64,000 nucleotides of DNA, taken from the NCBI GenBank assembly GCA_030390025.1, contig CM059430.1, positions 74,214,001-74,278,000 of the forward strand. The letters run 5' to 3'. The DNA comes from Squalus acanthias. Its lineage: Eukaryota. The notes beneath the pieces are model-generated. The model was not told the origin of the DNA. It was given only the letters and a program-made list of their open reading frames with translations, and did not search any database. Below, piece by piece: positions 1 to 64,000 of this stretch (positions within the stretch are counted from its first letter, which is position 1; every line of letters starts with the position of its first letter). The position numbers were made by a program, and so were the translations under genes.

Positions 1-660
1 TTTGATTTTTTTTAAATTCTCAATCTCCTGAGCCACATTAACCATTTCATGTCATGCTACTGTCAAGTAACTGAGCATGTCGGAGACCCGTTGTTCAGTG
101 CATCTTAGCGAGCATTTACTCATGCTAGCTGCCTTACACATATCACATTTGAGCCATATGTGCCATTAGATTAAAGCCATTCATGGGCTTCCAGGTTATC
201 TTATCAATAGATTTGTGTGTGTTTGGAGGTCGTTGTCTATCTCCCACTGCATTGCCCTGATGGTTCTGGTAGTGACCACGCTGGCAAATGCAGTTTTCTT
301 ATAGTGCATTATAGCCAAATTCAAAAACATTTCCAAGATAAAGGTTTCGTTTAACTATTCTTAACCACATTTTCTTTAATTTCACTAGAATCTTCGTTAA
401 TACCAGATTGATATCTTTGTTGACTTGTGCCCAGGTGAACTGTATTCCTCCTGCAAGCTCTTGCACAAATTTCTCTAACTCCTTTGGATTAATTCCAATT
501 CACACATTACCACTTCAGAAAATTATTATAGAACACTTCCAATTTGGTGATGTATTTTTCCTATTTCTATCACATATGCTCAATCACTTCCACTCATTCC
601 ATGTCAAGTAATTAAAATTCCATCTCATTCATGAGCACTGGAGGAACTTTAATTTTGAAT

Positions 661-2180
661 ATATTGGGCCAGAAATTCGGGTCTACACGGGTGAGTACGC
701 GCTGTGCACTCACCCATAGACCCAATGAAAGTGCTGGTTTCGCGCATGCACTGCGCATGCGCTGGAAACCGGAACTTCCGCTCCCCTGAAGAAAGGGGTT
801 CAGAGTTCGAATGAGTGCGCCGGAGAGGCAGCAGGCACGCAGCAAAATCTATTTTTTTTCAGGTTTTTGTGTGAGGGTAAGTAGGAAGAGGCTGCACGGG
901 GAAAAAGGAGATGCAAGCCTGGCGTTTAACAATAATGGCCCAAAAATTAGTGCTGCTACGCGAGAGTACGCACTGTGTACTCTCACGTATTCTGTCTCCA
1001 ATTGCCGGTTTCCTGCATGCACTGCGCATGCGCTGAAAACTGGCACTTGGTGAATTCAAAAGGGGGCGGTTCCTAGGTGAACCGCGTGCGCGCTGCAGGA
1101 TGCGTGCACGCAGTGCACTTAGTGCTTTGGACGCGCAGGTAAGCATGGAAGATTTTACACATAAAGAAAGGAGGCGTAACACCCTCTTTTAACAAGGTAA
1201 GTAGTTAATTAAGTATTATTTTGATTTTTTTTAACAGGTATTTCTTTTTTAGAGACTTTAAAGACAGGTAAGTTTATTTTTATAACTTTTTAAAAGATTT
1301 TAAATTTTTTCAAAAATTTTATTTTTTGTTTAAAATGGTTAATTTATTTAACTATACTTATTTTATTAATCTGATGGGATTTTTTTTAAATTTAATTGAG
1401 TTTTAGCTGTTCTTTTGGGGGGGTATAGTATTCATAGCTTTCACAGCCGTGCTGTGAAAGCTGTGAATGAAAGATGGTGTGCTGCCATTGGCTCTAACTG
1501 AGTCACGTGATCCCACAGCTCGCACGAATTAACTACGCCTGTGGTATACGAAAGCACTGCACAGATGCTGTCCAGAACATCAAGTTCGTGCGAGCTCGGA
1601 CTGAAAAAGCCAGCGCGCAGTAGGAGATCGCGGGAAGGCCTTACCCTCGCACGAAGGCTCACTCACTAATTTTTGGGCCATTGTATGTGGTGAATTAAGT
1701 GCTATTTTAAGAATTTTTCAACAGGTTTATCTTTTTTACATGCTTTAAAGAAAGGTACGTATATTTTTAGCACCGTCAAAAAGTGTAATCAATTTTTTTA
1801 AAAATTTATATTTTTGTTTAAAGTAGTTAATTTAATGAAATTTATAGTTATTTTAAAAATATGATTTTTTAAAATATATTTGAAGTTATAGTGAGGTTTT
1901 GGGGCCGATCTCTATTCATAGATTTGTCAGGTCTTCCTTTCAAAATCTATGAATGAAGATCCCCTGCTCCCATCGGCTCTCCATGGCCCACGTGATCCCA
2001 GGGGACGCTTCGAACTAACTGCGCCCCTGGGATGCGCAAGAACTGCACGCCGGCAGCTGCAGGAGGCCCAGGAACCGAATTCCACGCGGGCCTGAAGCAC
2101 AACGGCAGGCGCGGTATGAAAGTACATGCACAATTCTTGCACCCACGGGAAGCCGGAGTGCCGAATTTCTGGCCCAATAT
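661..2180. mobile_element. GGCC-ended MITE (likely Harbinger-derived) with a second MITE nested inside
   Basis: Perfect 20-bp terminal inverted repeat atattgggccagaaattcgg / ccgaatttctggcccaatat. GC-rich palindromic arms, AT-rich core. Confidence 0.8.
934..1682. mobile_element. Nested MITE
   Basis: 19-bp inverted repeat aatggcccaaaaattagtg / cactaatttttgggccatt. Reverse-complement homolog of 50049-50802. Confidence 0.85.
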
Positions 2181-2647
2181 TAGCATAATATCTTGGATGC
2201 ATAGATTAAATTTCCCAACTTGGTCCTAGTTATTCGCACATTTTGTTTGAATATAGTAAATTAGCGATCCTCTTCTTGGAACATTTATTTTCCAGTATAA
2301 CCTCTATATTGTGTTTGAGTCCGATTTTTCATTTCAAAATTATCCCAAATGCAAAGCAGTATTGTTGGACGGCAGGATTGTCAATGATGAATTTCATTGC
2401 TCCCCAAAAAATGTCCTCGCTCGATACAAGAGTATTGGGTAGCTACCAACTATACTGCAGTCCTCTCTTTAAAAAAAATGTTTACCCCTTTTAACTTCAA
2501 CTCACTATTACCTTCTCGAGAGCTTGAAAAAGCAACTCATATCCATTTATCTCCTCAGTTCCAGTTACAGAAACATGCTGGACAGGCTTGCTGATTCTAC
2601 ATTCGACACAGAATTGTTTGCAATTAGGTTTGGAGGTAACACTTATA

Positions 2648-5250
2648 TAAGAACTTAAGAACAACATAATTAGGAGCAGGAGTAGGCCATACGGCCCTTC
2701 GAGCCTGCTCCACCATTCACTAACATCATGGCTGATCTTCGACTTCAACACCGCTTCCATTCCGATCCCCATATCGCTTGATTCCCCTAGAATCAAAAAA
2801 TCAATCTAACTCAATATGGATTTGCTCAACGACTCAGCATCCATAGCCGTTTTGAGTAGAGAATTCGAAAGATTCACAACCCTCTGACTGAAGAAATTCC
2901 TCGTCAGCTCAGTCTTAAATGGTCGACCTCTTATCCTGACACAATATCACTTAGTTCTAGACTTGTCAGTCAGGGGAAACAACCTCTTGTGAAGGAATAG
3001 CCAGGATTCAGAAAAATACAAGATACTTAGAACAGATTTCCGAAATTATTAAAACATGACATACTGGGTTTAAAAGACGTAAGCTTAGCAGACAAGGCTG
3101 CAGGCAGACATACAGGCTTCTGAGATAAAGATCAGTTGTTAAACAAAGTAGTAAAACACCACAAGCTTTGATATGGGAATGGGATATTGACAAAGACAAA
3201 GCCCCGTTTGAAGCAAACAATTGGAGGTTCTGAACATTGGAAAAAACACAATGGAATCACGCAGTTTAAAGTGTTAAAAGCTAACACAGATGCGAACAAA
3301 ATCTTAGAATATTAAACAACCATAAGCCTTCATAATATAACATCAAATAAGACAGGAAACACGTTTAAATATGCGACTTATTGAGATCGCTCGAAAATAC
3401 GTAAACACTGAGATAAATTGTTTTCAATTTACATATTGTAAATATGATACATACAGAAGGCTTTGAAGAAATTACATCAAGTAAAAGAAACGCCTGCTGA
3501 ACAAATAGTTTCAATATTAAGCTTGAAGTAGGGAGTCCCGAGGTCTGATAAAAACAAATTGAAATAAATAAGAAATGTGTGGAACACTCTAGATGAAGTA
3601 TTGACAAGTTGTAAAATATACCTACAGAAAGACTTTGAAAATGACATCAATGGATGCATTGAGCAATCACATTGTTTATGTGTTAAACTTGGAGCATGTA
3701 GGAGACATGACGTCTGGTAATAACCAGTAAAGCCAATATTAAGAATTGAACCGGAGACCTTCGATAAGAATTGCATCAAACAGAAACCATTGCTGTCATT
3801 GTGCTTATGATGGTTTTTGAAACATCTAAGTTGGACATAATTATGCATGCAATGGCTAAATTGACAGAAAGCATTCAACAGAGATATCAATAAAGATAAT
3901 TAGCTTACATCATCAGGAAAACTTCAAAGGATATACCACCCAAAAAAGATATAAAAAATAGAGCTTTTCAAATGGAAAGTCAGAAGTCGCTGGGAAGACA
4001 AGCGTTTCTCAACTTCACAGACACTCTCTGTAAGTTTTTAACTTTTGAGTCTCGGGTAATGAAGGTATTTGATTTTGGTGGATATTCTGGATTAAGCAAT
4101 TAGTAGAAGTGTGGAAACGTAACGAAGTTAAGATTTGAGAATAAGGATCTCTGATAAGAAATGTAAGCTACTTGTATTTTGAACGATCAAAGTTGCGATT
4201 GCCATAGCAGCTGTTTACTAAATGTCGGTTCTTTAATAAATCTCGATATCTTTTAGAATTGTCTCACAGAGTATTTCTGTATCATCTTGCGAACTCAAAT
4301 TTCTGTACACTCAAAGGAGTTGCAGAATTCTGGTGGGTATTCCGGACCATCATAATATCCGGAAGGTTACAGTGCAGTTAAACTTCTTAAAAGTACTATC
4401 CGGAGGACGGTAACATCTTTAGACCGTTTCTTTCCTTTAGGGAGAGGTAGTCTGACCTTTATTCCCAATTAAGCGTCTTATAGGATCCGGCCACCGCTGA
4501 CTGTAGTTGAAGGTAAACGTCTGGGCAATACGCCTGAGCCGGGGTAGTCCGAAAGTGCTAGAACTTGTAATTATCCCTTCAATCTCCGTATCTACCCTGT
4601 CAATCCCACTCAGAATCTAATAAGTTTCAATGAGATTACCTCTCATTCTTCTAAACTCCAGATTGTATAGGTCCAATCTGCTGAATCACTTCTATTAGGA
4701 CAACTCTCTCATCCCAGTGACCCACCTAGTGAACCTTCGTTGCAATGCCTCTCAGGCATATATGTCTTTTCTCAGATAACGAGAGCAAAACTGTGCACGG
4801 TACTCCAGATGTGGTCTCCCCAAAGCACTGTACAATTGAAGTAAGACATCCTTACCCTTGTACTCCAAACAACTTCCAATAAAGGCCAACATGCCAGTTG
4901 CATTTATATTTGCTTGGTGTGCCTGCATGATAAAATTCTGTGTTTCCTGTACGAGGAAACCTAAATCTCTCGGAACACAAACATTTAATAGTTTCACACC
5001 ATTAAAAAATAATCAATTTATTCTATTCTTCCTACCAAAGTGAATAACCACACATTTTCTCACATTATACTCCATCTGCCACCTTATTTCCCACTCATGT
5101 AACCTGTCTGTATCCATTTGTAGGCTCTTTGTGTCCTCCTCGCAGCTTACTTTCCCATCTAGCTTTGTATCATCAGCAAACGTGGCCCCCTTCGCACTGT
5201 ATCTTGAACGTTGCTCGCTATAACTAAACAAAGCAGCACCCATCCCTTAT
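2648..5250 (-). mobile_element. CR1 LINE 3' portion interrupted by a 1.6-kb insertion
   Basis: Tail (aagaac)n-ggagcaggagtaggcc at 2648-2710; RT-end motifs FADDTKL and RPHLEY in 4752-5243. Confidence 0.88.
2988..4586 (+). mobile_element. Probable LTR (ERV-like) plus short leader, inserted in the CR1
   Basis: Begins TGT exactly where the CR1 breaks; TATAAAA ~3951, AATAAA ~4235, ..taACA ~4415. The CR1 resumes ~4587. No clear PBS or TSD. Confidence 0.45.
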
Positions 5251-5737
5251 ATATGCCTCAGACAGCACAATCATTTCGTTGATACACCCCAAATAATATT
5301 GTGGGGGATGGGGCCAAGACCTGGCCATGCCCAGTGCTCAATATCTTTAGACTGGCTTCCCAAGAATCCAATGCCTTTCTCACGTCCCTTATTTGGACTT
5401 GTCCTTTTTTCCCTTGAGGTTTCTTATCTGTTGTGAACGAGCACACTACATCCTTGTCCATTGTCCTTTGTAAGATGAGAACTGAAGAGATAATAGGAAT
5501 ACTAAAATCTGAACCACTTCCGTGTCCATTGTGCTTTGTAAGCTTAATTTTACAGCAGAATAAAACTATAGGTTAACAAAACTTAATACTAACTCGTAAT
5601 GTAGTGAAGCTTAATACTGAAAGGTAATAGAAGGCATTGTAATCTAACAGTGAGAGTTTATAGATGGAACAAAGGACTAACATTTATTTGCTTGTGTCGG
5701 CCGAGGGGAGAATGCTTTTGCAGTGCTGTAATAAAAT

Positions 5738-6515
5738 GGGCCTGAATTTATAGGACCAACGATGGCGTCCGCACAGCGTACGCTGTCGTAAGTGCTTTGA
5801 GTGGCCCGCAAGCTCCGAGTTTCTGCATGCGATGTGCATTCGTGGAAAGTCGGAACTTGCGATCTGTCAAGTTTCTACTTGACAGATCATATGCATCCAC
5901 TGTAAATTCACATTTACTGGCGCAGTGTTGGGCTATTGGCCCAACTGCTGCACAGCGAATACCCACAAAATCCTTACGCCTGGTAAAACCAGGTGTAAAG
6001 CCTTCCTTTAACAGTGTAAAGTTTAAAATAGATGTTAAAATACTTTTTTAAATGATTTAAACATTCACTTACATTTAAAAATAGTTTGGGTTACTTTTGT
6101 CACATTTACAATATGTTTATTTATATTTCTCAAAAGATTATTTTTTTATTTTAAATGTTTAATTCTAGGGTATTTTATTAATTTTGAACCTGTGGTCATT
6201 TATTTTTGTTTCAGTGTTTAGAAATTTTATTTATTAGGTGATTTCTATTATGATTAATAGTATTCCGTACGTACATGTAATCACCATACGCATAATTGGA
6301 ATTCCCCTTTTCATTGGTTGGCCTGGCCCACATGATCCCAGTGACGTTTGCCAGCCACTTGCGCACCGGGATCCGTGGGCGTTTACGAAGGCGTATTTCT
6401 GCAGGCCCAGGACCACCAGAGTCTGAAGCTTCAGAGACACAAGTTAAATCCGTACTTTTCTTGCGGTTCGGAGGCGTACACGGGCGGCAAGACTCCAATT
6501 GCAATTTCCAGGCAA
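5738..6515. mobile_element. MITE copy
   Basis: Starts gggcctgaattt; contains the gatctgtcaag..cttgacagatc hairpin, AT core and CCAAT/CACATG arm. Confidence 0.75.
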
Positions 6516-7455
6516 ATAATAATTGTAAAAACTGCAATTTCTAAGTCACGCCACTAAAACAACAAAAAAAACCACAAGCCAGTCAGAAACTGCGTTGAGA
6601 AACGATAGTTAATAATTGGGACTTGGTTCCACTTCTGCACGCAACAATGACACATCAACATTTTAACATAACCCGGTAAACGGGTAGTGTGTGGGAGGGG
6701 AACAATAAAGAAAGTGAGGAACTATTTCGGGAATGGTAATGTATTGCAGTAAATATTCACCTGTCAGGAAATAGAATGAGCCATTAAGAAATTAAAGACA
6801 TTAAACAAAAAAATAACTCGAACAATTGAAGCAGTAAGAAACATCAAAGGAGAAAAGCGTGTAAACATGAGAATGGGAAATAGAGAAGATTTAATCCCTT
6901 TGTTTAATGGCAGAGGCGGAATCACGAGAAAGAATAGCACGGAATCAGACTACAATCAAAAAAAGTGGAGAATAATGTAGTGATTCAACATGTCGTACTT
7001 GATTGCGAGATCACAGGTGATGGGAACAGCTTTGACAGTTGCAAAGAAGCCAGTTGTGATTTTGACGGACACACCGTGCGTGAGTTCGAAGCTGGAAAGG
7101 AGCGTTTCCAATGAAGAATGGTGGAAGGCAACAACTCGTTCCAGGACTTGGGAAAAAATGAAAGGCCTGGAGAAAGGGCAGCAGCACAGTAAAATGGACA
7201 AGCAACGTTTATTTTTAAAACATCCCTCGTATTCTTTCAGCATATCCATGTTTGTCTAATTTAGCTGCTGGTCTTCACCGCTGCGTGTACAAGACTTGAT
7301 TCGTTTTTTTTAGATTCCGACGTTTTCTTGGAAACAGTAATATTCGGAGCAGCGTAAGTCAGTTTGCTAGAAGCGGCTCCATGTTTGTTCTGTAGAACAA
7401 ACAATTGTTTTTTTTTAAAAGCAAAAGGACAAATACGTCACGTTAATTCTAAGTG

Positions 7456-7629
7456 TCATCTCAACCAAATTATTCTGATTTGCATAATTGTTGTTTCTAC
7501 GTGTGAACTTATTTGTACCTCTGTATATATTGTACTCTCTTCGTGTTGTTTAGGTTTTGCAGTTTTCTTGTAACCGATCAGATCCAGATCAGCGTACGTC
7601 AGCTTATCGTCAGCTGCCCCTCCTTCTTT
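7456..7629 (-). CDS. Gene A terminal cytoplasmic exon with ITIM (LTYADL) and ITSM (TIYTEV)
   Basis: actttctag|KEGGAADDKLTYADLDLIGYKKTAKPKQHEESTIYTEVQISSHVETTIMQIRIIWLR*. Phase 0 matches the preceding exon. ITIM 7585-7602, ITSM 7516-7533. Confidence 0.85.
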   Translation of the reverse strand, partial: KEGGAADDKLTYADLDLIGYKKTAKPKQHEESTIYTEVQISSHVETTIMQIRIIWLR

Positions 7630-7731
7630 CTAGAAAGTCAACGTTTAGCATTCATTGAGTTACTTTTCCTGGAGTTGCAAAAGTCACGAAGCATTTACAT
7701 ATAATAGACAATTGAAGTAGCATAGTGTCAG

Positions 7732-8280
7732 TGGCTTGAATTTTAAAACTGCAGAGCATTAATTTAATTTACAATTTCTTTCATCAATCAACAACTCACT
7801 AGGGAACAATATCGAAACTTCCATGGATTAGGAAAAGCTAAGACTTTAGTAAACTAACGAATCTTAAATTTTAACCTTTTGAAAGTTAGTGCAAATTTTT
7901 TAAAGAATAAAAAGTGAAATATCAGTTTTTAGTTTTTCTTTCTGTCTCTTGTATCTCTCTCACATCACCATCTTTTTCACTCTCTTTATTTCGCTTTCTG
8001 TACATGATTTTACACTGAATTAAATCTAATTCTTACTTCCTGGTTTATACTTCCTAGTTTAAAGACTGTTTCTGAGAAAGGATTCTTCAAACTGATTGGT
8101 TGAAGAGCCACGCTGTTGTATGCTCAGGTCGCACACGACAGAGATCCGAGGCGCCATGTTGGATCAGACCTCGAATTACAGCAAGTTACTGTTCAAAAGA
8201 ACGCAAAAAGTCTGTGGGTAGCTATCAGAGTATTGAACGGTGAGTGCCTTTCCTCCACCGCTGACCGAATGATCCGGGCC
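7732..8280. mobile_element. Degenerate nonautonomous TIR element (Harbinger-like)
   Basis: Termini ggcttgaattt.. and ..atccgggcc with an AT-rich core. Similar end motif to the other MITEs. Confidence 0.4.
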
Positions 8281-9049
8281 GTTGAACTTCTGAAGGAATG
8301 AGTCTCCACCCTTGTAGAAGTAAATGTTCAATACCAGAGAGGTTGTTTGGCAATGAATCACGTCGTGAAAAATTCACTTACTCCTGAATACAACAGCGCT
8401 AACATTTTCTGTTCTGTTTCGTGGCTAACTAGTGGGTTTTAATGCAACTTCACACTTTGATTTCAATGCCGAATGTATCGGTGAGATACAAGATCAGGGA
8501 AATTCGTGTTTAACTGTGCATGTGCGAACTCCAGAATTTGCTGTCAGATTTACTCCATATTAAAGGTGAGCACTGATAATTTCACCGTTATTCGTAACAC
8601 AAAATCCTCGTTCTTAATTTGCCACTCCAAAGCCTCCTTATAGTCTATGGGCAGCGCTATTCCTTCCCTGCTGAAACAAAAATCCGGAAAAATAAGTCAA
8701 TTGGAGTGAAGAATCAATCTTACGTCGATAATCACGGAAATAAATATGGCCCCCAACAAAATAGGAAGGTGATTGCGTAGATAGGCAGCAACAAGCTAAT
8801 CGTTGAGTCAGCGAATTGTGGATGGGCAGAGGAATATGTAAATGCATTTGCTTAGAGGCAACGAGTTACTGTGTATGCATCAAAGTGCTCCATAGGAAAT
8901 TACTTAATTCTATAACATAAATGCTGCTTTTATTTAGGCAAATGTGGAATCTAATTTGTGCAGCGCATGGTCGCGCAAATAGCAATGAAATAAGTAACAT
9001 GTGTTTTTGCTTTCGGCTAAAGAACCAATGATGGCTGCAACACATGAGC

Positions 9050-11560
9050 ACAGGTACATAGGGCCATAGGATCAGGAGTAGGCCATTTAGCCCCTCGAGC
9101 CTGTGCCGCCATTCAGTGAAATATTGGTTGATCAGCGACCTAACTCCATATACCCGCCTTTTCCTGAAGAACTCCCCTGCTCTTTGTGAAATCTTGCCGT
9201 GGGATCTTTCATGTGCAGCACGGAATCAAGTCATTCGGCTCAACTGATCGAAGTCAGCTTATATGCTCTACAGGAGTCTCCTCCCACCCTACATCATCGA
9301 ACCCTATCAGCATATTTATCTATTACGGTCCCCCGTATGTGCTTATCTATCGTCCCCTTTAGTGCATCTATTCTATTTGCCTCAACTACTCCTTGTGGTA
9401 ACACATTCCACATTTTTACCACTCTTTGGATAAAGAAGTTTCTTCTAAATTTGCTGTTGGATTGTTTAGTGAATATCTTATATTTATGATCCAAAGCTTT
9501 GGACTCCCCACAAGTGGAAACATATTCTCTACGTCGAACTTAGCAAACCATTTCAATGGCCCAGAAATTAAACATGGATGGTTCCCACGGGGGTAAGGAT
9601 TCCCCGCGATATCGCACTCCGCGCCTACCTTTTTGCTCCGGGCCCACACGAACTTTAATTTTTAAGCCTCTCCCTGTTGCAACCGTGCAGTGTATGCGTA
9701 TCCCAGAGGCGCAATTAGTTCGTGCGAGCTCTGGGATCACGTGATTCAGTTAGAGCCAATGGCAGCACACCATCTTTCATTCATAGTTTTGACGGCAAGA
9801 ACTGTCACAGCTATGAATACTACAAATCCCCAAAAGAACAGCTAAACCTCAATTAAATTAAAAAAGTCATCACGTTAATAAAATAAGTATAGTTAAATAA
9901 ATTAATCACTGTAAACAAAAATTTGAATATTTGAAAAATTTTAAAATCTTTTTAAAAGTTATAAAAATAAACTTACTTTTCTTTAAAGTCTCTAAAAAAG
10001 ATAAACCTGTTGAATTTTTTTTTAAATAACACTTAATTAACTACTTACATTGTTAAAAGGGGGTCCTACGCCTGCTTTCTTTATGTGTAAAACCTTCACC
10101 ACTAACCTGCGCGTTCAAAGCTTAAAAAAAACTAAGTGCACTGCGTGCGCACAACCTGTAGCACGCACGTGGTTCACTTAGGAACCGCCCCCTTTGCAAT
10201 TCACGAAGTGCCGGTTTCCCGCGCATACGCAGTGCATGCAGGAAACCCGGCAATTCTGGATCTAATACGCTAGATTACACAGTAAGTACTCTTGCGTATT
10301 AGGTTTAATTTTCCCTCAGCCTTATTTCTTCTGGAGGAAAGCGCTCCAGCCTATTCGGCCTTTCCTGATAAGTGTATCCTCTCAATTCTGGTACCATTCG
10401 TGTGAATCATTTTTTTCACTTTCACCAGTGCCTCTATATTATTTTTATAATATGGAGACCAGAACTGTGCCCAGTACTGCAACTGTGATCTAACCAAGGT
10501 TCGATACAAGTTTAACATAACTTCACTGCTTTTGAGTTCTATTCTCTAGTAAAGAATCCCAATCTTGGTTTGTTTTCATATGGCCTGATTATTATGTATC
10601 GCTACTTTTAGTGATTTGTGCATTGTTATCCCCAGATTACTTGACCCCTCTACTCCATTCAGACTCTTATTATCCTAGCTGTATGTGGAATACCTATTGT
10701 TCCCAACAAAATGTACCACCTCACACTTATCTAAATTGAATTTCATCTGAAAATTACATGCCTATTCTGTAAGCTTCTTAATATCTTCCTGTATTTTGTC
10801 ATATTCTTCCTCTGTATGAACTGCACCTTCCAATGTCGTGTCGCCCGCAAATTTAAAATTACACTTATGATTTCGGAGTCAAAATTATTAATGTAAATAG
10901 TGAACAACATTTGTCCCAGCAGCAATCCCTGTGGAACACCACTTCCCACCATTTGCAAGTCTGAGTAGCTACTATTAAACCCTACTCTCTGCTTTCTGTT
11001 TTGTAGCCAGCTTGCTATCGATTGTGCTGCCTGTCCTCTGACTCAACTTGCTCTTATCTTAGTCATGAGTTTACGATGCGGCACCATATCGAAGGCCTTT
11101 TGAAAATCCAAATATATTGTATCTACTGCATTACACTTGTCTACTCTTCCTGTTACTGCTTCAAATATTCAATAAGTTTCAACATGCAGAATCCTCCCAT
11201 TTGAACTCTACTCTATTATATTTTAGGTTTCGATATGTTTATCTATGATAGCTTTGAAAAAATATGCTGCTCTCTTTCCTACCACTGGCGTTAAGCTAAC
11301 TGGTCTATAATTCACGGGACTTATTATATTTCCATGATTTAGTATAGGAATAACATTAGCTCTCCACCAGTCGCCTGGCAGTATTCCCTGTTCCAATGCA
11401 TTGTTATATATAATTAATAGCACACCTGCTATATTTTCCCCAACTTATTATAATATGCGTGGATGCAATCCATCTGGACCAGGATTTATATCCTCTCTTA
11501 AGTTTGATTAGTTTATCAATTACCCCCCTTTCTATCTTAAATATCTTTGTATCATTTTTG
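9050..11560 (-). mobile_element. CR1 LINE fragment (split by a MITE)
   Basis: RRNFFIQRVV, SGVPQG, NYRPVSLT motifs; CR1 3' tail at ~9055-9130. Confidence 0.88.
9558..10312. mobile_element. MITE inserted in a CR1
   Basis: Starts ggcccagaaatt; same family as 50049-50802; interrupts the CR1 at 9050-11560. Confidence 0.8.
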
Positions 11561-12236
11561 TATTTGATACAATATGCCCAACTCTCCTCGATCTTTTACG
11601 GCTGTCCATTGGCCCCTAAACCTGAATGTATCTCCGAACATAAAAGTGGCCCCACTATTATTAAGACTTATGCAATATTTTCATGCAATTGCTCTTGCTC
11701 AGAGTTTCTCTTAATATTGCGATCAAATTTTTAGGCACGCCAGGAAAAATATCATTTGTTATGGTGTTTCATCATAATATTATACCATTTTTCCAAATTA
11801 TCCTCACTGAGACATGCACCTTGTGTTCTGTTTCTATTCCTGCATTTATATGGTACAGGTATAAATTACGTTAAAAATGAAGTGCAGGTGCTTAGCCATG
11901 TTGCCTAATATTAATGGCAAATGTTTGGAACATTAATTCGCATATTGAAGAAGGAGTATAAGACGTGAGATCGGTGATGTCCGTGTGCCCCGATAGTTTA
12001 GGCTGCTGTAGTCCCATTTTACGGTCTTCAATTTTCTAATGAGATTGGCATTACATTTGATCGTAAAAATAACGGCGGAACGGGCCAGGGAATGGATCCA
12101 TTTTCAGGTCTATCTTCCGTGTTGCGCATTTGGAAGGAAATTTCTGGCCATCAGCTCATATAATGTGTAAAGATTTTATAATATAGGAGTATGGATGGGA
12201 AATTGCTAACTGTCACGGTGCTATAAACAATTTATG

Positions 12237-13294
12237 GCCCTGATTTTGCTCTTAAAAAAAATGGTGATGCTATGAGCACACAGCGCTATTAAAGAGTAAG
12301 AGCAACTATCGGCCTCCGGTTAATCAGAAAGTTGCTGTCCGAGTTGTCCTGCGTTGAGAGACGCTGTGTTATATCTCGCCGAAAGACTCATGGGAGGACA
12401 CTAAGTTGGGGTATTTACGCCAGAAAAAAGTTCTGGCTTACCCATTCCAAGCGTAAGTGTAACGAAGCGATCTGGCGGCTTGTTCGCAACTGACCGCAAA
12501 ATCCGGGCCAATCGTTAGATTGCTGCATGTTGGGCCGAAATTTGCGATCAGAGGCGTACCTCCAGAGTACTCTTCCAACCCGAAAAAATAAGCATTAACC
12601 TGCTGGCTCCCGGGCTTCGGAGTCTTCGGGTCCACACGCATGTGTAAAGGCCCACGAATCCCAGGGACGCAGGCGGTTTGGAAGCATCCATGGAATCACG
12701 AGTGCCAAGTCAACCAATTAGAAAGAGGGATTCCTCATAAGCTTATGGGGACTGCATTTACGAACGCAATCCGCAAAAGCTTATGAGAAATCACAAAATA
12801 AAAAAATAATTAACACAACTCTAATAAAAATAAATATTCCCTTGTTCAAAATTAATTAAAAGTCCCTTTAATTAAGAATTTAAAATGAACATTTAATTTC
12901 ATGAAAAATAATTGAATAATTGTAATACGGGCCAAAATATACATAAAGTAATATTAAATATTTAGTATTTTTGAATGATGTTTAAAATGTTAATTTAACT
13001 TTTATTTCAATCCTTACGCGGGTAAAAGGAAGCCTTACCCATGCTTTTATCAGGCATAAGGGTATCGTGGGCATTTACTGGGCCGTAGTTGGGCAGATAG
13101 CCCAAATCTGCGCCAGCAAGTGTTTTTGGGGCACATGTGGACGTTTCGTCAAGGTGAAACTTGATAGATAGCAAGTTCTGGGTTATCATGCATGCGCAGT
13201 GCATGCGGAAACCGGGAAATCGCGGGGCCATTCTGAGGGCTTAAGCTGGCATATGCTGTGCGTACGCCGTCATTGGCCCCGTAAAATCTGGGCC
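12237..13294. mobile_element. Two adjacent TIR elements (12237-12510 and 12532-13294)
   Basis: ggccctgattttgc..gcaaaatccgggcc and gggccgaaatttgc..aaaatctgggcc. The second is flanked by gtt/gtt (possible 3-bp TSD). Confidence 0.7.
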
Positions 13295-13606
13295 GTTATA
13301 TGAAATGAAAAAGCTTCTTGGTCTATTCTTTACCTGCACTTTCCTAAATCCTATGCATCCAGAAGCGAGGAGGACTGCTTAGATGGACATGCACCAGATC
13401 ACAATATACAATGCACACAAAGGACGGGTCTCATTGACAGGGAGAATTCGTGAAATTCTTATATAAATAGTTATTGATTCAGAAGTCCAAGGGAATGCAG
13501 CGCTCGCTTAGAGGAGAGACCTATGACCTTGGGCTGAGCATATATCTAATGCTAACCCAATTTTTGCAAGAAAAAAAGTCAAAGGCGATCAAATTTTACC
13601 TAAAAT

Positions 13607-14840
13607 TACATAGGTTCACAAAGGATATACAGTACAGAAACAGGCTATTCGGCACAACCAGTCCATGCCGGCGTTTATGCTCCACTCGAGTCTCCACCCG
13701 TCTTTCCTCATCTAAATCTATCAGCATAACCCTCTATTCCCTTCTCCCTCATATGCCAATCCAGCCTCCCCTTAAATGCATCTAAACTTGTCGATTCAAC
13801 TACTCCATGTGGTAGCGACTTCTATATTCTCACCGCTCTCTGTGTAAAGCAACTGATTCTGAATTCCCTATTTGATTTCTTCGTGAATACCTTATATTAA
13901 TAGCCCCTAGTCTTGCTCTTTCCCACAAGGTAAAACACTCTCTCTGTATCTACTCTATCAAAACATTTCATAATGTTAAATATCTCTATTAGGTCACCCT
14001 TCATTCTTCCCATTTCAAGCGAAAAGAGACCTAGCCTGTTCATCCTTTCCTGATATGTATACACCCGTCTTTCTGGAATCATCCTTGTAAATCATGTTTG
14101 CACACTCTCCAGTGCGTCTATATTTTTTTCGTAATATGTCGATCAGAATTTAGCGCAGTGTTCGAATTGTGTTCTAACCAACGTTCAATGCAAGTTTAGC
14201 ATAATGTCTGTAGTTTTCAATTCAATCCCTCTAGAAATAAAGCCTAGTGTTTGGTTTGCTTTCTTATGGCCTTGTTAATCTGTGTCGCTACTTTCATCGA
14301 TTTGTGCATTTTTGCTCATGGATCCCTTTACTCATCTACCCCAATTAGATTCGTGTTTTCCAAGTAATATGTGACCTGCCTAAGTTTCTTACCAAAATGT
14401 CATACCTCACAATTATCTCTGTTGAATTTAATTTGACAATTATATGCGCATTCATCAAGTTTATTAATATATTCGTGTAATTTGTTGCAGTCCTTATCAG
14501 TATTGACTATCTCCTCCCAGCCCCTCCAACCCCACTCCCCCGCCCCCCACAATTTGGTGCCATCTGCAAATTTAAAATTGTCTTTTTGATTCCAAAATCT
14601 AAACCGTTAATATAAATTGTGAACAACAGTGGTCCCAGCACTTATCCTTGTGGAACACCACGCCCCACATTCTGCCACGCTGAATAGCTACCATTTACGC
14701 CTACTCAATGCTTTAATTCTCGAAGCCAGCTAGTTAACCATTCTGCTAATTGTCCCATGACTCCACATTATCTGACCTTATTCGTTAGTCTATAATGAAT
14801 TACTTGTCGAAGGCTTTTTGAAAATCTAGTTAAATTACAC
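13607..14840 (-). mobile_element. CR1 LINE fragment
   Basis: LGLFSLE..MKGDLIEIF motif and CR1 tail. Confidence 0.85.
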
Positions 14841-15729
14841 TTATAATTTAATCGATATTTTTGCAAGTCTTGTGATCCTATTGGAGGACCAGGATTAATA
14901 ATCCTTATCAGATTAGTTCAAATGATAGTTTGCAAATTTGAAGTCAGTTTTAAAAATCTGGAAATATAATAGTTAGTTTCATTAGCAGTGTCCATTCACC
15001 TTTTGGATTAACTTAAAATTCCAGCTGGTTCAATAATATCCTTAAGGGAATCTGTACTCTTGCACCAAAACAACTTTTTGCAGCTTCCATGCATCACAGC
15101 TTGTTGGGTTATGAGCGAATACAACGTGTAAATATAATAGTGATTTGAGGTCTCCAGCTTTTAAAAAATAACCACAGACTGGTTGAACAGAACACACCAT
15201 TTGGGTTCGGTCACCTGGAGATGTCGGGTTAGGTCATCGGGCAACAACAACGGGGTGGATTTGCTTTGAGCTGCGTAGAACGGCAGGTTTCCAATAATGC
15301 AGTAAGTAGGCAGGTACAAATCTGCTATGGAGATCTGATAGTCCCTTGGTGCCATTTGATACACAAGGATTAATTTTGGACCTATAATTCGCCATGCTAT
15401 TTCCTTGTTAGCAAAAAGGAACGAGCAACGTTGTGCTACCTCTTCAATACTATAATTGGTACTTTCAAATATCAGGACATTTTTTATAAAATGGATTAAA
15501 ATGAATAATATAACTGTCTGTTAAAATCGGTCCGAGAGTTTCTTAACGCTTCGGTCAGTATTCTATATTTCTATCTTCATAGAATACGATGTATGTTTCA
15601 GAGAAGAGGTAAAGACCATGAATAACTCCAAGACGTAAGGATTCAAGTGGGAGGTTTATTTGAGCGCAAAATGTGAATAGTTTAGTTGAAATTTGAAAGA
15701 AAATAGAAGGAAAAATATGATGACCTTAC

Positions 15730-15773
15730 CTTATCTTCATGCTGAGTAGTATTTACTGAATTTCTCTTTGCAC
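15730..15773 (-). CDS. Gene A short cytoplasmic exon
   Basis: ttttatttcccaccag|GT GCA AAG..GAT AAG|gtaagg = GAKRNSVNTTQHEDK, phase 1 to 0, strong splice sites. Confidence 0.75.
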
Positions 15774-16320
15774 CTGGTGGGAAATAAAATTTAAATTAAT
15801 CACCAAGAACGGAGTAATATTTCCGTTGAACGTCAGAACAGCTAAATCAACTGTAATTAGGTTAGTTCACGGGTTGTAATAGGAGTACAAGTATCACGAT
15901 ATGTCTTCAAAATTTATAAAAAAGAGCGCTCTTCGATTGCAACTGTGTTCTATCCTTTGTGTTGAAGTTGTGCAAGCATCATTATACCCCCAAAAATGAC
16001 TGCTACAGATCAGCATCTACATCAAAATGGTTTAGGAATTCCCAGCTACGAGACTGATAAAGTCACGTCATGATCTAACCTTGAGTTCAAGCAAACAGAT
16101 ACGGAGATGTATGTTTGAATAATTTTTCCTGTAACCCGTCAGTAATATTTTACCATTCAGGTGCTCCGCTTGTAATGATGACTGTAATCTGCCCTTTCGT
16201 TCTCTACCTGCCAGTAAAGTATTTTTAACTGTATCAATTATAACGTTAATTTCTAATTTTAAAAGTTTTAAAATCTGCCGTTAGAAAGACTATGATCAAC
16301 AAAGGCGAAACGGTTCGTAG

Positions 16321-16434
16321 CTTTAGATGTAACTAACTGGTGTCGTTTCACAATCGAAATGATCATCAACAGAATTACCACCGCACCCACGGCACATCCA
16401 GCGACCAGAGGAATAGGGATCGTGGACTCAAAAT
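16321..16434 (-). CDS. Gene A transmembrane exon
   Basis: ctcatag|AT TTT.. = DFESTIPIPLVAGCAVGAVVILLMIISIVKRHQLVTSK. Uncharged TM followed by KR. 114 nt like the gene B TM exon, but the donor reads G|CTACGA (GT lost). Confidence 0.82.
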
Positions 16435-17422
16435 CTATGAGATTGATAGCAAATCAAAATCAGCAACTGAGGAATGTAAAAAGCATATTCACACGTTTCA
16501 ATGTCACAAGCATATTTTCCAAATATACTCCTTTGAGAATACAATAATACAGTACAATAAGTCTCAGCACGTCCATTTTGTTATTTCCATATTCAGCTGA
16601 TTTGTATGAAATCAGGAACGGAGAGTTTGAAACACCTCGTAGTTTGGATAATCAGCAGCAATGCGAAATATTGAGAAACACACATCAAATGGTTCCCTTC
16701 TAATTGATTGGAATAAAGGGCAATGGGAAAAGATTCAATCTGTTCACGATGTGTGGGGAAAAACTCATTTTGGATGTTTTATCTGATCAATATATAGGAA
16801 AAACGCTTAAATACATTATAATGGAACGTGTTCACAAATTTATTGGAGGTGCCCTTCGGAGCAAATCAAAACGAAGACTAGCTCCTTCTTTCCATATGAA
16901 GGAGGCAAGCAATTCCTATTTGGTACAGTGTCGAGGGAGTCGCACTATGCACCTGATGATGCCGGGACTGGTATTGGATTGCTTCATGGCAGCGGGAGTG
17001 TGTAAATGCTAAATTCCCCTACTCCATCCCTCCAGTCCTCACTAACTTTACCCGTCCTACAATGCATTGTGCGATTTCTGGCAACAACCCTCACAGTGCC
17101 TTCTCTGCGTGAATTTCCAATGCTTTGGCTGTTAAGCTGATTTATGATAACTATGTTGAGTTCTGCTGTCCAATGTCAGCGAGCTTGCTTATGTCTAATT
17201 TAATTCTGATAAGTTCCTAATGCTCAACAGAAAGGCAACCTTCACCCAATCAATGGAAGCTGGAGTAAAACCAGACTTCGGAGCTGACTGAATGATATGC
17301 AAACAACTGCAGTATACACTTCCCGAATTTCCTTGCATTAACCCATTATCTGCGATGGAATGTCGATTATATCGAGGAAAACACAGAGATCGAGAAATAT
17401 GTTACGTATGCAACAACATTAC

Positions 17423-17728
17423 CTTTGTTAGCAAAGGTGTAGCTGGCATTTGCTGGAATTGAGTTTGAAACGTGATGCACTTTAAAGGTATAAACTCTGC
17501 CCCGCTCAATTGGTTTTGTCTCTTCTAAGGAGCTGATAACTTCATATAGACCCTCTGGCGTTGTCTTTTGTTCAGTTCGAAATCCTGCCGCAATTTCGGT
17601 AACGTTTTTTTGCCAGGTGAGGTTAAAATCCTTCGGATAAAACGCAGCCGATCTGCACTGGAGTCTCAGAAAAGCAGATGAAGCCTGTTCGGATGGCATA
17701 GGGACAATATTCATTGGAGTGGGTACAG
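17423..17728 (-). CDS. Gene A C1-set Ig domain exon (306 nt, open, phase 1/1)
   Basis: VPTPMNI..LRLQCRSAAFYPKDFNLTWQKN..GLYEVISSL..YTFKVHHVS. FYPxxxxLTW is the C1 signature. The YxC Cys is TTT (Phe). Acceptor ttttatttt ag, donor g|gtaatg. Confidence 0.92.
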
Positions 17729-19158
17729 CTAAAATAAAAGAGCAAAAACAGATAAAGCAAAACAATTGACATGTATACTTCCTGCTCATTGTTTAAAAAA
17801 AATAACTACCACCTGCGACCGTGCATCGTAGCTGTATCGATAGTTGTTAATGACTCTGACTGGAGCCGAATTTAACATGTTCTTCACTATATCCAGAGAC
17901 ATTATTTCCAGAGTTTCCTCCCCTACAGTTTTGACGTATCACTGTTATATTGAAACCAATTATTTTAAACATCGGGCCTCTTTTTTTATTAATATCAATG
18001 TGTTCACCACCAATGCTAGCGAATCAAGGGTCCAGTGAGAAGGAGGAATTAAAGGAAATTAGTATTAGTAAAACAATAGTGTTGGACAAATTGATGGAAC
18101 AGAAAGCCGATAAATCCCCAGTGCCTGACAATCTGCATCCCAGAGAAGTAAAAGAGGTAGCCATGGAAATAGTGAATGCATTGCTTTTCATCTTTAAAAA
18201 TTCTGTAGATTATGGAACAGTTCCTGCAGATTGGAGGGTGGCAAATGTAACACAACTATTGGAAAAAGGAGGGAGACAGAAAACAGGGAACTTCAGACCG
18301 GTTAGCCTAACATCAGTAGCAGGGCAAAGGCTGAAGTCTATGAAAACGGATGTGATAACAGGACACTTAGAAAATATCAATTCGATTAGACAGATTCAAT
18401 ATGGATTTATGAAAGGGAAATCATGATTGAAAAACCTACTGGAGCTTTTTGAGGAATGTTTGCTAGAATAGATAAGGGAGAACCAGTGGATGTGGTGTAT
18501 TTGGATTTTTAGAAGGCCATTGATAAAGTCCCACATAAGAGCTTAGTGTGCAAAATTAAAGCACATGGGATTGGGGTAATATACTAGCATGGATTGAAAA
18601 TTGGTTAACAGATAGGAAAGAGAGAGTAGTAATAAATGAGTCTTTTTTCGGGGTAGCAGGCGGTGACTAGTGCGGTACCGCAGGGATCAGTGCTTCGGCT
18701 CCAGCTATTCAAAATATATATCAATCATTTGTATTAGGGAGCCAAAAGTATTACTTCCAAGTTTGCTGACGGCACGAAACTAGGTGGGATTGTGAGATGT
18801 GAGGAGGATGCAAAGTGGCTTCAAGGCGATGTAGACACGTTCAGTGTGTGGGCACATATGTGGCAGATGCAGTATAACGTGGATAAACGTGAAGTAAGCA
18901 ACTTCGGTAGTTAAAACAGAAAGGCAGAGTATTATTTAAATGGTGATAGATTGGGAAATGTTGATGTACAAAGGGAACTTGGAATCCTTGTACACCAGTC
19001 ACTGAACGCAAACATGCAGGTGCAGCAAGCAGTTTGAAAGGCAAATGGTATGTTGGCCTTCATTGCAAGGGAATTTGTGTACAGGAGCAAGGATGTCTTA
19101 CAACAGTTATGAGAAGTCGCACAACACCAGGTTATAGTCCAACAGATTTATTTAATTT

Positions 19159-19192
19159 TACAAGCTTTCGAAGCAGTTCGCTCCTTCGTCAG
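19159..19192 (-). ncRNA. Minimal hammerhead ribozyme, pLTR copy
   Basis: Exact reverse complement of 22498-22531. Confidence 0.8.
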
Positions 19193-19414
19193 GTAAGTTA
19201 GCAATGAGAGAATCTCCCAGAATTCACAATTTAAACACAGATAAAATCTATTCACATTATTCCCTGCAACAAAGAGCACAGTCAAGACAATGAGATGTGT
19301 CCCAGGGGGTCCAACGTGTCAAACCACCTGCTGGCTGCATATCCTGTCAATTTGTGTTCTTGTGTTAGCCTTTTTAAAAAAAAAACACCTGGGAAGACCG
19401 GCCATGATGTCAAG

Positions 19415-22093
19415 TCACGTTCTGTATCGTGACATGAACCCGATATCGCGATTGAGGCCATCCTCATGAGTGCGGAACTTGGCTATCAGTTTCTGCTCTA
19501 TGATTTTGCGCTGTCGTGTATCTCGAAGGCCGCCTTGGAGAACGCTTACCCGCAGATCCGAGGCTGAATGCCCCTGGCTGCTGAAGTGTTGCCCGACTGG
19601 AAGGCAACCCTCCTGCCTGGCGAATGTTGCGCGGTGTCCGTTCATACGTTGTCTCAGTGTCTGCATGGTCTCGCCGATGTACCATGCTCTGGAGCATCCT
19701 TTACTGCAAAGTATCAGGTAGACAACGTTGGCCGAGTCACATGAGTATGTACCGTGTACCTGCTGGGTAGTGTCCTCACGTGTAATGATGGTATCTGTGT
19801 CCATGATTTGGCATGTCTTGCAGAGGTTGCCGTGGCAGGGTTGTGTGGTGTCTTGGTTGCTGTTCTCCTGAAAGATGGGTAATCTGCTGCGAACGATGGT
19901 ACTTTTGAGGTTAGGCAGCTGCTTTAAGGCGAGTAGTGGAGGCGTGGGGATGGCCTTAGCAAGGTGTTCGTCATCATCGATGACATGTTGAAGGCTGCGA
20001 AGACAATGGCGTAGTTTTTCCGCTCCGGGGAAGTACTGGACGACGTAGGGTACTCTGTTGGTTGTGTCCCGTGTTCGTCTTCTGAGGAGGTCTATGCGGT
20101 TTTTCGCTGTGGCCCGTCGGAACTGTCGATCGACGAGTCGAGCGTCATATCCCGTTCTTACGAGAGCGTCTCTCAGTGTCCGTAGGTGTCCATCGCGTTC
20201 CTCCTCGTCTGAGCAGATCCTGTGTATTCGCAGGGCTTGTCCATAGGGGATGGCGTCTTTAACGTGGTTAGGGTGGAAGCTGGAGAAGTGGAGCATCGTA
20301 TGGTTGTCCGTGGGCTTGCGGTAGAGTGAAGTGCTAAGGCATCCGTCTTTGATGGAGATTCGTGTGTCCAAGAATGAAACCGATTCTGAGGAGTAGTCCA
20401 TGGTGAGTTTGATGGTGGGATGGAACCTGTTGATGCTATCGTGTAGTCCTTTCAGTGATCCTTCGCCGTGGGTCCAAAGGAAGAAGATGTCGTCGATGTA
20501 TCTGGTGTACAGCGTTGGTTGGAGGTCCTGTGCAGCGAAGAAGTCTTGCTCGAACTTGTGCATGAAGATGTTGGCGTATTGGGGTGCGAATTTGGTCCCC
20601 ATGGCTGTTCCGTGTGTTTGGGTGAAAAAATGGTTGTCGAAGGTGAAGACATTGTGGTCAAGGATGAAGCGGATGAGTTGTAAGATGGCGTCCGGAGATT
20701 GGCTGTTGTTGGTGTTGAGTACTGAGGCTGTCGCAGCGATGCCGTCATTGTGGGGGATATTGGTGTAGAGTGCCGATACGTCCATTGTGACGAGGAGTGT
20801 TCCTGGTTCAACTGGTCCATGGGTGCTGAGTTTCTGCAAGAAGTCTGTAGTGTCGCGACAGAAGCTGGGGGTTCCCTGTACGATGGGTTTCAGGATGCCC
20901 TCGACGTACCCAGAGAGGTTCTCACACAGGGTTCCGTTGCCTGATACGATAGGACGTCCGGGTGTGTTGGCTTTGTGTATCTTTGGGAGGCAGTAAAAGT
21001 CTCCTACGCGGGGAGTACGTGGGATGAGAGCGCGTAGGATGTTTTGAAGGTCTGGATCGATGGTCTTGATCAGTCTATTGAGTTGGCGGGTGTGTTCTTT
21101 GGTCGGATCTGCGGGTAGCTGTCTGTTGTGTTCCTGGTTGTCCAGTTGTCGGTATGCTTCTTTGCAATAGTCCGTTCTGTTCTGTATGACGATTGCTCCT
21201 CCTTTGTCCGCTGGTTTGATGACAATGTTGCGGTTGGTCTTGAGTGCGTGGATGGCGTTGCGTTGTGCTCGGGTGACATTCTGGACTGTCTTGTGAGTAC
21301 GGCTGATGAATCTGGTGTTGATGCATTTCCTGACAGCTTGAGCATACATGTCAAGCTTAGGTTTGCGACCCTCCGGAGGGGTCCAATTTGACTCTTTCTT
21401 CCTCGGTTGTAGCACTGCGGTTCCCTCTGTCTGCTGTTCTGGATCATTGATTGTCCCATTAGGAATGTTGCTGACATCTTGGGATTTGTGGTAGTATTCC
21501 CGGATCCTCATTCTCCTGATGAATTCCTCTGTGTCCGCCGCGAGACCGATGGGGTCCATTTTGGTGGTGGGGCAGAACTAGAGCCCTAGGGCGAGAGCTT
21601 CGATTTCGTCTGGTTGAAGGGTGTGGTCCGACAGGCTGACGATGGACTTCCCTGTGGTTGCAACCGTGGTACCGGGGGAGGCATGGTTGTGGCTGGTGGT
21701 TACGCCGAGTTTCTCAAGCTTCCTGTTCTTGATGCGCATGTAGGCAGCGTAGTTCCGTTGCCTCGTCTGTTTGGCGGTGTCTCGTAGCTGGTCTGCTGTG
21801 TCCTGAGCACAGGCTGAGAGCATGGACTCTATCTTGGTTTCGAGGTTGCGACGTCTGCTGTAGAGCTGGTGTACGAGATGTTTGAGGAGTGTGCGAGAGG
21901 TACGACGGCAAAGTCTCTCAGCGTAGTCTGTGTTGTATGTCGACTTGAGTGGGTTCGTGATCTGTAGTCCTTTCGGAATCTTGTCTGCTTTCTTGCATCT
22001 CTGCAGGTACTTGATGTCTGTGTCAATATGCGCGATCTTCTAGGCGATTCTGTCCACTTTGAGCCGGCAGTTTGCGGTGTCAATAGAGGTCAT
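19415..22093 (-). CDS. Penelope ORF (RT + GIY-YIG); single frame with two in-frame TAGs
   Basis: KPADKGG, GRPIVS, GTAMGT, RYIDD (RT) and NVVYLILC..YIGET..RQRMNGH (GIY-YIG). The ATG at 22093 is in frame with the 714-aa ORF. Stops at 22040-22042 and 21578-21580; no frameshift. Confidence 0.95.
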
Positions 22094-22181
22094 GATGTGG
22101 AGATGCCGGCGTTGGACTGGGGTGGACAAAAATGAGAAGTCGCACAACACCAGGTTATAGTCCAACAGATTTATTTAATTT

Positions 22182-22215
22182 TACAAGCTTTCGAAGCAGT
22201 TCGCTCCTTCGTCAG
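22182..22215 (-). ncRNA. Minimal hammerhead ribozyme, pLTR copy upstream of the ORF
   Basis: Exact reverse complement of 22498-22531. Confidence 0.8.
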
Positions 22216-22497
22216 GTAAGTTAGCAATGAGAGAATCTCCCAGAATTCACAATTAATTCACGATACAGAACGTGACTTGACATCATGGCCGGTCTTCCCA
22301 GGTGTTTTTTTTTTAAAAAGGCTAACACAAAAACACAAATTGACAGGATATGCAGCCAGCAGGTGGTTTGACACGTTGGACCCCCTGAGACACATCTCAT
22401 TGTCTTGACTGTGCTCTGTGTTGCAGGGAATAATGTGAATAGATTTTGTCTGGGTTTAAATTGTGAATTCTGGGAGATTCTCTCATTGCTAACTTAC

Positions 22498-22531
22498 CTG
22501 ACGAAGGAGCGAACTGCTTCGAAAGCTTGTA
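22498..22531 (+). ncRNA. Minimal hammerhead ribozyme in the Penelope inverted pLTR
   Basis: CTGACGA-A-GGAGC-gaact-GCTTC-GAAA-GCTT-GTA: catalytic boxes, stem II and a palindromic AAGCTT stem III, typical of PLE dimeric hammerheads. Confidence 0.8.
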
Positions 22532-23831
22532 AAATTAAATAAATCTGTTGGACTATAACCTGGTGTTGTGCGACTTCTCATTTTTGTCCACCCCTGTCCA
22601 ACGCTGGCATCTCCACATCATTACAACAGTTATACAGCGACTTAGTGAGGCAACAACTGGAGTACTGTATGCAGTTTTGGTCTCCTTACCTAAGAAAGGA
22701 TAGACTTGCCACAGAGCGAGTGCAGCCAGAGTTCACCAGACTGATTCCTGGGATGGCAGGACTGTCGGATGAGGAGAGATTGGGTCGAGCATGCCTGTAT
22801 TCAGTAGAATTTAGAAGAATGAGAGGGGATCTCATTGAAACGTATAAAATTCTGAAAATGGGATAGACAGACTGGATGCAGGGAGGATGTTTCCTTTGGC
22901 TGGGGGTCGATAACGATGCGTCACAGACTCAGGATACGGGGTAGGACATTTAGGACTGAGATGAGGAGAAATTTCTTCACTCAGCGGGTGGGGAAACAAT
23001 GGAATTCTGTACCACAGAAGGCTGTGGCGGCCAAGTCACTTAATATATTTAAGAAGGCGATAGAAAGATTTCTAGACACAAAAGGCATCAAGGGGTATGG
23101 GCAGAGAGGGGGAATATGCTATTGAGATACAGGATCAGCCATGAACATATTGAATTGCGGAGCAGGCTCGAAGGGCTGAATGGACTACTCCTGCTCCTAT
23201 TTTTTTATGTTTCTATGTTTTCGAGTCGGCATGTTGTGCTTAAACGACGGCAATAGTGCAACTCGGGTTTTATTGATACATAGAGAACATTACCTCTTCT
23301 GGATAGAAAGGATCTAATTAGAACCTCTGTTTGGACTACGGCACTTGGTTTATCGTGTGCATCTCGCCAGTTTTACCGAACGGCGGTTCAGGATTTTTTT
23401 CAAGATAGCAGAAATTGCAAGCGTACCATCTAAATGATAAGGGTGTGATTGTTTGGTCTCCTCCCCTCTTCTTTCAAAATGAGATATTGGGCCTTTAAAC
23501 ATGTTTAACATTGCAAATAACCCTAAGACTTTTCATCGTGCTTCTCAGTGCTAAAATGAAAAAGACGCGTTTAATTTCCAAGCCTTGAATTCACTTTACT
23601 TGATAAACATGCAATTAAAACACAATTGATGATAAAGATCGATTGGCAAATTTTTCAAAGACTCTGGAACTGGAAACGGTTCCTTATTTTTGAACAAGTG
23701 TCGTTCCAATCAAGTAGAACGGTGTATTGTTTTATATGCAGGGCAATTCCCTATACAAATTCCTTGTTAAGCGTAGTATCAATATCGACAACAAGTAAAC
23801 ACTTCACGATTCCAGTTCCACTAACACTTAC

Positions 23832-24142
23832 CGTATACAACAAGTTTTACACGAGTTCCTTTTCCCACCGATTGATCCCCAACTTTGGTTACACAACGAT
23901 ACGATCCGGCGTCCGGGATCCTCACGTACAGGAGGTGAAGGTAGGCGCCTGCCTTTCTTCACTTGAAACTGTTTTATGCTATCTTCTTGCAGATGGTATC
24001 GGTACCCTCTCTCCACCAATAAACGTTTAATTTTGAATGGTTCAGATGGAAGGGGAAAGGGCATTGTAAGGTAAGGTTTGCACCTCTGAGCGCCTTCATT
24101 TGTACAATGCCCGGAGTCATCTTACCGAAGTGCCCACAGCAA
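23832..24142 (-). pseudogene. Gene A V-set exon with germline-joined J motif (frameshifted)
   Basis: Acceptor ttgttcatag. Reads ANLTLQC..LNVYWWREG..(indel)..LQEDSIKQF..(indel)..GAYLHLLYVRIPDAGSYRCVTKVGDQSVGKGTRVKLVVY, donor g|gtaagt. Both Cys, Trp, DxGxYxC and GxGT are present. Two in-frame stops lie between the compensating indels. Confidence 0.9.
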
Positions 24143-24478
24143 CTATGAACAAAATAAGCCACTCGGGTTAAATAATTAATAAAAAAGGAATGGATCGGCA
24201 ACAACAAACAACATCGTGATATCTTATTAATTGAATCTATCTGACTATCAGAATTGTTCTCCAGTTGTTGAACGTGTTTTCTTAGTGAATTATCATAAAT
24301 AACATTACCGTTCTCACCAGATGTTTCCCTCTGGCAAGGTACACATGGAATCATAATAATACATCAAATTAAACCAGCGGAAACATTTTTGCGTTGTACA
24401 CTAACTTAGATATCAAATTCATGTGTTGTTTCTTCTTCAGGAATTCGTCAATATGTAACAACAAAGATAAAAGTCTAC

Positions 24479-24535
24479 CTGGATAAAAAAATTGCCCAGA
24501 AAACACAGGCCCCAAAGTGCTCCACTCATAAACAT
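24479..24535 (-). pseudogene. Gene A leader (signal peptide) exon
   Basis: ATG at 24535, MFMSGALWGLCFLGNFFIQ, donor CAG|gtagac. Ends phase 0, one base short of phase 1 at a 7-T run. Confidence 0.6.
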
Positions 24536-24642
24536 ATCGGGCAACGAAAACACGGCAAATCACCCGTTACGAATGAGAACTGGATAGATGAAAATTTTGG
24601 GAATGGGCAGCAGTGTGTCTAATATCATCTCCTACTGATATG

Positions 24643-24650
24643 TGACGTCA
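24643..24650. promoter_or_regulatory. Perfect CRE palindrome TGACGTCA about 110 bp upstream of the gene A ATG
   Basis: Direct motif match. A related TGACGT sits about 50 bp upstream of the gene B ATG (58847-58852). Confidence 0.4.
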
Positions 24651-26789
24651 GATATCACAAGGCTGATTAATTGCGGAATGGAGAAATGCATATCCTTTAG
24701 ATAGTAACATCTGCAGGTGTAGCTGTAAGCAGAAATGGTGACATGAAGTAAGAGGCTGAAGTTACAGAATAACATGATGGGAGCTTAAAAAGATTGTGCA
24801 TGAGCTCACAAGTCCATAATTCATAGTTTTTTTGACAGCTAGAAAAGTCGAATAGTGCAAGTTTTCGATGTTTTTGATACCGTAACATCATTTAAATGTG
24901 CCCATTCTTAACCTGAAGAGGATCGCCTGAGTACTAACGTTCCTAGCTATCGGGCTGAATCGTGCAACAATAGGTTTTGGGAGCAAAACAGTTCCATAGA
25001 TTGGAGGATTGTCCAACAGTGACAGGACATTATAGCACGATTCGATTATGGGGGAGGAGGTAATTGGAAAACAACTGGAATAACTGCGAGTATCTTCAAA
25101 GTAATCTCCGGTCTTCTTTCTTAAATTTGAGGGCACTTTTTGAACAATGGATGTTCTCCATTTTTTATCATTTCTGTCAAATTCCAGTAGAATGAGTTGC
25201 AACAACCGTTCAATAGCAGTCTTGTTGCTAAAACAACTCAGATTCAGAGCTAACGTGTCAGTATAACTCGTCCGTCTGGTTCCGAATTGACGGGCGAGCC
25301 CACTGGAGACAAGCATTTTAACCGTTGGAGTCCCGTACCCGGATAATAATTCCGCTATAACGCGCGACTCTGGGTCTAAACACTCGGAGGACCTCCAGCA
25401 TATTAAATAAACTATTGATGTAAAATTGAGTTGTACTTTTATCGCAGTTGTTTCAATTTAGCCTGTTTCCCTAAATTATCCATATTCTGCCGCTTAAGAG
25501 AAAATATTAAACTGTGTGTACTATCACCAGAGTTTAAAATTGTCCCGATCAACCGTATACCAGCATGAAAATGCGGTAGCTTTTTAACCTTTTAACCCAA
25601 CGACATCTCACCGTAACATCGGGGAATATCGGCCTCCATCCCGAGGAAATTCTATCCCTTATTATTGTAGCAGCTTCCCCAGGTCATAACAAATTTTGGA
25701 ATACATTTTATTGAGAAGTTCTATGTCCACGTCGCTGTCAGTGATGCATTCCAACGTAGGCCGTTTCACGAAGAAGGTAAAATAAAAACAATTTAGAAGC
25801 AGGTAGGCGTATACCAAGGTTTAATTAGAAATTGGCATCTATCACAAATTTAAATTAAAAATACTTGAGTTAGTGAGAATAAATTTAAAGTAATTTATTG
25901 TAATTAACCGACCTGTATAATTATTTGGTGTCGCAAACAGTCCATTATTGAGCGGTTGTTGTAATTAATTCTCCTGGAATTTCCACAGCGTTTCTTCCCA
26001 GCTCCCGCGGTAACATGGGCGGAAAATCGAAGGGAACCTCTGAGAAGGCCACAGCGAATAATTACTTGTCCTCATTATGCCCTCATGAGTTGCGACATTA
26101 GGAGGGTCACAGCAGGGGTGTGTAGTGGAGCATTAGCGATGTCTCCAGTCTGTTGCTGCATATCAATGCGTCAATGTCTGAGCAGAGTTTAGCAATAAAC
26201 TAACATGCTCCAGCTGAGAGAATAACAGCTTTGTTTTGTTATTGATTGCAAAGAACGCGAGCAATTCTGCAGCTTTCCGACAGAATCTGAATATGCTGGC
26301 AGTCTGTACATTTATAAAACTTAGCTTGTCAAGTGATAGCATCTATAAGCGAGCAAAAATATCAAACAACAGTGGAAAAATCTTGCAGGTGTTGACGTGA
26401 GGTCAGCTCTGGAATGTTTCCATTTGGTTTTATGCTTGGTTTTATTCTCATTTGAATAGCTCGGTTTACACAATAAGCTGCTGTGCAGACGTTTTCTGTG
26501 TTTCAGTTTATGTTTCTAGCATTATGCCTCCAATGAGTGTTGTTCGTTCTTGTATTTTGTGTGTAAATACTAAACCGCAAGGACAGCGTTTGATGTTATC
26601 TCGCATGCGCCTCAATGTAAGACTTGATAGTGTTTTATTTATCTTCCAATTATTAGTGTATTATCAACATCTATTTCAAAAGCAATTCGGGGTCAATGTT
26701 TATTTTTGTGGCCTCGGAACAGAGTTTCATGTATCGGAAATTTGTGTTTGCATCCAGTACTCGGCTCCCATATAAGACTTACAAAGTAG

Positions 26790-27310
26790 ATGTGCAAGAA
26801 GCAAATGCCATAAAAAACCAGATGAGATTTGCGGTTTTATTCATTCGAGAACTAAATTAAAAATAAATCAAGCCGTGTTGATTTTGCACAAAGCATGAGT
26901 CGAGTCACATTTGGAGCATCGCGTGGTGCTCTGGCCCTTCCTTGTCTCACAGTGTTTTGATTGTTTTGAAAGCGAACTGTGAACATCTAGTAGCGTGGTG
27001 TTCAGAACAAGAGATTGGACCCGTAAGGAACTATTCAGGTGAACTTCTCCTTCAGTGGAACTGAGAAGAGTGACGAAGACCTAAGAACGCCTTTTAAAAT
27101 TCGGAAAGCTTCTGATAGGTAGACTAGTGACAGAATGATACTTTTGGTAACAAGGAACACGGACTGAGAATTATCACTAATAGACTTTGGGGGTGGTTAG
27201 GGATGTTCCACACCGAGGTATATCAGAATATAGAATCCTTAAACACAGTTGGCGATTGTATCTCACTTTAATTAAAAAATAGAGAACTATATGGAAAGGA
27301 AGAATAAAAA
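26790..27310 (+). mobile_element. Highly degenerate CR1 3' fragment
   Basis: Residual similarity to the CR1 RT C-terminus (cacatttggagcat.., ctgataggtagac). Confidence 0.5.
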
Positions 27311-28154
27311 AGTTGTATATTAAATTCCTTCCCACGTCACATGTCAAGTGAGAGCGGTTACGGGTTCTCTTTTGATTTGTCTCTTAAGCGGAATTCCCAC
27401 TGATCCTCAATACACTAACTTAGTGCTGAACGGGCCATATAAAACTGAAAACTGAAAGATGCTTGAAAACTGCGGCACCAAGCCTTACAATGAAGAATGT
27501 CGTCCAGATGTGTGTGAATGGGTGAGCGACAGGGTCACTAATTTAAATGTACGTCTAAGCAATTGACTTGCTTCATGGAGAGAACAAAGTTAACGCCACT
27601 GCACGAAACATGGCAATATTAGCTTCTTAGTACTCCCTTAGCAGCAGTTCGTCGCGTATGTCCTGGATACGCATCCAGAAGGTGTACGGTTTCGTCATTA
27701 TGATTTTCTTCGTAAAATTTGATATTTACGTGTTTTAAAACCTTCGTCCGTGGAGCTGCCACTGCTAGCTTAGAGTGTTTTGGGCAGAGGAATTAACTAC
27801 TCAGCAATGTAATGAAGAGAAGCGAGGTAGGAAGCGCTTATCTTCCTAAGATTAGGATGAATGATAAGGATACCTGCATCGCAGATTCAGCATCGACCAC
27901 TTTTTTTTGGGAATCCACGTCAAACACACAAAGTATATTTTTCACATTGGCAATGTTCTAGAATGGAAGTGTGTGTGTCATTATGGGGGGGAGGGCGGTT
28001 GCGGGCACGTGATTATGCTCCAGTAAGGGTGTAAAATTACAACTACACACGTATCCTTTGGATCTCCAGCACGCAATTCCCGCGTTAAGTCAAAATACGT
28101 GGTACATTTCCAAGGGATCTACATTTCCCTTTATATTTGGGTGAACTATTCGGC

Positions 28155-28440
28155 ATAGTCATAGAGGCATAGAGTCATGGAGCCACAACGGCACAGAAGG
28201 AGGCCTTGCAGCCCCTCGAGTCCGTGCCGGCTCTCTGTAGAGCAATCCAGTCAGTCCCCTTCGCCTGCGCTACCCCCGTAACCCTGCAAGTTTATTTCCC
28301 TCAAGTAGCTATCCAATCTCCCCTTGAAAACATTGAGTGTCTTCGCTTCCACCACCTTCGTCAGCAGCGAGTTCCAGGTCCTCACCACTCGCAGTGTAAA
28401 AAAGGTTTTTCCTCGCAGCCCCCCTCTATCTCTTGCCCAA
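28155..28440 (-). mobile_element. CR1 3' end
   Basis: (catagagt)n tail; FFTLRVVRTWNSL. Confidence 0.8.
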
Positions 28441-28699
28441 ATTATTTCAAAAAGATGTAGCACCAATAGAATAGTGATAATGAGGTCTTTAATTATGCTA
28501 ATATAGTTGGAGGAAACAGAATCAGTTCCTGAAATGTATACTTAACAACTAACTTGATCAGTGTGTTTCCAAGCAAACCAGCAGTGACGCAGGGCGGGAG
28601 CTAGTTCTTGGGAACGAAGTGGTGCGAGTGGATCCTGTATCAATGGTGGAATATCGAAGAAACAGTGGGCATAATTAGATTAGTAAGCTTATGCAATAG

Positions 28700-30572
28700 A
28701 ACGAGCAACAAACAAAGCTGAAGAGACTGAAAGAGTGCTACCTTCAATGACTTGATAGGGGGATCTGGCCCAGGTGGCTTGAAAAATAAAAGATTGGCAA
28801 TTAATAACAGTAAATGAGCAACACGAGGCCTTCAATGATGAGATAGTTTGGATATACACGAAACGGAAAGAAGGCGTGATCAAAGCTCTAACTCCTTTTA
28901 TGACTTAATAAATTGAGGTTAAAATGAAGCAGAAACGGCGGAAATAAGAGGAGAAAAGCATGTATGAGAATTGAGTAGCGGTTAACATAACAGGGGGCAC
29001 AGAAGTATTCTTATAAACATGTAAAATAAACTTTTACTGTTAGGAAGGGTGGAGCAGATTCGGGACCAAAAAGGAGATTTTCTTGTGGAGCCAGAGGGCA
29101 TGGCTGGGGTATAAATGAATACCTTGCATTTGTCGTCACTATATATCAGGATTCTGTCAATGCCACAGTACAGGAGAAGTTAGTAGACACATTGAATAGA
29201 ATGATAATAAATATAGGTCGGGTACTTCAAATGTTGGCAGCGCTCAAAGTAGAAAACTAGCATGATCCAGATGGGATACATCCTAGTTTCCGAAAGGAAT
29301 TAAGTGTAGCGTTGGCGGCGGCTGTTTTCACACGCTTTCAATTCTCTTTAGGTATAGAAGTGATGACAGAGGACTTAAGACTTGCAACTGTTACATCCCT
29401 GTTCAGACTAGGGGAGAGACATAAAGCAGCCAGCCCGCCGAACGTCAGTATTGCGAGATCTTCTAGAGATCGTAATCTGAGGCAAAATTATATTTCACTT
29501 GGTACAACTATGTTAATAAATGACAGCCAACACGGATTTGTTAAACCTACATGGCGTCTGACAAATTTGATTCAGTGCTATTGTTAAATAAACTTCATCA
29601 AGTTTGATGAATATAGCCTCATTGATGTGCAAATGATCTTTCAAAAGGCGTTTGATAAGGTGTAAAATGATGGACGTGTTAAAAAATTATAGCCAATGAC
29701 ATTATGTGGCAGTGGCACTATGGCTACGAAATGGGCTTAGAGACAGAAAACAGTGGGTATTGGTGAATGCTTCATTTTCAGACTGGAGGGAAGTATACAG
29801 TGGCGTTGCCCTAGGATTGCAGACAACAATGAAGTAATGTTTTTTCGAAGTAAGTATATGGCTACTTAATATAAAATAAATAGTACAATTTTAATTGGTT
29901 GCAGGAACAGGGAGGACTGGACGTGCTCATACACAAATCTATGAAAGTGCCAGGAAAATTTGATAAAGTTCTTCCAAAATCACACGGGATCATGCATAGA
30001 GTACAAAATCAAGAAAGTTATGCTAAACCTTTATAAATCAACGTTTAGGCTGCAGGTGGTATGAAGTGCACAGTTCTGGGCACCACACTTTAGGAAGGAT
30101 ACGAACTCTAAGAATTATACCAGGGATGAGAGACTTCAGTTACGTGGAGAGGCGAGAGAATCTCGGATTGTTCTCCTTAGAGAAGATAAACATAAAGGGA
30201 GAATTAATAGAGGTGCTCAAATTCATGAGGGGTTATGATGGAGTAATTGAGGAGAAACCCTTCCCACCGGCAGGATGATCGGTAAACAAAGTACACAGAT
30301 TTTACATAATTGGCAACAGAACCGGAAAAGAGATTCAGAGAATATTTTTATGCAGCGAGTTATTATGATTTGGAATACACTCTCTGAAAGGGTGTTGGAA
30401 GCACATTCAATCTAACTTTCAAAAGGTAATGGGGCATATATTTGAAAAGGAAACATCTGCTGAGCTATGGAGAAAGAGTGTGGCAGAAGCACAAATTGAC
30501 GCCTCTTTCAATGAGGCGCTACAGGCATGATGTGCCAAATGGGATCCTGCTATGCTGTATAATTCTATAGTT
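28700..30572 (+). mobile_element. Degenerate CR1 LINE
   Basis: SQHGF..LTNLI, GLFSLEK..GELIEVLK, and the CR1 tail. Confidence 0.8.
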
Positions 30573-30787
30573 ATGTTTTGCAAAGATCCTTGCAAAGCTG
30601 TGGCAGATATATCACTATTCGGAACCCCATTATATTTCTACGTGGGATTCTCCCCATCCCTTCCTCTTCTAATTTCACGTTTCTCCACCTTTGATCCCCC
30701 GCGAGCATAACTGGAGAAGCGACAACAACAGCAAGTGGCGAGCTACAGGAAAAGGCCCTGGGTGAGCTAAAGGCAGCTGCAATTGAT

Positions 30788-31522
30788 GGCCGGTATTTTC
30801 CAATCGGAGGCTTCTTGCGTGCGGAGCCCTGCGATCTGGAAAAAAATCTACGCTCTTAACTGAGGGCTCCAGATGACCGGCCACTTCCGCTGCTGGGCCT
30901 CTGCACTACGAAATGCGCTGGGCCCAGGTATCCCAGGGGCGCATGCGGTTCGCAAGCGTCCCTGGGATCACGTGGGCCATGGGGAACCAATGGGAGATGG
31001 GAATCTCCCTTTATAATTTTGACAGCTTAGACCTGTCAAACGTATGAATGGAGATCACTCCAGAAACACATCAAAACTTTAAATAAATTTAATAAAAAAT
31101 CACGTTTTCAAAATTGATAAAATGACATTAAATTAAATATTTTAATTAAAAATGTAGTCTTTTGCAAAAAAAATTAAAGTTTTTCACGGGGCTAAAAATA
31201 TAAAAATATTTTTAAATTATAAATGAATGTAAAAAAGTTTTGTATTCACTTTTGCTGGTAAAAGCAGGCCTTACGCCTGCTTTTACCAGTCTTAAGATAT
31301 TTAAGGGATTTCAGCGGGCGGAGGTTCTGCAGACAGCGGAACTCTGCACCCGCAGAGGCCCTTCACCAGGGCAGGCGTGCGATCTGTCAAGAGGATTCTC
31401 GACAGATCCTAAATGCCGGTTTTCAGCGCATGCGCTTTGCAAGCCTGAAACCGGCACTTGCGAGGTCCCGACCGGTGTGTACACAATTCGTACACACCCG
31501 TAATGATCGGAAAATACGGGCC
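30788..31522. mobile_element. MITE copy
   Basis: ggccggtattttcc..ggaaaatacgggcc termini and the shared internal modules. Confidence 0.8.
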
Positions 31523-31607
31523 AATGTTTCCTTTACTTGCTGGAGATGAATGTTGGCGTCACTGGGGCTGTGACATGTTGTTGTCCTTTCAAAGGAATGT
31601 CGGCGAA

Positions 31608-32340
31608 CTTACAAAATTCTGAAGGGGATTGACAGGGTAGATGCTGAGAGGTTGTTTCCCCTGGCTGGAATGTCTAGAACATAGAGGGCATATTCTCAGG
31701 ATAAGGGGTAGGCCATTTAACACTAGGATGAGGAAGATTTTCTTCACTCAGAGGGTTGAGAATCTTTGGAATTATCTGCGCCACAGGGCTGTGAATACTG
31801 AGTCTTTGAGTATATTAAAGGTTGAGATAGATAGATAGATTTTTGGACTCTAGGGGAATCAAGGGATATGGAGATCGGGCTGGAAAGTGGAGTTGAGGTC
31901 GATGATCACCCATGATCTTATTGAATGGCGGAGAAGGCTCGAGGGGCCGTTTGGCCGACTCCTGCTTTTACATCTTATGTTCTTATGTTCTTAAGAGTTG
32001 ATCAAATAGAGGTTTTCAAGATGATGAGAGGTGAGTATGGAGTTGATAGGCAAAAACTATTCCCACTGACGAGTGGATCAATAACCAGAGTTCATAGATT
32101 TAAAATCATTGGCAAAAGATCTCGAACCGTCTGCCTGAAAAGGTGGTGGAAGCTGATTCCAGAAATAGTTTCAAAAGGGAGTTGTGCAGCTACATGAGGA
32201 TAAGGAAAGTACAGAGCTACGACCGAAAGCGGGTGTGTGGGAGTAATCACTACTATTCTTTCAAAGAACCAGCACAGGCACAACGAGCCGAATGGCCTCC
32301 TTCTGCGTTGTATGTTTCTTTGTTTCTAAGATTCTATGAT
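31608..32340 (+). mobile_element. Two tandem CR1 3' ends
   Basis: FFTQRVENLWN and tails (ttcttatg)n at ~31975 and ttctatgatt at ~32335. Confidence 0.8.
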
Positions 32341-32574
32341 TCCCTAGCCAATTAAATTTGTAGCCTCTCCCATCTTTTCCCATTTTCACCGCCACTTTCA
32401 CTTCATATCACTACTCACCCCGATCACTGGTCCACCTCTTCCTTAGTGAACGGTACACTAATTCCCTAGGTGCTCTTGTACACTTGTTCCCTTGTCAGTC
32501 GCCTAACCAGTAATCCTGCATTCACTTCACCAGTTCTGCACTCCCACTCTCTCCTATAGATTAGGTTACACGGG

Positions 32575-33020
32575 GCATGTTTTAAGGAGCGTCTTAAAGG
32601 AGGAAAGACAGGTAGAGAGGCAGAGAAGTTAGGACAGGGAATTCCATAGTTTCGGGCCTAGGGTGCAGAAGGCATGGCCACCAATGGTAGAGCGATTATA
32701 ATCTGGGATGTTCAGGAGGGCAGCATTAGATGAGCGTAGATATGTCGGGGTGTTGTGGGGCTGAAGGAGATCACAGAGATAAGGAGGAGCAATGCCATGG
32801 AGGGCGGTGAAAACAAGGATGAGAATTTTGAAATCGAGGCGTTGCTTAACCGGGAGCCAATGTAGGTCAGCGAGCCCTACTTTGATGGGTGATAGGAACG
32901 TTGTACGGCACGGGCAGCCGCGTTTTGGATCATATGAAATTTACGTAGGGTAGAATCTGGGAGGCCAGCCAGGAGTGCGTTGGAATAATCAAGTCGAGAG
33001 GTAACAAAGGCATGGATGAA
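32575..33020 (-). mobile_element. L2-type LINE 3' fragment
   Basis: Minus strand reads IQNAAAR..LADLHWLPVKQRLDFKIL-like; reverse homolog of 51830-52344. Confidence 0.75.
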
Positions 33021-34789
33021 ATACAGTAGCTTCACGCCTTACATGGATTTCAATGCCGAGTCTATCGGCAAGGTATCGCTCGAGGGCAGCTTGTGGAGGA
33101 AAATGGCAAATTGGAAAGCAACTTCCGGATTATTCCTATCGCAAAATCTGTCCTAATGTCTCCATTTTAAAATGTCCAGATAATTGTCCTGGAATTTGCT
33201 TTCTAAATTACATTCCTCCAAATATACCATAAGAAACACTTCACGGCCAAAACAAATAATATTTAAGCACTGAACTAGCGGTATGCTTCGAGTAATTTTT
33301 ATGGACAGGAAACATGAAGACCGCGGACGCAAGACACAAATAGACTGGAGGCATCTGATATGACTGTCAGAGTGACTGCTTGGAATTAGATTGTTTGACT
33401 TTGTCACAACACAGCTGTAACAAAATAACTGGACTTTAGAAGATTGAATTAATCATTACGAATCGCAACCACGCATTCATTGGTCACGTCGCTGCTCTCG
33501 ATCAGAATTGAGTTCCGGCATGGACACCGATTTTCCCTAGATTTGAGGCTTTTCAACGAGGTTAGTAAGGATTCAGTAGAACTCTCTGACACTTGGAACA
33601 AAGCCACGCTGCATGCTCACTAACGGTCGATGTTACAGAGCACTGCTATCGAAGCGAATTGCACTAATGCCGAAAACCACTTTAATCTCCTTATTGTTAA
33701 CCACAGTGGACTCATCTCCAAACAACAATAATGAAGTCAACAGGCATTGCGGGAGTCACTTCACCACATTAACTGCAGCGGTTCAAGATAAAGGCCACCA
33801 CCACCTTCTCAAGGGCAAATAGATGTCGCAATAAATGTCGGTCTTGACATTAATTCCTATATACTGATAATGCATTTTTAAAAAAGCATCTCATACAGAA
33901 CCACATTCAGCTGGGAACACATTGACACGGTCACTAAATTGCTGTTGCTTATATTTTAAATATGTTAAAGTAATAATTATTAATGGGTAGATAATAATCA
34001 TTGGTTCATTAATAATCATTGGTTCCTTAGTGAACTGTACACTCATTCCCTAGGTGCTCTTGTGCACTTGCTCCCTTGTCAGTCGCCTAACCAGTAACCC
34101 TGCATCCAATTCACAAGTTCATGCTATTTTATAAATAAAATGTCTGTCTATAAAAAAAGCTTCTACAGTTTCGTTCAATCTATTTGCTAAAGATTGATAC
34201 AGCTCATTTAGTTTTGGTTGTGGTTTAAAATCGATTTTGGGGGATTGTCAGGCACTGTGTTTTTGATTGGATGAGGAGTTCGCATTCGACAGTTCATGAA
34301 TATTTACACCAAATAAAATATTGCAAGTGCCATTGCCCTACTTGTGCGTTTGAAGGAGCCTATTTCAAAAATGTTTAATTCCCTAGTAAAAGCAAGTATG
34401 GACCTACACTCACTCTTCTATAAATTGGTGCAATCCATAGCCTACCAACCCTCTCTGTAAAATACTTTCCGACTGCCTGCATCCTTCTTTTGGTGATGAG
34501 CTTAAATTCATTACCTCTAGTTATCAACTTACTGATTAGTGTTTTTTTTTTATCCCACTTGCTTTTCAGAAGTCTCCATAATTTAGAACACCTCAACAGC
34601 GCTCGTCTTTGACTGGTCTAGCAAATAATTCTGCATATATTTCACGCGTTTGCATAACTAATCTGTCTCATCCCTTATACCAATTCAATGAAAATCTTTT
34701 CTACTCTCCCAAAGTTCCAGTCTTCATTCCCAAAGCAGTGCTCCCAAAACTGTATGATTAAATAATTAAAAAAAATATTTTAATATTCT

Positions 34790-35432
34790 TACGCTCGTAA
34801 AATAAGTCCCTACACCTGTTTTTATAGGCGTAAGAGTTTCACAGGCATTTGCTTGGCAGTATTTGGGCAAATAGCCCAACTTTCTTCCAGTGAATGTACA
34901 TTTCCTGGGAATGCGAATGATCTGTCAAGCTGATAATTTACAGATTGCAATTTCTGGATTTTCGTGCCTCTGCAGTGCATCCGGAAACCCAGAAGCTGTG
35001 GAGCACTTACGGCAATAGAATTCTTAAGCCTGGTAAAAGCCGTTGTAAGGCTTGCTTTTAACAGAATAAGAGTTTCAAATCTTTAACTAAATGGCATTTT
35101 AACTAATTTTATATAAGTAATAGTTTTTCTTTATCTATTTTAGTTTGTTGCAGTCATCCCCAATCATGCTTTTAACAGTTCTGTGAGAACGAAACTCTCA
35201 AAAGTATGAAGGAGGATTCCCTTCTTCTATTGATTTCCCTGGCCCACATGATCCCAGGGGCGTTTGCCAACAGCATGTGGGCCTGGGATACGTGGGCCTC
35301 TGCGCATTTCGAAGAGGAGAGGCCCAGGATCGCAAGCCTTTTTATCTACAGGAGCAGCAGGTAAGTTCGTAAATATTATTCCGATCGGAGGCATCCGCCC
35401 GCAGGAAGCCTCGGATCGGTAATTCAGGCCCA
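34790..35432. mobile_element. Truncated MITE copy
   Basis: Ends aattcaggccc; shared arms. Confidence 0.65.
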
Positions 35433-35483
35433 TTATGTCTAAGAATGTAAAGTACATTTTTGATTGCTAGGAACGCCACTTCC

Positions 35484-36429
35484 CACATACAACTCGTTAG
35501 TGCCGCATCCATCAACAAATTTGTTCTCGTAACTTAAACACTACAGAGTTCTAGACACTTACATTCTCCAGATTAAAGAAAAGTGATCCATGGAGTAGCA
35601 CACGAGGGCCCAGAATTGCGATCCGAGGCTTCCCGCGGGCTCATGCCTCCGACCTGTAAAAAAATCAACGAATTTTCCTGGTGGCCTGGGATATATGGAG
35701 ACTTGCGATCTTGGGCCTCTCCGGGTACGCGCGCGCAGAGGCCCAGGTATTCCAGGGGTGCATGCAGGGATCACGTGGGCCAGCCCAACCAATAAAATAA
35801 GGCAATTCTCATTCATATTATGCGAGTTCCGTGCGTAAGGAAACCCCATACGTATGACTGAGGATCACTTTGAAATACACGAACACATGAAATAAATGTA
35901 TTAAAAATTACATATTGAAATTAATTAAAATGCCATTTAATTAAATATTTTAAACAAAAATGTAATTTTTGAAAAAATATTTTTTTTCAACGATCTAAAA
36001 ATAAACTTACTTTACGGCTGCTTTTACCAGGCGCAAGTTTTGCTCAGGCTCACGAGCATCCAGTGGGTAAAAGTTGGACAACTAGCGCAACTCTCCAACT
36101 GCAGTGGTATTCTACCGCGGATGCGGAGGATCTGTCAAGAAGATCCTTGAACGATCGCAAATTCCGGGTTTTAGCGCATGCGCTTCGCATACCTAAACCC
36201 GGAACTTGCGAGGCATCTACAGGCGCGTATACACCTCGTACACGCCCATGGGGTCGCAAAATACGGCCTTAGATATTTACCAGTTGTCAAGGGTTGTTGC
36301 TACGTATTGGTAAGAAAGAACCTTTCTCCAGTAAACAATTATATCCTTGATGTGTAAGGTAAACTTCTCACCCTTGTTCAGTGCTACAGAGTCACGAACT
36401 GAGTGAATTCTGAGAAATATCTTGGACAG
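35484..36429 (-). pseudogene. Gene C: degenerate V exon paralogous to gene B, split by a MITE
   Basis: 5' half 36270-36429 (DSVALNKGEKFTLHI..IIVYWRK..TLDNW) and 3' half 35484-35605 (FNLENVSV*NSVVFKLR..FVDGCGT). Flanking intron sequence matches gene B. Donor GT->GG. Confidence 0.8.
35606..36269. mobile_element. MITE inserted into the gene C V exon
   Basis: gggcccagaattgcga..tcgcaaaatacggcc termini. The V reading resumes on both sides. Confidence 0.85.
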
Positions 36430-36626
36430 CTGGCGGCAATAGATATCGTAGGAGAACATCTAATTAAATACAGAATGAAGCAAAGAGTTATAAGAGTTAT
36501 AAGAACAAAGCAGAAACAAACAGATGAATGCAACGTAAAGGAAATAATTTAAAACGTGATCAATAAACAAAAGCAAAATGAAGTATCTAGGTTGTAGAAT
36601 TGCCGACAATTGCTCCTCTATATTGC

Positions 36627-36722
36627 ATTTCACCCGATGTATTTTCAGAATAATTATAAGGACCAGCAGAATAAATAGTTCCAGATGACCCGCTATCTCG
36701 CTCACACATACACGCACAGACC
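36627..36722 (-). pseudogene. Orphan TM-like pseudo-exon
   Basis: ..AGHLELFILLVLIIILKIHRVK resembles gene B TM ..FLILLLVITILK..LHRLK. Splice sites are degenerate. Confidence 0.5.
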
Positions 36723-37252
36723 CAAGTAAAAATATTTGTGAATTAATTCTGAAATCTAATTTAGGAATTAGTGTTCTGTTAAATCGTTGAAGCTCTGTGA
36801 AATTACATATAAAATAACATGAACAGGTGATAAACATAAATACAACAGGTCCCAATCAAAGATCTGAAAAATCTGTACATTAATCATTGGAGATTTTACG
36901 GACAGTTAAACAATTCATTACAATTCATTCCGGAGCTATTCGAAAGAGTAACTGTCTTCATCTAATCATTTCGCTGCTGAAAACAGGCCATGCGCATGCT
37001 TGCATCAACCGTAAAATGTTCGCAGGTAATTGCTGGGCAATTAGTTGGCAATTAACCCAACTCTGCACCAGCAATTGGTTTTTCCAATGCGGTGTGTATC
37101 ATCTGTAAAGGCGAAGCTGGACATAACGTAATTCGGGATTTAGCAAATGCACAAGCGCATGCGGAATTCCCGAACTTGAGGTCAATTTCATAGGTAGTTT
37201 GACGGCGTTCTCTCAGAGTACCCCGTCCTAACCACCGCGAAAAGTGCCCGAA

Positions 37253-38004
37253 TGGGCGATATTTTGCGACCTCCACGGGTGCGTACAAGGTGCGCACGCG
37301 CCTGTAGTGGCCACGCAATTGCCGGGATTTGGCTTGCGAAACGCATGCGCTGAAACAAGGCACTTGCGATCTGGCACTTAAATCTTATTGACAGATCCTC
37401 CACCTCTCTGGCAAAAGGGCCTCTCCGAGTGGAGATTGCGCTATTTGTACAAATTCCGCCAGCTGAAAGGCTGTGGAATTCTTACGCCTGATAAAAGCAG
37501 GCGTATGCCCTTCTTTTCCAGGCATAAAGGTTTTAATAAATATAAAAATAAAATTTTATAACTCACGAATGCATTAAAAACCCTGTCGAATAAGATAAGT
37601 TTATTTTAGCCCCGTTGAAACTGATAATTTCTTTGCAAAAATACAATTTGTAGTTAAAAATATTTAATTAATTGCCCTTTTAATTAATTTTATATGTGTA
37701 AAAAAAATTATTGCATGTGTTCGTGTATTTTTTAACTCATCCCCATTCAAACTTTTGACAGTTCCGTACGTACAGAAATGTCAAAAGTAAGAATAGTGAT
37801 TCCCTTCTTTCATGGTTGGGCTGGCCCACGTGATCTCAGGTCCGATTCCGAACCGCATGCGACCCGAGGATACGTGGGCCTCTCTGCATTTCTACCAGGA
37901 GAGGCCCAGGAGCGCAAGCCTTCGTATCTCACGGACCATCAGGTAAAACAATTGATTATCGGAGAAATCCACCGGAGGAAGCCTCCGATCGCAAATTCAG
38001 GTCC
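37253..38004. mobile_element. MITE copy (plus partial copy ~36980-37250)
   Basis: gggcgatattttgcga..tcgcaaattcaggtcc termini and the shared arms. Confidence 0.75.
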
Positions 38005-38409
38005 AATAAAGGCGTGTTCCTGCACGCTACTCCTAACAGATGGAACATGACTTTTAATAAGTGTTCGGTCTGCAGGAAAATATGTGTCAATACAATTTAC
38101 GCCAGCGTCAAGCATAAACAGGAAATCCCAGTGATTGGTTTGGAATGACGAGAGTGCACTCTGCTTGCTGCACGGTTTTCCTGTTCCACACGTTTACTTG
38201 GTTCGGACTGTATGAGCTGTAATACGTTTCAGAGGAATAATAGTCAATCAAGTTATGCGTTAATAGTAATTAAAACGATAGTTTACCAAACAAGGCATTT
38301 ATACAACCTTTTTCTGGGGAGCAACATCAAGTCCGAATGCTTTCATCAAGTCCCGAGTCCAGGCAAATTGCTGAAGGCAGCGATAAAGGGGAATCAATTA
38401 TCTGAATAT

Positions 38410-41400
38410 GGACTGGGGAAATAACATTGTTTAGGGTAAAGAATGGTAGTAATTTCTGAAATGTGTACAATATAACATGGCTGATCAGTTTGTTTCCAGT
38501 CCAAAGAGGAACGAAGCAGTACTGGATTTAGTCACGGGGCATGAAATGAAGAAAGTGGAGCATGTTTCAGTTAGAAACAGCATTTGGGATGCAGAGATTA
38601 CAATATTAGCCGTACTAAATAAGTACTTATCATCTGTCTTCACTAAAGAAGAGAATGCTGCCTCTGTCACAGAACAGGAGGGGTTAGTGGCGATACTGGA
38701 TAGGATAAAAATAGATAAAGAGGAGGGCACGCTTAAAGTAGAGAAATCACACGGTCCGGATAGGCTTATTCTTAGGTTGGTGAATGAAGTAAGGGTGGAA
38801 ATTGTGGCGGCTCTGGCAGAGGACTGAAGGATTCCAAATGTTATAGCACCGTTTATAAAAGGAACTACGGACAATCTCAGCAATAACAGGAGAGTCAACC
38901 TAAGGTTAAAGGCAACTCGTGTTTTACTAACTTAACTGAGTTATTTGAAGAATTAACGGAAAGTGTGCATGAGGATTTGCGATTGATGTTGTGTATATTG
39001 TCTTTCAAAAAGCATTTGATAAAGCACCACGTAATATACTGTTAGTAAAATTGCAACCCATAGGATTAAAGGGGTTGTGGCTGGGTGGATGCGAGATGGA
39101 CAAAGGGTGAGAAAGAAAAGGTTAGTGGTGAACGGTTGTTTTACAGACTGGAGGGAAGTGCGCATTGTTGCATCCCAGGGGACAGTGCTCTTTTTGTTTG
39201 GACACGATACAGTCAGAAATGGGAGAATTTATAATGGCGAACAAGGAAATGATGAGCAATTGAACAAATACTTTGGTTCTGTCTTCACGGAAGAGAACAC
39301 AAATAACTTCCCGGAAATGCTAGGGAACCAAGGGTCTAGTGAGAAGGAGGAATTAAAGGAAATTAGTATCAGTAAAAAAATATTGCTGGAGAAATTAAGG
39401 GGACTGAAAGCTGATAAATGCCGAGGGCCTGATAATCTGCATTCCAGTGTACTAAAAGATGTAGCCATGGAAATAGTGTATGCATTGTTTCTCATCTTCC
39501 AAAATTCTACAGATGATGGAACAGTTCCTGCAGATTGGAAGGTGGCAAATGTTATCCCACTATTTAAAAAAGGAGGGAGAGAGAAAACAGAGAACTACAG
39601 ACCGGTTAGCCTAACCTCAGTAGTAGGGGAAATACTAGAGTTCATTTTAAAGATGTGAAAACAGGACACTTCGAAAATATCAACGGGGTTAGAGAAAGTC
39701 AACATGGGTTTATGACAGGGAAATCTTGTTTGACAAAACCTAATGGATGTAACTGGTAGAATAGATAAAGGAGAACAAGTGAACCTGATGTATTTGGATT
39801 TTCAGCCGGCCGTTGATAAAGTCTCACATAAGAAGTTAGTGTGCAAAATTAAAGCACATGTGATTGGAGGTAATATACTGGCATGGATTGAAAATGGGTA
39901 ACAGAGAGGAAACAGAGAGTAGGAATAAATGTATCTTTTTCGAGGTGGCAGGCGGTGACTAGTGGGGTACCTCATGGATCAGTGCTTGGGCCCCAGCTAT
40001 TCACAATATATATCAATGATTTGGATGAGGGATCCAAATGTAAAATTTCCAAGTTTGCTGACGACACGAAACTAGGTGGGATTGTGACTTGTCAGTAGGA
40101 TGCAAAGAGCCTTCAAGGCGATTTAGACAAATTGAGAGAGTGGGCAAATACATGGCAGATGCAGTATAACGTGGATAAATGTGAAGTTAGCCACTTCGGT
40201 AGGAAAAACACAGAGGTAGAGTATTATTTAAATAATGATAGATTGCGAAATGCTGATGTACAAAGGGACTTGGGTGTCCTTGCACAACAGTCACTGAAAG
40301 CAAAGATGCAGGTGCAGCAAGCAGTTAAGAAGGCAAATGGTATGTAGGCCTTCATTGCAAGAGGATTTGGGTACAGGAGCAAGGATGTCTCACTACAGTT
40401 ATACAGGGCCTTGGTGAGACCACACCTGGAGTACTGAGTGCTGCATGGGATATACTTGCCTTAGAGGGAGTGTAGCGAAGGTTCACGAAACTGATTCCTG
40501 GGATGCCTGGACTGCCGTCTGAGGAGGGATTGGATCGACTAGGTCTGTATTCATTAGAGTTTAGAAGAATGAGAGGGGACCGCATTGAAACGTATAAAAT
40601 TCTGACAGAGCTAGAAAGATTGGATGCAGGGAGGATGTGTCCCCTGGCTGCGGAGTCTAGAACGAGGTGTCACAGTCTCAGGATACGGAGTATGATATTT
40701 AGGACTGAGATGAGGAGAAATGTGTGGTGTACCTGTGGAATTCTCTACCACAGAAGGCTGTGGAAGCCAAGTCAGTGAATATATTTAAGAAGGAGATAGA
40801 TACATTTCTAGACACAGAAGGCATCAAGGGGTATGGGGAGAGAGGGGGAATATGGTATTGAGATAGAGGATCAGCCATTATCATATTGAATGGCGGTGCA
40901 GACTCGAAGGGCCGAATGGCCTATTCCTGCTCCTATTTTTCTATGTTTCTATATTTCTATACTAAACTCGTAAATGTAGTAAACGGTGAGTAGGACATCA
41001 GTAGACATCAGAAGGGCACTGACAGACTGGTCAAATGGGAAGTCACGTGGCAAATGAATTTCACCGCATAGAAGCGTGAAGTGATTCATTTAGGGTGGAA
41101 AAATGAGTATGACAATATAAGCTAAATGGTACTATTTAAAAGGGGTTTCTCGAATAAAGAGACCTGGGAGTGTACATACACAAGACATTGAAGCTGGAAG
41201 GACAAGTTGAGAATACCGTTAAAATAAATACAGTAACCTTGGCTTTACAAATAGAGTACAAAAGCAAGGAGAAAATGCTAAGACTTTATAAAACACTGGT
41301 TAATCCCCAGCCGCAGGATTGTTGCCAATTCTGGGCACGACACTTCAGGAAAGATGTCAAGGCCTTAGAAAGGGTGCACAGAACAGTACCAGCGATGAAA

Positions 41401-41930
41401 TACTTCAGTTACGTGGATAGACTATCAAAAACAGCAGAGAAAGAAAAAGGGAGATTTGATGACGGTGTTCAAAATCATGAAGGTTTTAGATTGACTAAAT
41501 AAAGAGAAACTGTGTACAGTGGCAGCATGGTGGTTAACGATTAAGGTAATTGTCAAAATAACCTGCGTCGACATGAGGAAAAAAATACACCACGATATGT
41601 TATGATCTGGAATGCATTTCCTGAAAGGGTGCTGGAAGCAGATACAAAAATAACTTTCAAAAAGGAATTAGATCAATACTTGAATAGGAAAGAAAATGCA
41701 GAACTATGGGGAAAGAGCCTGGGAGTGGGATTACTTAGATAGCTCTATTAAGGAGCCGTCTTAGACAGGTTGGGACGAATGGCCTCTTTCCGTGCTACAT
41801 TCTACCATGATTCTAAGCTTATTAATGCTCCCATTAACAAGGCAGGTAGATGAGTGTAAGATTGGCACTGATATAATTGAATGGGGTAACAGGCTCGAAG
41901 AGCTGAATGACCTACTCCTGTGACTTTTTT
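38410..41930 (+). mobile_element. Old CR1 with a younger CR1 (~39200-40960) nested in it
   Basis: The old RT breaks at ~39185 and resumes at ~40961. The inner copy is close to the 18-23 kb CR1 and ends in a (ttctat)n tail. Confidence 0.85.
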
Positions 41931-44689
41931 GTATGTACTAACACTGCATGAACGTGCAGGAAGCTGGCACCTGGAGTCGAATGCGCTGTATCGCAGCAGT
42001 TGCGGAGGTGTTGTTGGCACTGCTAAATGGGCTACTACAGTATTGGGATTCCATTTTTTATATAGTGTCTGAAATTTGTCGAAAGCAGAACTTGGATGGA
42101 TTTAAGACGGAACTAGTCTGATGCCAAGATCAAGGAAAATCGAACTGTCGAATTCAGCCTCGCAGCTTCTTCGGTAAAATTTGTAGCAAATGAGGTTTGG
42201 TTTTGACATGGAGCACCTGAAGCACAAATATTTATCTCCACTTGCTGTAAGTGGTTAGGCTATTTAATAAGAAGATTGACCATTAATGCAGCTTCAACCA
42301 ACGGCTAATTGCACGTTGCATGCCCATTGACTTACATACAAGTTGAGGTGCAGGATAATTATTTGCATGGCTATGAATGAATCCCGCAGACTAACAAGAG
42401 ATTTTATTTTCCTTTTTTTCAGAAAAGAGCAGCGCATAAGATAAAGCTGTAGAATAGGCCGATGGAGGATCTGCAAAGACTCAATGCTTCAGCTGATAAT
42501 TCTACATTCCAGGCTCAGTGTTCGGTACCTGGTCTTTTTGACTTCAATTGAAACCATAATCTGGCGCGATATAAAACGAGCTGTCAATTCGACAGGTGCT
42601 CGTTTTCGGCTACTTGCATAAATCAATTTAACCCTTTATTGTCTGATTCCCTTCAACTCTCTATTCATCTACATACTTCATTATATTTGAGCGCAGTCCA
42701 TATCCTCATTCCTTACTTTTCCTCGAGAAATATATTGCCTCGCACTTCTATTCATCTTTTTGCATTTTCCGCATACCTGCCCAATCTGAGAAACTGTTCG
42801 GTTCCTCCTGAAATATTTTATAGTTTTCGTCTTGTTTGCCCCAACTCAATCCTTCCAATAATTGTTCCCTTTTCCCGAGTCAAAATAATGTAAAGGTTAG
42901 ATTTTCAATGCATCACCCGTGCATAGATCCGGAGCTGCAGTTTGTCCATACTTTATAGAAATATGTGATTGTTGTTGCCATTGCAAACAGCTCTTAAGCA
43001 TAATCAGTGGACCACTGGAAGCCCCAGAGAAAACGGCCCCTGATACTTTCCCTCCATCATAATGTTCGGATTGGCTGTTCCCAGATGATTGGAGTGTCCA
43101 GTTCCATTCGCGATTACTCAGATGACGGAGCAGGCCTTGCCACCACGTAGCAAGGATTTGACAAAATCCATGCGTTGGATACGTGGCAAGTTAAATTCGC
43201 TCCACACAAGTGTCAAGCAATGATCACCTCCACGAGGAGAGAGCGTGACCATCCCGCCTTCAAATTCAGTGACATTACCATCACCGACCATTAACATTCT
43301 GCTCCCACCATTGACCAGAAACTCAACTGCACCAGCCACGTCAAGGCCATGGCTACTAGGGCAGGTCAGGGGTTGGGTACTCTGTGTCGACTTTTTAATT
43401 CTGTATTCGGCAAATCCTCTTCCAGCACCTACATAGCATAAGTTAATTTGGTAACAAACGTGGTAAGAGCACCAAGGTGTGTAAATAATGAAATATCACC
43501 TCCGGCTTCGTCCAAAGGTCTGCGTCAAACTTAATCTCAGAATTAACAGGTGTGTTTGCTTTCTCGTCCGTTTCTCTTCCTATCAGAATTTTCTTTATTT
43601 GTAACAATTAATTGGAACGTGCATATTCCGCAGAGCGCTGTTGTGTGATGTAATTTCGGGTATTGAGTGAGATATTCTTTCGTTCATGATCCTCACGCAC
43701 ATTCAAACAAAGGAAGGTTGCTCCTCTCTGTTATCTCTCTCTGTAGTTACCTGGTACATGTTATGAGTCACGAAATCTTGGGTCGCCTTTGCCTCTTGTG
43801 TTTTTTGATCTCATTGAACCGCTGTAGAAGATGATATTATTTGAACGCCAGACGATTAATGGATTAAGATTCCTAATTCAATAACTCGAATTTTTGATGG
43901 AAATTTTGTAAGCAGGTAAAATATAGAACATCATAAGTTTGTGTATAAATGCAGCGGCAAAAGATTTGACCTTTTACTGCTGCACTCTGCTTTTTCCAGC
44001 AGTGAACGTGGGCAATATGTTTAGCAGAGTCTATTACAGGATCCAGCACTCACTGTTAATTTTGGTCCCCACACCTTTGCCGTTCAGTGTTCCCCTCCCT
44101 CAATCTCGGCGGTTAGATGCATAAACGTTCACTTTCGCTTTTAAATTTCCTGGAATGTATTGCAGATTCGGTTGACATGAAAAAAATAGTTTTGGTAGAA
44201 TGCTAAGTGTATCTCGCCACCTTCGCCCAATCCTCTTCATGCGGAAATCTCCTTCCAACCGCACTTCCTTCTGCGTCCACCACAGGGATAGGCTATTACC
44301 GCAGTTTTAGACTTCCTGGAATAAACATTCAAAATGGCTGGCGGCGCGTGAACTCACATGCTGTATTAGATCGAACTTTTGCGTAAGAGTTCATGGCGTA
44401 AGCCGCAAGTTTTAAAACACTGATTAAAGACATTAAGTAAAGCTTCTATTCTTGCTGTACAACCTATTTGGGAAACTGGGCTGCCCCACGCTTGAATCGC
44501 CATGTGATGATCTCGGTAAGTAAGTCGTGGCGCTATCAAACAGGAAATAACCTTTCAGCAATGCAATTAAAAGGGCTTATCCACAACATACAAGCTAGTT
44601 GCTGTTGTTGTTTCTGTTATACTGCTAACATTCGAGGTATTTTTGGCCGGCTTTCTGATTTTCATAACTGATTTCTGACCTCATTACAG

Positions 44690-47260
44690 TTTACTGCTGC
44701 CAGGGGTGCTCTTGTAGGACTGCCTTCAGAACTGGAGGAGTAGGTAGCAGCCAAGAAGACAGGAGAGAGCAGGAGCAGTTGGGAGTAGAACGTATAGCAC
44801 GCAACTGCAGAGGAGGCTATATACACGGCGGGGGTTTCATGAAGCACTTCTCCTAACTGAACTTCACTCAGGAGCAAAATCTCAAACGCTTTTGTGTTCT
44901 GAAAGGAGGCTATCACCGAGCTACGTTAACTTTGGCAAACACAACTCGAGCCTCGATCAAGGGCATGGACAGTAATACCGCTCACTGTCAAGGACACCAT
45001 AGCTATTCATTTTTATGCAACAGTCACTTTGCAGGATGCAGGAATTAATAATGTATTATTCGTTCATGGGAAGTGTGCGCCTCTGGCATGGGCAGCATTT
45101 ATTCCCCATCTCTAATTGCACTTTAGATAGTGGAAGTGAGCCGCCTTCTTGAACCTCTGCAATCCCTGTGGTGAAGGTACACCCATGGGGCTGTTAGGGA
45201 TGGAGTTCCAGGATTTTGACGCAGCCACGATGAAGAAAGGGCGATATATGTTCAAGTCAGGATGAAGTGTGACTTGGAGGAGAAATTGGAGGTGATGGTG
45301 GATCCATGCGCCTGCTGCCCTTATCCTTCGAGGTGGCAGAGTTCACGGGTTGGGTACGCTGTCGAAGAGACCTTGCCGAGTTGCTGCGGTGCATCTTGAA
45401 GATTGTAAACGCTGCAGCCTCGGTGCACATTTGTTGGAGAGAGTGAATGTTTGAGGTGGTGGCCGGGGTGCTAATTAAGCAGGTTGCTTTGTTCTGGATT
45501 GTGTCGATCTCCTTGAGTATTTTTGGAGCTGTATTCATCCTGGCGAGTGGCAAGTATACCATCACACTCCTGACTTGTGCCTTGTAGATTGTGGGACGGC
45601 CTTGGGGAGTCAGGAGGTGAGTCACTCGCCGCAGAATACCCAGAATCTGACCTGACCTTGCTGCCACATTATTTATATGGATGGTCCAGTTAAGTTTCTG
45701 GTCAACGTTGATCCCCAGGATACTGATGATGGGGGATTCAGCGATGGTAATGCAGTTGAATGTCAATGGGCGGTGGTTAAACTCTCTCTTGTTGGAGATG
45801 GCAATTGCTTGGCACTTTTGTCGTGCGAATGTTACTTGCCACTTATCAGCCCATGCTTAAATGCTGACCACGTCTTGCTGCATGCAGGCACGGACTGCTT
45901 CATTACCTGAGGAGCTGCGAATGGAACTGTACACTGTGCCTTCATCAGCGAACATCCCAACTTCGGACCTTATGTTGCAGGGAATGTCATTCATCAAGCA
46001 GCTGAAGATGTTTTGGCCTCGGACAATACCCGAAGGAATTCCTGCAGCGCTGTCCTGGGGCTGAGATGATTGGCCTCCAACAACCACAAAAACCTTCCTT
46101 TGTGCTTGGTATGACTGCCCGAGGAGAGTTTTACCCTTGATTCCAATTGACTACAATTTTATGAGTGCTCCTTGATGTCACACTCGGTCAAATGCTGCCT
46201 TGATGTCAAGGGCAGTCACTCTCACCTCACCTCTGGAATTCAGCGTCTTTGTCTATGTTGAGACCAAAGTTGTAATGAGGTCAGGAGCCGAGTGGTACTG
46301 GCAGAAGCAAAACTGAGCTTCAGTGAGCAGGTTAGTGGTGAGCAAATACCACTGAATAGCACTCTCAGCGGCACCTTCCATCACTTTGCTGATGATTGCG
46401 ACTAGACTGGCAATTGTCCGGTTGGATTTTTCCTGTTTTTTCTGTGGACAGGATATACCTGGGCAATTTTCCACATTGTCATTCAGACTCCAGTTTTGTA
46501 GCTATATTGGAACAACTTGGCAAGTGGCAGGCTAGTTCTGAAGCGCAAGTCTTCAGCACGGCAGCCGAGATGTTATTGGAGCCCATAGCCTTTGATTTAT
46601 GCAGTGCACTCAGCCGTTTCATGATATCACGTAGAATGCATCGATTTGGCTGAAGGCTGACCTCTGTGCTGGTGGGGATCTTAGGAGGAGGCCGAGAGGG
46701 ATCACCCTCTCGGCACTTCATATCGTGGACATCCGTTTCTTTCCAATACAAAGTTGTATCGGGGAGTTGATCACAGATCTCTACCGAAAGAAGAACACCT
46801 TCACTTGCTTCATCATGAGCACAGCAAAACAGAACAAGAGAGCACTAGGCTAGCTCACAATGCAGGCTTCAACATGCTTCATGGTTCCATAATCTGTACA
46901 CGCATTGCCTGGCGTGCCCCACAACACCATTCTGTGATGTTTATGAATAGAAATAGATTCAACTCCCTCGATATCCAGCTTATTTGCGACCAGAGACAAC
47001 GCATCGGGCACGCCAATGGCCGATTTCCAAGCAGTGGTCATGATCCATTTATGCATCGTCAGTTCTCTGCGCCAATTTTTTTCCCAACCAGGCTGGTAGG
47101 CCACAGGCTGGCTAATAAGCGACAAGGACTATACCTTTCAGGCATGGGTCTTGACTCAAATCCAGAACGTGGGAAAAGCTGCAGAGAATTCGGCCTTCGA
47201 GGCGCAGGAGGAGGAAAAAGCAAGAGCAATATCGATCAGTTGTGCCGTTAGCTGCCAGTA
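44690..47260 (+). mobile_element. PIF/Harbinger (HARBI1-like) transposase remnant split by a LINE
   Basis: N-part ~44780-45045 (..VKxTIAIHFYAT..). DDE part 46754-47251: AGF..HGSIICTRIAWRAP..FMNRNRFNSLDIQLICD..RFPSSGHD. Confidence 0.85.
45046..46750 (-). mobile_element. Non-LTR retrotransposon (CR1/L2-group) fragment
   Basis: MFADE, DQKLNWT..LGILRRV..IYKAQVRSVM. Related pieces at ~43050-43440 (+) and 57490-57840 (-). Confidence 0.85.
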
Positions 47261-47269
47261 CTCTTGTAG

Positions 47270-47445
47270 ATTAGCCATCCTCTCTGTTTCGAATATTGTC
47301 ATGGCATTTTATCCGCCCACCTGAGAGGGCCCAAGGGCCTTTGGCTTAATGTTTGATTCACAAGGTGGCACATCCATCAATGGAGCACTTCTTCATTACT
47401 GCATTGAAGTGCCAGCCTGCATTAATGTTCAAGTCTCAGGATAGT
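47270..47445 (-). mobile_element. Deu-domain SINE fragment (SacSINE1/AmnSINE-like)
   Basis: cacctgagaggg..ggcacatcc..agcact..tactgcattgaagtgccagcct..tcaagtctc pattern, recognised from memory. Confidence 0.55.
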
Positions 47446-47448
47446 GGT

Positions 47449-47800
47449 CATGATGCGGAGATGCTGTTGTTGGACTGGGGTGGACAAAAATGAGAAGTCG
47501 CACAACACCAGGTTATTGTCCAACAGTTTTATTTGAAATCACAAGTTTTCGGAGCTATCGATCGCCCCTTCCTCAGGTGAAGTAAAGAAATACAGAATCG
47601 CCAAAGCATATATAGATAGAGAACAATGCATGTGTAACTTACAATGGCAGACGACTACATTTAAATCCTGACTGTTTATCTGCCGAGGTGTGACAAAAGG
47701 CAATCAGGTCAGCCAGGGAGGTACCACATCAAAGACATAGCAAGATATAACTGAGACAATGAGGTGGAGTCACAGGGGGTCCAATTTGTCAAAAGCCGCA
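47449..47800 (-). mobile_element. Older Penelope pLTR fragment with a degenerate hammerhead (~47540-47575)
   Basis: ggactggggtggacaaaaatgagaagtcgcacaacaccaggttat matches 22113-22158. The minus strand reads CTGAGGA..GCTCC GAAA ACTTGTG. Confidence 0.8.
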
Positions 47801-48156
47801 GTCGGTATGGGAAACGATAAACTTTAAAATTTTTACTTTTTTACTTAACAGTTAAGCCGTTTTCTTTAGTTTGTTCCAAATATCTTGTGATGCATTCACA
47901 TATAAGAACAACTATTGGTAATAATTCAGAGTAGAACTTGAGAACCATTATTTCCAGGTGCAGTGGGTGGCGTGTGGTCGTGCTACATCAACGATTACAA
48001 ACAGAGCGGCGTGTTACATATACATTTTACATCGAATGTAATTTTCTGTGAAGCAGACAGAATGCAATACTTAAATGGTTCTCCACCGTCCGAGACTAAA
48101 GGTCTCGATGATCAATGGCTTGATCTGCGGAAGATTCTACTGTCGCTTTTATTTTG

Positions 48157-48314
48157 TTACATGTCCATGAGTTCGAACACCCTGTTCTGGTAATTCTGCC
48201 ACACCTGTCCGTACACTACGTTCTCCTCGTGGCGTTTAGTTTTGGGACCTTTCTTCCGACCGACGAAATCGACAGCACAGTAGGTCTGTCTTTCTTCAGC
48301 GTCCATTTGCAGAC
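48157..48314 (-). CDS. Gene B tyrosine-motif exon 2 (QTYCAV, ITIM VVYGQV), terminal
   Basis: atacag|GLQMDAEERQTYCAVDFVGRKKGPKTKRHEENVVYGQVWQNYQNRVFELMDM*, with AATAAA 4 nt after the stop (48148-48153). Same Y12/Y35 spacing. Confidence 0.75.
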
Positions 48315-49593
48315 CTGTATTATTTTTCAGATATAGTGTTATATTCTGCCTTCACAACTATGCAGATTTCTACATGAAACAGACTAGAATAGACTTGCTT
48401 ACGGAAAGACACGATCGATGTGTGACTGCCAACCAGGGGTCACTGGAAATAACAATCGGGACAGATGTAAAACGGGCTACCAATTCACTAGCACGCATTT
48501 TACACTATCGCACTATCACTATCGAAATCTATCCCATTGAGCCCAACATGTGCGTTGTTAAACAGACAATGTTGAGGTCATGCGCTGCAGTGGTTTCTTA
48601 TAAGATGTGATAATTATAATTGTAGGTGTGTTGAACCTGTGCTCGACACCTAGAACTGGGGTTCCTGAAAAGTTTGGAGATGTTTTCCTTCTTTGGGGCC
48701 GATAGTAACTATTTGAAATCGTCGTTAATGAGGCTGTAATGGTCATTAAATTGAGTTGGCAGATTAACGTTCCGTTAGGGCCGACACTGCAAACCGTCGC
48801 TTTTACAGATCCCTACCGCTGGCTAGCAGAACCACCGGACTTTTCAGATGATAGACCCGTTTTGTGATACAAATCTTAACTTCAATAATTTTATAGTTTA
48901 TCTTAAGCAGAGCCATGGGTAAAATGTAAGTCGCACTGTGAAAACTCTATCCTGTTGTTTCCTGAATCTATATCAATTTTAGATTAATTAATGGGAGGGG
49001 GAATCCATAAGTAAGTAGTGGGTGAGCGGTACATTTCGGGTGTTGTTATCCGACTGAAATATAGACTGGGAACAAACAGTATAACAGGAAATTGGGGAAG
49101 AATTATATAGAAACCAGTTGTTGCTTTAGAGTTGGCATCAGCTCCCGAAGGCGCTGAAGTTCATTGCTGGAAGATACAAGAAACAATGCTGAGGCATCTG
49201 ACTTTTCGCACTATCTATGAAGCATGAGGGGGGAGGGGCGGAATTCGTCTCGGATGATAAGGCATAGCAGGCGATACTGCACCGGAAGCCTATTATTCAC
49301 TCCAACAATTTTTATTTCCGTTGGCAAGGGAATTGAAAATTCGCTGAATTTGATATCTGACTTCTGCTGCCTCGTTACGCCCGTTCTGTGACGCAGCCCT
49401 AAACGAATTTCAGCCGCTAAGACACAAAACAAGTAAGAATAAGTTGGGCTTGAATGAGGTCTTATGTACGATGGTAGCAGGGTGGTACAACTGAGATAAC
49501 AATGAATCTATATTTCTGTGTACGTGTCTGCAACTAATACACCAAATATACATAGTGGAAATTATATTGACTTACAAACACAAAAATTAGTGT

Positions 49594-49600
<7 letters not shown>

Positions 49601-49628
<28 letters not shown>

Positions 49629-49668
49629 GACATAGTGCTGCATATATATATATGTATATATATATATA
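49601..49668. repeat. (AT)n microsatellite, two blocks
   Basis: Direct inspection. Confidence 0.95.
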
Positions 49669-49725
49669 TGATATATACTTGTTTATATTAAATAACGTTA
49701 CTTGTATACATTGAATTATTAGTAC

Positions 49726-49836
49726 CTCTGCGTGCACGTTATTCTTTTTCATCTGCTTGGGGTTTGAATGCTTCTTGGGTTCAGTAAAATTCAAAGTTGC
49801 GTAAGTGAGCTGTTCATTTGTTGTGTCTTCGATAGC
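49726..49836 (-). CDS. Gene B tyrosine-motif exon 1 (ITIM LTYATL; second motif degenerate NVHAEV)
   Basis: atttacag|AIEDTTNEQLTYATLNFTEPKKHSNPKQMKKNNVHAE. Tyr at codon 12 and His at codon 35 align exactly with gene A Y12/Y35. The 3' end is uncertain (read-through runs into the AT microsatellite). Confidence 0.8.
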
Positions 49837-50048
49837 CTGTAAATCTATTTGCACAACATGCATTATATCATTGAACAGATTGAGATCGTTTGTAGATTTC
49901 AAATGCAATCGTAATATTTTGCCAGAGTTCCATTTCCTAAAATCCAATACTCATTGATTTATTTTTTTGCTTCTAAATTGAGTTTATATATATTTTCTGT
50001 TTTAAAATGTTAGCACTGCCACAAGGCACAATTATATTGAATGCTATT

Positions 50049-50802
50049 GGCCCAGAAATTGCAGTGTGAGGGTTCGTGCGAGGGTAAGCCCTTCCCGCGA
50101 TGTCTCACTGCGCCTTGGCTTTTTCAGTCCCAGCTCGCTGGAACTTCATGTCCCAGCCATCAGCTGCGAGTGCATCGTGATTCCACAGTGCGGAGTTAGT
50201 TCGAGTGCACTGTGGGATCACGTGACTGAGTTACAGCCAATGGCAGCACACCAAGCTCTCATTCATAGAATTCACAGCGGCCATTGAACTGCTGTGAAAA
50301 CTAGGAATACAACAAGCCCCCAAAAGAAGAGCTAAACCTCCATTAAATTAAAAAAAAAACCCATCACATTATTAAAATAAGTGTAATTAAATAAATTAAC
50401 CTTTTTAAACAAAAAAATAAATTTTTGAAAAAATTTTAAATCTTTTAAAATGTTATAAAAATAAACTTACCTGTCTTTAAAGTCGCTACTAAAGATTTAC
50501 CTGTAAAAAAAAATTCTAAATACTACTTAATTATGTACTTACCTGGTTAAAAGAGGCTCCTGCGCCTGCTTTTTACTTTTCCAGAATCTTCAATACTTAC
50601 CTGCGTGCGCAAGCGATGAAGTGCACTGCGTGCGCGCAGCCTGTAGCGCGCACGCGGTGCACTGAGGACCCGCCCCCTTTCACTTCCATCAATTGCCGGT
50701 TTTCAGTGCATGCGCAGTGCATGCTGAAAACCGGCAATTGAAGTCTGGCTGCGCGAGTGTACACTGTGCGTACTCTCGCGCAGCCGGATCAATTTCTGGG
50801 CC
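50049..50802. mobile_element. MITE copy in a gene B cytoplasmic intron
   Basis: 17-bp perfect inverted repeat tattggcccagaaattg / caatttctgggccaata. Confidence 0.85.
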
Positions 50803-50959
50803 AATATGTTAATGATCCCCACATGGAAAGTTTGTACTGAATATATAATAAATAATAAACAATAAACATGTCACCCTGCAGTCCCCTTATGCCATTGATT
50901 CTCTATTAACAGATCGTATTAAAACGCTTCCAGTTAGGTGCAGTATTCATATGCAATAC

Positions 50960-51036
50960 AGTAGAATCATCGCTCTTTTGGACTGCTTCATGCAGATTTA
51001 TTTTCTCTGCATCAGAGGAAGATTTTACGTCCTTAC
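50960..51036 (-). CDS. Gene B candidate short cytoplasmic exon
   Basis: tttttgtttaag|GKDVKSSSDAEKINLHEAVQKSDDST|gtattg, phase 1 to 0 as in gene A. The donor is uncertain. Confidence 0.5.
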
Positions 51037-51139
51037 CTTAAACAAAAATAAATTGTACGATGTGTGATACCATACCGTACACTATCTGATTAAAATGCGG
51101 GCCTGTTCGTTTTCCAGACCTTCCTCCTCCTGAAACTTC

Positions 51140-52344
51140 AGCTCATCCAAAATGCTGCTGCGCATAACCAAACCTGCTCAAGTTCTCACTCACGCCACAC
51201 CAAGTGTTTATTTTGGCTCTTTGTCCGCCAATACTTCAGATTTTAAACTGCGTCCTTGTGTTGAAATTTAACATTGGCCTTATCTCTGTAAACTTCTTCA
51301 ACCCTACTACATTCTAAGAACTCTGTTTTTGCCCAATTCTTGCTGCTTATGGATCCCTGTCGCTACAATTCAAAATTGGCAACCGTGCTTTCAGCCATAT
51401 GGGCCATCATCTCTAGAATTCCAAAAGTTAAACTATTCGCGAATACCCTATGCGCCTTTAAAACTCTTCCCGCGCCATTTTGACCAAGTTTTGGTCAGCC
51501 CTATAACTTTCGCCCTCTTTGTCTTCTGTCGATTTTTGTCTGTTTCGGCTTCAATGAAGTGGCATGGGATGTTTTTGTTCACGGCGCTATTTAGACGCGT
51601 ATTTCTGTCGATCTTTCCTTTAACATGGCGGCAGAGCACAGCAACCGCTGTTAAAATTCCAGCCATGCATGTTCATACTGACCGTCGGAAAGACCACGGG
51701 GTGAATTTTCTGGATGGAGAACCACGTAAAGGAGCAGTTACGCTATTGGACCGAGCTTTCTATCTAGATTTGACTATTCCAACGCACTCATGGCCGGCCT
51801 TCCCCGATCTGCCCTGGTAAACTTTAAGTCATGCAAAAATCTGCTGCCCATGTCCTAACTTGCACTAAGTCCAGTTCACCCATTACTCCTGTGCTCGCTA
51901 ACCAACATTGACTCCGGGTTAAGCGATGCCTCGGTTTTAAACTTCTCATCATTGTTTTACAAATCCCTCCCTAGCCTTGCCACTCCCTATCTCTGTAAAG
52001 TCCTGCAGCCCAACAACCCTTTGAGATATCTGTTCCCCTACAGTTTTGGCCTCTTCGAGCATCCCCGATTTTAATTGATCTACAGTTGGCAGCCGTGTTT
52101 TCAGCTGCCAAGGCCTTAAGCTCTTGCATTCCCTCCCTACATCTCTCCGCCTTTCTGCCTCTCTTTACTCCTTTAAGACAATCCTTAATACCTATCTTTT
52201 TGACCAAGCTTTTGGTCATCTGCCCTAATATTTGCTTAACTGGTCCTGTGTCTAATTTTCTCTGTTAATGCTCCTGTGAAGCGCCTTGGGACATTTTACT
52301 GCTTTAAAGGCGCTATATCACATATGAATTGTTGTTGTTGTTGT
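51140..52344 (+). mobile_element. Two L2-type LINE 3' fragments (51140-51600, 51830-52344)
   Basis: IQNAAA, ITPVLA..LRVKRCLGFKLL-like; ends aaggcgctat..(tgt)n. Confidence 0.75.
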
Positions 52345-53187
52345 AGCGCAGGAGACTGAGGACCCAGGAGAAATCCTGTGCCTGTGTTTCTGGGGTTTCC
52401 ATAAGTTTCCCACCTCAGTTCCACGTGAGAATGGTGATATCCAACAGGGTATCTGAGCCTACCTATTTATATATCACACCAGCAACTATTACTCACAGGG
52501 CTACATCGGTATCCTGGCAAAATTTTGGCGAATAATTGGGACAAGCCCTGTGGAGCATTACTTATTACTGAAAACTATTGCTTATATCTTTCATTCCTTT
52601 ATTATCCTTACATTTATTTTGACGTCAGAGTGAGATGGTTCACAGTCCATATTTATAGCAGTTATGCAACCCTTGTTATGCATCAGATTTTTAAGTTGCA
52701 GCTCAAGTAACAATGAGAGATGGGGAATACCCCTGCGGAAATTCGACAACTATTGCTCTGTAATATCGTCCGGGTTTTCCGGCTCTCCAGCTTTAAGTTT
52801 GCGATGAAACCGGCTGCATATCTAGAGAACTATATAAACTAACATACACAATATTTGTTGAGACAGTTATTTCCTTTCTCTGGGAGTTCAGTCAGTTTCT
52901 GCTGACATTAGCGTGAACGACTGATGGCTGCGCATGAAAGTTTATTGACCACCTGTCCAATGCGAGCATCATTAAAATGGTGTGGTTCTTGTATCTTCTT
53001 TTCCAGAAGTGATCGAAAGGCTGCAGGATTTCCCTGGTTTATTGAAGAGCCGCTAATTGCTCTTCTTTCTGATCTAATCTCTTTACTTCCGCGGGTACAA
53101 TTATTATTTCCTCCATCTTTCTAAAGTCAGAATAATGCTTTGAAATTATCAACTCATCAGTAAATTTGAGTAAAGCTGAATTTTTAC

Positions 53188-53301
53188 CTTTGAGTCTATG
53201 TAATTTCAGTAGTTTCAAAATGGTGATCACCAGTAGTAGAATTAAAAATCCAACTCCTAAACAGGGATAAAGGAACACGAGTGGAAAACCATGATACGTA
53301 T
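53188..53301 (-). CDS. Gene B transmembrane exon
   Basis: gtcttgcag|DTYHGFPLVFLYPCLGVGFLILLLVITILKLLKLHRLK G|gtaaaa, 114 nt, phase 1/1. Confidence 0.88.
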
Positions 53302-56013
53302 CTGCAAGACAAACAGAACTTCTACCTAAAAATCTAAGTGATTGATAAAAAAAAGGTTATATTACTTTTACAAGCCTGGCGCTGTGAATGATCAGACTCT
53401 GAATTCAAAAGAAATGTAAGGTTAATAAAGACATATAGAAATAAGCTCTGAAATTCTGCGGAGGTCTTCTCGGGGTCTCACAATAATTTTGTGCGCGGCT
53501 GTCGCTCTTTCCCCCCACCCCCACCCCGCACTTCGACGAGAGATTAGCAGCAAACCCAGATAAATAGTTTAAATGTCTCGCTTTATTTATGTACATTATT
53601 TCTCTGAGGTTTTCGCTCGACTCGCATTTCAATTCTGACGCCAGATCAGAGATACCTCATGAAACCTCCTTATCTGTGACATTTGTCTTGGTATTGACGT
53701 TTCTCTCTCTGCCGCCGCTCTTCTACTTCTCTGTCCTTCTCTTTCCCCTTTAGGTCTCTGCCTCTAAGTTAGTTCCGTTTCTATTTCAATCCTCTTCTGC
53801 TTCATTCTCTGAATCTATGCTCTATCCTCGGATGTTGGAGTTGGTGAGTGGCACAATGTGCTGTGAAAGAGGAATGGGTAACTCATGCACCGGGCTGCAT
53901 TTTGGGTGGGACTACAGTGAAACTCTGGGCATCAGTGACTGATTTCAACTCCTCTCTCCCATTATTTATGTTTCATCGATCGTCTTGCTGCTATGCCTCT
54001 CCCATCCCATTACCTTTCCACTGCGACCTTCCCTTCTGATCACTCCTCACTCTGATTTTGCTCTGTGGCTTCCTTAGTGAACGATCCACTCATACCCTAA
54101 ATACTTCTGCAGACTTGATTCATTGTCGCTCACCTTAACTTAAATCCTCTCTGCACTTCGTCACGTCTGCACTTCCATTCACTCCTCCTTGGTATTTGAT
54201 GAATCGTACAATCATCGAATCTTACAGCACAGAAGAGGGCTGTTCTGCCTATTGTGTCTGCCGCCTATTTAAAAGAGCTATCTCGTTAATCCTACTCCTC
54301 CGCTGAGAGGTCTATGACACCTTTACCATTTGCCACTTCATGCCTAGTACTAATGCTCAGCCTTCGTAATCCTTTCCTTGGAAGAGCCTGCATTTAGTTA
54401 AACTTGCTCTTTTGAAAGAAATTAAACTCGAATGAAGAATAATCTCTTGTTCTCTGCCTTTCCCCCTATCTGTATCCCTGAGGTAATTTTAACTTTTAGT
54501 TGTGAGCACATAATAGGTGAAAGCGAATTGGAAGATCGTTTTGCACCCTGGTCAGTTTTCTGTGAACATTTGGCCTAGCCATACAAGTTAAAATTACTTC
54601 CTCTGCCTCTGATCCTCATGTGTTTGCATTAGAATGTTAGTCTGGCAGCTTTAAAGAATTGAAAATTCACCTTATTAAATGTCACGAAAACATAAACCAC
54701 AGGCGAGACAATTAGATTGCTTAAAATTAAACATTATTTTGTTGAAAATATTCACCCGAAGAAAGAAATGAGCTCTCCCTTTATACCCTCCCTTTCTCTC
54801 GCTTTTTGGCGTGCCTTGGTTCTCGCTATCTCTGACATAAGGATGATTCTATGTTTCTCTGTTGCTCAGTTTAATAAACTTTCTGTAGTTTATGTAACAC
54901 AAAACATAAGATAATAACAACGTGTGATCGTAATGCTGTTCTTTTGTCAAATCCACTCGGTCACACAGACAAACGCACAAAAATGTTTTCTTTAAAAACT
55001 GAATATAAACTCTTCTGGATGCAATAAATATTCTAACATGTGTCCTTTTGTGCATAAATCAACAGCTGTCTAAATGCTACTATTACACTTAACATGCTCA
55101 AACTGCATCACTTAAATTTAGCTCATAATGTGAAAAAGCTGCGCAAAAATATTAAGTCCAAGTCTATACTTTGGAGGCAATCAAATAATAATTAATTGAA
55201 TAAAATGAAAGACGGAAAGAGAATTAATTCGATACATGCTATTTCTTAATAGATGGCACTTTGTGTTCCCTATGTTGTATAATCTCTTATCGTTCATATT
55301 AGATATTTCCATTGCTGCACAAATAAAAATCTTCAAAATAACGAATATTAGATAAACAAATAGAACTGTTACCAGCCTCATGGAACGATGCTCGAGTTCT
55401 GAAAGATTTATCCATTAATCTCAAATTCCTGAAAGGCTCGGTCATTTGATGCAGCACCCGCCTAAGTTCTGAATACATACTGGTGGAATTTTCGCGATAG
55501 GATTTTTTTCCGACTCGACTTTTAACTTTAGCGGATGATCCGCCAACCTCGGACAATCTGCCTAAATCCCCGTGCAAACAGCCGGTAGTAGGGCCCAAAT
55601 TTCACCGGGGTGTGGGGGGACAGGGGGAGGGTGGTCTTTGGCGAGAGTTTTGAAGAATCCGCCGGAGATTAGGGACCAGGACGTCGCAGGTTGATGCATT
55701 TCCGGTACTTGCTCATTATCAATTGGGACGGAAATTTACTTATATCCGGGCTGGAAAAGGGACAAAAATGTAGAATTCGTACTTCTGATAAATGTACAAA
55801 TGTACCTGCTAAGGAAGGGACCAGATCGTTTTAACTGTAATTGGAATGATTTCCAGGAATTGCTTAGCCTCGCACATAAACAATAGAAGCAAAGGAAGCG
55901 CAAAGTGGCGCCCGCAGTCCATGATGATAAATCTCAGTTACTATTAAGACAGTTTTCTACTTATATTGAAATTATAGACGTCGTTTTATTTGAGAAACAT
56001 GCACGCCACTTAC

Positions 56014-56318
56014 CTGAAAGGTGAATAACGTGATATACACGTGCACCAGTGTGAAGAGAGACGTGTGATATCTGACAGGTATAATTCGTTCCGCTCTGCA
56101 AAGAAACTGTTTCATGGAGATAACTGGAAACTTCATACAGTCCCGCTGTGTTCTGTTTTTTATTTAGTTCATACCGCTCTGAATTTCGGATCTATTTTTA
56201 AACCAAGTGATATTCAGCCTTTCCGGGAAAAACGCAGCCGTTTTACACTCAAGAGTCAAAGAAGTCGATGACACAGTTCTAAGCACAGAGGAGAAGATCT
56301 GTAAAGGCGTCGGAGGAA
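56014..56318 (-). pseudogene. Gene B C1-set exon with 1-nt deletion (305 nt)
   Basis: tttccacag|PPTPLQIF..LTLECKTAAFFPERLNITWFKNRSEIQSG(-1 at ~56171)ELNKKQNTAGLYEVSSYL..NYTCQISHVSL..|gtaagt. Clearly homologous to the 306-nt gene A C1 exon. Not shown in the ORF track. Confidence 0.92.
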
Positions 56319-57840
56319 CTGTGGAAAAATTGTTTGACATTTTATCTTCAGTTCATTTGATAACCAGTGTGGACTGAAATCCAAAAAACAATAAGGAGGT
56401 CAATAATCAGCTGAAATAGAACACGTCCAGTTTCACATTAACACGGTAATTATATAAAGTTGGCGCTTATATTTTCAGTATGTTAACTACGCAAATATAA
56501 TTAATGTCAAGATAAAATGTACAGGCTCATGATATTTTATAAATATGATTGTCAGTTAAAGAAATCTTCTGCTGTATAGTTAACTCCGTTGTCAAAAGTT
56601 TCATAGAGCTCATCTCCATTTGACTTATGGTTAAAATCGGTTTATTTTGGCGGCAGTTTAAAAATGTTCTCAGTCAACTATTGATGTTTCTTTACCCGAA
56701 ATAAAATATTGCATAATATAAAGACATGGTCCAATGATAAAAGCTCTTCTGCACATTTGATTTCCACCTCTCGAATAAGAATCTCCCTGTTTTCCAAATG
56801 TGCCCAGTAACTGATCAAGCCGATGTGTCAAATTTTCGTAAGGGAAAATGGAACAAAAATTCTGCGCAAGTCCCATCAGGTTAGCGCTATTACTTCAAAT
56901 GGGAAACTTGCAGAAACCTCAGAGGCCTATATAACCGTCCGTTTTTATTCATTTATCACGTTGAAATGGAGCTTTTGACGGTGTCCCGGTGGCAGCCCCA
57001 CTTTACTTCGTGACCGTAGAGATCTTATCGCCAGAGAATGTTACATGGATTTTTTTGGCTTTGCTGAATTTTGGTCTGAAACGGGACTGATGCATTCCTA
57101 ATTTCCTCCTTCTCTCCACATCTTAACATCATTTAACTTTAATCAATTTTCAGAAGTGTTTCAAATCTTGTAATCCAATTAGCATTGAGCAGTAACTGTG
57201 AGCAAGTATTCGCTATTCGAAAATAATCTTTACGTGCAACATTATTCTTCCAATTCCCGCCTTTTCATTTTCATCAGAAAAAAGTCAATATGTCCCCTAT
57301 ATGTTGAGTAGCAGAAATTTACAGCACGAAAAAAAAATACGGACTTCACATTCCCGACGAGTTTTCCCTTCCACCGTAACCTCGGCTGAAAATAATTTCA
57401 AATCCTTGAAAAACCACGCTTTTAGCACTTGCGCTGTTTGTCCGGAGTTACCAGAATCTCCCTTTGAATATCCTGGGCATCGAATATCCTTGTGTCCTTG
57501 CACGTGATGGTGTTACTACGCGCCTGCTGTCCTTGTCCTTCAAGTTGGTAGCGGTCGCGGGTTTGGGAGTTGCTGCCGCAGAAGCATTGACAGTTGCAAC
57601 AGTGCATCTTGTAGATGATACACACTGCAGCCACGGTGCGCCGGTGGTGGATGGAGTGAATGTTTAAGGTGGTGGATTGGGTGCCAATCAAGCGGGCTGA
57701 TTTGTCCTGGATGCTGTCGAACATCTTGAGTGTTGTTGTAGTTGCACTCATCCAGGCATTTGGAGACAATCCCATCACAATACTGACCTGTGCCTTGTAG
57801 ATGGTGGAAATGCTTTTCGGAGTCCACAAGTCTGTGCTAT

Positions 57841-58142
57841 NNNNNNNNNNNNNNNNNNNNNNNNNNNNNNNNNNNNNNNNNNNNNNNNNNNNNNNNNNNN
57901 NNNNNNNNNNNNNNNNNNNNNNNNNNNNNNNNNNNNNNNNNNNNNNNNNNNNNNNNNNNNNNNNNNNNNNNNNNNNNNNNNNNNNNNNNNNNNNNNNNNN
58001 NNNNNNNNNNNNNNNNNNNNNNNNNNNNNNNNNNNNNNNNNNNNNNNNNNNNNNNNNNNNNNNNNNNNNNNNNNNNNNNNNNNNNNNNNNNNNNNNNNNN
58101 NNNNNNNNNNNNNNNNNNNNNNNNNNNNNNNNNNNNNNNNNN
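57841..58142. other. Assembly gap (302 N)
   Basis: Run of N in the gene B V-C1 intron. Confidence 1.
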
Positions 58143-58196
58143 TTTCATTATTTCTGAGTTTTATCGACATTTAGATTAGTATGCAACGCCACTTAC

Positions 58197-58517
58197 GAAA
58201 TACAATTAGATCTGTGCCATTTCCATCAACAAATTCGGATGTCCCAACTTGCACTCTGCTTTTATAGACTCCAGAGTCGTGGAATGTCACATTCTGCAGA
58301 TGAAAGGAAACTGTTCCATTCTGTAGAGCTTCAAATTTTCTACGGTTGTCAGGCGTTACTGTTATCAATTTTTTGTCTACGACCTTGCCCCAGAAAACAT
58401 TTATTTCCTCGTCCTTCTTTAATCCAGATACCGTGGCAAGTAGGGTAACGTTTTCACCCCTTTTCACCGCTACAGATTCGGGGAACTGAGTGCATTTCAG
58501 GGAAACATCTTCGGCAG
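58197..58517 (-). CDS. Gene B V-set exon with joined J motif, lacking both canonical Cys
   Basis: ttccgacag|CT GCC.. = AEDVSLKCTQFPESVAVKRGENVTLLATV..INVFWGK..PDNRRKF..SFHLQNVTFHDSGVYKSRV..FVDGNGTDLIVF|gtaagt. 321 nt open, phase 1/1. Confidence 0.92.
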
Positions 58518-58734
58518 CTGTCGGAAATAGATATCATAGCAGAATATTTACTTGATAAACAGAAGAATATGAAGAGTTAAAATGCAGAACAAAGCAGTGA
58601 CGAGCACAATACGGCAATGTAAAGCACAGCGTTTAATACGTGACCAATAAAACAGGACAAAGAGAAATATAAAACTTGATCAATTACCAATATTTTGCTA
58701 CTGCAGAACCTGTTATATGAAATCGGTCACATAC

Positions 58735-58800
58735 CTGTGCAGAAAATCCACAGCATGGCACAATACTGAAAAGCAACGTTCGAAACAAACTTAAACCCAT
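58735..58800 (-). CDS. Gene B leader exon
   Basis: ATG 58800, MGLSLFRTLLFSIVPCCGFSAQ|gtatgt, hydrophobic signal-like. Ends phase 0, whereas the V exon starts phase 1. Confidence 0.65.
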
Positions 58801-59215
58801 CACTGAGTTTAGCGTTTTCGAAACTGCAATGTGACTACAGTTACAGTGACGTGTAAGATGTTAACATTTCTAAAGAGATTTGCAGCCCTCTGAGGAACTG
58901 GGCTGGGCAGGGTGAAAGCTCCGCCTACAACGTGCAGTGTGTCAGTTCGCTGTTCCGCTCCTGCAACTCTCACTCAGGAAAAATACAAAACACAGGTTTG
59001 TTGACCGCACGAACAGAATAAAATTCCTGAAAAAAGTTCCGTACCTTACCGACTTTCAATATTCTTCGTCGTCTTCAGAAAATTAAAATTTGAATTTAGA
59101 TCTACTGCTGCTCTTCCGGAAGGGTTTGCGCACACATGTTGTGAGATAACGCTAATGATTGCAATTAAAACATCGCAATGCGTCCAGCCCATCTGGTGTG
59201 TGGCTCGTCGGGGAG

Positions 59216-60915
59216 TCATAAGAACATAAGAACATAAGAATATAAGAAATAGGAGCAGGAGTAGACCATTCGGCCCCTCGAGCCTGCTCCGCCATTCAAT
59301 GAGATCATGGCTGATCTGATCCAACCTCAACTCTAAAGAACACAAGAAGTAGGAGCAGGACCAGGCCACTCGGCCCGTGGGCCCACACCGCCACCCACAG
59401 GGCCTTGAACGATCCGAACTCAAACTCATGTCCAATTTCCAGCCCGCTCCCCGTAACCCATTATTCCCTTTACTTCTAGGAAACGGTCTATTTCTGTTTT
59501 AAATTTATTTCATGAAGCAGCTTCCACAGCTTCCTGGGGTAGCAAATTCCACAGACCCACTACCCTCTGAGTGAAAAAGTTTCTCCTCATCTCAGTTCTG
59601 AAAGAGGAGCCCCTTATTCTAAGATTATGTCTCCTAGTTCTATTTTCACCCATCATTGGGAACATCCTCACCACGTCCACCCGATCAAGCCACTTCACAG
59701 TCTTATATGTTTCAATAAGATCGCCTCTCATTCTTCTGAAATCCAATGAGTAGAGTCCCAATCTACTCAACCTCTCCTCGTATGTCCAGCCCCTCATCCC
59801 CGGAATTAACCGAGTGAATCTTCTTTGTACTGCCTCGAGAGCAAGTATGTCTTTTCTTAAGTATGGACACCAAAACTGTATGCAGTACTCCAGGTGCGGT
59901 CTCACCAATACCCTATACAACTGCAGAAATACCTCCCTGTTTTTATATTCTATCCCCCTAGCAATACAAGCCAACATTCCATTGGCTTTCTTGATCACCT
60001 GTTGCACCAAGATCCACGGATCCCATTGTACTGCAGTACTTTCCAGTTTCTCGCCATTAAGATAATAACTTGCTCTCTGATTTTTCCTGCCAAAGTGCAT
60101 AACCTCACATTTTCCAATATTGTATTGCATCTGCCAAATCTCTGTCCACTCACCCAGCCTGTCTATATCCCCTTGTAGGTTTTTTATGTCCTCCTCACTC
60201 TCTACTTTCCCTCCCATCTTTGTATCATCTGCAAACTTTGATATGTTACACTCGGTCCCCTCCTCCAAATCGTTAATATAGATTGTAAGGAGTTGGGGAC
60301 CCAGCACCGACCCCTGCGGAACACCACTGGCTACTGTTTGCCAGTCCGAGAATGAACCATTTATCCCAACTCTCTGCTTCCTGTTAGATAACCAATCCTC
60401 CACCCATGCCAGAATATTACCCCCAATCCATTGATTTTTTATCATGAGTAATAATCTTTTATGTGGCACCTTATCGAATGCCTTCTGGAAGTCTAAATAC
60501 ACTACATCCACTGGTTCCCCTTTATCCACCATGTACGTTATGTCCTCAAAGAACTCAAGCAACTTTGTCAGACTTGACTTCCCCTTCATAAAGCCATACT
60601 GACTTTGTCCTATTAAATTATGTTTATCTAAATGTTCCGTTACTGTCTCCTTAATAATAGACTCCAAAATTTTACCCACCACAGATGTTAGGCTAACTGG
60701 GCTATAATATCCAGCCTTCTGCCTACAACCCTTTTTAAATAAGGGTGTTACATTAGCAGTTTTCCAATCTGCCGGGACCTTTGCTGAGTTCAGGGATTTT
60801 TGGAAAGTTATTACCAAAGCATCCACAATTCCTACTGCCACTTCCCTCAAGACCCTAGGATGTAAGCCATCAGGTCCAGGGGATTTATCCGCCTTGAGTC
60901 CCATTATTTTACGGA
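59216..60915 (-). mobile_element. Young 5'-truncated CR1 LINE with an open 464-aa RT fragment (59510-60904)
   Basis: YLDFQKAFDKVPH, GVPQGSVLGP, KFADDTK; (aagaacat)n tail. Confidence 0.95.
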
Positions 60916-61639
60916 GTCAGCTCAAGGTTAGTCTGAAATAGACCACGCCCAGGCCATTAATTGTTATTGTACCTGTCACAATGTGGAGGGTGTAAATTCA
61001 CACACGATTTAACCTAAGACTAAAATTGGGGGCTTACCACCACCCATTACCTGCAAAATAATAACGAAAGACCGGCGGCCACCACTCCTTCGCCAGGTGG
61101 TGGCGGGCCCCACGGCGTCTTCCATTTTCGACGTCCCGGTAGCATTGCCGGTCAGTAGTAGTGCCCTGCAAAACTACATGGCGGAATTCTGACGTCTGCA
61201 GAAGAGGAGGAAGCAGAAGGGAGAATGGATTCAGGACGGACACTTTCTGGCCGGAATATCCTAACTTAAATCATCCTCCTGCGTTCCCAGTTACCTAAAA
61301 TTCAGTTCCCCTTTCAAATTTAGTCCCAAATCTTACCTTCATCAATGACGTGCAACGCCGAGTTAAATTCACCACGGACAACTTTGACCCAATGGTGGAG
61401 TTCAGTGCTGGGTCATAAACATGTCAAGGAAACCCAGCGTGCAAACAGCCTGACAGAGGCACTGTCAGCAAATCTTAAAGGGATACACACATCTTTCAGT
61501 AAGGTATTTAAATTCTGGACTGGATTTTTTGTTTTTTGCTGAAGAAGTGGCTTGCCGCAATAGGTGATTTAAAAAAATAATTGTGGAGAGAGTGCTGCTG
61601 GAAATTGCAAGGCCTCGGATGATAAAGGAAGGCCTCTGA

Positions 61640-61770
61640 GAAGATAGAAAACGCAGCAAATACTAAACAGGTCAGGCAGCATCCGTGGAAAGAGAAACAG
61701 AGTTCACATCTCAGGTCGAGATGCTGCTTGACCAGCTGAGTAGTTCCAGTACTTTATGTTGTCATATCAG
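61640..61770. mobile_element. Short palindromic nonautonomous repeat (Penelope-derived type common in sharks)
   Basis: caggtcaggcagcatc..gatgctgcttgaccagctg inverted repeat. Confidence 0.5.
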
Positions 61771-61779
61771 ATTTACAGC

Positions 61780-63000
61780 AATCACTTCCAGAGGGAAGAG
61801 GAAGACACATAATAGTAAGAAGCAGAAGAGGAGGTAGACAAAGAGGAAGAAGCAGAGAGGAGGAATCAACAGGGAGAATGCATCACAGACAGCCCCTTTG
61901 TGGACTGGATATCCTGGATCGAATCATCTGCCTGCAGTCCCAGTGACCACAAACACAATTCCCCTTTCAACATCAGTCGCACATCTTACCTTCCCTCTGT
62001 TCCTGACTATTACAGCTTCTGCTTGGCCAAAATGCTAAAATAAAAGCCACCACAAAGCAAACTTTCCAATCTAACTCTATACATCTAGCCATCCAAAATG
62101 AGATCAAGAAATCAACTCATCTCACTTATGCATTCTCCTAATATCTTTCTTGTGTGTGCCTTTGACTATCCTACTGTTGTCAAGCAGTGCTACCACATTG
62201 GCTGCGGCATCGCTGGTGGAAGGCTGCTGACTTTCAGTGGGGGACAAAGCAAATGGCCTTGCTAGTCGCCCATGATGAGCTGGGGGCTGGGAGTGTCAAA
62301 TCTATCTTCTTCTTCTTCACTCTCCTCTCCCTCTTATTGGTCAACGCAGGCTGGCCAGCCTGCGTTTCTTGGGTGTGTGACATGATGAAGGTGCAAAGGT
62401 GAAGTTGTTTCAGGGGAGGGCGGGAAAGCAAGATGTGCATGCCAGAAGGAAGAAAACGTCTAAGGATACCAGCATCTTGTATCCAGAATGGCCTACAATG
62501 CCTTCGCTAAGGAGGTGAGTTGAGGCTATGAATGGGAGATGTGCCTCGTGATTCGTACAGATTGTTTGTGGATGAGTGATTGGCGAGTGGGGGTGGGCAT
62601 GAGCTCTGCATTGAGCAATGCGTGAGGCTAGTGATGCAGTTGGTAGGAGACTACTTTTAATGATGCATTCACTGACCTTGACCAGTGTTCTGATGTCATG
62701 AAGCTTCTTTGGGCACAAGAGTCAGGTGGTGGAGGCGGCACTGCTGGCACTGACGGACTCGGTGATCGTTCATTCTGGAGGGCTTCCTAATTTCTGTGCG
62801 TGGAGGACCTTTTGAGTGTTGACCCCCTGCACAAAGCTGGATTGCTGCGTGCGAGACTATGGGTCTCCCTTCCTTGGCTTGCTGAGCCATTTGTGTTAGT
62901 GCTGAAGCACCTTTCCCAATTTTGGAGGTTTTGAAAGGAATCATGTTGAAGTGCTGAAAAATCTCATTTGGGACCTCTTGTTAACCGTAAATATTTTATT
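61780..63000 (-). mobile_element. Harbinger remnant: Myb/SANT-like gene fragment (minus) and Glu-rich transposase tail (plus)
   Basis: ..CPKKLHDIRTLVKV|gtcagt resembles the C(R)KKFxD motif of Harbinger Myb/SANT proteins. Acidic GAG/GAA run 61790-61865. Confidence 0.55.
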
Positions 63001-64000
63001 GAGAGGCAATAAGGGCTGAAAGCTGTATTTTTAATGCATTTAAATTTTCATTAGTTCTGAATGAATTGTCCCTTTAATTCATAGCTCCTATAATTGCCCA
63101 CAACTGCTTGCGAACTCCACAGCCTCGCTCACAGAGGCTGTAAGAAGCAGCAACGCCGACGGTGCACGGGAACTTTGGGTTGGAGGCCTCCATTAACGCC
63201 TACAGTTGAGTGTTGTAAGGTAGATAAGCTCTGCGCTACATATCGCCATCCCCCAGCGCGGATTTTTGCCCAGTCGTGCAGCGGCCATTTTCAGCGGCCG
63301 TAAACTCAAGTTGCCGGTGACACAGGCAATTCTCTTGGCATACACGAACTTTTCCTCCAACACTTCTGGTAAACTGCAGTACTTCATTCAACAAGAGCGG
63401 TTCTTTACATGCGACGGTTACCAGACATCTTAGAGAAATAACCTTCATTTTTGAAAGAAATTGAATATAAATGTATAAAAGTTCATGTAATGTCATGTTA
63501 AGCGTCTCAAGTGCTGTTCATGATGAAGTTGATCACCGAGAGTGCTCACTCTTGACTTAAGTTGCCCTCATCAAATTCAACTAAATTATTTTCTTTTGAA
63601 ACAGAATATTTTTCCACTCAAATGTTGATGTATAATATCTGCAAATCAACAACATTCGCAAGATCAAATGGAAAGACTTGCGGTTTTGACCTCAGATCAC
63701 CACTAAATTATGAGCTTATTTTCCGTTGTGCCGCTTGGTTGAGAAGCTTATGTTGCACGACAAGCTTTTGTCACACATTCTTTGCGGTTGATATTCTTTA
63801 TTCCAAACAGTTACTGCTGTCTGCTGAGTTTTGCACTTTAATTGCAAATGATAGCATCATACACCACAGGAAGAGGTAATTTGGCCCACGGGATCTGTGC
63901 CGGCGCTCTGAAAGCGCTACCAAATAACTCCAATCTATATTCTTGCTCAATAGCTTTGAAAATGTTTCTTTTTTGTGTATTTATCCAATACTGTTTTGAA

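Follow-up and report, generated by a model that had tools for sequence, protein, structure and literature searches.

The 64,000-nucleotide stretch of Squalus acanthias DNA analyzed here (the window) contains members of a large family of predicted antibody-shaped inhibitory receptors of cartilaginous fish: two copies that are damaged or in doubt and a third that is a dead fragment. We consider it probable that the window covers a section of a tandem array of this family in which one copy (gene A, 7261-24535) is most likely a pseudogene, another (gene B, 48157-58800) may work, and a third V region (35490-36430) is a relic. As deduced from their sequences, family members are non-rearranging and consist of a leader, a V domain with a germline-joined J motif, a single C1-set domain, a transmembrane (TM) segment, and a tail of tandem two-tyrosine units. 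A literature search found no paper describing a cartilaginous-fish V(J)-C1-TM receptor family. An earlier note on this DNA had proposed at least two complete exon sets and a third V exon on the minus strand; all of the listed exons are real and lie on that strand, but the two sets are not complete open frames as assembled.

Pfam searches identified the gene B V exon as V-set (36.0 bits; cut-off, 26) and the gene A C1 exon as C1-set (34.7 bits; cut-off, 21), and two pieces of the gene B C1 exon matched C1-set at 24.7 and 18.8 bits. Pieces of the gene A V exon matched V-set at 13.7 and 15.1 bits, under the cut-off. C2-set_3 on the gene A C1 exon (16.5 bits; cut-off, 27) and I-set on one piece of the gene B C1 exon (12.2 bits; cut-off, 23.7) also remained under their cut-offs, supporting the earlier assignment to V-set and C1-set rather than C2- or I-set domains. 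Furthermore, the C1 exons of both genes carry the C1 hallmarks given in an excerpt of PMC2785349: a Cys-to-Trp distance of 13 residues, FYP or FFP, and xVxH, the last appearing as KVHH and QISH. The germline-joined J-like motifs reported previously were all present (GKGT, 23854-23865; GNGT, 58213-58224; GCGT, 35499-35510), the TM segments of genes A and B were both uncharged as proposed, and each gene has two tail exons in tandem. A V exon with a joined J motif, one C1-set domain, an uncharged TM segment, and tyrosine-motif tails together agree with the proposal of non-rearranging receptors.

With the gene A C1 exon as the query, phmmer retrieved 286 proteins at E ≤ 1e-3, of which 97 reached ≤ 1e-10 and 3 reached ≤ 1e-30. 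The closest relatives of the window genes were all from cartilaginous fish, and the family spans chimaera, sharks, skates, and rays, including Callorhinchus, Heterodontus, Heptranchias, Chiloscyllium, Rhincodon, Scyliorhinus, Mustelus, Amblyraja, Leucoraja, Mobula, and Hypanus, a range that does not fit the earlier description of the family as lineage specific. In members of 250 to 410 amino acids, the C1 domain lies at approximately residues 123 to 225, downstream of the V domain. Databases name these proteins “SIRP-alpha-like” (many bear the equivalent pipeline label [quoted passage not shown]), “uncharacterized,” or NCR3LG1-like, or mistake them for MHC II, Ig lambda (“immunoglobulin lambda-1 light chain-like” for some), or tapasin. 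The canonical C..W..YxC pattern was found in 62 of 65 family V regions, and the remaining 3 have mis-modelled N-termini. Among 113 family proteins, counted with isoforms so that rows are not independent, 38 have an uncharged TM segment and, in a tail of more than 60 amino acids, one or more ITIM-like motifs, 15 combine a TM Arg or Lys with a tail of at most 60 amino acids, 22 have an uncharged TM segment and no motif, and 38 lack a clear TM segment or are truncated. Since relatives elsewhere carry Arg or Lys in the TM segment together with short tails, the family looks like a paired inhibitory and activating set.

In the C1 tree, the whole family formed a single clade (100/98). The window sequence win_C1_A fell in a starred set of four rows, the others being P0004, P0011, and P0006 (100/93), within which its pairing with P0004 was weak (99/38), and win_C1_B paired with P0131 (100/97). 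Genes A and B are orthologs of annotated but uncharacterized Heterodontus genes, XP_067905931 and XP_067905013 for gene A and XP_067905014 for gene B. The A-like XP_067905013 and the B-like XP_067905014 have consecutive accessions and lie on the same Heterodontus contig. The earlier view of a family of its own, as opposed to orthologs of a characterized shark family, thus needs qualification: the genes do have annotated shark orthologs, but those are uncharacterized and belong to the same well-supported clade. Terminal branches were 0.21 for win_C1_A against 0.35 for its ortholog and 0.22 for win_C1_B against 0.21. Because the window branches are not longer than those of the orthologs, the C1 exons give no sign of long neutral decay.

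A different identity, as rearranging antigen-receptor genes of the Ig light-chain or TCR type or as Ig clusters joined in the germline, would suit their gross V-J-C1 shape and the lambda-1 light chain-like names of some members but is extremely improbable, as the J motif lies within the V exon with a splice donor directly after it, TM and tyrosine-motif exons come after the C1 exon, and the C1 domains group apart as a separate clade. For the window copies, exon structure rules out rearranging antigen-receptor identity.

Among the closest known systems is the SIRP family of tetrapods (SIRP-alpha, -beta, and -gamma), together with lungfish SIRP-alpha-like proteins. SIRP is placed among joined-VJ IgSF members in an excerpt of PMC11599192 and has a V domain followed by a C1-set domain according to the excerpt of PMC2785349. 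Like SIRP, the shark family has a J-like G-x-G-T strand in an N-terminal V domain ahead of a C1-set domain, a single-pass TM segment, and an inhibitory tail whose four tyrosines fall into two repeated units (compared with lungfish P0121), and it likewise includes paired forms in which a basic TM residue goes with a short tail. It differs in having one C1 domain versus two in SIRP, in being much larger, in placing its C1 domains in a separate clade, and in a second motif of the middle unit that reads TxYxxT, not TxYxx(V/I). A possible but less probable alternative to a separate family is that the genes are SIRP genes proper, directly orthologous to the tetrapod SIRP cluster but minus one C1 domain. 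Many members are pipeline-named SIRP-alpha-like, SIRP-gamma was the best solved-structure match of the intact member P0019 (E = 2.4e-13) with SIRP-alpha close behind (3.7e-12), and the family profile matched SIRP-alpha 2wng at 8.5e-33 over V and C1. In those searches, however, IgA, IgM, Ig light chains, B7-H6, and UrIg2 scored about equally with SIRP. An approximately unbiased (AU) test did not reject the family and SIRP as one clade (p = 0.385), but in the C1 tree a lungfish and turtle SIRP clade (96/83) stood apart, and the family was placed weakly (90/72) with multi-C1 Ig-like proteins that themselves lie outside the family clade. The skate protein P0012 has two C1 domains as in SIRP, but these are near-identical recent duplicates in the tree. 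The four-tyrosine tail can be aligned to a lungfish SIRP-alpha-like tail, against which it must be weighed that many unrelated receptor families have ITIM tails.

NCR3 (NKp30) has a non-rearranging VJ-type V domain and weakly matched the gene B V exon (E = 0.037 to 0.05), and B7-H6 (NCR3LG1) shares the V-C1 order and matched P0019 at 1e-12, but neither scored better than Ig chains. To our knowledge, NCR3 has no C1 domain, and B7-H6 has neither a J-type strand nor a tail like that of the shark family. NCR3 signals through a charged TM segment. UrIg and UrIg2, described in an excerpt of PMC12227049 as non-rearranging elasmobranch VJ-C1 genes, are similar in their single-exon VJ with a split leader and in their C1-set domains, and UrIg2 (9dmx) ranked fourth among the solved matches to the gene A C1 exon (E = 1.5e-8) and second among those to the family profile. 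With its nine or more C domains, UrIg2 differs from the genes here, which have one C1 domain and a tyrosine-motif tail, and PMC12227049 contains 0 occurrences of ITIM or ITSM.

In gene A, the leader exon (24479-24535; ATG, 24535-24533; donor GT, 24478-24477) reads MFMSGALWGLCFLGNFF, and a frame change in a 7-T run is required to obtain both the ..YP ending seen in P0004 and P0007 (..CFLGIMYP) and a phase-1 donor. The V exon with GKGT (23832-24142; 311 nt) matched P0007 at 52% over 102 amino acids (tblastn, E = 3e-29) and contains three internal frame changes, so that against P0004 and P0007 it reads, over three frames, VAVGTS, GKMTPG..WWREGTDT, HLQEDSIKQFQVKKG, and GAYLHLL..GKGTRVKLVVYG. The apparent in-frame stops of this exon result from the frame changes; TAA (23976-23974) and TGA (23961-23959) sit in an out-of-frame stretch, and ortholog-guided frames contain no stops. 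Gene A has four frame changes in total, one in the leader and three in the V exon. Two coincide with short runs of one base (T7 and GG), and another lies beside a CC pair. One of the four is an extra A outside any run.

The gene A C1-set exon (17423-17728; 306 nt) is 57 to 59% identical to P0004, P0006, and P0007 and reads YTFKVHH, with Phe (TTT, 17486-17484) at the second-cysteine site, where 22 of 22 rows of alignment A1 have Cys. The TM exon (16321-16434), DFESTIPIPLVAGCAVGAVVILLMIISIVKRH.., aligns with P0004 and P0011 and is followed by CT instead of a donor GT, its end being placed by protein alignment to orthologs, not ortholog DNA; the sole nearby GT (16337-16336) is in the wrong phase. 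A small cytoplasmic exon missing from the earlier exon list (15730-15773; AG acceptor, GTAAGG donor, phase 1 to 0) encodes GAKRNSVNTTQHEDK, 50% identical to GGKRTSLNTSQHADR of P0004 (E = 0.006). Tail exon 1 (7519-7629) encodes LTYADL and ends in TIYTE, directly followed by a donor GT (7518-7517); P0011 continues past this junction as ..TVYIETKHGSTDNKLTYATL. The pair LTYADL and TIYTEV singled out in the earlier note does occur in the open frame 7459-7629, but orthologs join tail exon 1 to tail exon 2 right after the codon following ..TIYT. Thus, splicing would yield TIYTEN, and TIYTEV owes its V to reading on into the intron. Tail exon 2 (7261-7389) carries LTYAAP and LVHAAV before a stop, both degraded relative to the ortholog motifs (LTYATL or LTYLAL; LIYSTV or LVYAAV). 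Gene A is most likely a pseudogene, although some of its frame changes could be assembly errors, as was the sole read-checked frameshift, in gene B. Defects of the substitution type in gene A are Cys to Phe in C1, GT to CT at the donor, LTYAAP, and Tyr to His in LVHAAV.

The third V (35490-36430), a paralog of the gene B V exon, is interrupted by a repeat insertion of about 700 nt (approximately 35600-36282) that matches other copies in the window, such as 30803-31519 and 37260-37947. Its DNA is 72% identical to 58440-58651 over 217 nt, and alignment A2 revealed 24-nt and 14-nt deletions, 1-nt gaps, frameshifts, and a missing donor GT. Within the window, the third V is not followed by any C1, TM, or tail exon. 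By these sequence defects it is a dead relic. One V relic and one many-defect copy in the window are in keeping with the birth-and-death evolution suggested earlier.

The gene B leader exon (58735-58800; donor GT, 58734-58733) encodes VSNVAFQYCAMLWIFC, 75% identical to the P0131 leader (E = 6e-5). Its ATG at 58800 opens MGLSLF.. out of frame with the rest, and an in-frame ATG is present at 58756. The V exon with GNGT (58197-58517; 321 nt) is open with good splice sites and has neither canonical cysteine; Ala and Ser stand at the two positions where all 22 rows of A1 have Cys, and no other frame restores these cysteines. An assembly gap (57841-58142) begins 54 nt past the V exon donor. Since it lies inside the intron between the last base of the V exon (58197) and the first base of the C1 exon (56318), the gap interrupts no reading frame. 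The flank on its low-coordinate side (57536-57840) consists of a repeat present in very many copies (word depth reaching 3.9 million), so the adjacency of these two exons rests on the scaffold join only.

The gene B C1-set exon (56014-56318), 63 to 66% identical to P0131, is 305 nt in the window and 306 nt in reads. Both DNA runs carry an extra base behind 56169 at full depth (23/23 in X1; 65.3/65.3 in X5) that restores the frame, and because two DNA samples carry the missing base, this 1-nt frameshift is an assembly error. It is nevertheless quite unlikely that both genes are intact, working inhibitory receptors and that all frame breaks are assembly errors, for example from paralog reads mis-mapped during polishing. 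The one read-tested frameshift of one was an error, and in the same 4.8 kb X1 differed at full depth by 7 substitutions despite carrying a window-like haplotype, so the assembly does have base errors. A depth of 144 at 56155 versus about 23 nearby indicates that paralog sequence maps onto this exon, several breaks fall at short T or G runs, and the stop-free ortholog-guided frames and normal C1 branch lengths would also fit. However, a single full-depth indel difference in 4.8 kb contrasts with seven frame breaks in approximately 1.9 kb of exons, one gene A change is the extra A outside any run, the gene A substitutions (Cys to Phe, GT to CT, LTYAAP, and Tyr to His) also need explaining, and the substituted V cysteines of gene B are irrecoverable in other frames.

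The gene B TM exon (53188-53301; phase 1 to 1) encodes the uncharged DTYHGFPLVFLYPCLGVGFLILLLVITILKLLKLHRLK, 53% identical to P0131 over 36 amino acids. Tail exon 1 (49726-49844; 68% identical to P0131) carries LTYATL and NVHAE, the latter with His for Tyr; as P0131, the annotated Heterodontus ortholog, has the same change (..KKNVHTQ), it appears old and tolerated. Tail exon 2 (48157-48314; 56% identical) carries QTYCAV and VVYGQV, then a stop, and as assembled is 1 nt out of frame with tail exon 1, its acceptor leaving 29 nt, not 30, ahead of the Thr-Tyr codons. Thus, the motifs of gene B are LTYATL with NVHAEV and QTYCAV with VVYGQV, not LTYADL with TIYTEV. Splice sites of the V, C1, TM, and first tail exons are all canonical, with matching phases. 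Two small runs guessed to be RNA and kept as contigs gave trace depths of 1.09 and 0.55 on the bin with the C1 exon and none on the TM exon.

An unlikely reading, though one with several observations behind it, is that the whole cluster is dead and the open V and C1 exons of gene B are the recent remains of another pseudogene. The V exon lacks both cysteines when 62 of 65 family V regions have the canonical pattern, the ATG at 58800 and tail exon 2 are out of frame, Gln occupies position -2 of the leading motif in tail exon 2, the second motif of tail exon 1 lacks its tyrosine, the RNA signal is not clear in the two small runs, and the sister V is a relic. Against this, the C1 exon is intact in two samples, splice sites and phases are preserved from the V exon to tail exon 1, the His-for-Tyr change is common to the annotated ortholog, the branch length is normal, and the in-frame ATG at 58756 is available. 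We favor the reading that gene B may still be functional. If so, it may have a V domain without a disulfide, or its leader may be spliced directly to C1, skipping V, as in the Heterodontus model; the leader joined in phase to C1 reads ..FCT-V-PPTPLQIF, the same junction as ..FCR-V-PPTPLQIF in P0131. The V exon of gene B resembles no intact relative, and two frame problems are left as assembled, in the leader and in tail exon 2.

Tyrosine spacing was 23-14-23 in P0055 and P0011 (two of the nine tails listed), and the others were off by 1 to 2 residues or had more or fewer tyrosines. Both units of the P0055 tail aligned with the lungfish SIRP-alpha-like P0121 tail (32% identity over 81 amino acids). 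By analogy with ITIM receptors such as SIRP-alpha, the V domain would bind a putative ligand, Src-family kinases would then phosphorylate the tyrosines of (I/V/L)xYxx(L/V) motifs, and SHP-1/SHP-2-type phosphatases would dock on the phosphotyrosines and damp cell activation. The tandem two-tyrosine units displace the ITIM-then-ITSM arrangement of PD-1 proposed earlier. PD-1 also pairs an IgSF V domain with an ITIM that precedes a TxYxx(V/I)-type motif (excerpt of PMC11599192). It lacks a C1 domain and carries one ITIM/ITSM pair, whereas the shark tail is a tandem repeat from duplicated exons and the gene A “ITSM” is present only if the intron is read through.

A pattern scan and self-tblastn recovered every exon listed in the earlier note, all on the minus strand, together with two exons that it had missed. 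V exons were located at 23832-24142 in gene A and 58197-58517 in gene B, with a third, broken V at 35490-36430, and C1 exons lay at 17423-17728 in gene A and 56014-56318 in gene B. Hydrophobic transmembrane (TM) exons, also on the minus strand, occupied 16321-16434 in gene A and 53188-53301 in gene B, and each gene ended in a tandem pair of tyrosine-motif tail exons (7519-7629 and 7261-7389 in gene A; 49726-49844 and 48157-48314 in gene B). The order of leader, V, C1, TM, and tandem tail exons in both genes was that of the wider family. The proposal of complete exon sets held in that every exon type was present in both genes, but not for the reading frames, which contained defects. With 120-odd relatives as tblastn queries on the window, we found one C1 exon per gene and no extra one. 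The same type of search with stored proteins of up to 520 amino acids revealed no further family exons in the window, the surplus matches being due to a retroelement piece fused into the database model P0084. No other recognizable host genes were found in the window.

Domain searches were run exon by exon, without a joined gene model. V exon B scored 36.0 bits against Pfam V-set (cutoff 26), and the pieces of V exon A individually fell below this cutoff. C1-set scores were 34.7 bits for C1 exon A (cutoff 21) and 24.7 and 18.8 bits for the two pieces of C1 exon B. C2-set_3 on C1 exon A (16.5 bits) and I-set on one piece of C1 exon B (12.2 bits) remained under their respective cutoffs. Hallmarks of C1 domains described in the available text of Hatherley et al. 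(PMC2785349) are a spacing of 13 residues from the B-strand Cys to the C-strand Trp, (F/Y)(F/Y/H)P in the BC loop, and xVxH past the F-strand Cys. C1 exon A contained C-RSAAFYPKDFNLT-W, FYP, and KVHH, with the F-strand Cys itself replaced by Phe, and C1 exon B contained C-KTAAFFPERLNIT-W, FFP, and QISH, with Ile instead of Val. The C1-set scores and hallmarks, together with C2-set_3 and I-set scores below cutoff, indicate that these domains are of the C1 type, as the earlier note had said. The J-like motifs GKGT, GNGT, and GCGT were also present where they had been reported. In both genes the J-like strand lay inside the V exon, directly upstream of the splice donor (GKGT..VVYG followed by gtaagt in gene A and GNGT..IVF followed by gtaagt in gene B), confirming a joined, non-rearranging VJ arrangement.

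A phmmer search with C1 exon A against 1.84 billion representative proteins returned 286 proteins at E≤1e-3, 97 at ≤1e-10, and 3 at ≤1e-30. Many of these were 250 to 410 amino acids long, with the matched part at about residues 123 to 225, and had a leader, a V domain ending in ..NGTGSxLxV, one C1 domain starting with PPTPLKI.., a TM, and tails such as ..VTYAAL..-N-..TEYAEI. They came from a chimaera (Callorhinchus), sharks (Heterodontus, Heptranchias, Chiloscyllium, Rhincodon, Scyliorhinus, and Mustelus), and batoids (Amblyraja, Leucoraja, Mobula, and Hypanus), so the family spans all cartilaginous fish and is not lineage-specific as had been suggested. This distribution supports the suggestion in the earlier note that the genes are those of a cartilaginous fish. 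Across 22 aligned members, no variation was seen in the two cysteines of V, the two of C1, the tryptophans, or the xVxH His, and the J-motif glycines G113 and G115 were at least 90% conserved. As to whether the genes are simple orthologs of a characterized shark family, orthologs were already annotated in databases, but they are misnamed there. Names included 'tyrosine-protein phosphatase non-receptor type substrate 1-like', 'signal-regulatory protein beta-1 isoform 3-like', and 'uncharacterized protein', as well as the misleading MHC class II beta-like, Ig lambda-1 light chain-like, tapasin-related, and NCR3LG1-like.

By tblastn of the stored relatives, gene A was nearest to Heterodontus XP_067905931 and XP_067905013 (57% in C1 and 52% in V), with its TM and tail nearest to a Scyliorhinus torazame protein, and gene B was nearest to Heterodontus XP_067905014 (63 to 66% in C1; 68% and 56% in the tail exons). 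A maximum-likelihood tree of 67 C1 domains included 29 of the 113 family proteins. Three multi-C1 proteins contributed selected domains, and the others every domain that covered 65 or more profile positions. In this tree, 30 family C1 domains and both window exons formed one clade (support, 100/98). C1 exon A fell in a starred set with the database relatives P0004, P0011, and P0006 (100/93), and C1 exon B grouped with P0131, the model of XP_067905014 (100/97). Because XP_067905013 and XP_067905014 are consecutive accessions on one Heterodontus contig, the neighborhood of genes A and B is probably old. A word-indexed search with V exon B alone yielded 11 candidates, none at E≤0.01; since this search spans only proteins of 64 to 203 amino acids, the blank says little.

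ITIM-type motifs, (I/V/L/S)xYxx(I/V/L), were found past the uncharged TM of both genes (LTYADL in gene A; LTYATL and VVYGQV in gene B), predicted features of inhibitory receptors. An ITSM (TxYxx(V/I)) following the ITIM, as in PD-1, had been proposed, but gene A reads TIYTE followed by N once spliced, and gene B has NVHAE, without the tyrosine. Family tails instead showed a tyrosine spacing of 23-14-23, and their two units could both be aligned with the four-tyrosine tail of P0121, a lungfish SIRP-alpha-like protein. Among the 113 family proteins (isoforms included), an uncharged TM with an ITIM-type tail occurred in 38, Arg or Lys in the TM with a short tail in 15, and an uncharged TM without a motif in 22; the other 38 were truncated or without a clear TM. 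Arg near the outer TM end accompanied short tails in P0006, P0014, P0023, P0065, P0084, P0087, P0137, P0171, and P0176, all outside the window, and such relatives often close the TM with ..IIVDHV. As judged from sequence, these Arg-TM short-tail relatives look like activating partners that would pair with an acidic adaptor. An uncharged TM with ITIMs beside a basic TM with a short tail matches the pairing of SIRP-alpha with SIRP-beta.

Evidence on whether the chondrichthyan family belongs to the SIRP family proper points both ways. For P0019, an intact member, the best solved match was SIRP-gamma (2.4e-13), with SIRP-alpha close behind (3.7e-12), and the family profile matched SIRP-alpha 2wng at 8.5e-33 across V and C1. 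The family-level alignment of the two-unit, four-tyrosine tail with that of the lungfish protein and the charged and uncharged TM forms, paired as in SIRP-alpha and SIRP-beta, also favor a relation to SIRPs. However, genes A and B and most relatives have one C1 domain, versus the V-C1-C1 ectodomain of SIRPs, and Ig heavy and light chains, B7-H6, and UrIg2 scored about equally to SIRP. Furthermore, in the C1 tree, which was built without mammalian SIRP and without Ig or TCR C domains of known name, a lungfish and turtle SIRP clade (96/83) was separate, and the family grouped weakly (90/72) with multi-C1 Ig-like proteins. The forks joining the family and the SIRP clade were themselves weak (92/67 and 90/72), and an AU test of the family and SIRP as one clade was non-rejecting (p 0.385). 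Searches for mammalian SIRP-alpha among the stored proteins with the family profile and P0121 returned lungfish SIRP-like proteins, amphibian B7-like proteins, and one turtle SIRP without an ITIM tail, but not mammalian SIRP-alpha itself, so that the lungfish protein and background knowledge are the basis for comparing these tails with that of tetrapod SIRP-alpha. These findings support a real family that resembles antigen receptors and SIRPs alike and that is SIRP-like in its predicted working.

SIRP-alpha has long been proposed as kin of the antigen-receptor precursor because its VJ-type V domain is joined to C1-set domains (PMC2785349), and SIRP is listed among joined-VJ IgSF members (PMC11599192). 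A 2026 survey dates the SIRP family to Tetrapoda (PMC13262535), and its origins are described as still unknown (PMC9652883). UrIg and UrIg2 resemble the family in combining a single-exon VJ with C1 domains but differ in having many C domains rather than one C1; the available text of that account mentions no ITIM (PMC12227049). The family extends this short list of shark non-rearranging VJ-C1 genes. We found no published account of a cartilaginous-fish SIRP-like family, a provisional result since most subscription journals lie outside the literature covered. A large cartilaginous-fish family with SIRP ectodomain logic, tail layout, and paired forms makes the question of SIRP origin testable, and the family is of greater value than the window itself.

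Gene A in the window is a probable pseudogene. Comparison of its 311-nt V exon with the relatives P0004 and P0007 in all frames gave VAVGTS in one frame, GKMTPG..WWREGTDT in a second, HLQEDSIKQFQVKKG in a third, and GAYLHLL..GKGTRVKLVVYG in the second frame again, with both canonical cysteines retained. The three-frame reading against orthologs led us to reject the two stops in V exon A as nonsense mutations, as they belong to an out-of-frame stretch between two frame changes. The leader requires yet another shift of frame, within seven consecutive T. In addition to Phe at the second cysteine position of C1, the TM exon has CT at the donor site predicted by orthology, and the second tail unit has LTYAAP and LVHAAV where orthologs have LTYATL or LTYLAL and LIYSTV or LVYAAV. 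Three tail tyrosines are kept, only one of them within a good ITIM. The pseudogene call stands on four substitution-type defects, even if some of the frame changes are errors. Of the motifs reported for this tail, LTYADL was present, but TIYTEV would not survive splicing: a GT donor comes straight after ..TIYTE and orthologs run into the next exon (..TVYIETKHGSTDNKLTYATL), so the mature motif would be TIYTEN.

Gene B is better described as a doubtful gene. As assembled, its C1 exon has a 1-nt frameshift, which we assessed by placing contigs of four read runs on 53000-57840. An extra base behind 56169, which restores the frame, was present at full depth in both DNA runs (23/23 in X1 and 65.3/65.3 in X5). 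Because X1 carries window-like and X5-like haplotypes elsewhere in this interval and still has the extra base at full depth, the missing base is an assembly error rather than an allele, and the frameshift was rejected as proof of a pseudogene. Over these 4.8 kb the window differs from X1 by seven full-depth substitutions and one single-base indel, which, given the window-like haplotype in X1, indicates base errors in the assembly. The indel lies within a family exon on which paralog sequence accumulates, and depth over part of C1 exon B was about sixfold that of the neighboring sequence, owing to paralogs mapping there. Family exons can thus carry assembly errors that mimic pseudogenes, and pseudogene calls for the family in this genome require verification against reads. 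Two other departures were a gene B ATG at 58800 that does not share the frame of the conserved leader, for which an in-frame ATG exists at 58756, and a second tail exon that is 1 nt out of frame as assembled.

V exon B, an open frame bounded by consensus splice sites, has Ala and Ser at the two canonical cysteine columns, so that the canonical intradomain disulfide (strand B Cys to Y-x-C Cys) is absent, and we found no fitting cysteines in its other frames. The C..W..YxC pattern was present in 62 of 65 family V regions, the other three being mis-modelled N termini. The Heterodontus ortholog model P0131 has a leader, C1, TM, and tail without a V domain, which may reflect a natural V-less subtype or a gene-model gap. 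Its leader-C1 junction reads ..FCR-V-PPTPLQIF, and the window leader joined to C1 exon B reads ..FCT-V-PPTPLQIF; skipping of V would preserve the reading frame, all introns being of phase 1. The His of NVHAE is common to Heterodontus (..NVHTQ) and is therefore not recent decay, and three tail tyrosines are kept. A tentative reading, which we consider somewhat improbable as a whole, is that the V(J)-C1-TM family, which has SIRP-alpha-type four-tyrosine tails as well as Arg-TM activating partners, represents the SIRPs in cartilaginous fish as their sister or ancestor, and that the gene B lineage is a subtype having given up its V domain. If true, the origin of SIRP-like paired receptors would shift from tetrapods to the base of jawed vertebrates, and a living, expanded, non-rearranging lineage with V-J-C1 on a signalling tail would exist beside antigen receptors.

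The assignment of V exon B and C1 exon B to one gene is based on a scaffold join and matching intron phases. A run of N at 57841-58142 starts 54 nt past the V exon B donor, within the intron preceding C1 exon B, so no reading frame crosses it. In the DNA runs, word depth over the flanking repeat at 57536-57840 rose as high as 3.9 million, and a repeat of such abundance is the probable cause of the gap. No run is on record as RNA; in two small runs presumed to be RNA, word depth of the repeat was about 90,000, suggesting that it is extremely abundant and probably transcribed. A copy, 74.7% identical, lies at 45286-45611. On the bin containing C1 exon B, the presumed-RNA runs reached depths of 1.09 and 0.55, no more than a trace, and within 53000-57840 they had none on the gene B TM exon and no joints outside the repeat.

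The third V at 35490-36430 proved to be a V exon with GCGT, as reported, but a dead and broken one. Aligned with V exon B, it has 24-nt and 14-nt deletions and single-base gaps and has lost its donor and the first-cysteine region. It is also interrupted by about 700 nt of inserted sequence, further copies of which occur as repeats elsewhere in the window, and tblastn detected no C1, TM, or tail exon after it. Birth-and-death evolution, as had been suggested, is borne out by the three copies in the window, of which one is a V relic, one is decayed, and one is doubtful.

We also observed mobile elements. The gene A V-to-C1 intron contains an element (19109-22581) with an intact minus-strand ORF of 714 amino acids at 19415-21559 that encodes a reverse-transcriptase domain (Pfam RVT_1, 34.7 bits). 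The ORF is flanked by a 123-nt direct repeat with 100% identity (19109-19231 and 22132-22254) and by a 324-nt inverted repeat with 98.5% identity; it looks like a young retroelement. We take the C terminus of the ORF to resemble the GIY-YIG motif of Penelope-like elements, although Pfam did not report GIY-YIG. A plus-strand ORF at 46754-47251 matched the DDE_Tnp_4 transposase weakly (21.2 bits, under the cutoff of 24.8) and is probably the remains of a DNA transposon.

What the first reader, a model, noticed from the sequence alone, without database searches (positions are those of the whole stretch)
58197..58517. Open VJ domain lacking both canonical disulfide cysteines
In an uninterrupted 321-nt exon the B-strand Cys is Ala (NVTLLA) and the F-strand Cys is Ser (DSGVYKS), while Trp, DSGxY and GNGT are kept. 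An extra Cys sits in the A strand (KCTQ). The gene C paralog also shows no Cys at these sites (FTLHI, VFKLR), whereas gene A has both. Paired loss in two paralogs suggests a disulfide-free subfamily (as in CD2/CEACAM N-domains) rather than random decay.
Basis: partly seen in the sequence, partly recalled or inferred. Interest (0 to 1): 0.7.

Follow-up and report, generated by a model that had tools for sequence, protein, structure and literature searches.

The report
Shark receptor subfamily losing its disulfide
One small branch of a roughly 100-gene shark-type immune receptor cluster lacks the two cysteines that normally staple an antibody-like domain together, likely lost in two steps, and this gene probably still encodes a braking receptor that has a near-identical, likely activating twin.

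Summary
Observation confirmed. The minus-strand exon 58197-58517 is an open VJ-type V domain with Ala and Ser at the B- and F-strand cysteine sites; short-read contigs carry the same codons. It belongs to a leader-VJ-C1-TM-ITIM gene in a cluster of about 100 paralogs, a family present across cartilaginous fishes (auto-named SIRP-like) and noted before by this scan on other DNA. The loss is inherited, not decay of one copy: B-Cys is absent in 11 of 11 aligned members of one clade and present in 85 of 85 other paralogs; three of the 11 (plus a frameshifted fourth) also lost F-Cys; most others carry a new G-strand Cys. So the loss was likely stepwise, not paired, and gene C is a wreck that proves nothing. 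Caveats: gene B has four 1-nt deletions in other exons in the assembly (read contigs show the intact form at the two sites tested), 8 of 18 clade V exons are broken, clade dN/dS is not distinguishable from 1, and no Cys-less ortholog was found in other species. A 95%-identical twin has an Arg transmembrane segment. Verdict: real, modestly new variant of a known kind.

The parts
58197..58517 (-). Gene B VJ exon (single-exon V-set domain with J-like GxG motif), open, no B or F cysteine, 4 N-glycosylation sequons
   Evidence: contig cover
58435..58437 (-). B-strand site, Ala (GCC) in place of Cys
58258..58260 (-). F-strand site, Ser (AGC) in place of Cys
58492..58494 (-). Lone A-strand Cys at a column that is Val in 76 of 85 canonical paralogs; Phe in paralog L003
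58219..58221 (-). G-strand GxG middle residue, Asn here; Cys (TGC) in most other clade members
58735..58800 (-). Leader exon; 66 nt in the assembly against 67 nt in 13 of 14 paralogs (1-nt deletion near 58781); a short in-frame ATG lies at 58754-58756
   Evidence: read contigs carry an extra base
56014..56318 (-). C1 exon; 1-nt deletion near 56170 in the assembly
   Evidence: all contigs laid there in X1, X3, X5 carry the base
53188..53301 (-). Transmembrane exon without a charged residue in the hydrophobic stretch
49726..49844 (-). Cytoplasmic exon with ITIM LTYATL (49792-49809); exon bounds inferred from splice motifs and paralogs
48157..48314 (-). Last cytoplasmic exon with two Tyr motifs (48271-48288, 48202-48219); two further 1-nt deletions against paralogs, not tested with reads
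35478..36429 (-). Gene C: broken V exon of the same clade in two pieces (36280-36429 and 35478-35585); B site deleted, F site Leu, G-strand Cys kept; no C1 exon of its own found in the window
7585..24142 (-). Gene A: VJ exon 23832-24142 with both Cys and two stops, C1 exon 17423-17728, TM near 16.4 kb, ITIM 7585-7602

Best explanation
Gene B is a germline-joined VJ-C1 membrane receptor gene whose V domain lacks both canonical cysteines, a state it shares with three close paralogs and likely reached in two steps, and it likely encodes the inhibitory member of a paired receptor. Shown: the exon structure, the cysteine pattern across the cluster, the ITIM tail, and a 95%-identical paralog (L002) whose next transmembrane exon has an Arg and a stop. 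Inferred: the ancestor of the clade lost B-Cys and gained a G-strand Cys; one branch then lost the orphaned F-Cys; the domain would still fold as a V sandwich around Trp, Tyr-corner and hydrophobic core, probably less stably; ligand binding would recruit SH2 phosphatases through the ITIM, while the twin would signal through an acidic-TM adaptor (established for SIRP, NKp30 and similar pairs; recalled). The single-base gaps in gene B are more likely consensus errors or a null allele than a fixed loss.
For: Cys table over 96 V exons: B-Cys 0 of 11 in the clade, 85 of 85 outside; F-Cys 8 of 11 and 84 of 85; G-strand Cys 9 of 11 and 0 of 85. Careful tree of 28 rows: clade 100/99, F-Cys-keeping group 99/98, double-loss group 89/91. 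Codons GCC/AGC shared by gene B, L002, L003, L004. The double-loss branch is old relative to its sisters (dS 0.59-0.93) with pairwise dN/dS 0.44-0.87, gene B itself 0.47-0.76. Substitution-only neutral simulation leaves a mean of 1.7 of 10 frames open, 6 or more in 76 of 2000 runs, against 10 of 18 open in the genome. Four clade genes are whole in the assembly in the exons examined (L002, L006 Arg-TM type; L007, L010 ITIM type). AlphaFold model pLDDT 83, pTM 0.72, V-set fold, top Foldseek hit NKp30 TM 0.78. Read contigs show the intact form at the leader and C1 sites.
Against: Codon-model test does not reject dN/dS = 1 for the clade (10 sequences, p 0.47), while 4 of 6 canonical groups reject it; core columns are less protected than in two control groups (tree length core/surface 2.44/3.40 against 1.16/3.60 and 0.94/2.26). 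Within the double-loss group changes are mostly non-synonymous (15:3 and 5:2). 8 of 18 clade V exons are broken against about 12-15 of 90 outside (read by eye; biased, since broken clade copies were also sought by DNA). Of the 4 double-loss genes 2 are pseudogenes (L003, L004), gene B is broken in the assembly at 4 places and two of these were not tested. No general excess of 1-nt deletions in the window against the L003 gene (11 against 7 in 7428 columns). Contigs collapse paralogs and show presence, not absence. L002's TM exon lies 8 kb downstream behind a fragment of another C1 exon, so the link is inferred. No Cys-less ortholog among 33 V domains from other species. The five AlphaFold models ranged from 83 to 56 pLDDT, and such a model says nothing on stability.
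Confidence: 0.58

Rival explanations
1. Relaxed decay: loss of B-Cys crippled the clade's V domain, the double-loss group is drifting towards pseudogene status, and gene B is a dead or dying copy whose V exon is open only because it is young.
For: dN/dS not distinguishable from 1; 8 of 18 V exons broken; four 1-nt deletions in gene B in the assembly; L003 and L004 carry stops or frameshifts; no ortholog found elsewhere.
Against: Frames stayed open over dS about 0.7-0.9 between subgroups, unlike the neutral simulation; Trp, DSGxY and GxG kept; five copies from whole or probably whole genes show constraint in core columns (p 0.03); read contigs show intact forms at two of the four sites; the clade kept duplicating and includes both tail types.
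Confidence: 0.27
2. Rewired disulfides drove the change: the clade swapped the B-F bond for one using the new G-strand Cys (to F-Cys within the domain, or between chains as in CD79a/b), and the gene B branch later dropped this too.
For: G-strand Cys codon TGC and F-Cys are both kept in all 12 scored members of the sister group, broken copies included, with only silent change at the F codon; the G-strand Cys aligns with the GCG of CD79b, and CD79a Cys119-CD79b Cys136 form the inter-chain bond (PMC10251933, passage; that Cys136 is this GCG Cys is recalled); UrIg2 V domains dimerise through G-strand disulfides (PMC12227049, passages).
Against: 29 of about 99 columns are invariant in that group, and a neutral Cys codon would survive with probability 0.20 (both 0.04), so the signal is weak; gene B and L002 have Asn there, so it does not explain their own state; the TM Cys of some members could also pair.
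Confidence: 0.1
3. The gene belongs to an old disulfide-free family of the CD2/CEACAM kind.
For: CEA and CEACAM1 N-domains also have no Cys at the F site (Leu in the aligned stretch) and head the profile search by summed weak matches.
Against: No single CEACAM stretch passed the threshold; second domain is C1-set; J-like GxG motif; nearest full-length homologs are two-Cys VJ-C1 receptors of sharks, rays and chimaera; same cluster and exon plan as about 90 two-Cys paralogs.
Confidence: 0.03
4. The missing cysteines are sequencing or assembly errors.
For: The same gene shows several probable consensus errors.
Against: Same codons in four separate loci and in short-read contigs, F site in two studies.
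Confidence: 0.01

Closest known systems
Chondrichthyan gene models auto-named 'tyrosine-protein phosphatase non-receptor type substrate 1-like' / 'signal-regulatory protein beta-1-like' (Scyliorhinus canicula, Callorhinchus milii, Mustelus asterias; also unnamed or Ig-lambda-like models of Mobula and Heterodontus)
   Same: VJ-C1-TM plan, ITIM or short tails, 27-40% V identity, interleaved with this genome's canonical subfamilies in the tree
   Different: All 33 retrieved V domains keep both Cys and none has the G-strand Cys (read; four regex flags there are artefacts of truncation or DAAVYHC)
Mammalian SIRP alpha/beta paired receptors
   Same: VJ plus C1 domains; ITIM and charged-TM pair (pairing recalled; SIRP listed among joined-VJ genes in PMC11599192, passage)
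   Different: One C1 rather than two (recalled); canonical disulfide missing here; SEP-domain (NSFL1C-type) marker genes lie on C8 and C11, not on C6; ligand unknown
NKp30 / NCR3
   Same: Top structural match (3NOI, TM 0.78); single-exon VJ; Arg in the TM of the twin L002 (NKp30's Arg recalled)
   Different: NKp30 has no C1 domain and keeps the disulfide (recalled); gene B has ITIMs
PRARP / VJC1 / UrIg non-rearranging antigen-receptor-like genes
   Same: Unsplit VJ exon followed by C1 (PMC10751288 and PMC12227049, passages)
   Different: UrIg2 domains each have the canonical B-F disulfide; MHC linkage here could not be tested (class II alpha hits on unplaced contigs); PRARP papers not held
CEACAM and CD2 N-terminal domains
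   Same: V-set fold without the canonical disulfide (CEACAM F site seen; B site and CD2 recalled)
   Different: Convergent only: no C1, no J motif, no significant single-domain match
CD79b (Ig-beta)
   Same: Best PDB sequence match of the exon (E 0.006); GCG in the G strand as in 9 of 11 clade members
   Different: CD79b keeps B and F Cys, has one domain and an ITAM (recalled); gene B itself has Asn at that site

Membership tests
Ig V-set, joined-VJ type | V-set profile match and fold | tested here: met
   PF07686 35.8 bits over cut-off 26; model and Foldseek
Ig V-set, joined-VJ type | V and J-like GxG strand in one exon | tested here: met
   321-nt exon ends in GNGTDLIVF before the donor
Ig V-set, joined-VJ type | Canonical B-F disulfide | tested here: not met
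   Ala and Ser; only one Cys in the domain
Chondrichthyan VJ-C1 (SIRP-like annotated) receptor cluster | Leader-VJ-C1-TM-tail exon plan in a tandem cluster | tested here: met
Chondrichthyan VJ-C1 (SIRP-like annotated) receptor cluster | Best full-length homologs are members of that family | tested here: met
SIRP (true orthology) | V-C1-C1 ectodomain | tested here: not met
   One C1 exon between V and TM; the SIRP plan is recalled
SIRP (true orthology) | Synteny with NSFL1C-region markers | tested here: inconclusive
   SEP-domain hits on C8 and C11 only; one marker, paralogs not told apart
SIRP (true orthology) | CD47 binding | not testable with these tools
   needs binding assay
NKp30/NCR3 | Single VJ domain without C1, Arg TM | tested here: not met
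   C1 exon present; gene B TM uncharged with ITIM tail
PRARP/VJC1 | MHC or MHC-paralogon linkage | tested here: inconclusive
   MHC II alpha hits on unplaced contigs C3672, C3751; defining papers not held
CEACAM/CD2 | Disulfide-free N-terminal V domain | tested here: met
CEACAM/CD2 | Followed by C2/I-type domains, no J motif | tested here: not met
   paralogous C1 exon scores as C1-set (gene B's C1 aligned to it); GxG present
Paired receptor family | Near-identical ectodomains with ITIM tail or charged TM | tested here: inconclusive
   Gene B ITIM type; L002/L004 95% identical with Arg-TM exon next downstream; splicing not shown

The most novel reading that the evidence does not exclude
A shark lineage rebuilt an antigen-receptor-shaped germline VJ-C1 receptor: it gave up the universal B-F disulfide, gained a CD79-like G-strand cysteine that links two chains covalently, and one branch (gene B and its activating twin) then shed every structural cysteine, giving a natural series from canonical to disulfide-free V domains under ligand-driven selection.
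Probability: 0.12. Interest if true: 0.7.

Novelty: new variant of a known kind. Interest (0 to 1): 0.42.

Why it matters
The B-F disulfide is close to invariant in joined-VJ domains, the class from which Ig and TCR are thought to derive. A tandem cluster holding canonical, one-Cys-lost and both-Cys-lost copies side by side is a ready natural series for asking how a V domain tolerates the loss and what compensates, with possible use for disulfide-free binding scaffolds. It also adds a likely inhibitory/activating pair to a large, barely described shark receptor family. Weight is limited: disulfide-free V domains are known elsewhere, the branch is small, appears lineage-restricted and may be decaying.

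Tried and rejected
Gene C as evidence: rejected, B site deleted and exon split. Expression: no RNA holder listed and nothing laid from three runs guessed to be RNA; no evidence either way. Homodimer model of the L007 V domain: no answer, score 0.02, alignment not used; not used. Word-index protein searches: none at threshold with the exon or the clade profile at near length; 4 hits at longer length, the three family-like ones with both Cys. ESM Atlas gave only generic V-set clusters. Synteny markers inconclusive. One search used wrong coordinates (a low-complexity intron stretch); redone. dN/dS point values from the codon model were not printed (parse failure); only likelihood ratios and tree lengths are used. 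The 96-row tree is the quick method only; 9 rows were left out of it (3 duplicates, 6 frameshifted or 5'-disrupted) and 3 further V matches were never extracted. A small-share run of a second species label (X6) had one 301-bp contig at depth 2.5 on the exon's 5' part; its codons were not shown, not used. Ten literature searches found no description of this cluster or of its cysteine loss; three key papers (shark NCR3, PRARP, primordial immune complex) are not held and no supplements were read, so print novelty is not established.

Full report
Observation. The given coordinates are exactly a minus-strand exon, 58517 to 58197, 321 nt, with AG and GTAAGT ends in phase 1 and an open frame. It scores as Pfam V-set (35.8 bits, cut-off 26). 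The B-strand site is Ala (GCC), the F-strand site Ser (AGC); Trp, DSGxY and GNGT are kept, and the only Cys lies in the A strand. A 481-bp short-read contig spans the exon with one other letter, away from these sites, and a contig from a second study spans the F site; the first sample may or may not be the source of the assembly. Gene A has both Cys but two stops. Gene C is no witness: its B site is inside a deletion and an insertion splits the exon.

The gene. Gene B reads leader (58735-58800), VJ, C1 (56014-56318), uncharged TM (53188-53301), an ITIM exon (LTYATL, 49792-49809) and a last exon with two more Tyr motifs. In the assembly it has four 1-nt deletions against its paralogs: leader, C1, and two in the last exon. 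At the C1 site every contig laid in runs X1, X3 and X5 carries the base (1 contig each). At the leader site two window-identical contigs break exactly at the site and contigs with an extra base bridge it, one of them in a form found in none of the assembled paralogs. Contigs collapse paralogs and show presence only, so this shows that an intact form exists, not that the deleted form is false. The last-exon sites were not tested. The window has no general excess of 1-nt gaps (11 against 7 versus the L003 gene). I put gene B being intact in the species at about 60% (inference).

The family. The exon has 105 matches in the own genome, 101 of them on contig C6 between 57 and 77 Mb. Of 96 V exons aligned, 11 form one clade (100/99 in a careful 28-row tree). 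B-Cys: 0 of 11 in the clade, 85 of 85 outside. F-Cys: 8 of 11 and 84 of 85. Cys in the middle of the G-strand GxG: 9 of 11 and 0 of 85 (that column is shifted by a gap, but no Cys appears there in the sequences). With broken copies the clade has 18 V exons, 10 open. Gene B, L002, L003 and L004 share GCC/AGC; the 12 scored members of the sister group keep F-Cys and the G-strand TGC. The simplest history, inferred with the canonical paralogs as outgroup, is loss of B-Cys and gain of the G-strand Cys on the clade stem, loss of F-Cys in the gene B branch, then G-strand Cys to Asn in B, L002 and L004. The A-strand Cys replaces a Val found in 76 of 85 canonical copies and is Phe in L003, so it likely serves as a buried hydrophobic residue; being alone it cannot form an intra-domain bond.

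Pairing. L002 (95% identical V; open leader and C1) has no gene B-type TM in the 20 kb downstream; the next TM exon, 8 kb on and behind a fragment of another C1 exon, has an Arg and a stop after a few residues. L004 is its broken tandem copy. L006 has the same tail type; L007 and L010 are whole ITIM-type genes in the exons examined. This is the usual layout of paired receptors; the splice link is inferred.

Selection. Gene B against the sister group: dS 0.69-0.92, dN/dS 0.47-0.76. A codon model does not reject dN/dS = 1 for 10 clade sequences (p 0.47), whereas 4 of 6 canonical groups do. Core columns are only mildly protected (tree length 2.44 against 3.40 for the rest; controls 1.16/3.60 and 0.94/2.26); five copies from whole or probably whole genes give p 0.03 for core columns. 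Neutral substitution on the tree of the 10 open copies would leave 1.7 open on average, 6 or more in 76 of 2000 runs. So the clade was not dead from its origin, but constraint is relaxed, and diversifying selection on a ligand-binding domain and decay both fit.

Structure. AlphaFold2 on a 10-row alignment gave a V sandwich (best model pLDDT 83, pTM 0.72, others 56-69); the top Foldseek match is NKp30 (TM 0.78). The best PDB sequence match is CD79b, whose GCG aligns with the clade's G-strand Cys. A model does not show stability.

Other species. A full HMMER scan gave 77 hits; the full-length single-domain ones looked up are VJ-C1 receptors of catshark, horn shark, manta ray and chimaera, auto-named SIRP-like, Ig-lambda-like or unnamed (10 looked up, 9 chondrichthyan, one snake). 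All 33 family V domains retrieved keep both Cys, many pair with canonical subfamilies of this genome, none falls in the clade. Profile searches added nothing Cys-less. The clade is lineage-restricted or unannotated elsewhere.

Known systems. Joined-VJ genes comprise CD79, NITR, SIRP, CD8, NKp30 and PRARP (PMC11599192, passages). VJ-C1 precursors and UrIg are discussed in PMC10751288 and PMC12227049 (passages); UrIg2 keeps the canonical bond in every domain and dimerises through extra G-strand disulfides. CD79a Cys119 and CD79b Cys136 form an inter-chain bond (PMC10251933, passage). CEACAM N-domains lack the F Cys but are not relatives at single-domain level. It works like a SIRP/NKp30-type paired receptor; membership in SIRP, NCR3, PRARP or CEACAM proper was not met or inconclusive. 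Earlier notes of this scan describe the same family, including neighbours on this contig; none listed mentions the cysteine loss. Ten paper searches found no description; key papers were not held and supplements were not read.

Verdict. New variant of a known kind; interest 0.42.

Noticed in passing
G000:C6:57-77 Mb: About 100 single-exon VJ genes in one cluster, in many subfamilies that have counterparts in other sharks, rays and chimaera; mostly only auto-named.
   Followed up: partly
L135 (G000:C6:72476741-72485000) and L142: L002/L004 look like chimeras: a gene B-type leader-V-C1 placed in front of a C1 fragment and Arg-TM exon of another subfamily.
   Followed up: partly
window 58781, 56170, 48174: Three of gene B's four 1-nt deletions sit in the same short context (a GG pair before AAC in the paralogs), which hints at a systematic consensus error.
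   Followed up: partly
L005, L008, L010 V exons: These carry a further Cys four residues after the F-strand Cys, giving a CxxxC...GCG pattern like that of CD79b.
   Followed up: no
window 49726-49844 and 48157-48314: The tail is built from two similar exons; the second Tyr motif of the first has His in place of Tyr in all paralogs examined.
   Followed up: partly
window 19418-21577 (-): 720-aa open frame with reverse transcriptase and GIY-YIG-like end, Penelope-type retroelement by appearance (label recalled), inside gene A's V-C1 intron.
   Followed up: no
L159 (G000:C6:74.08 Mb) and window 35478-36429: Gene C has a duplicate with the same deletion and insertion, so it was copied after it died.
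   Followed up: partly
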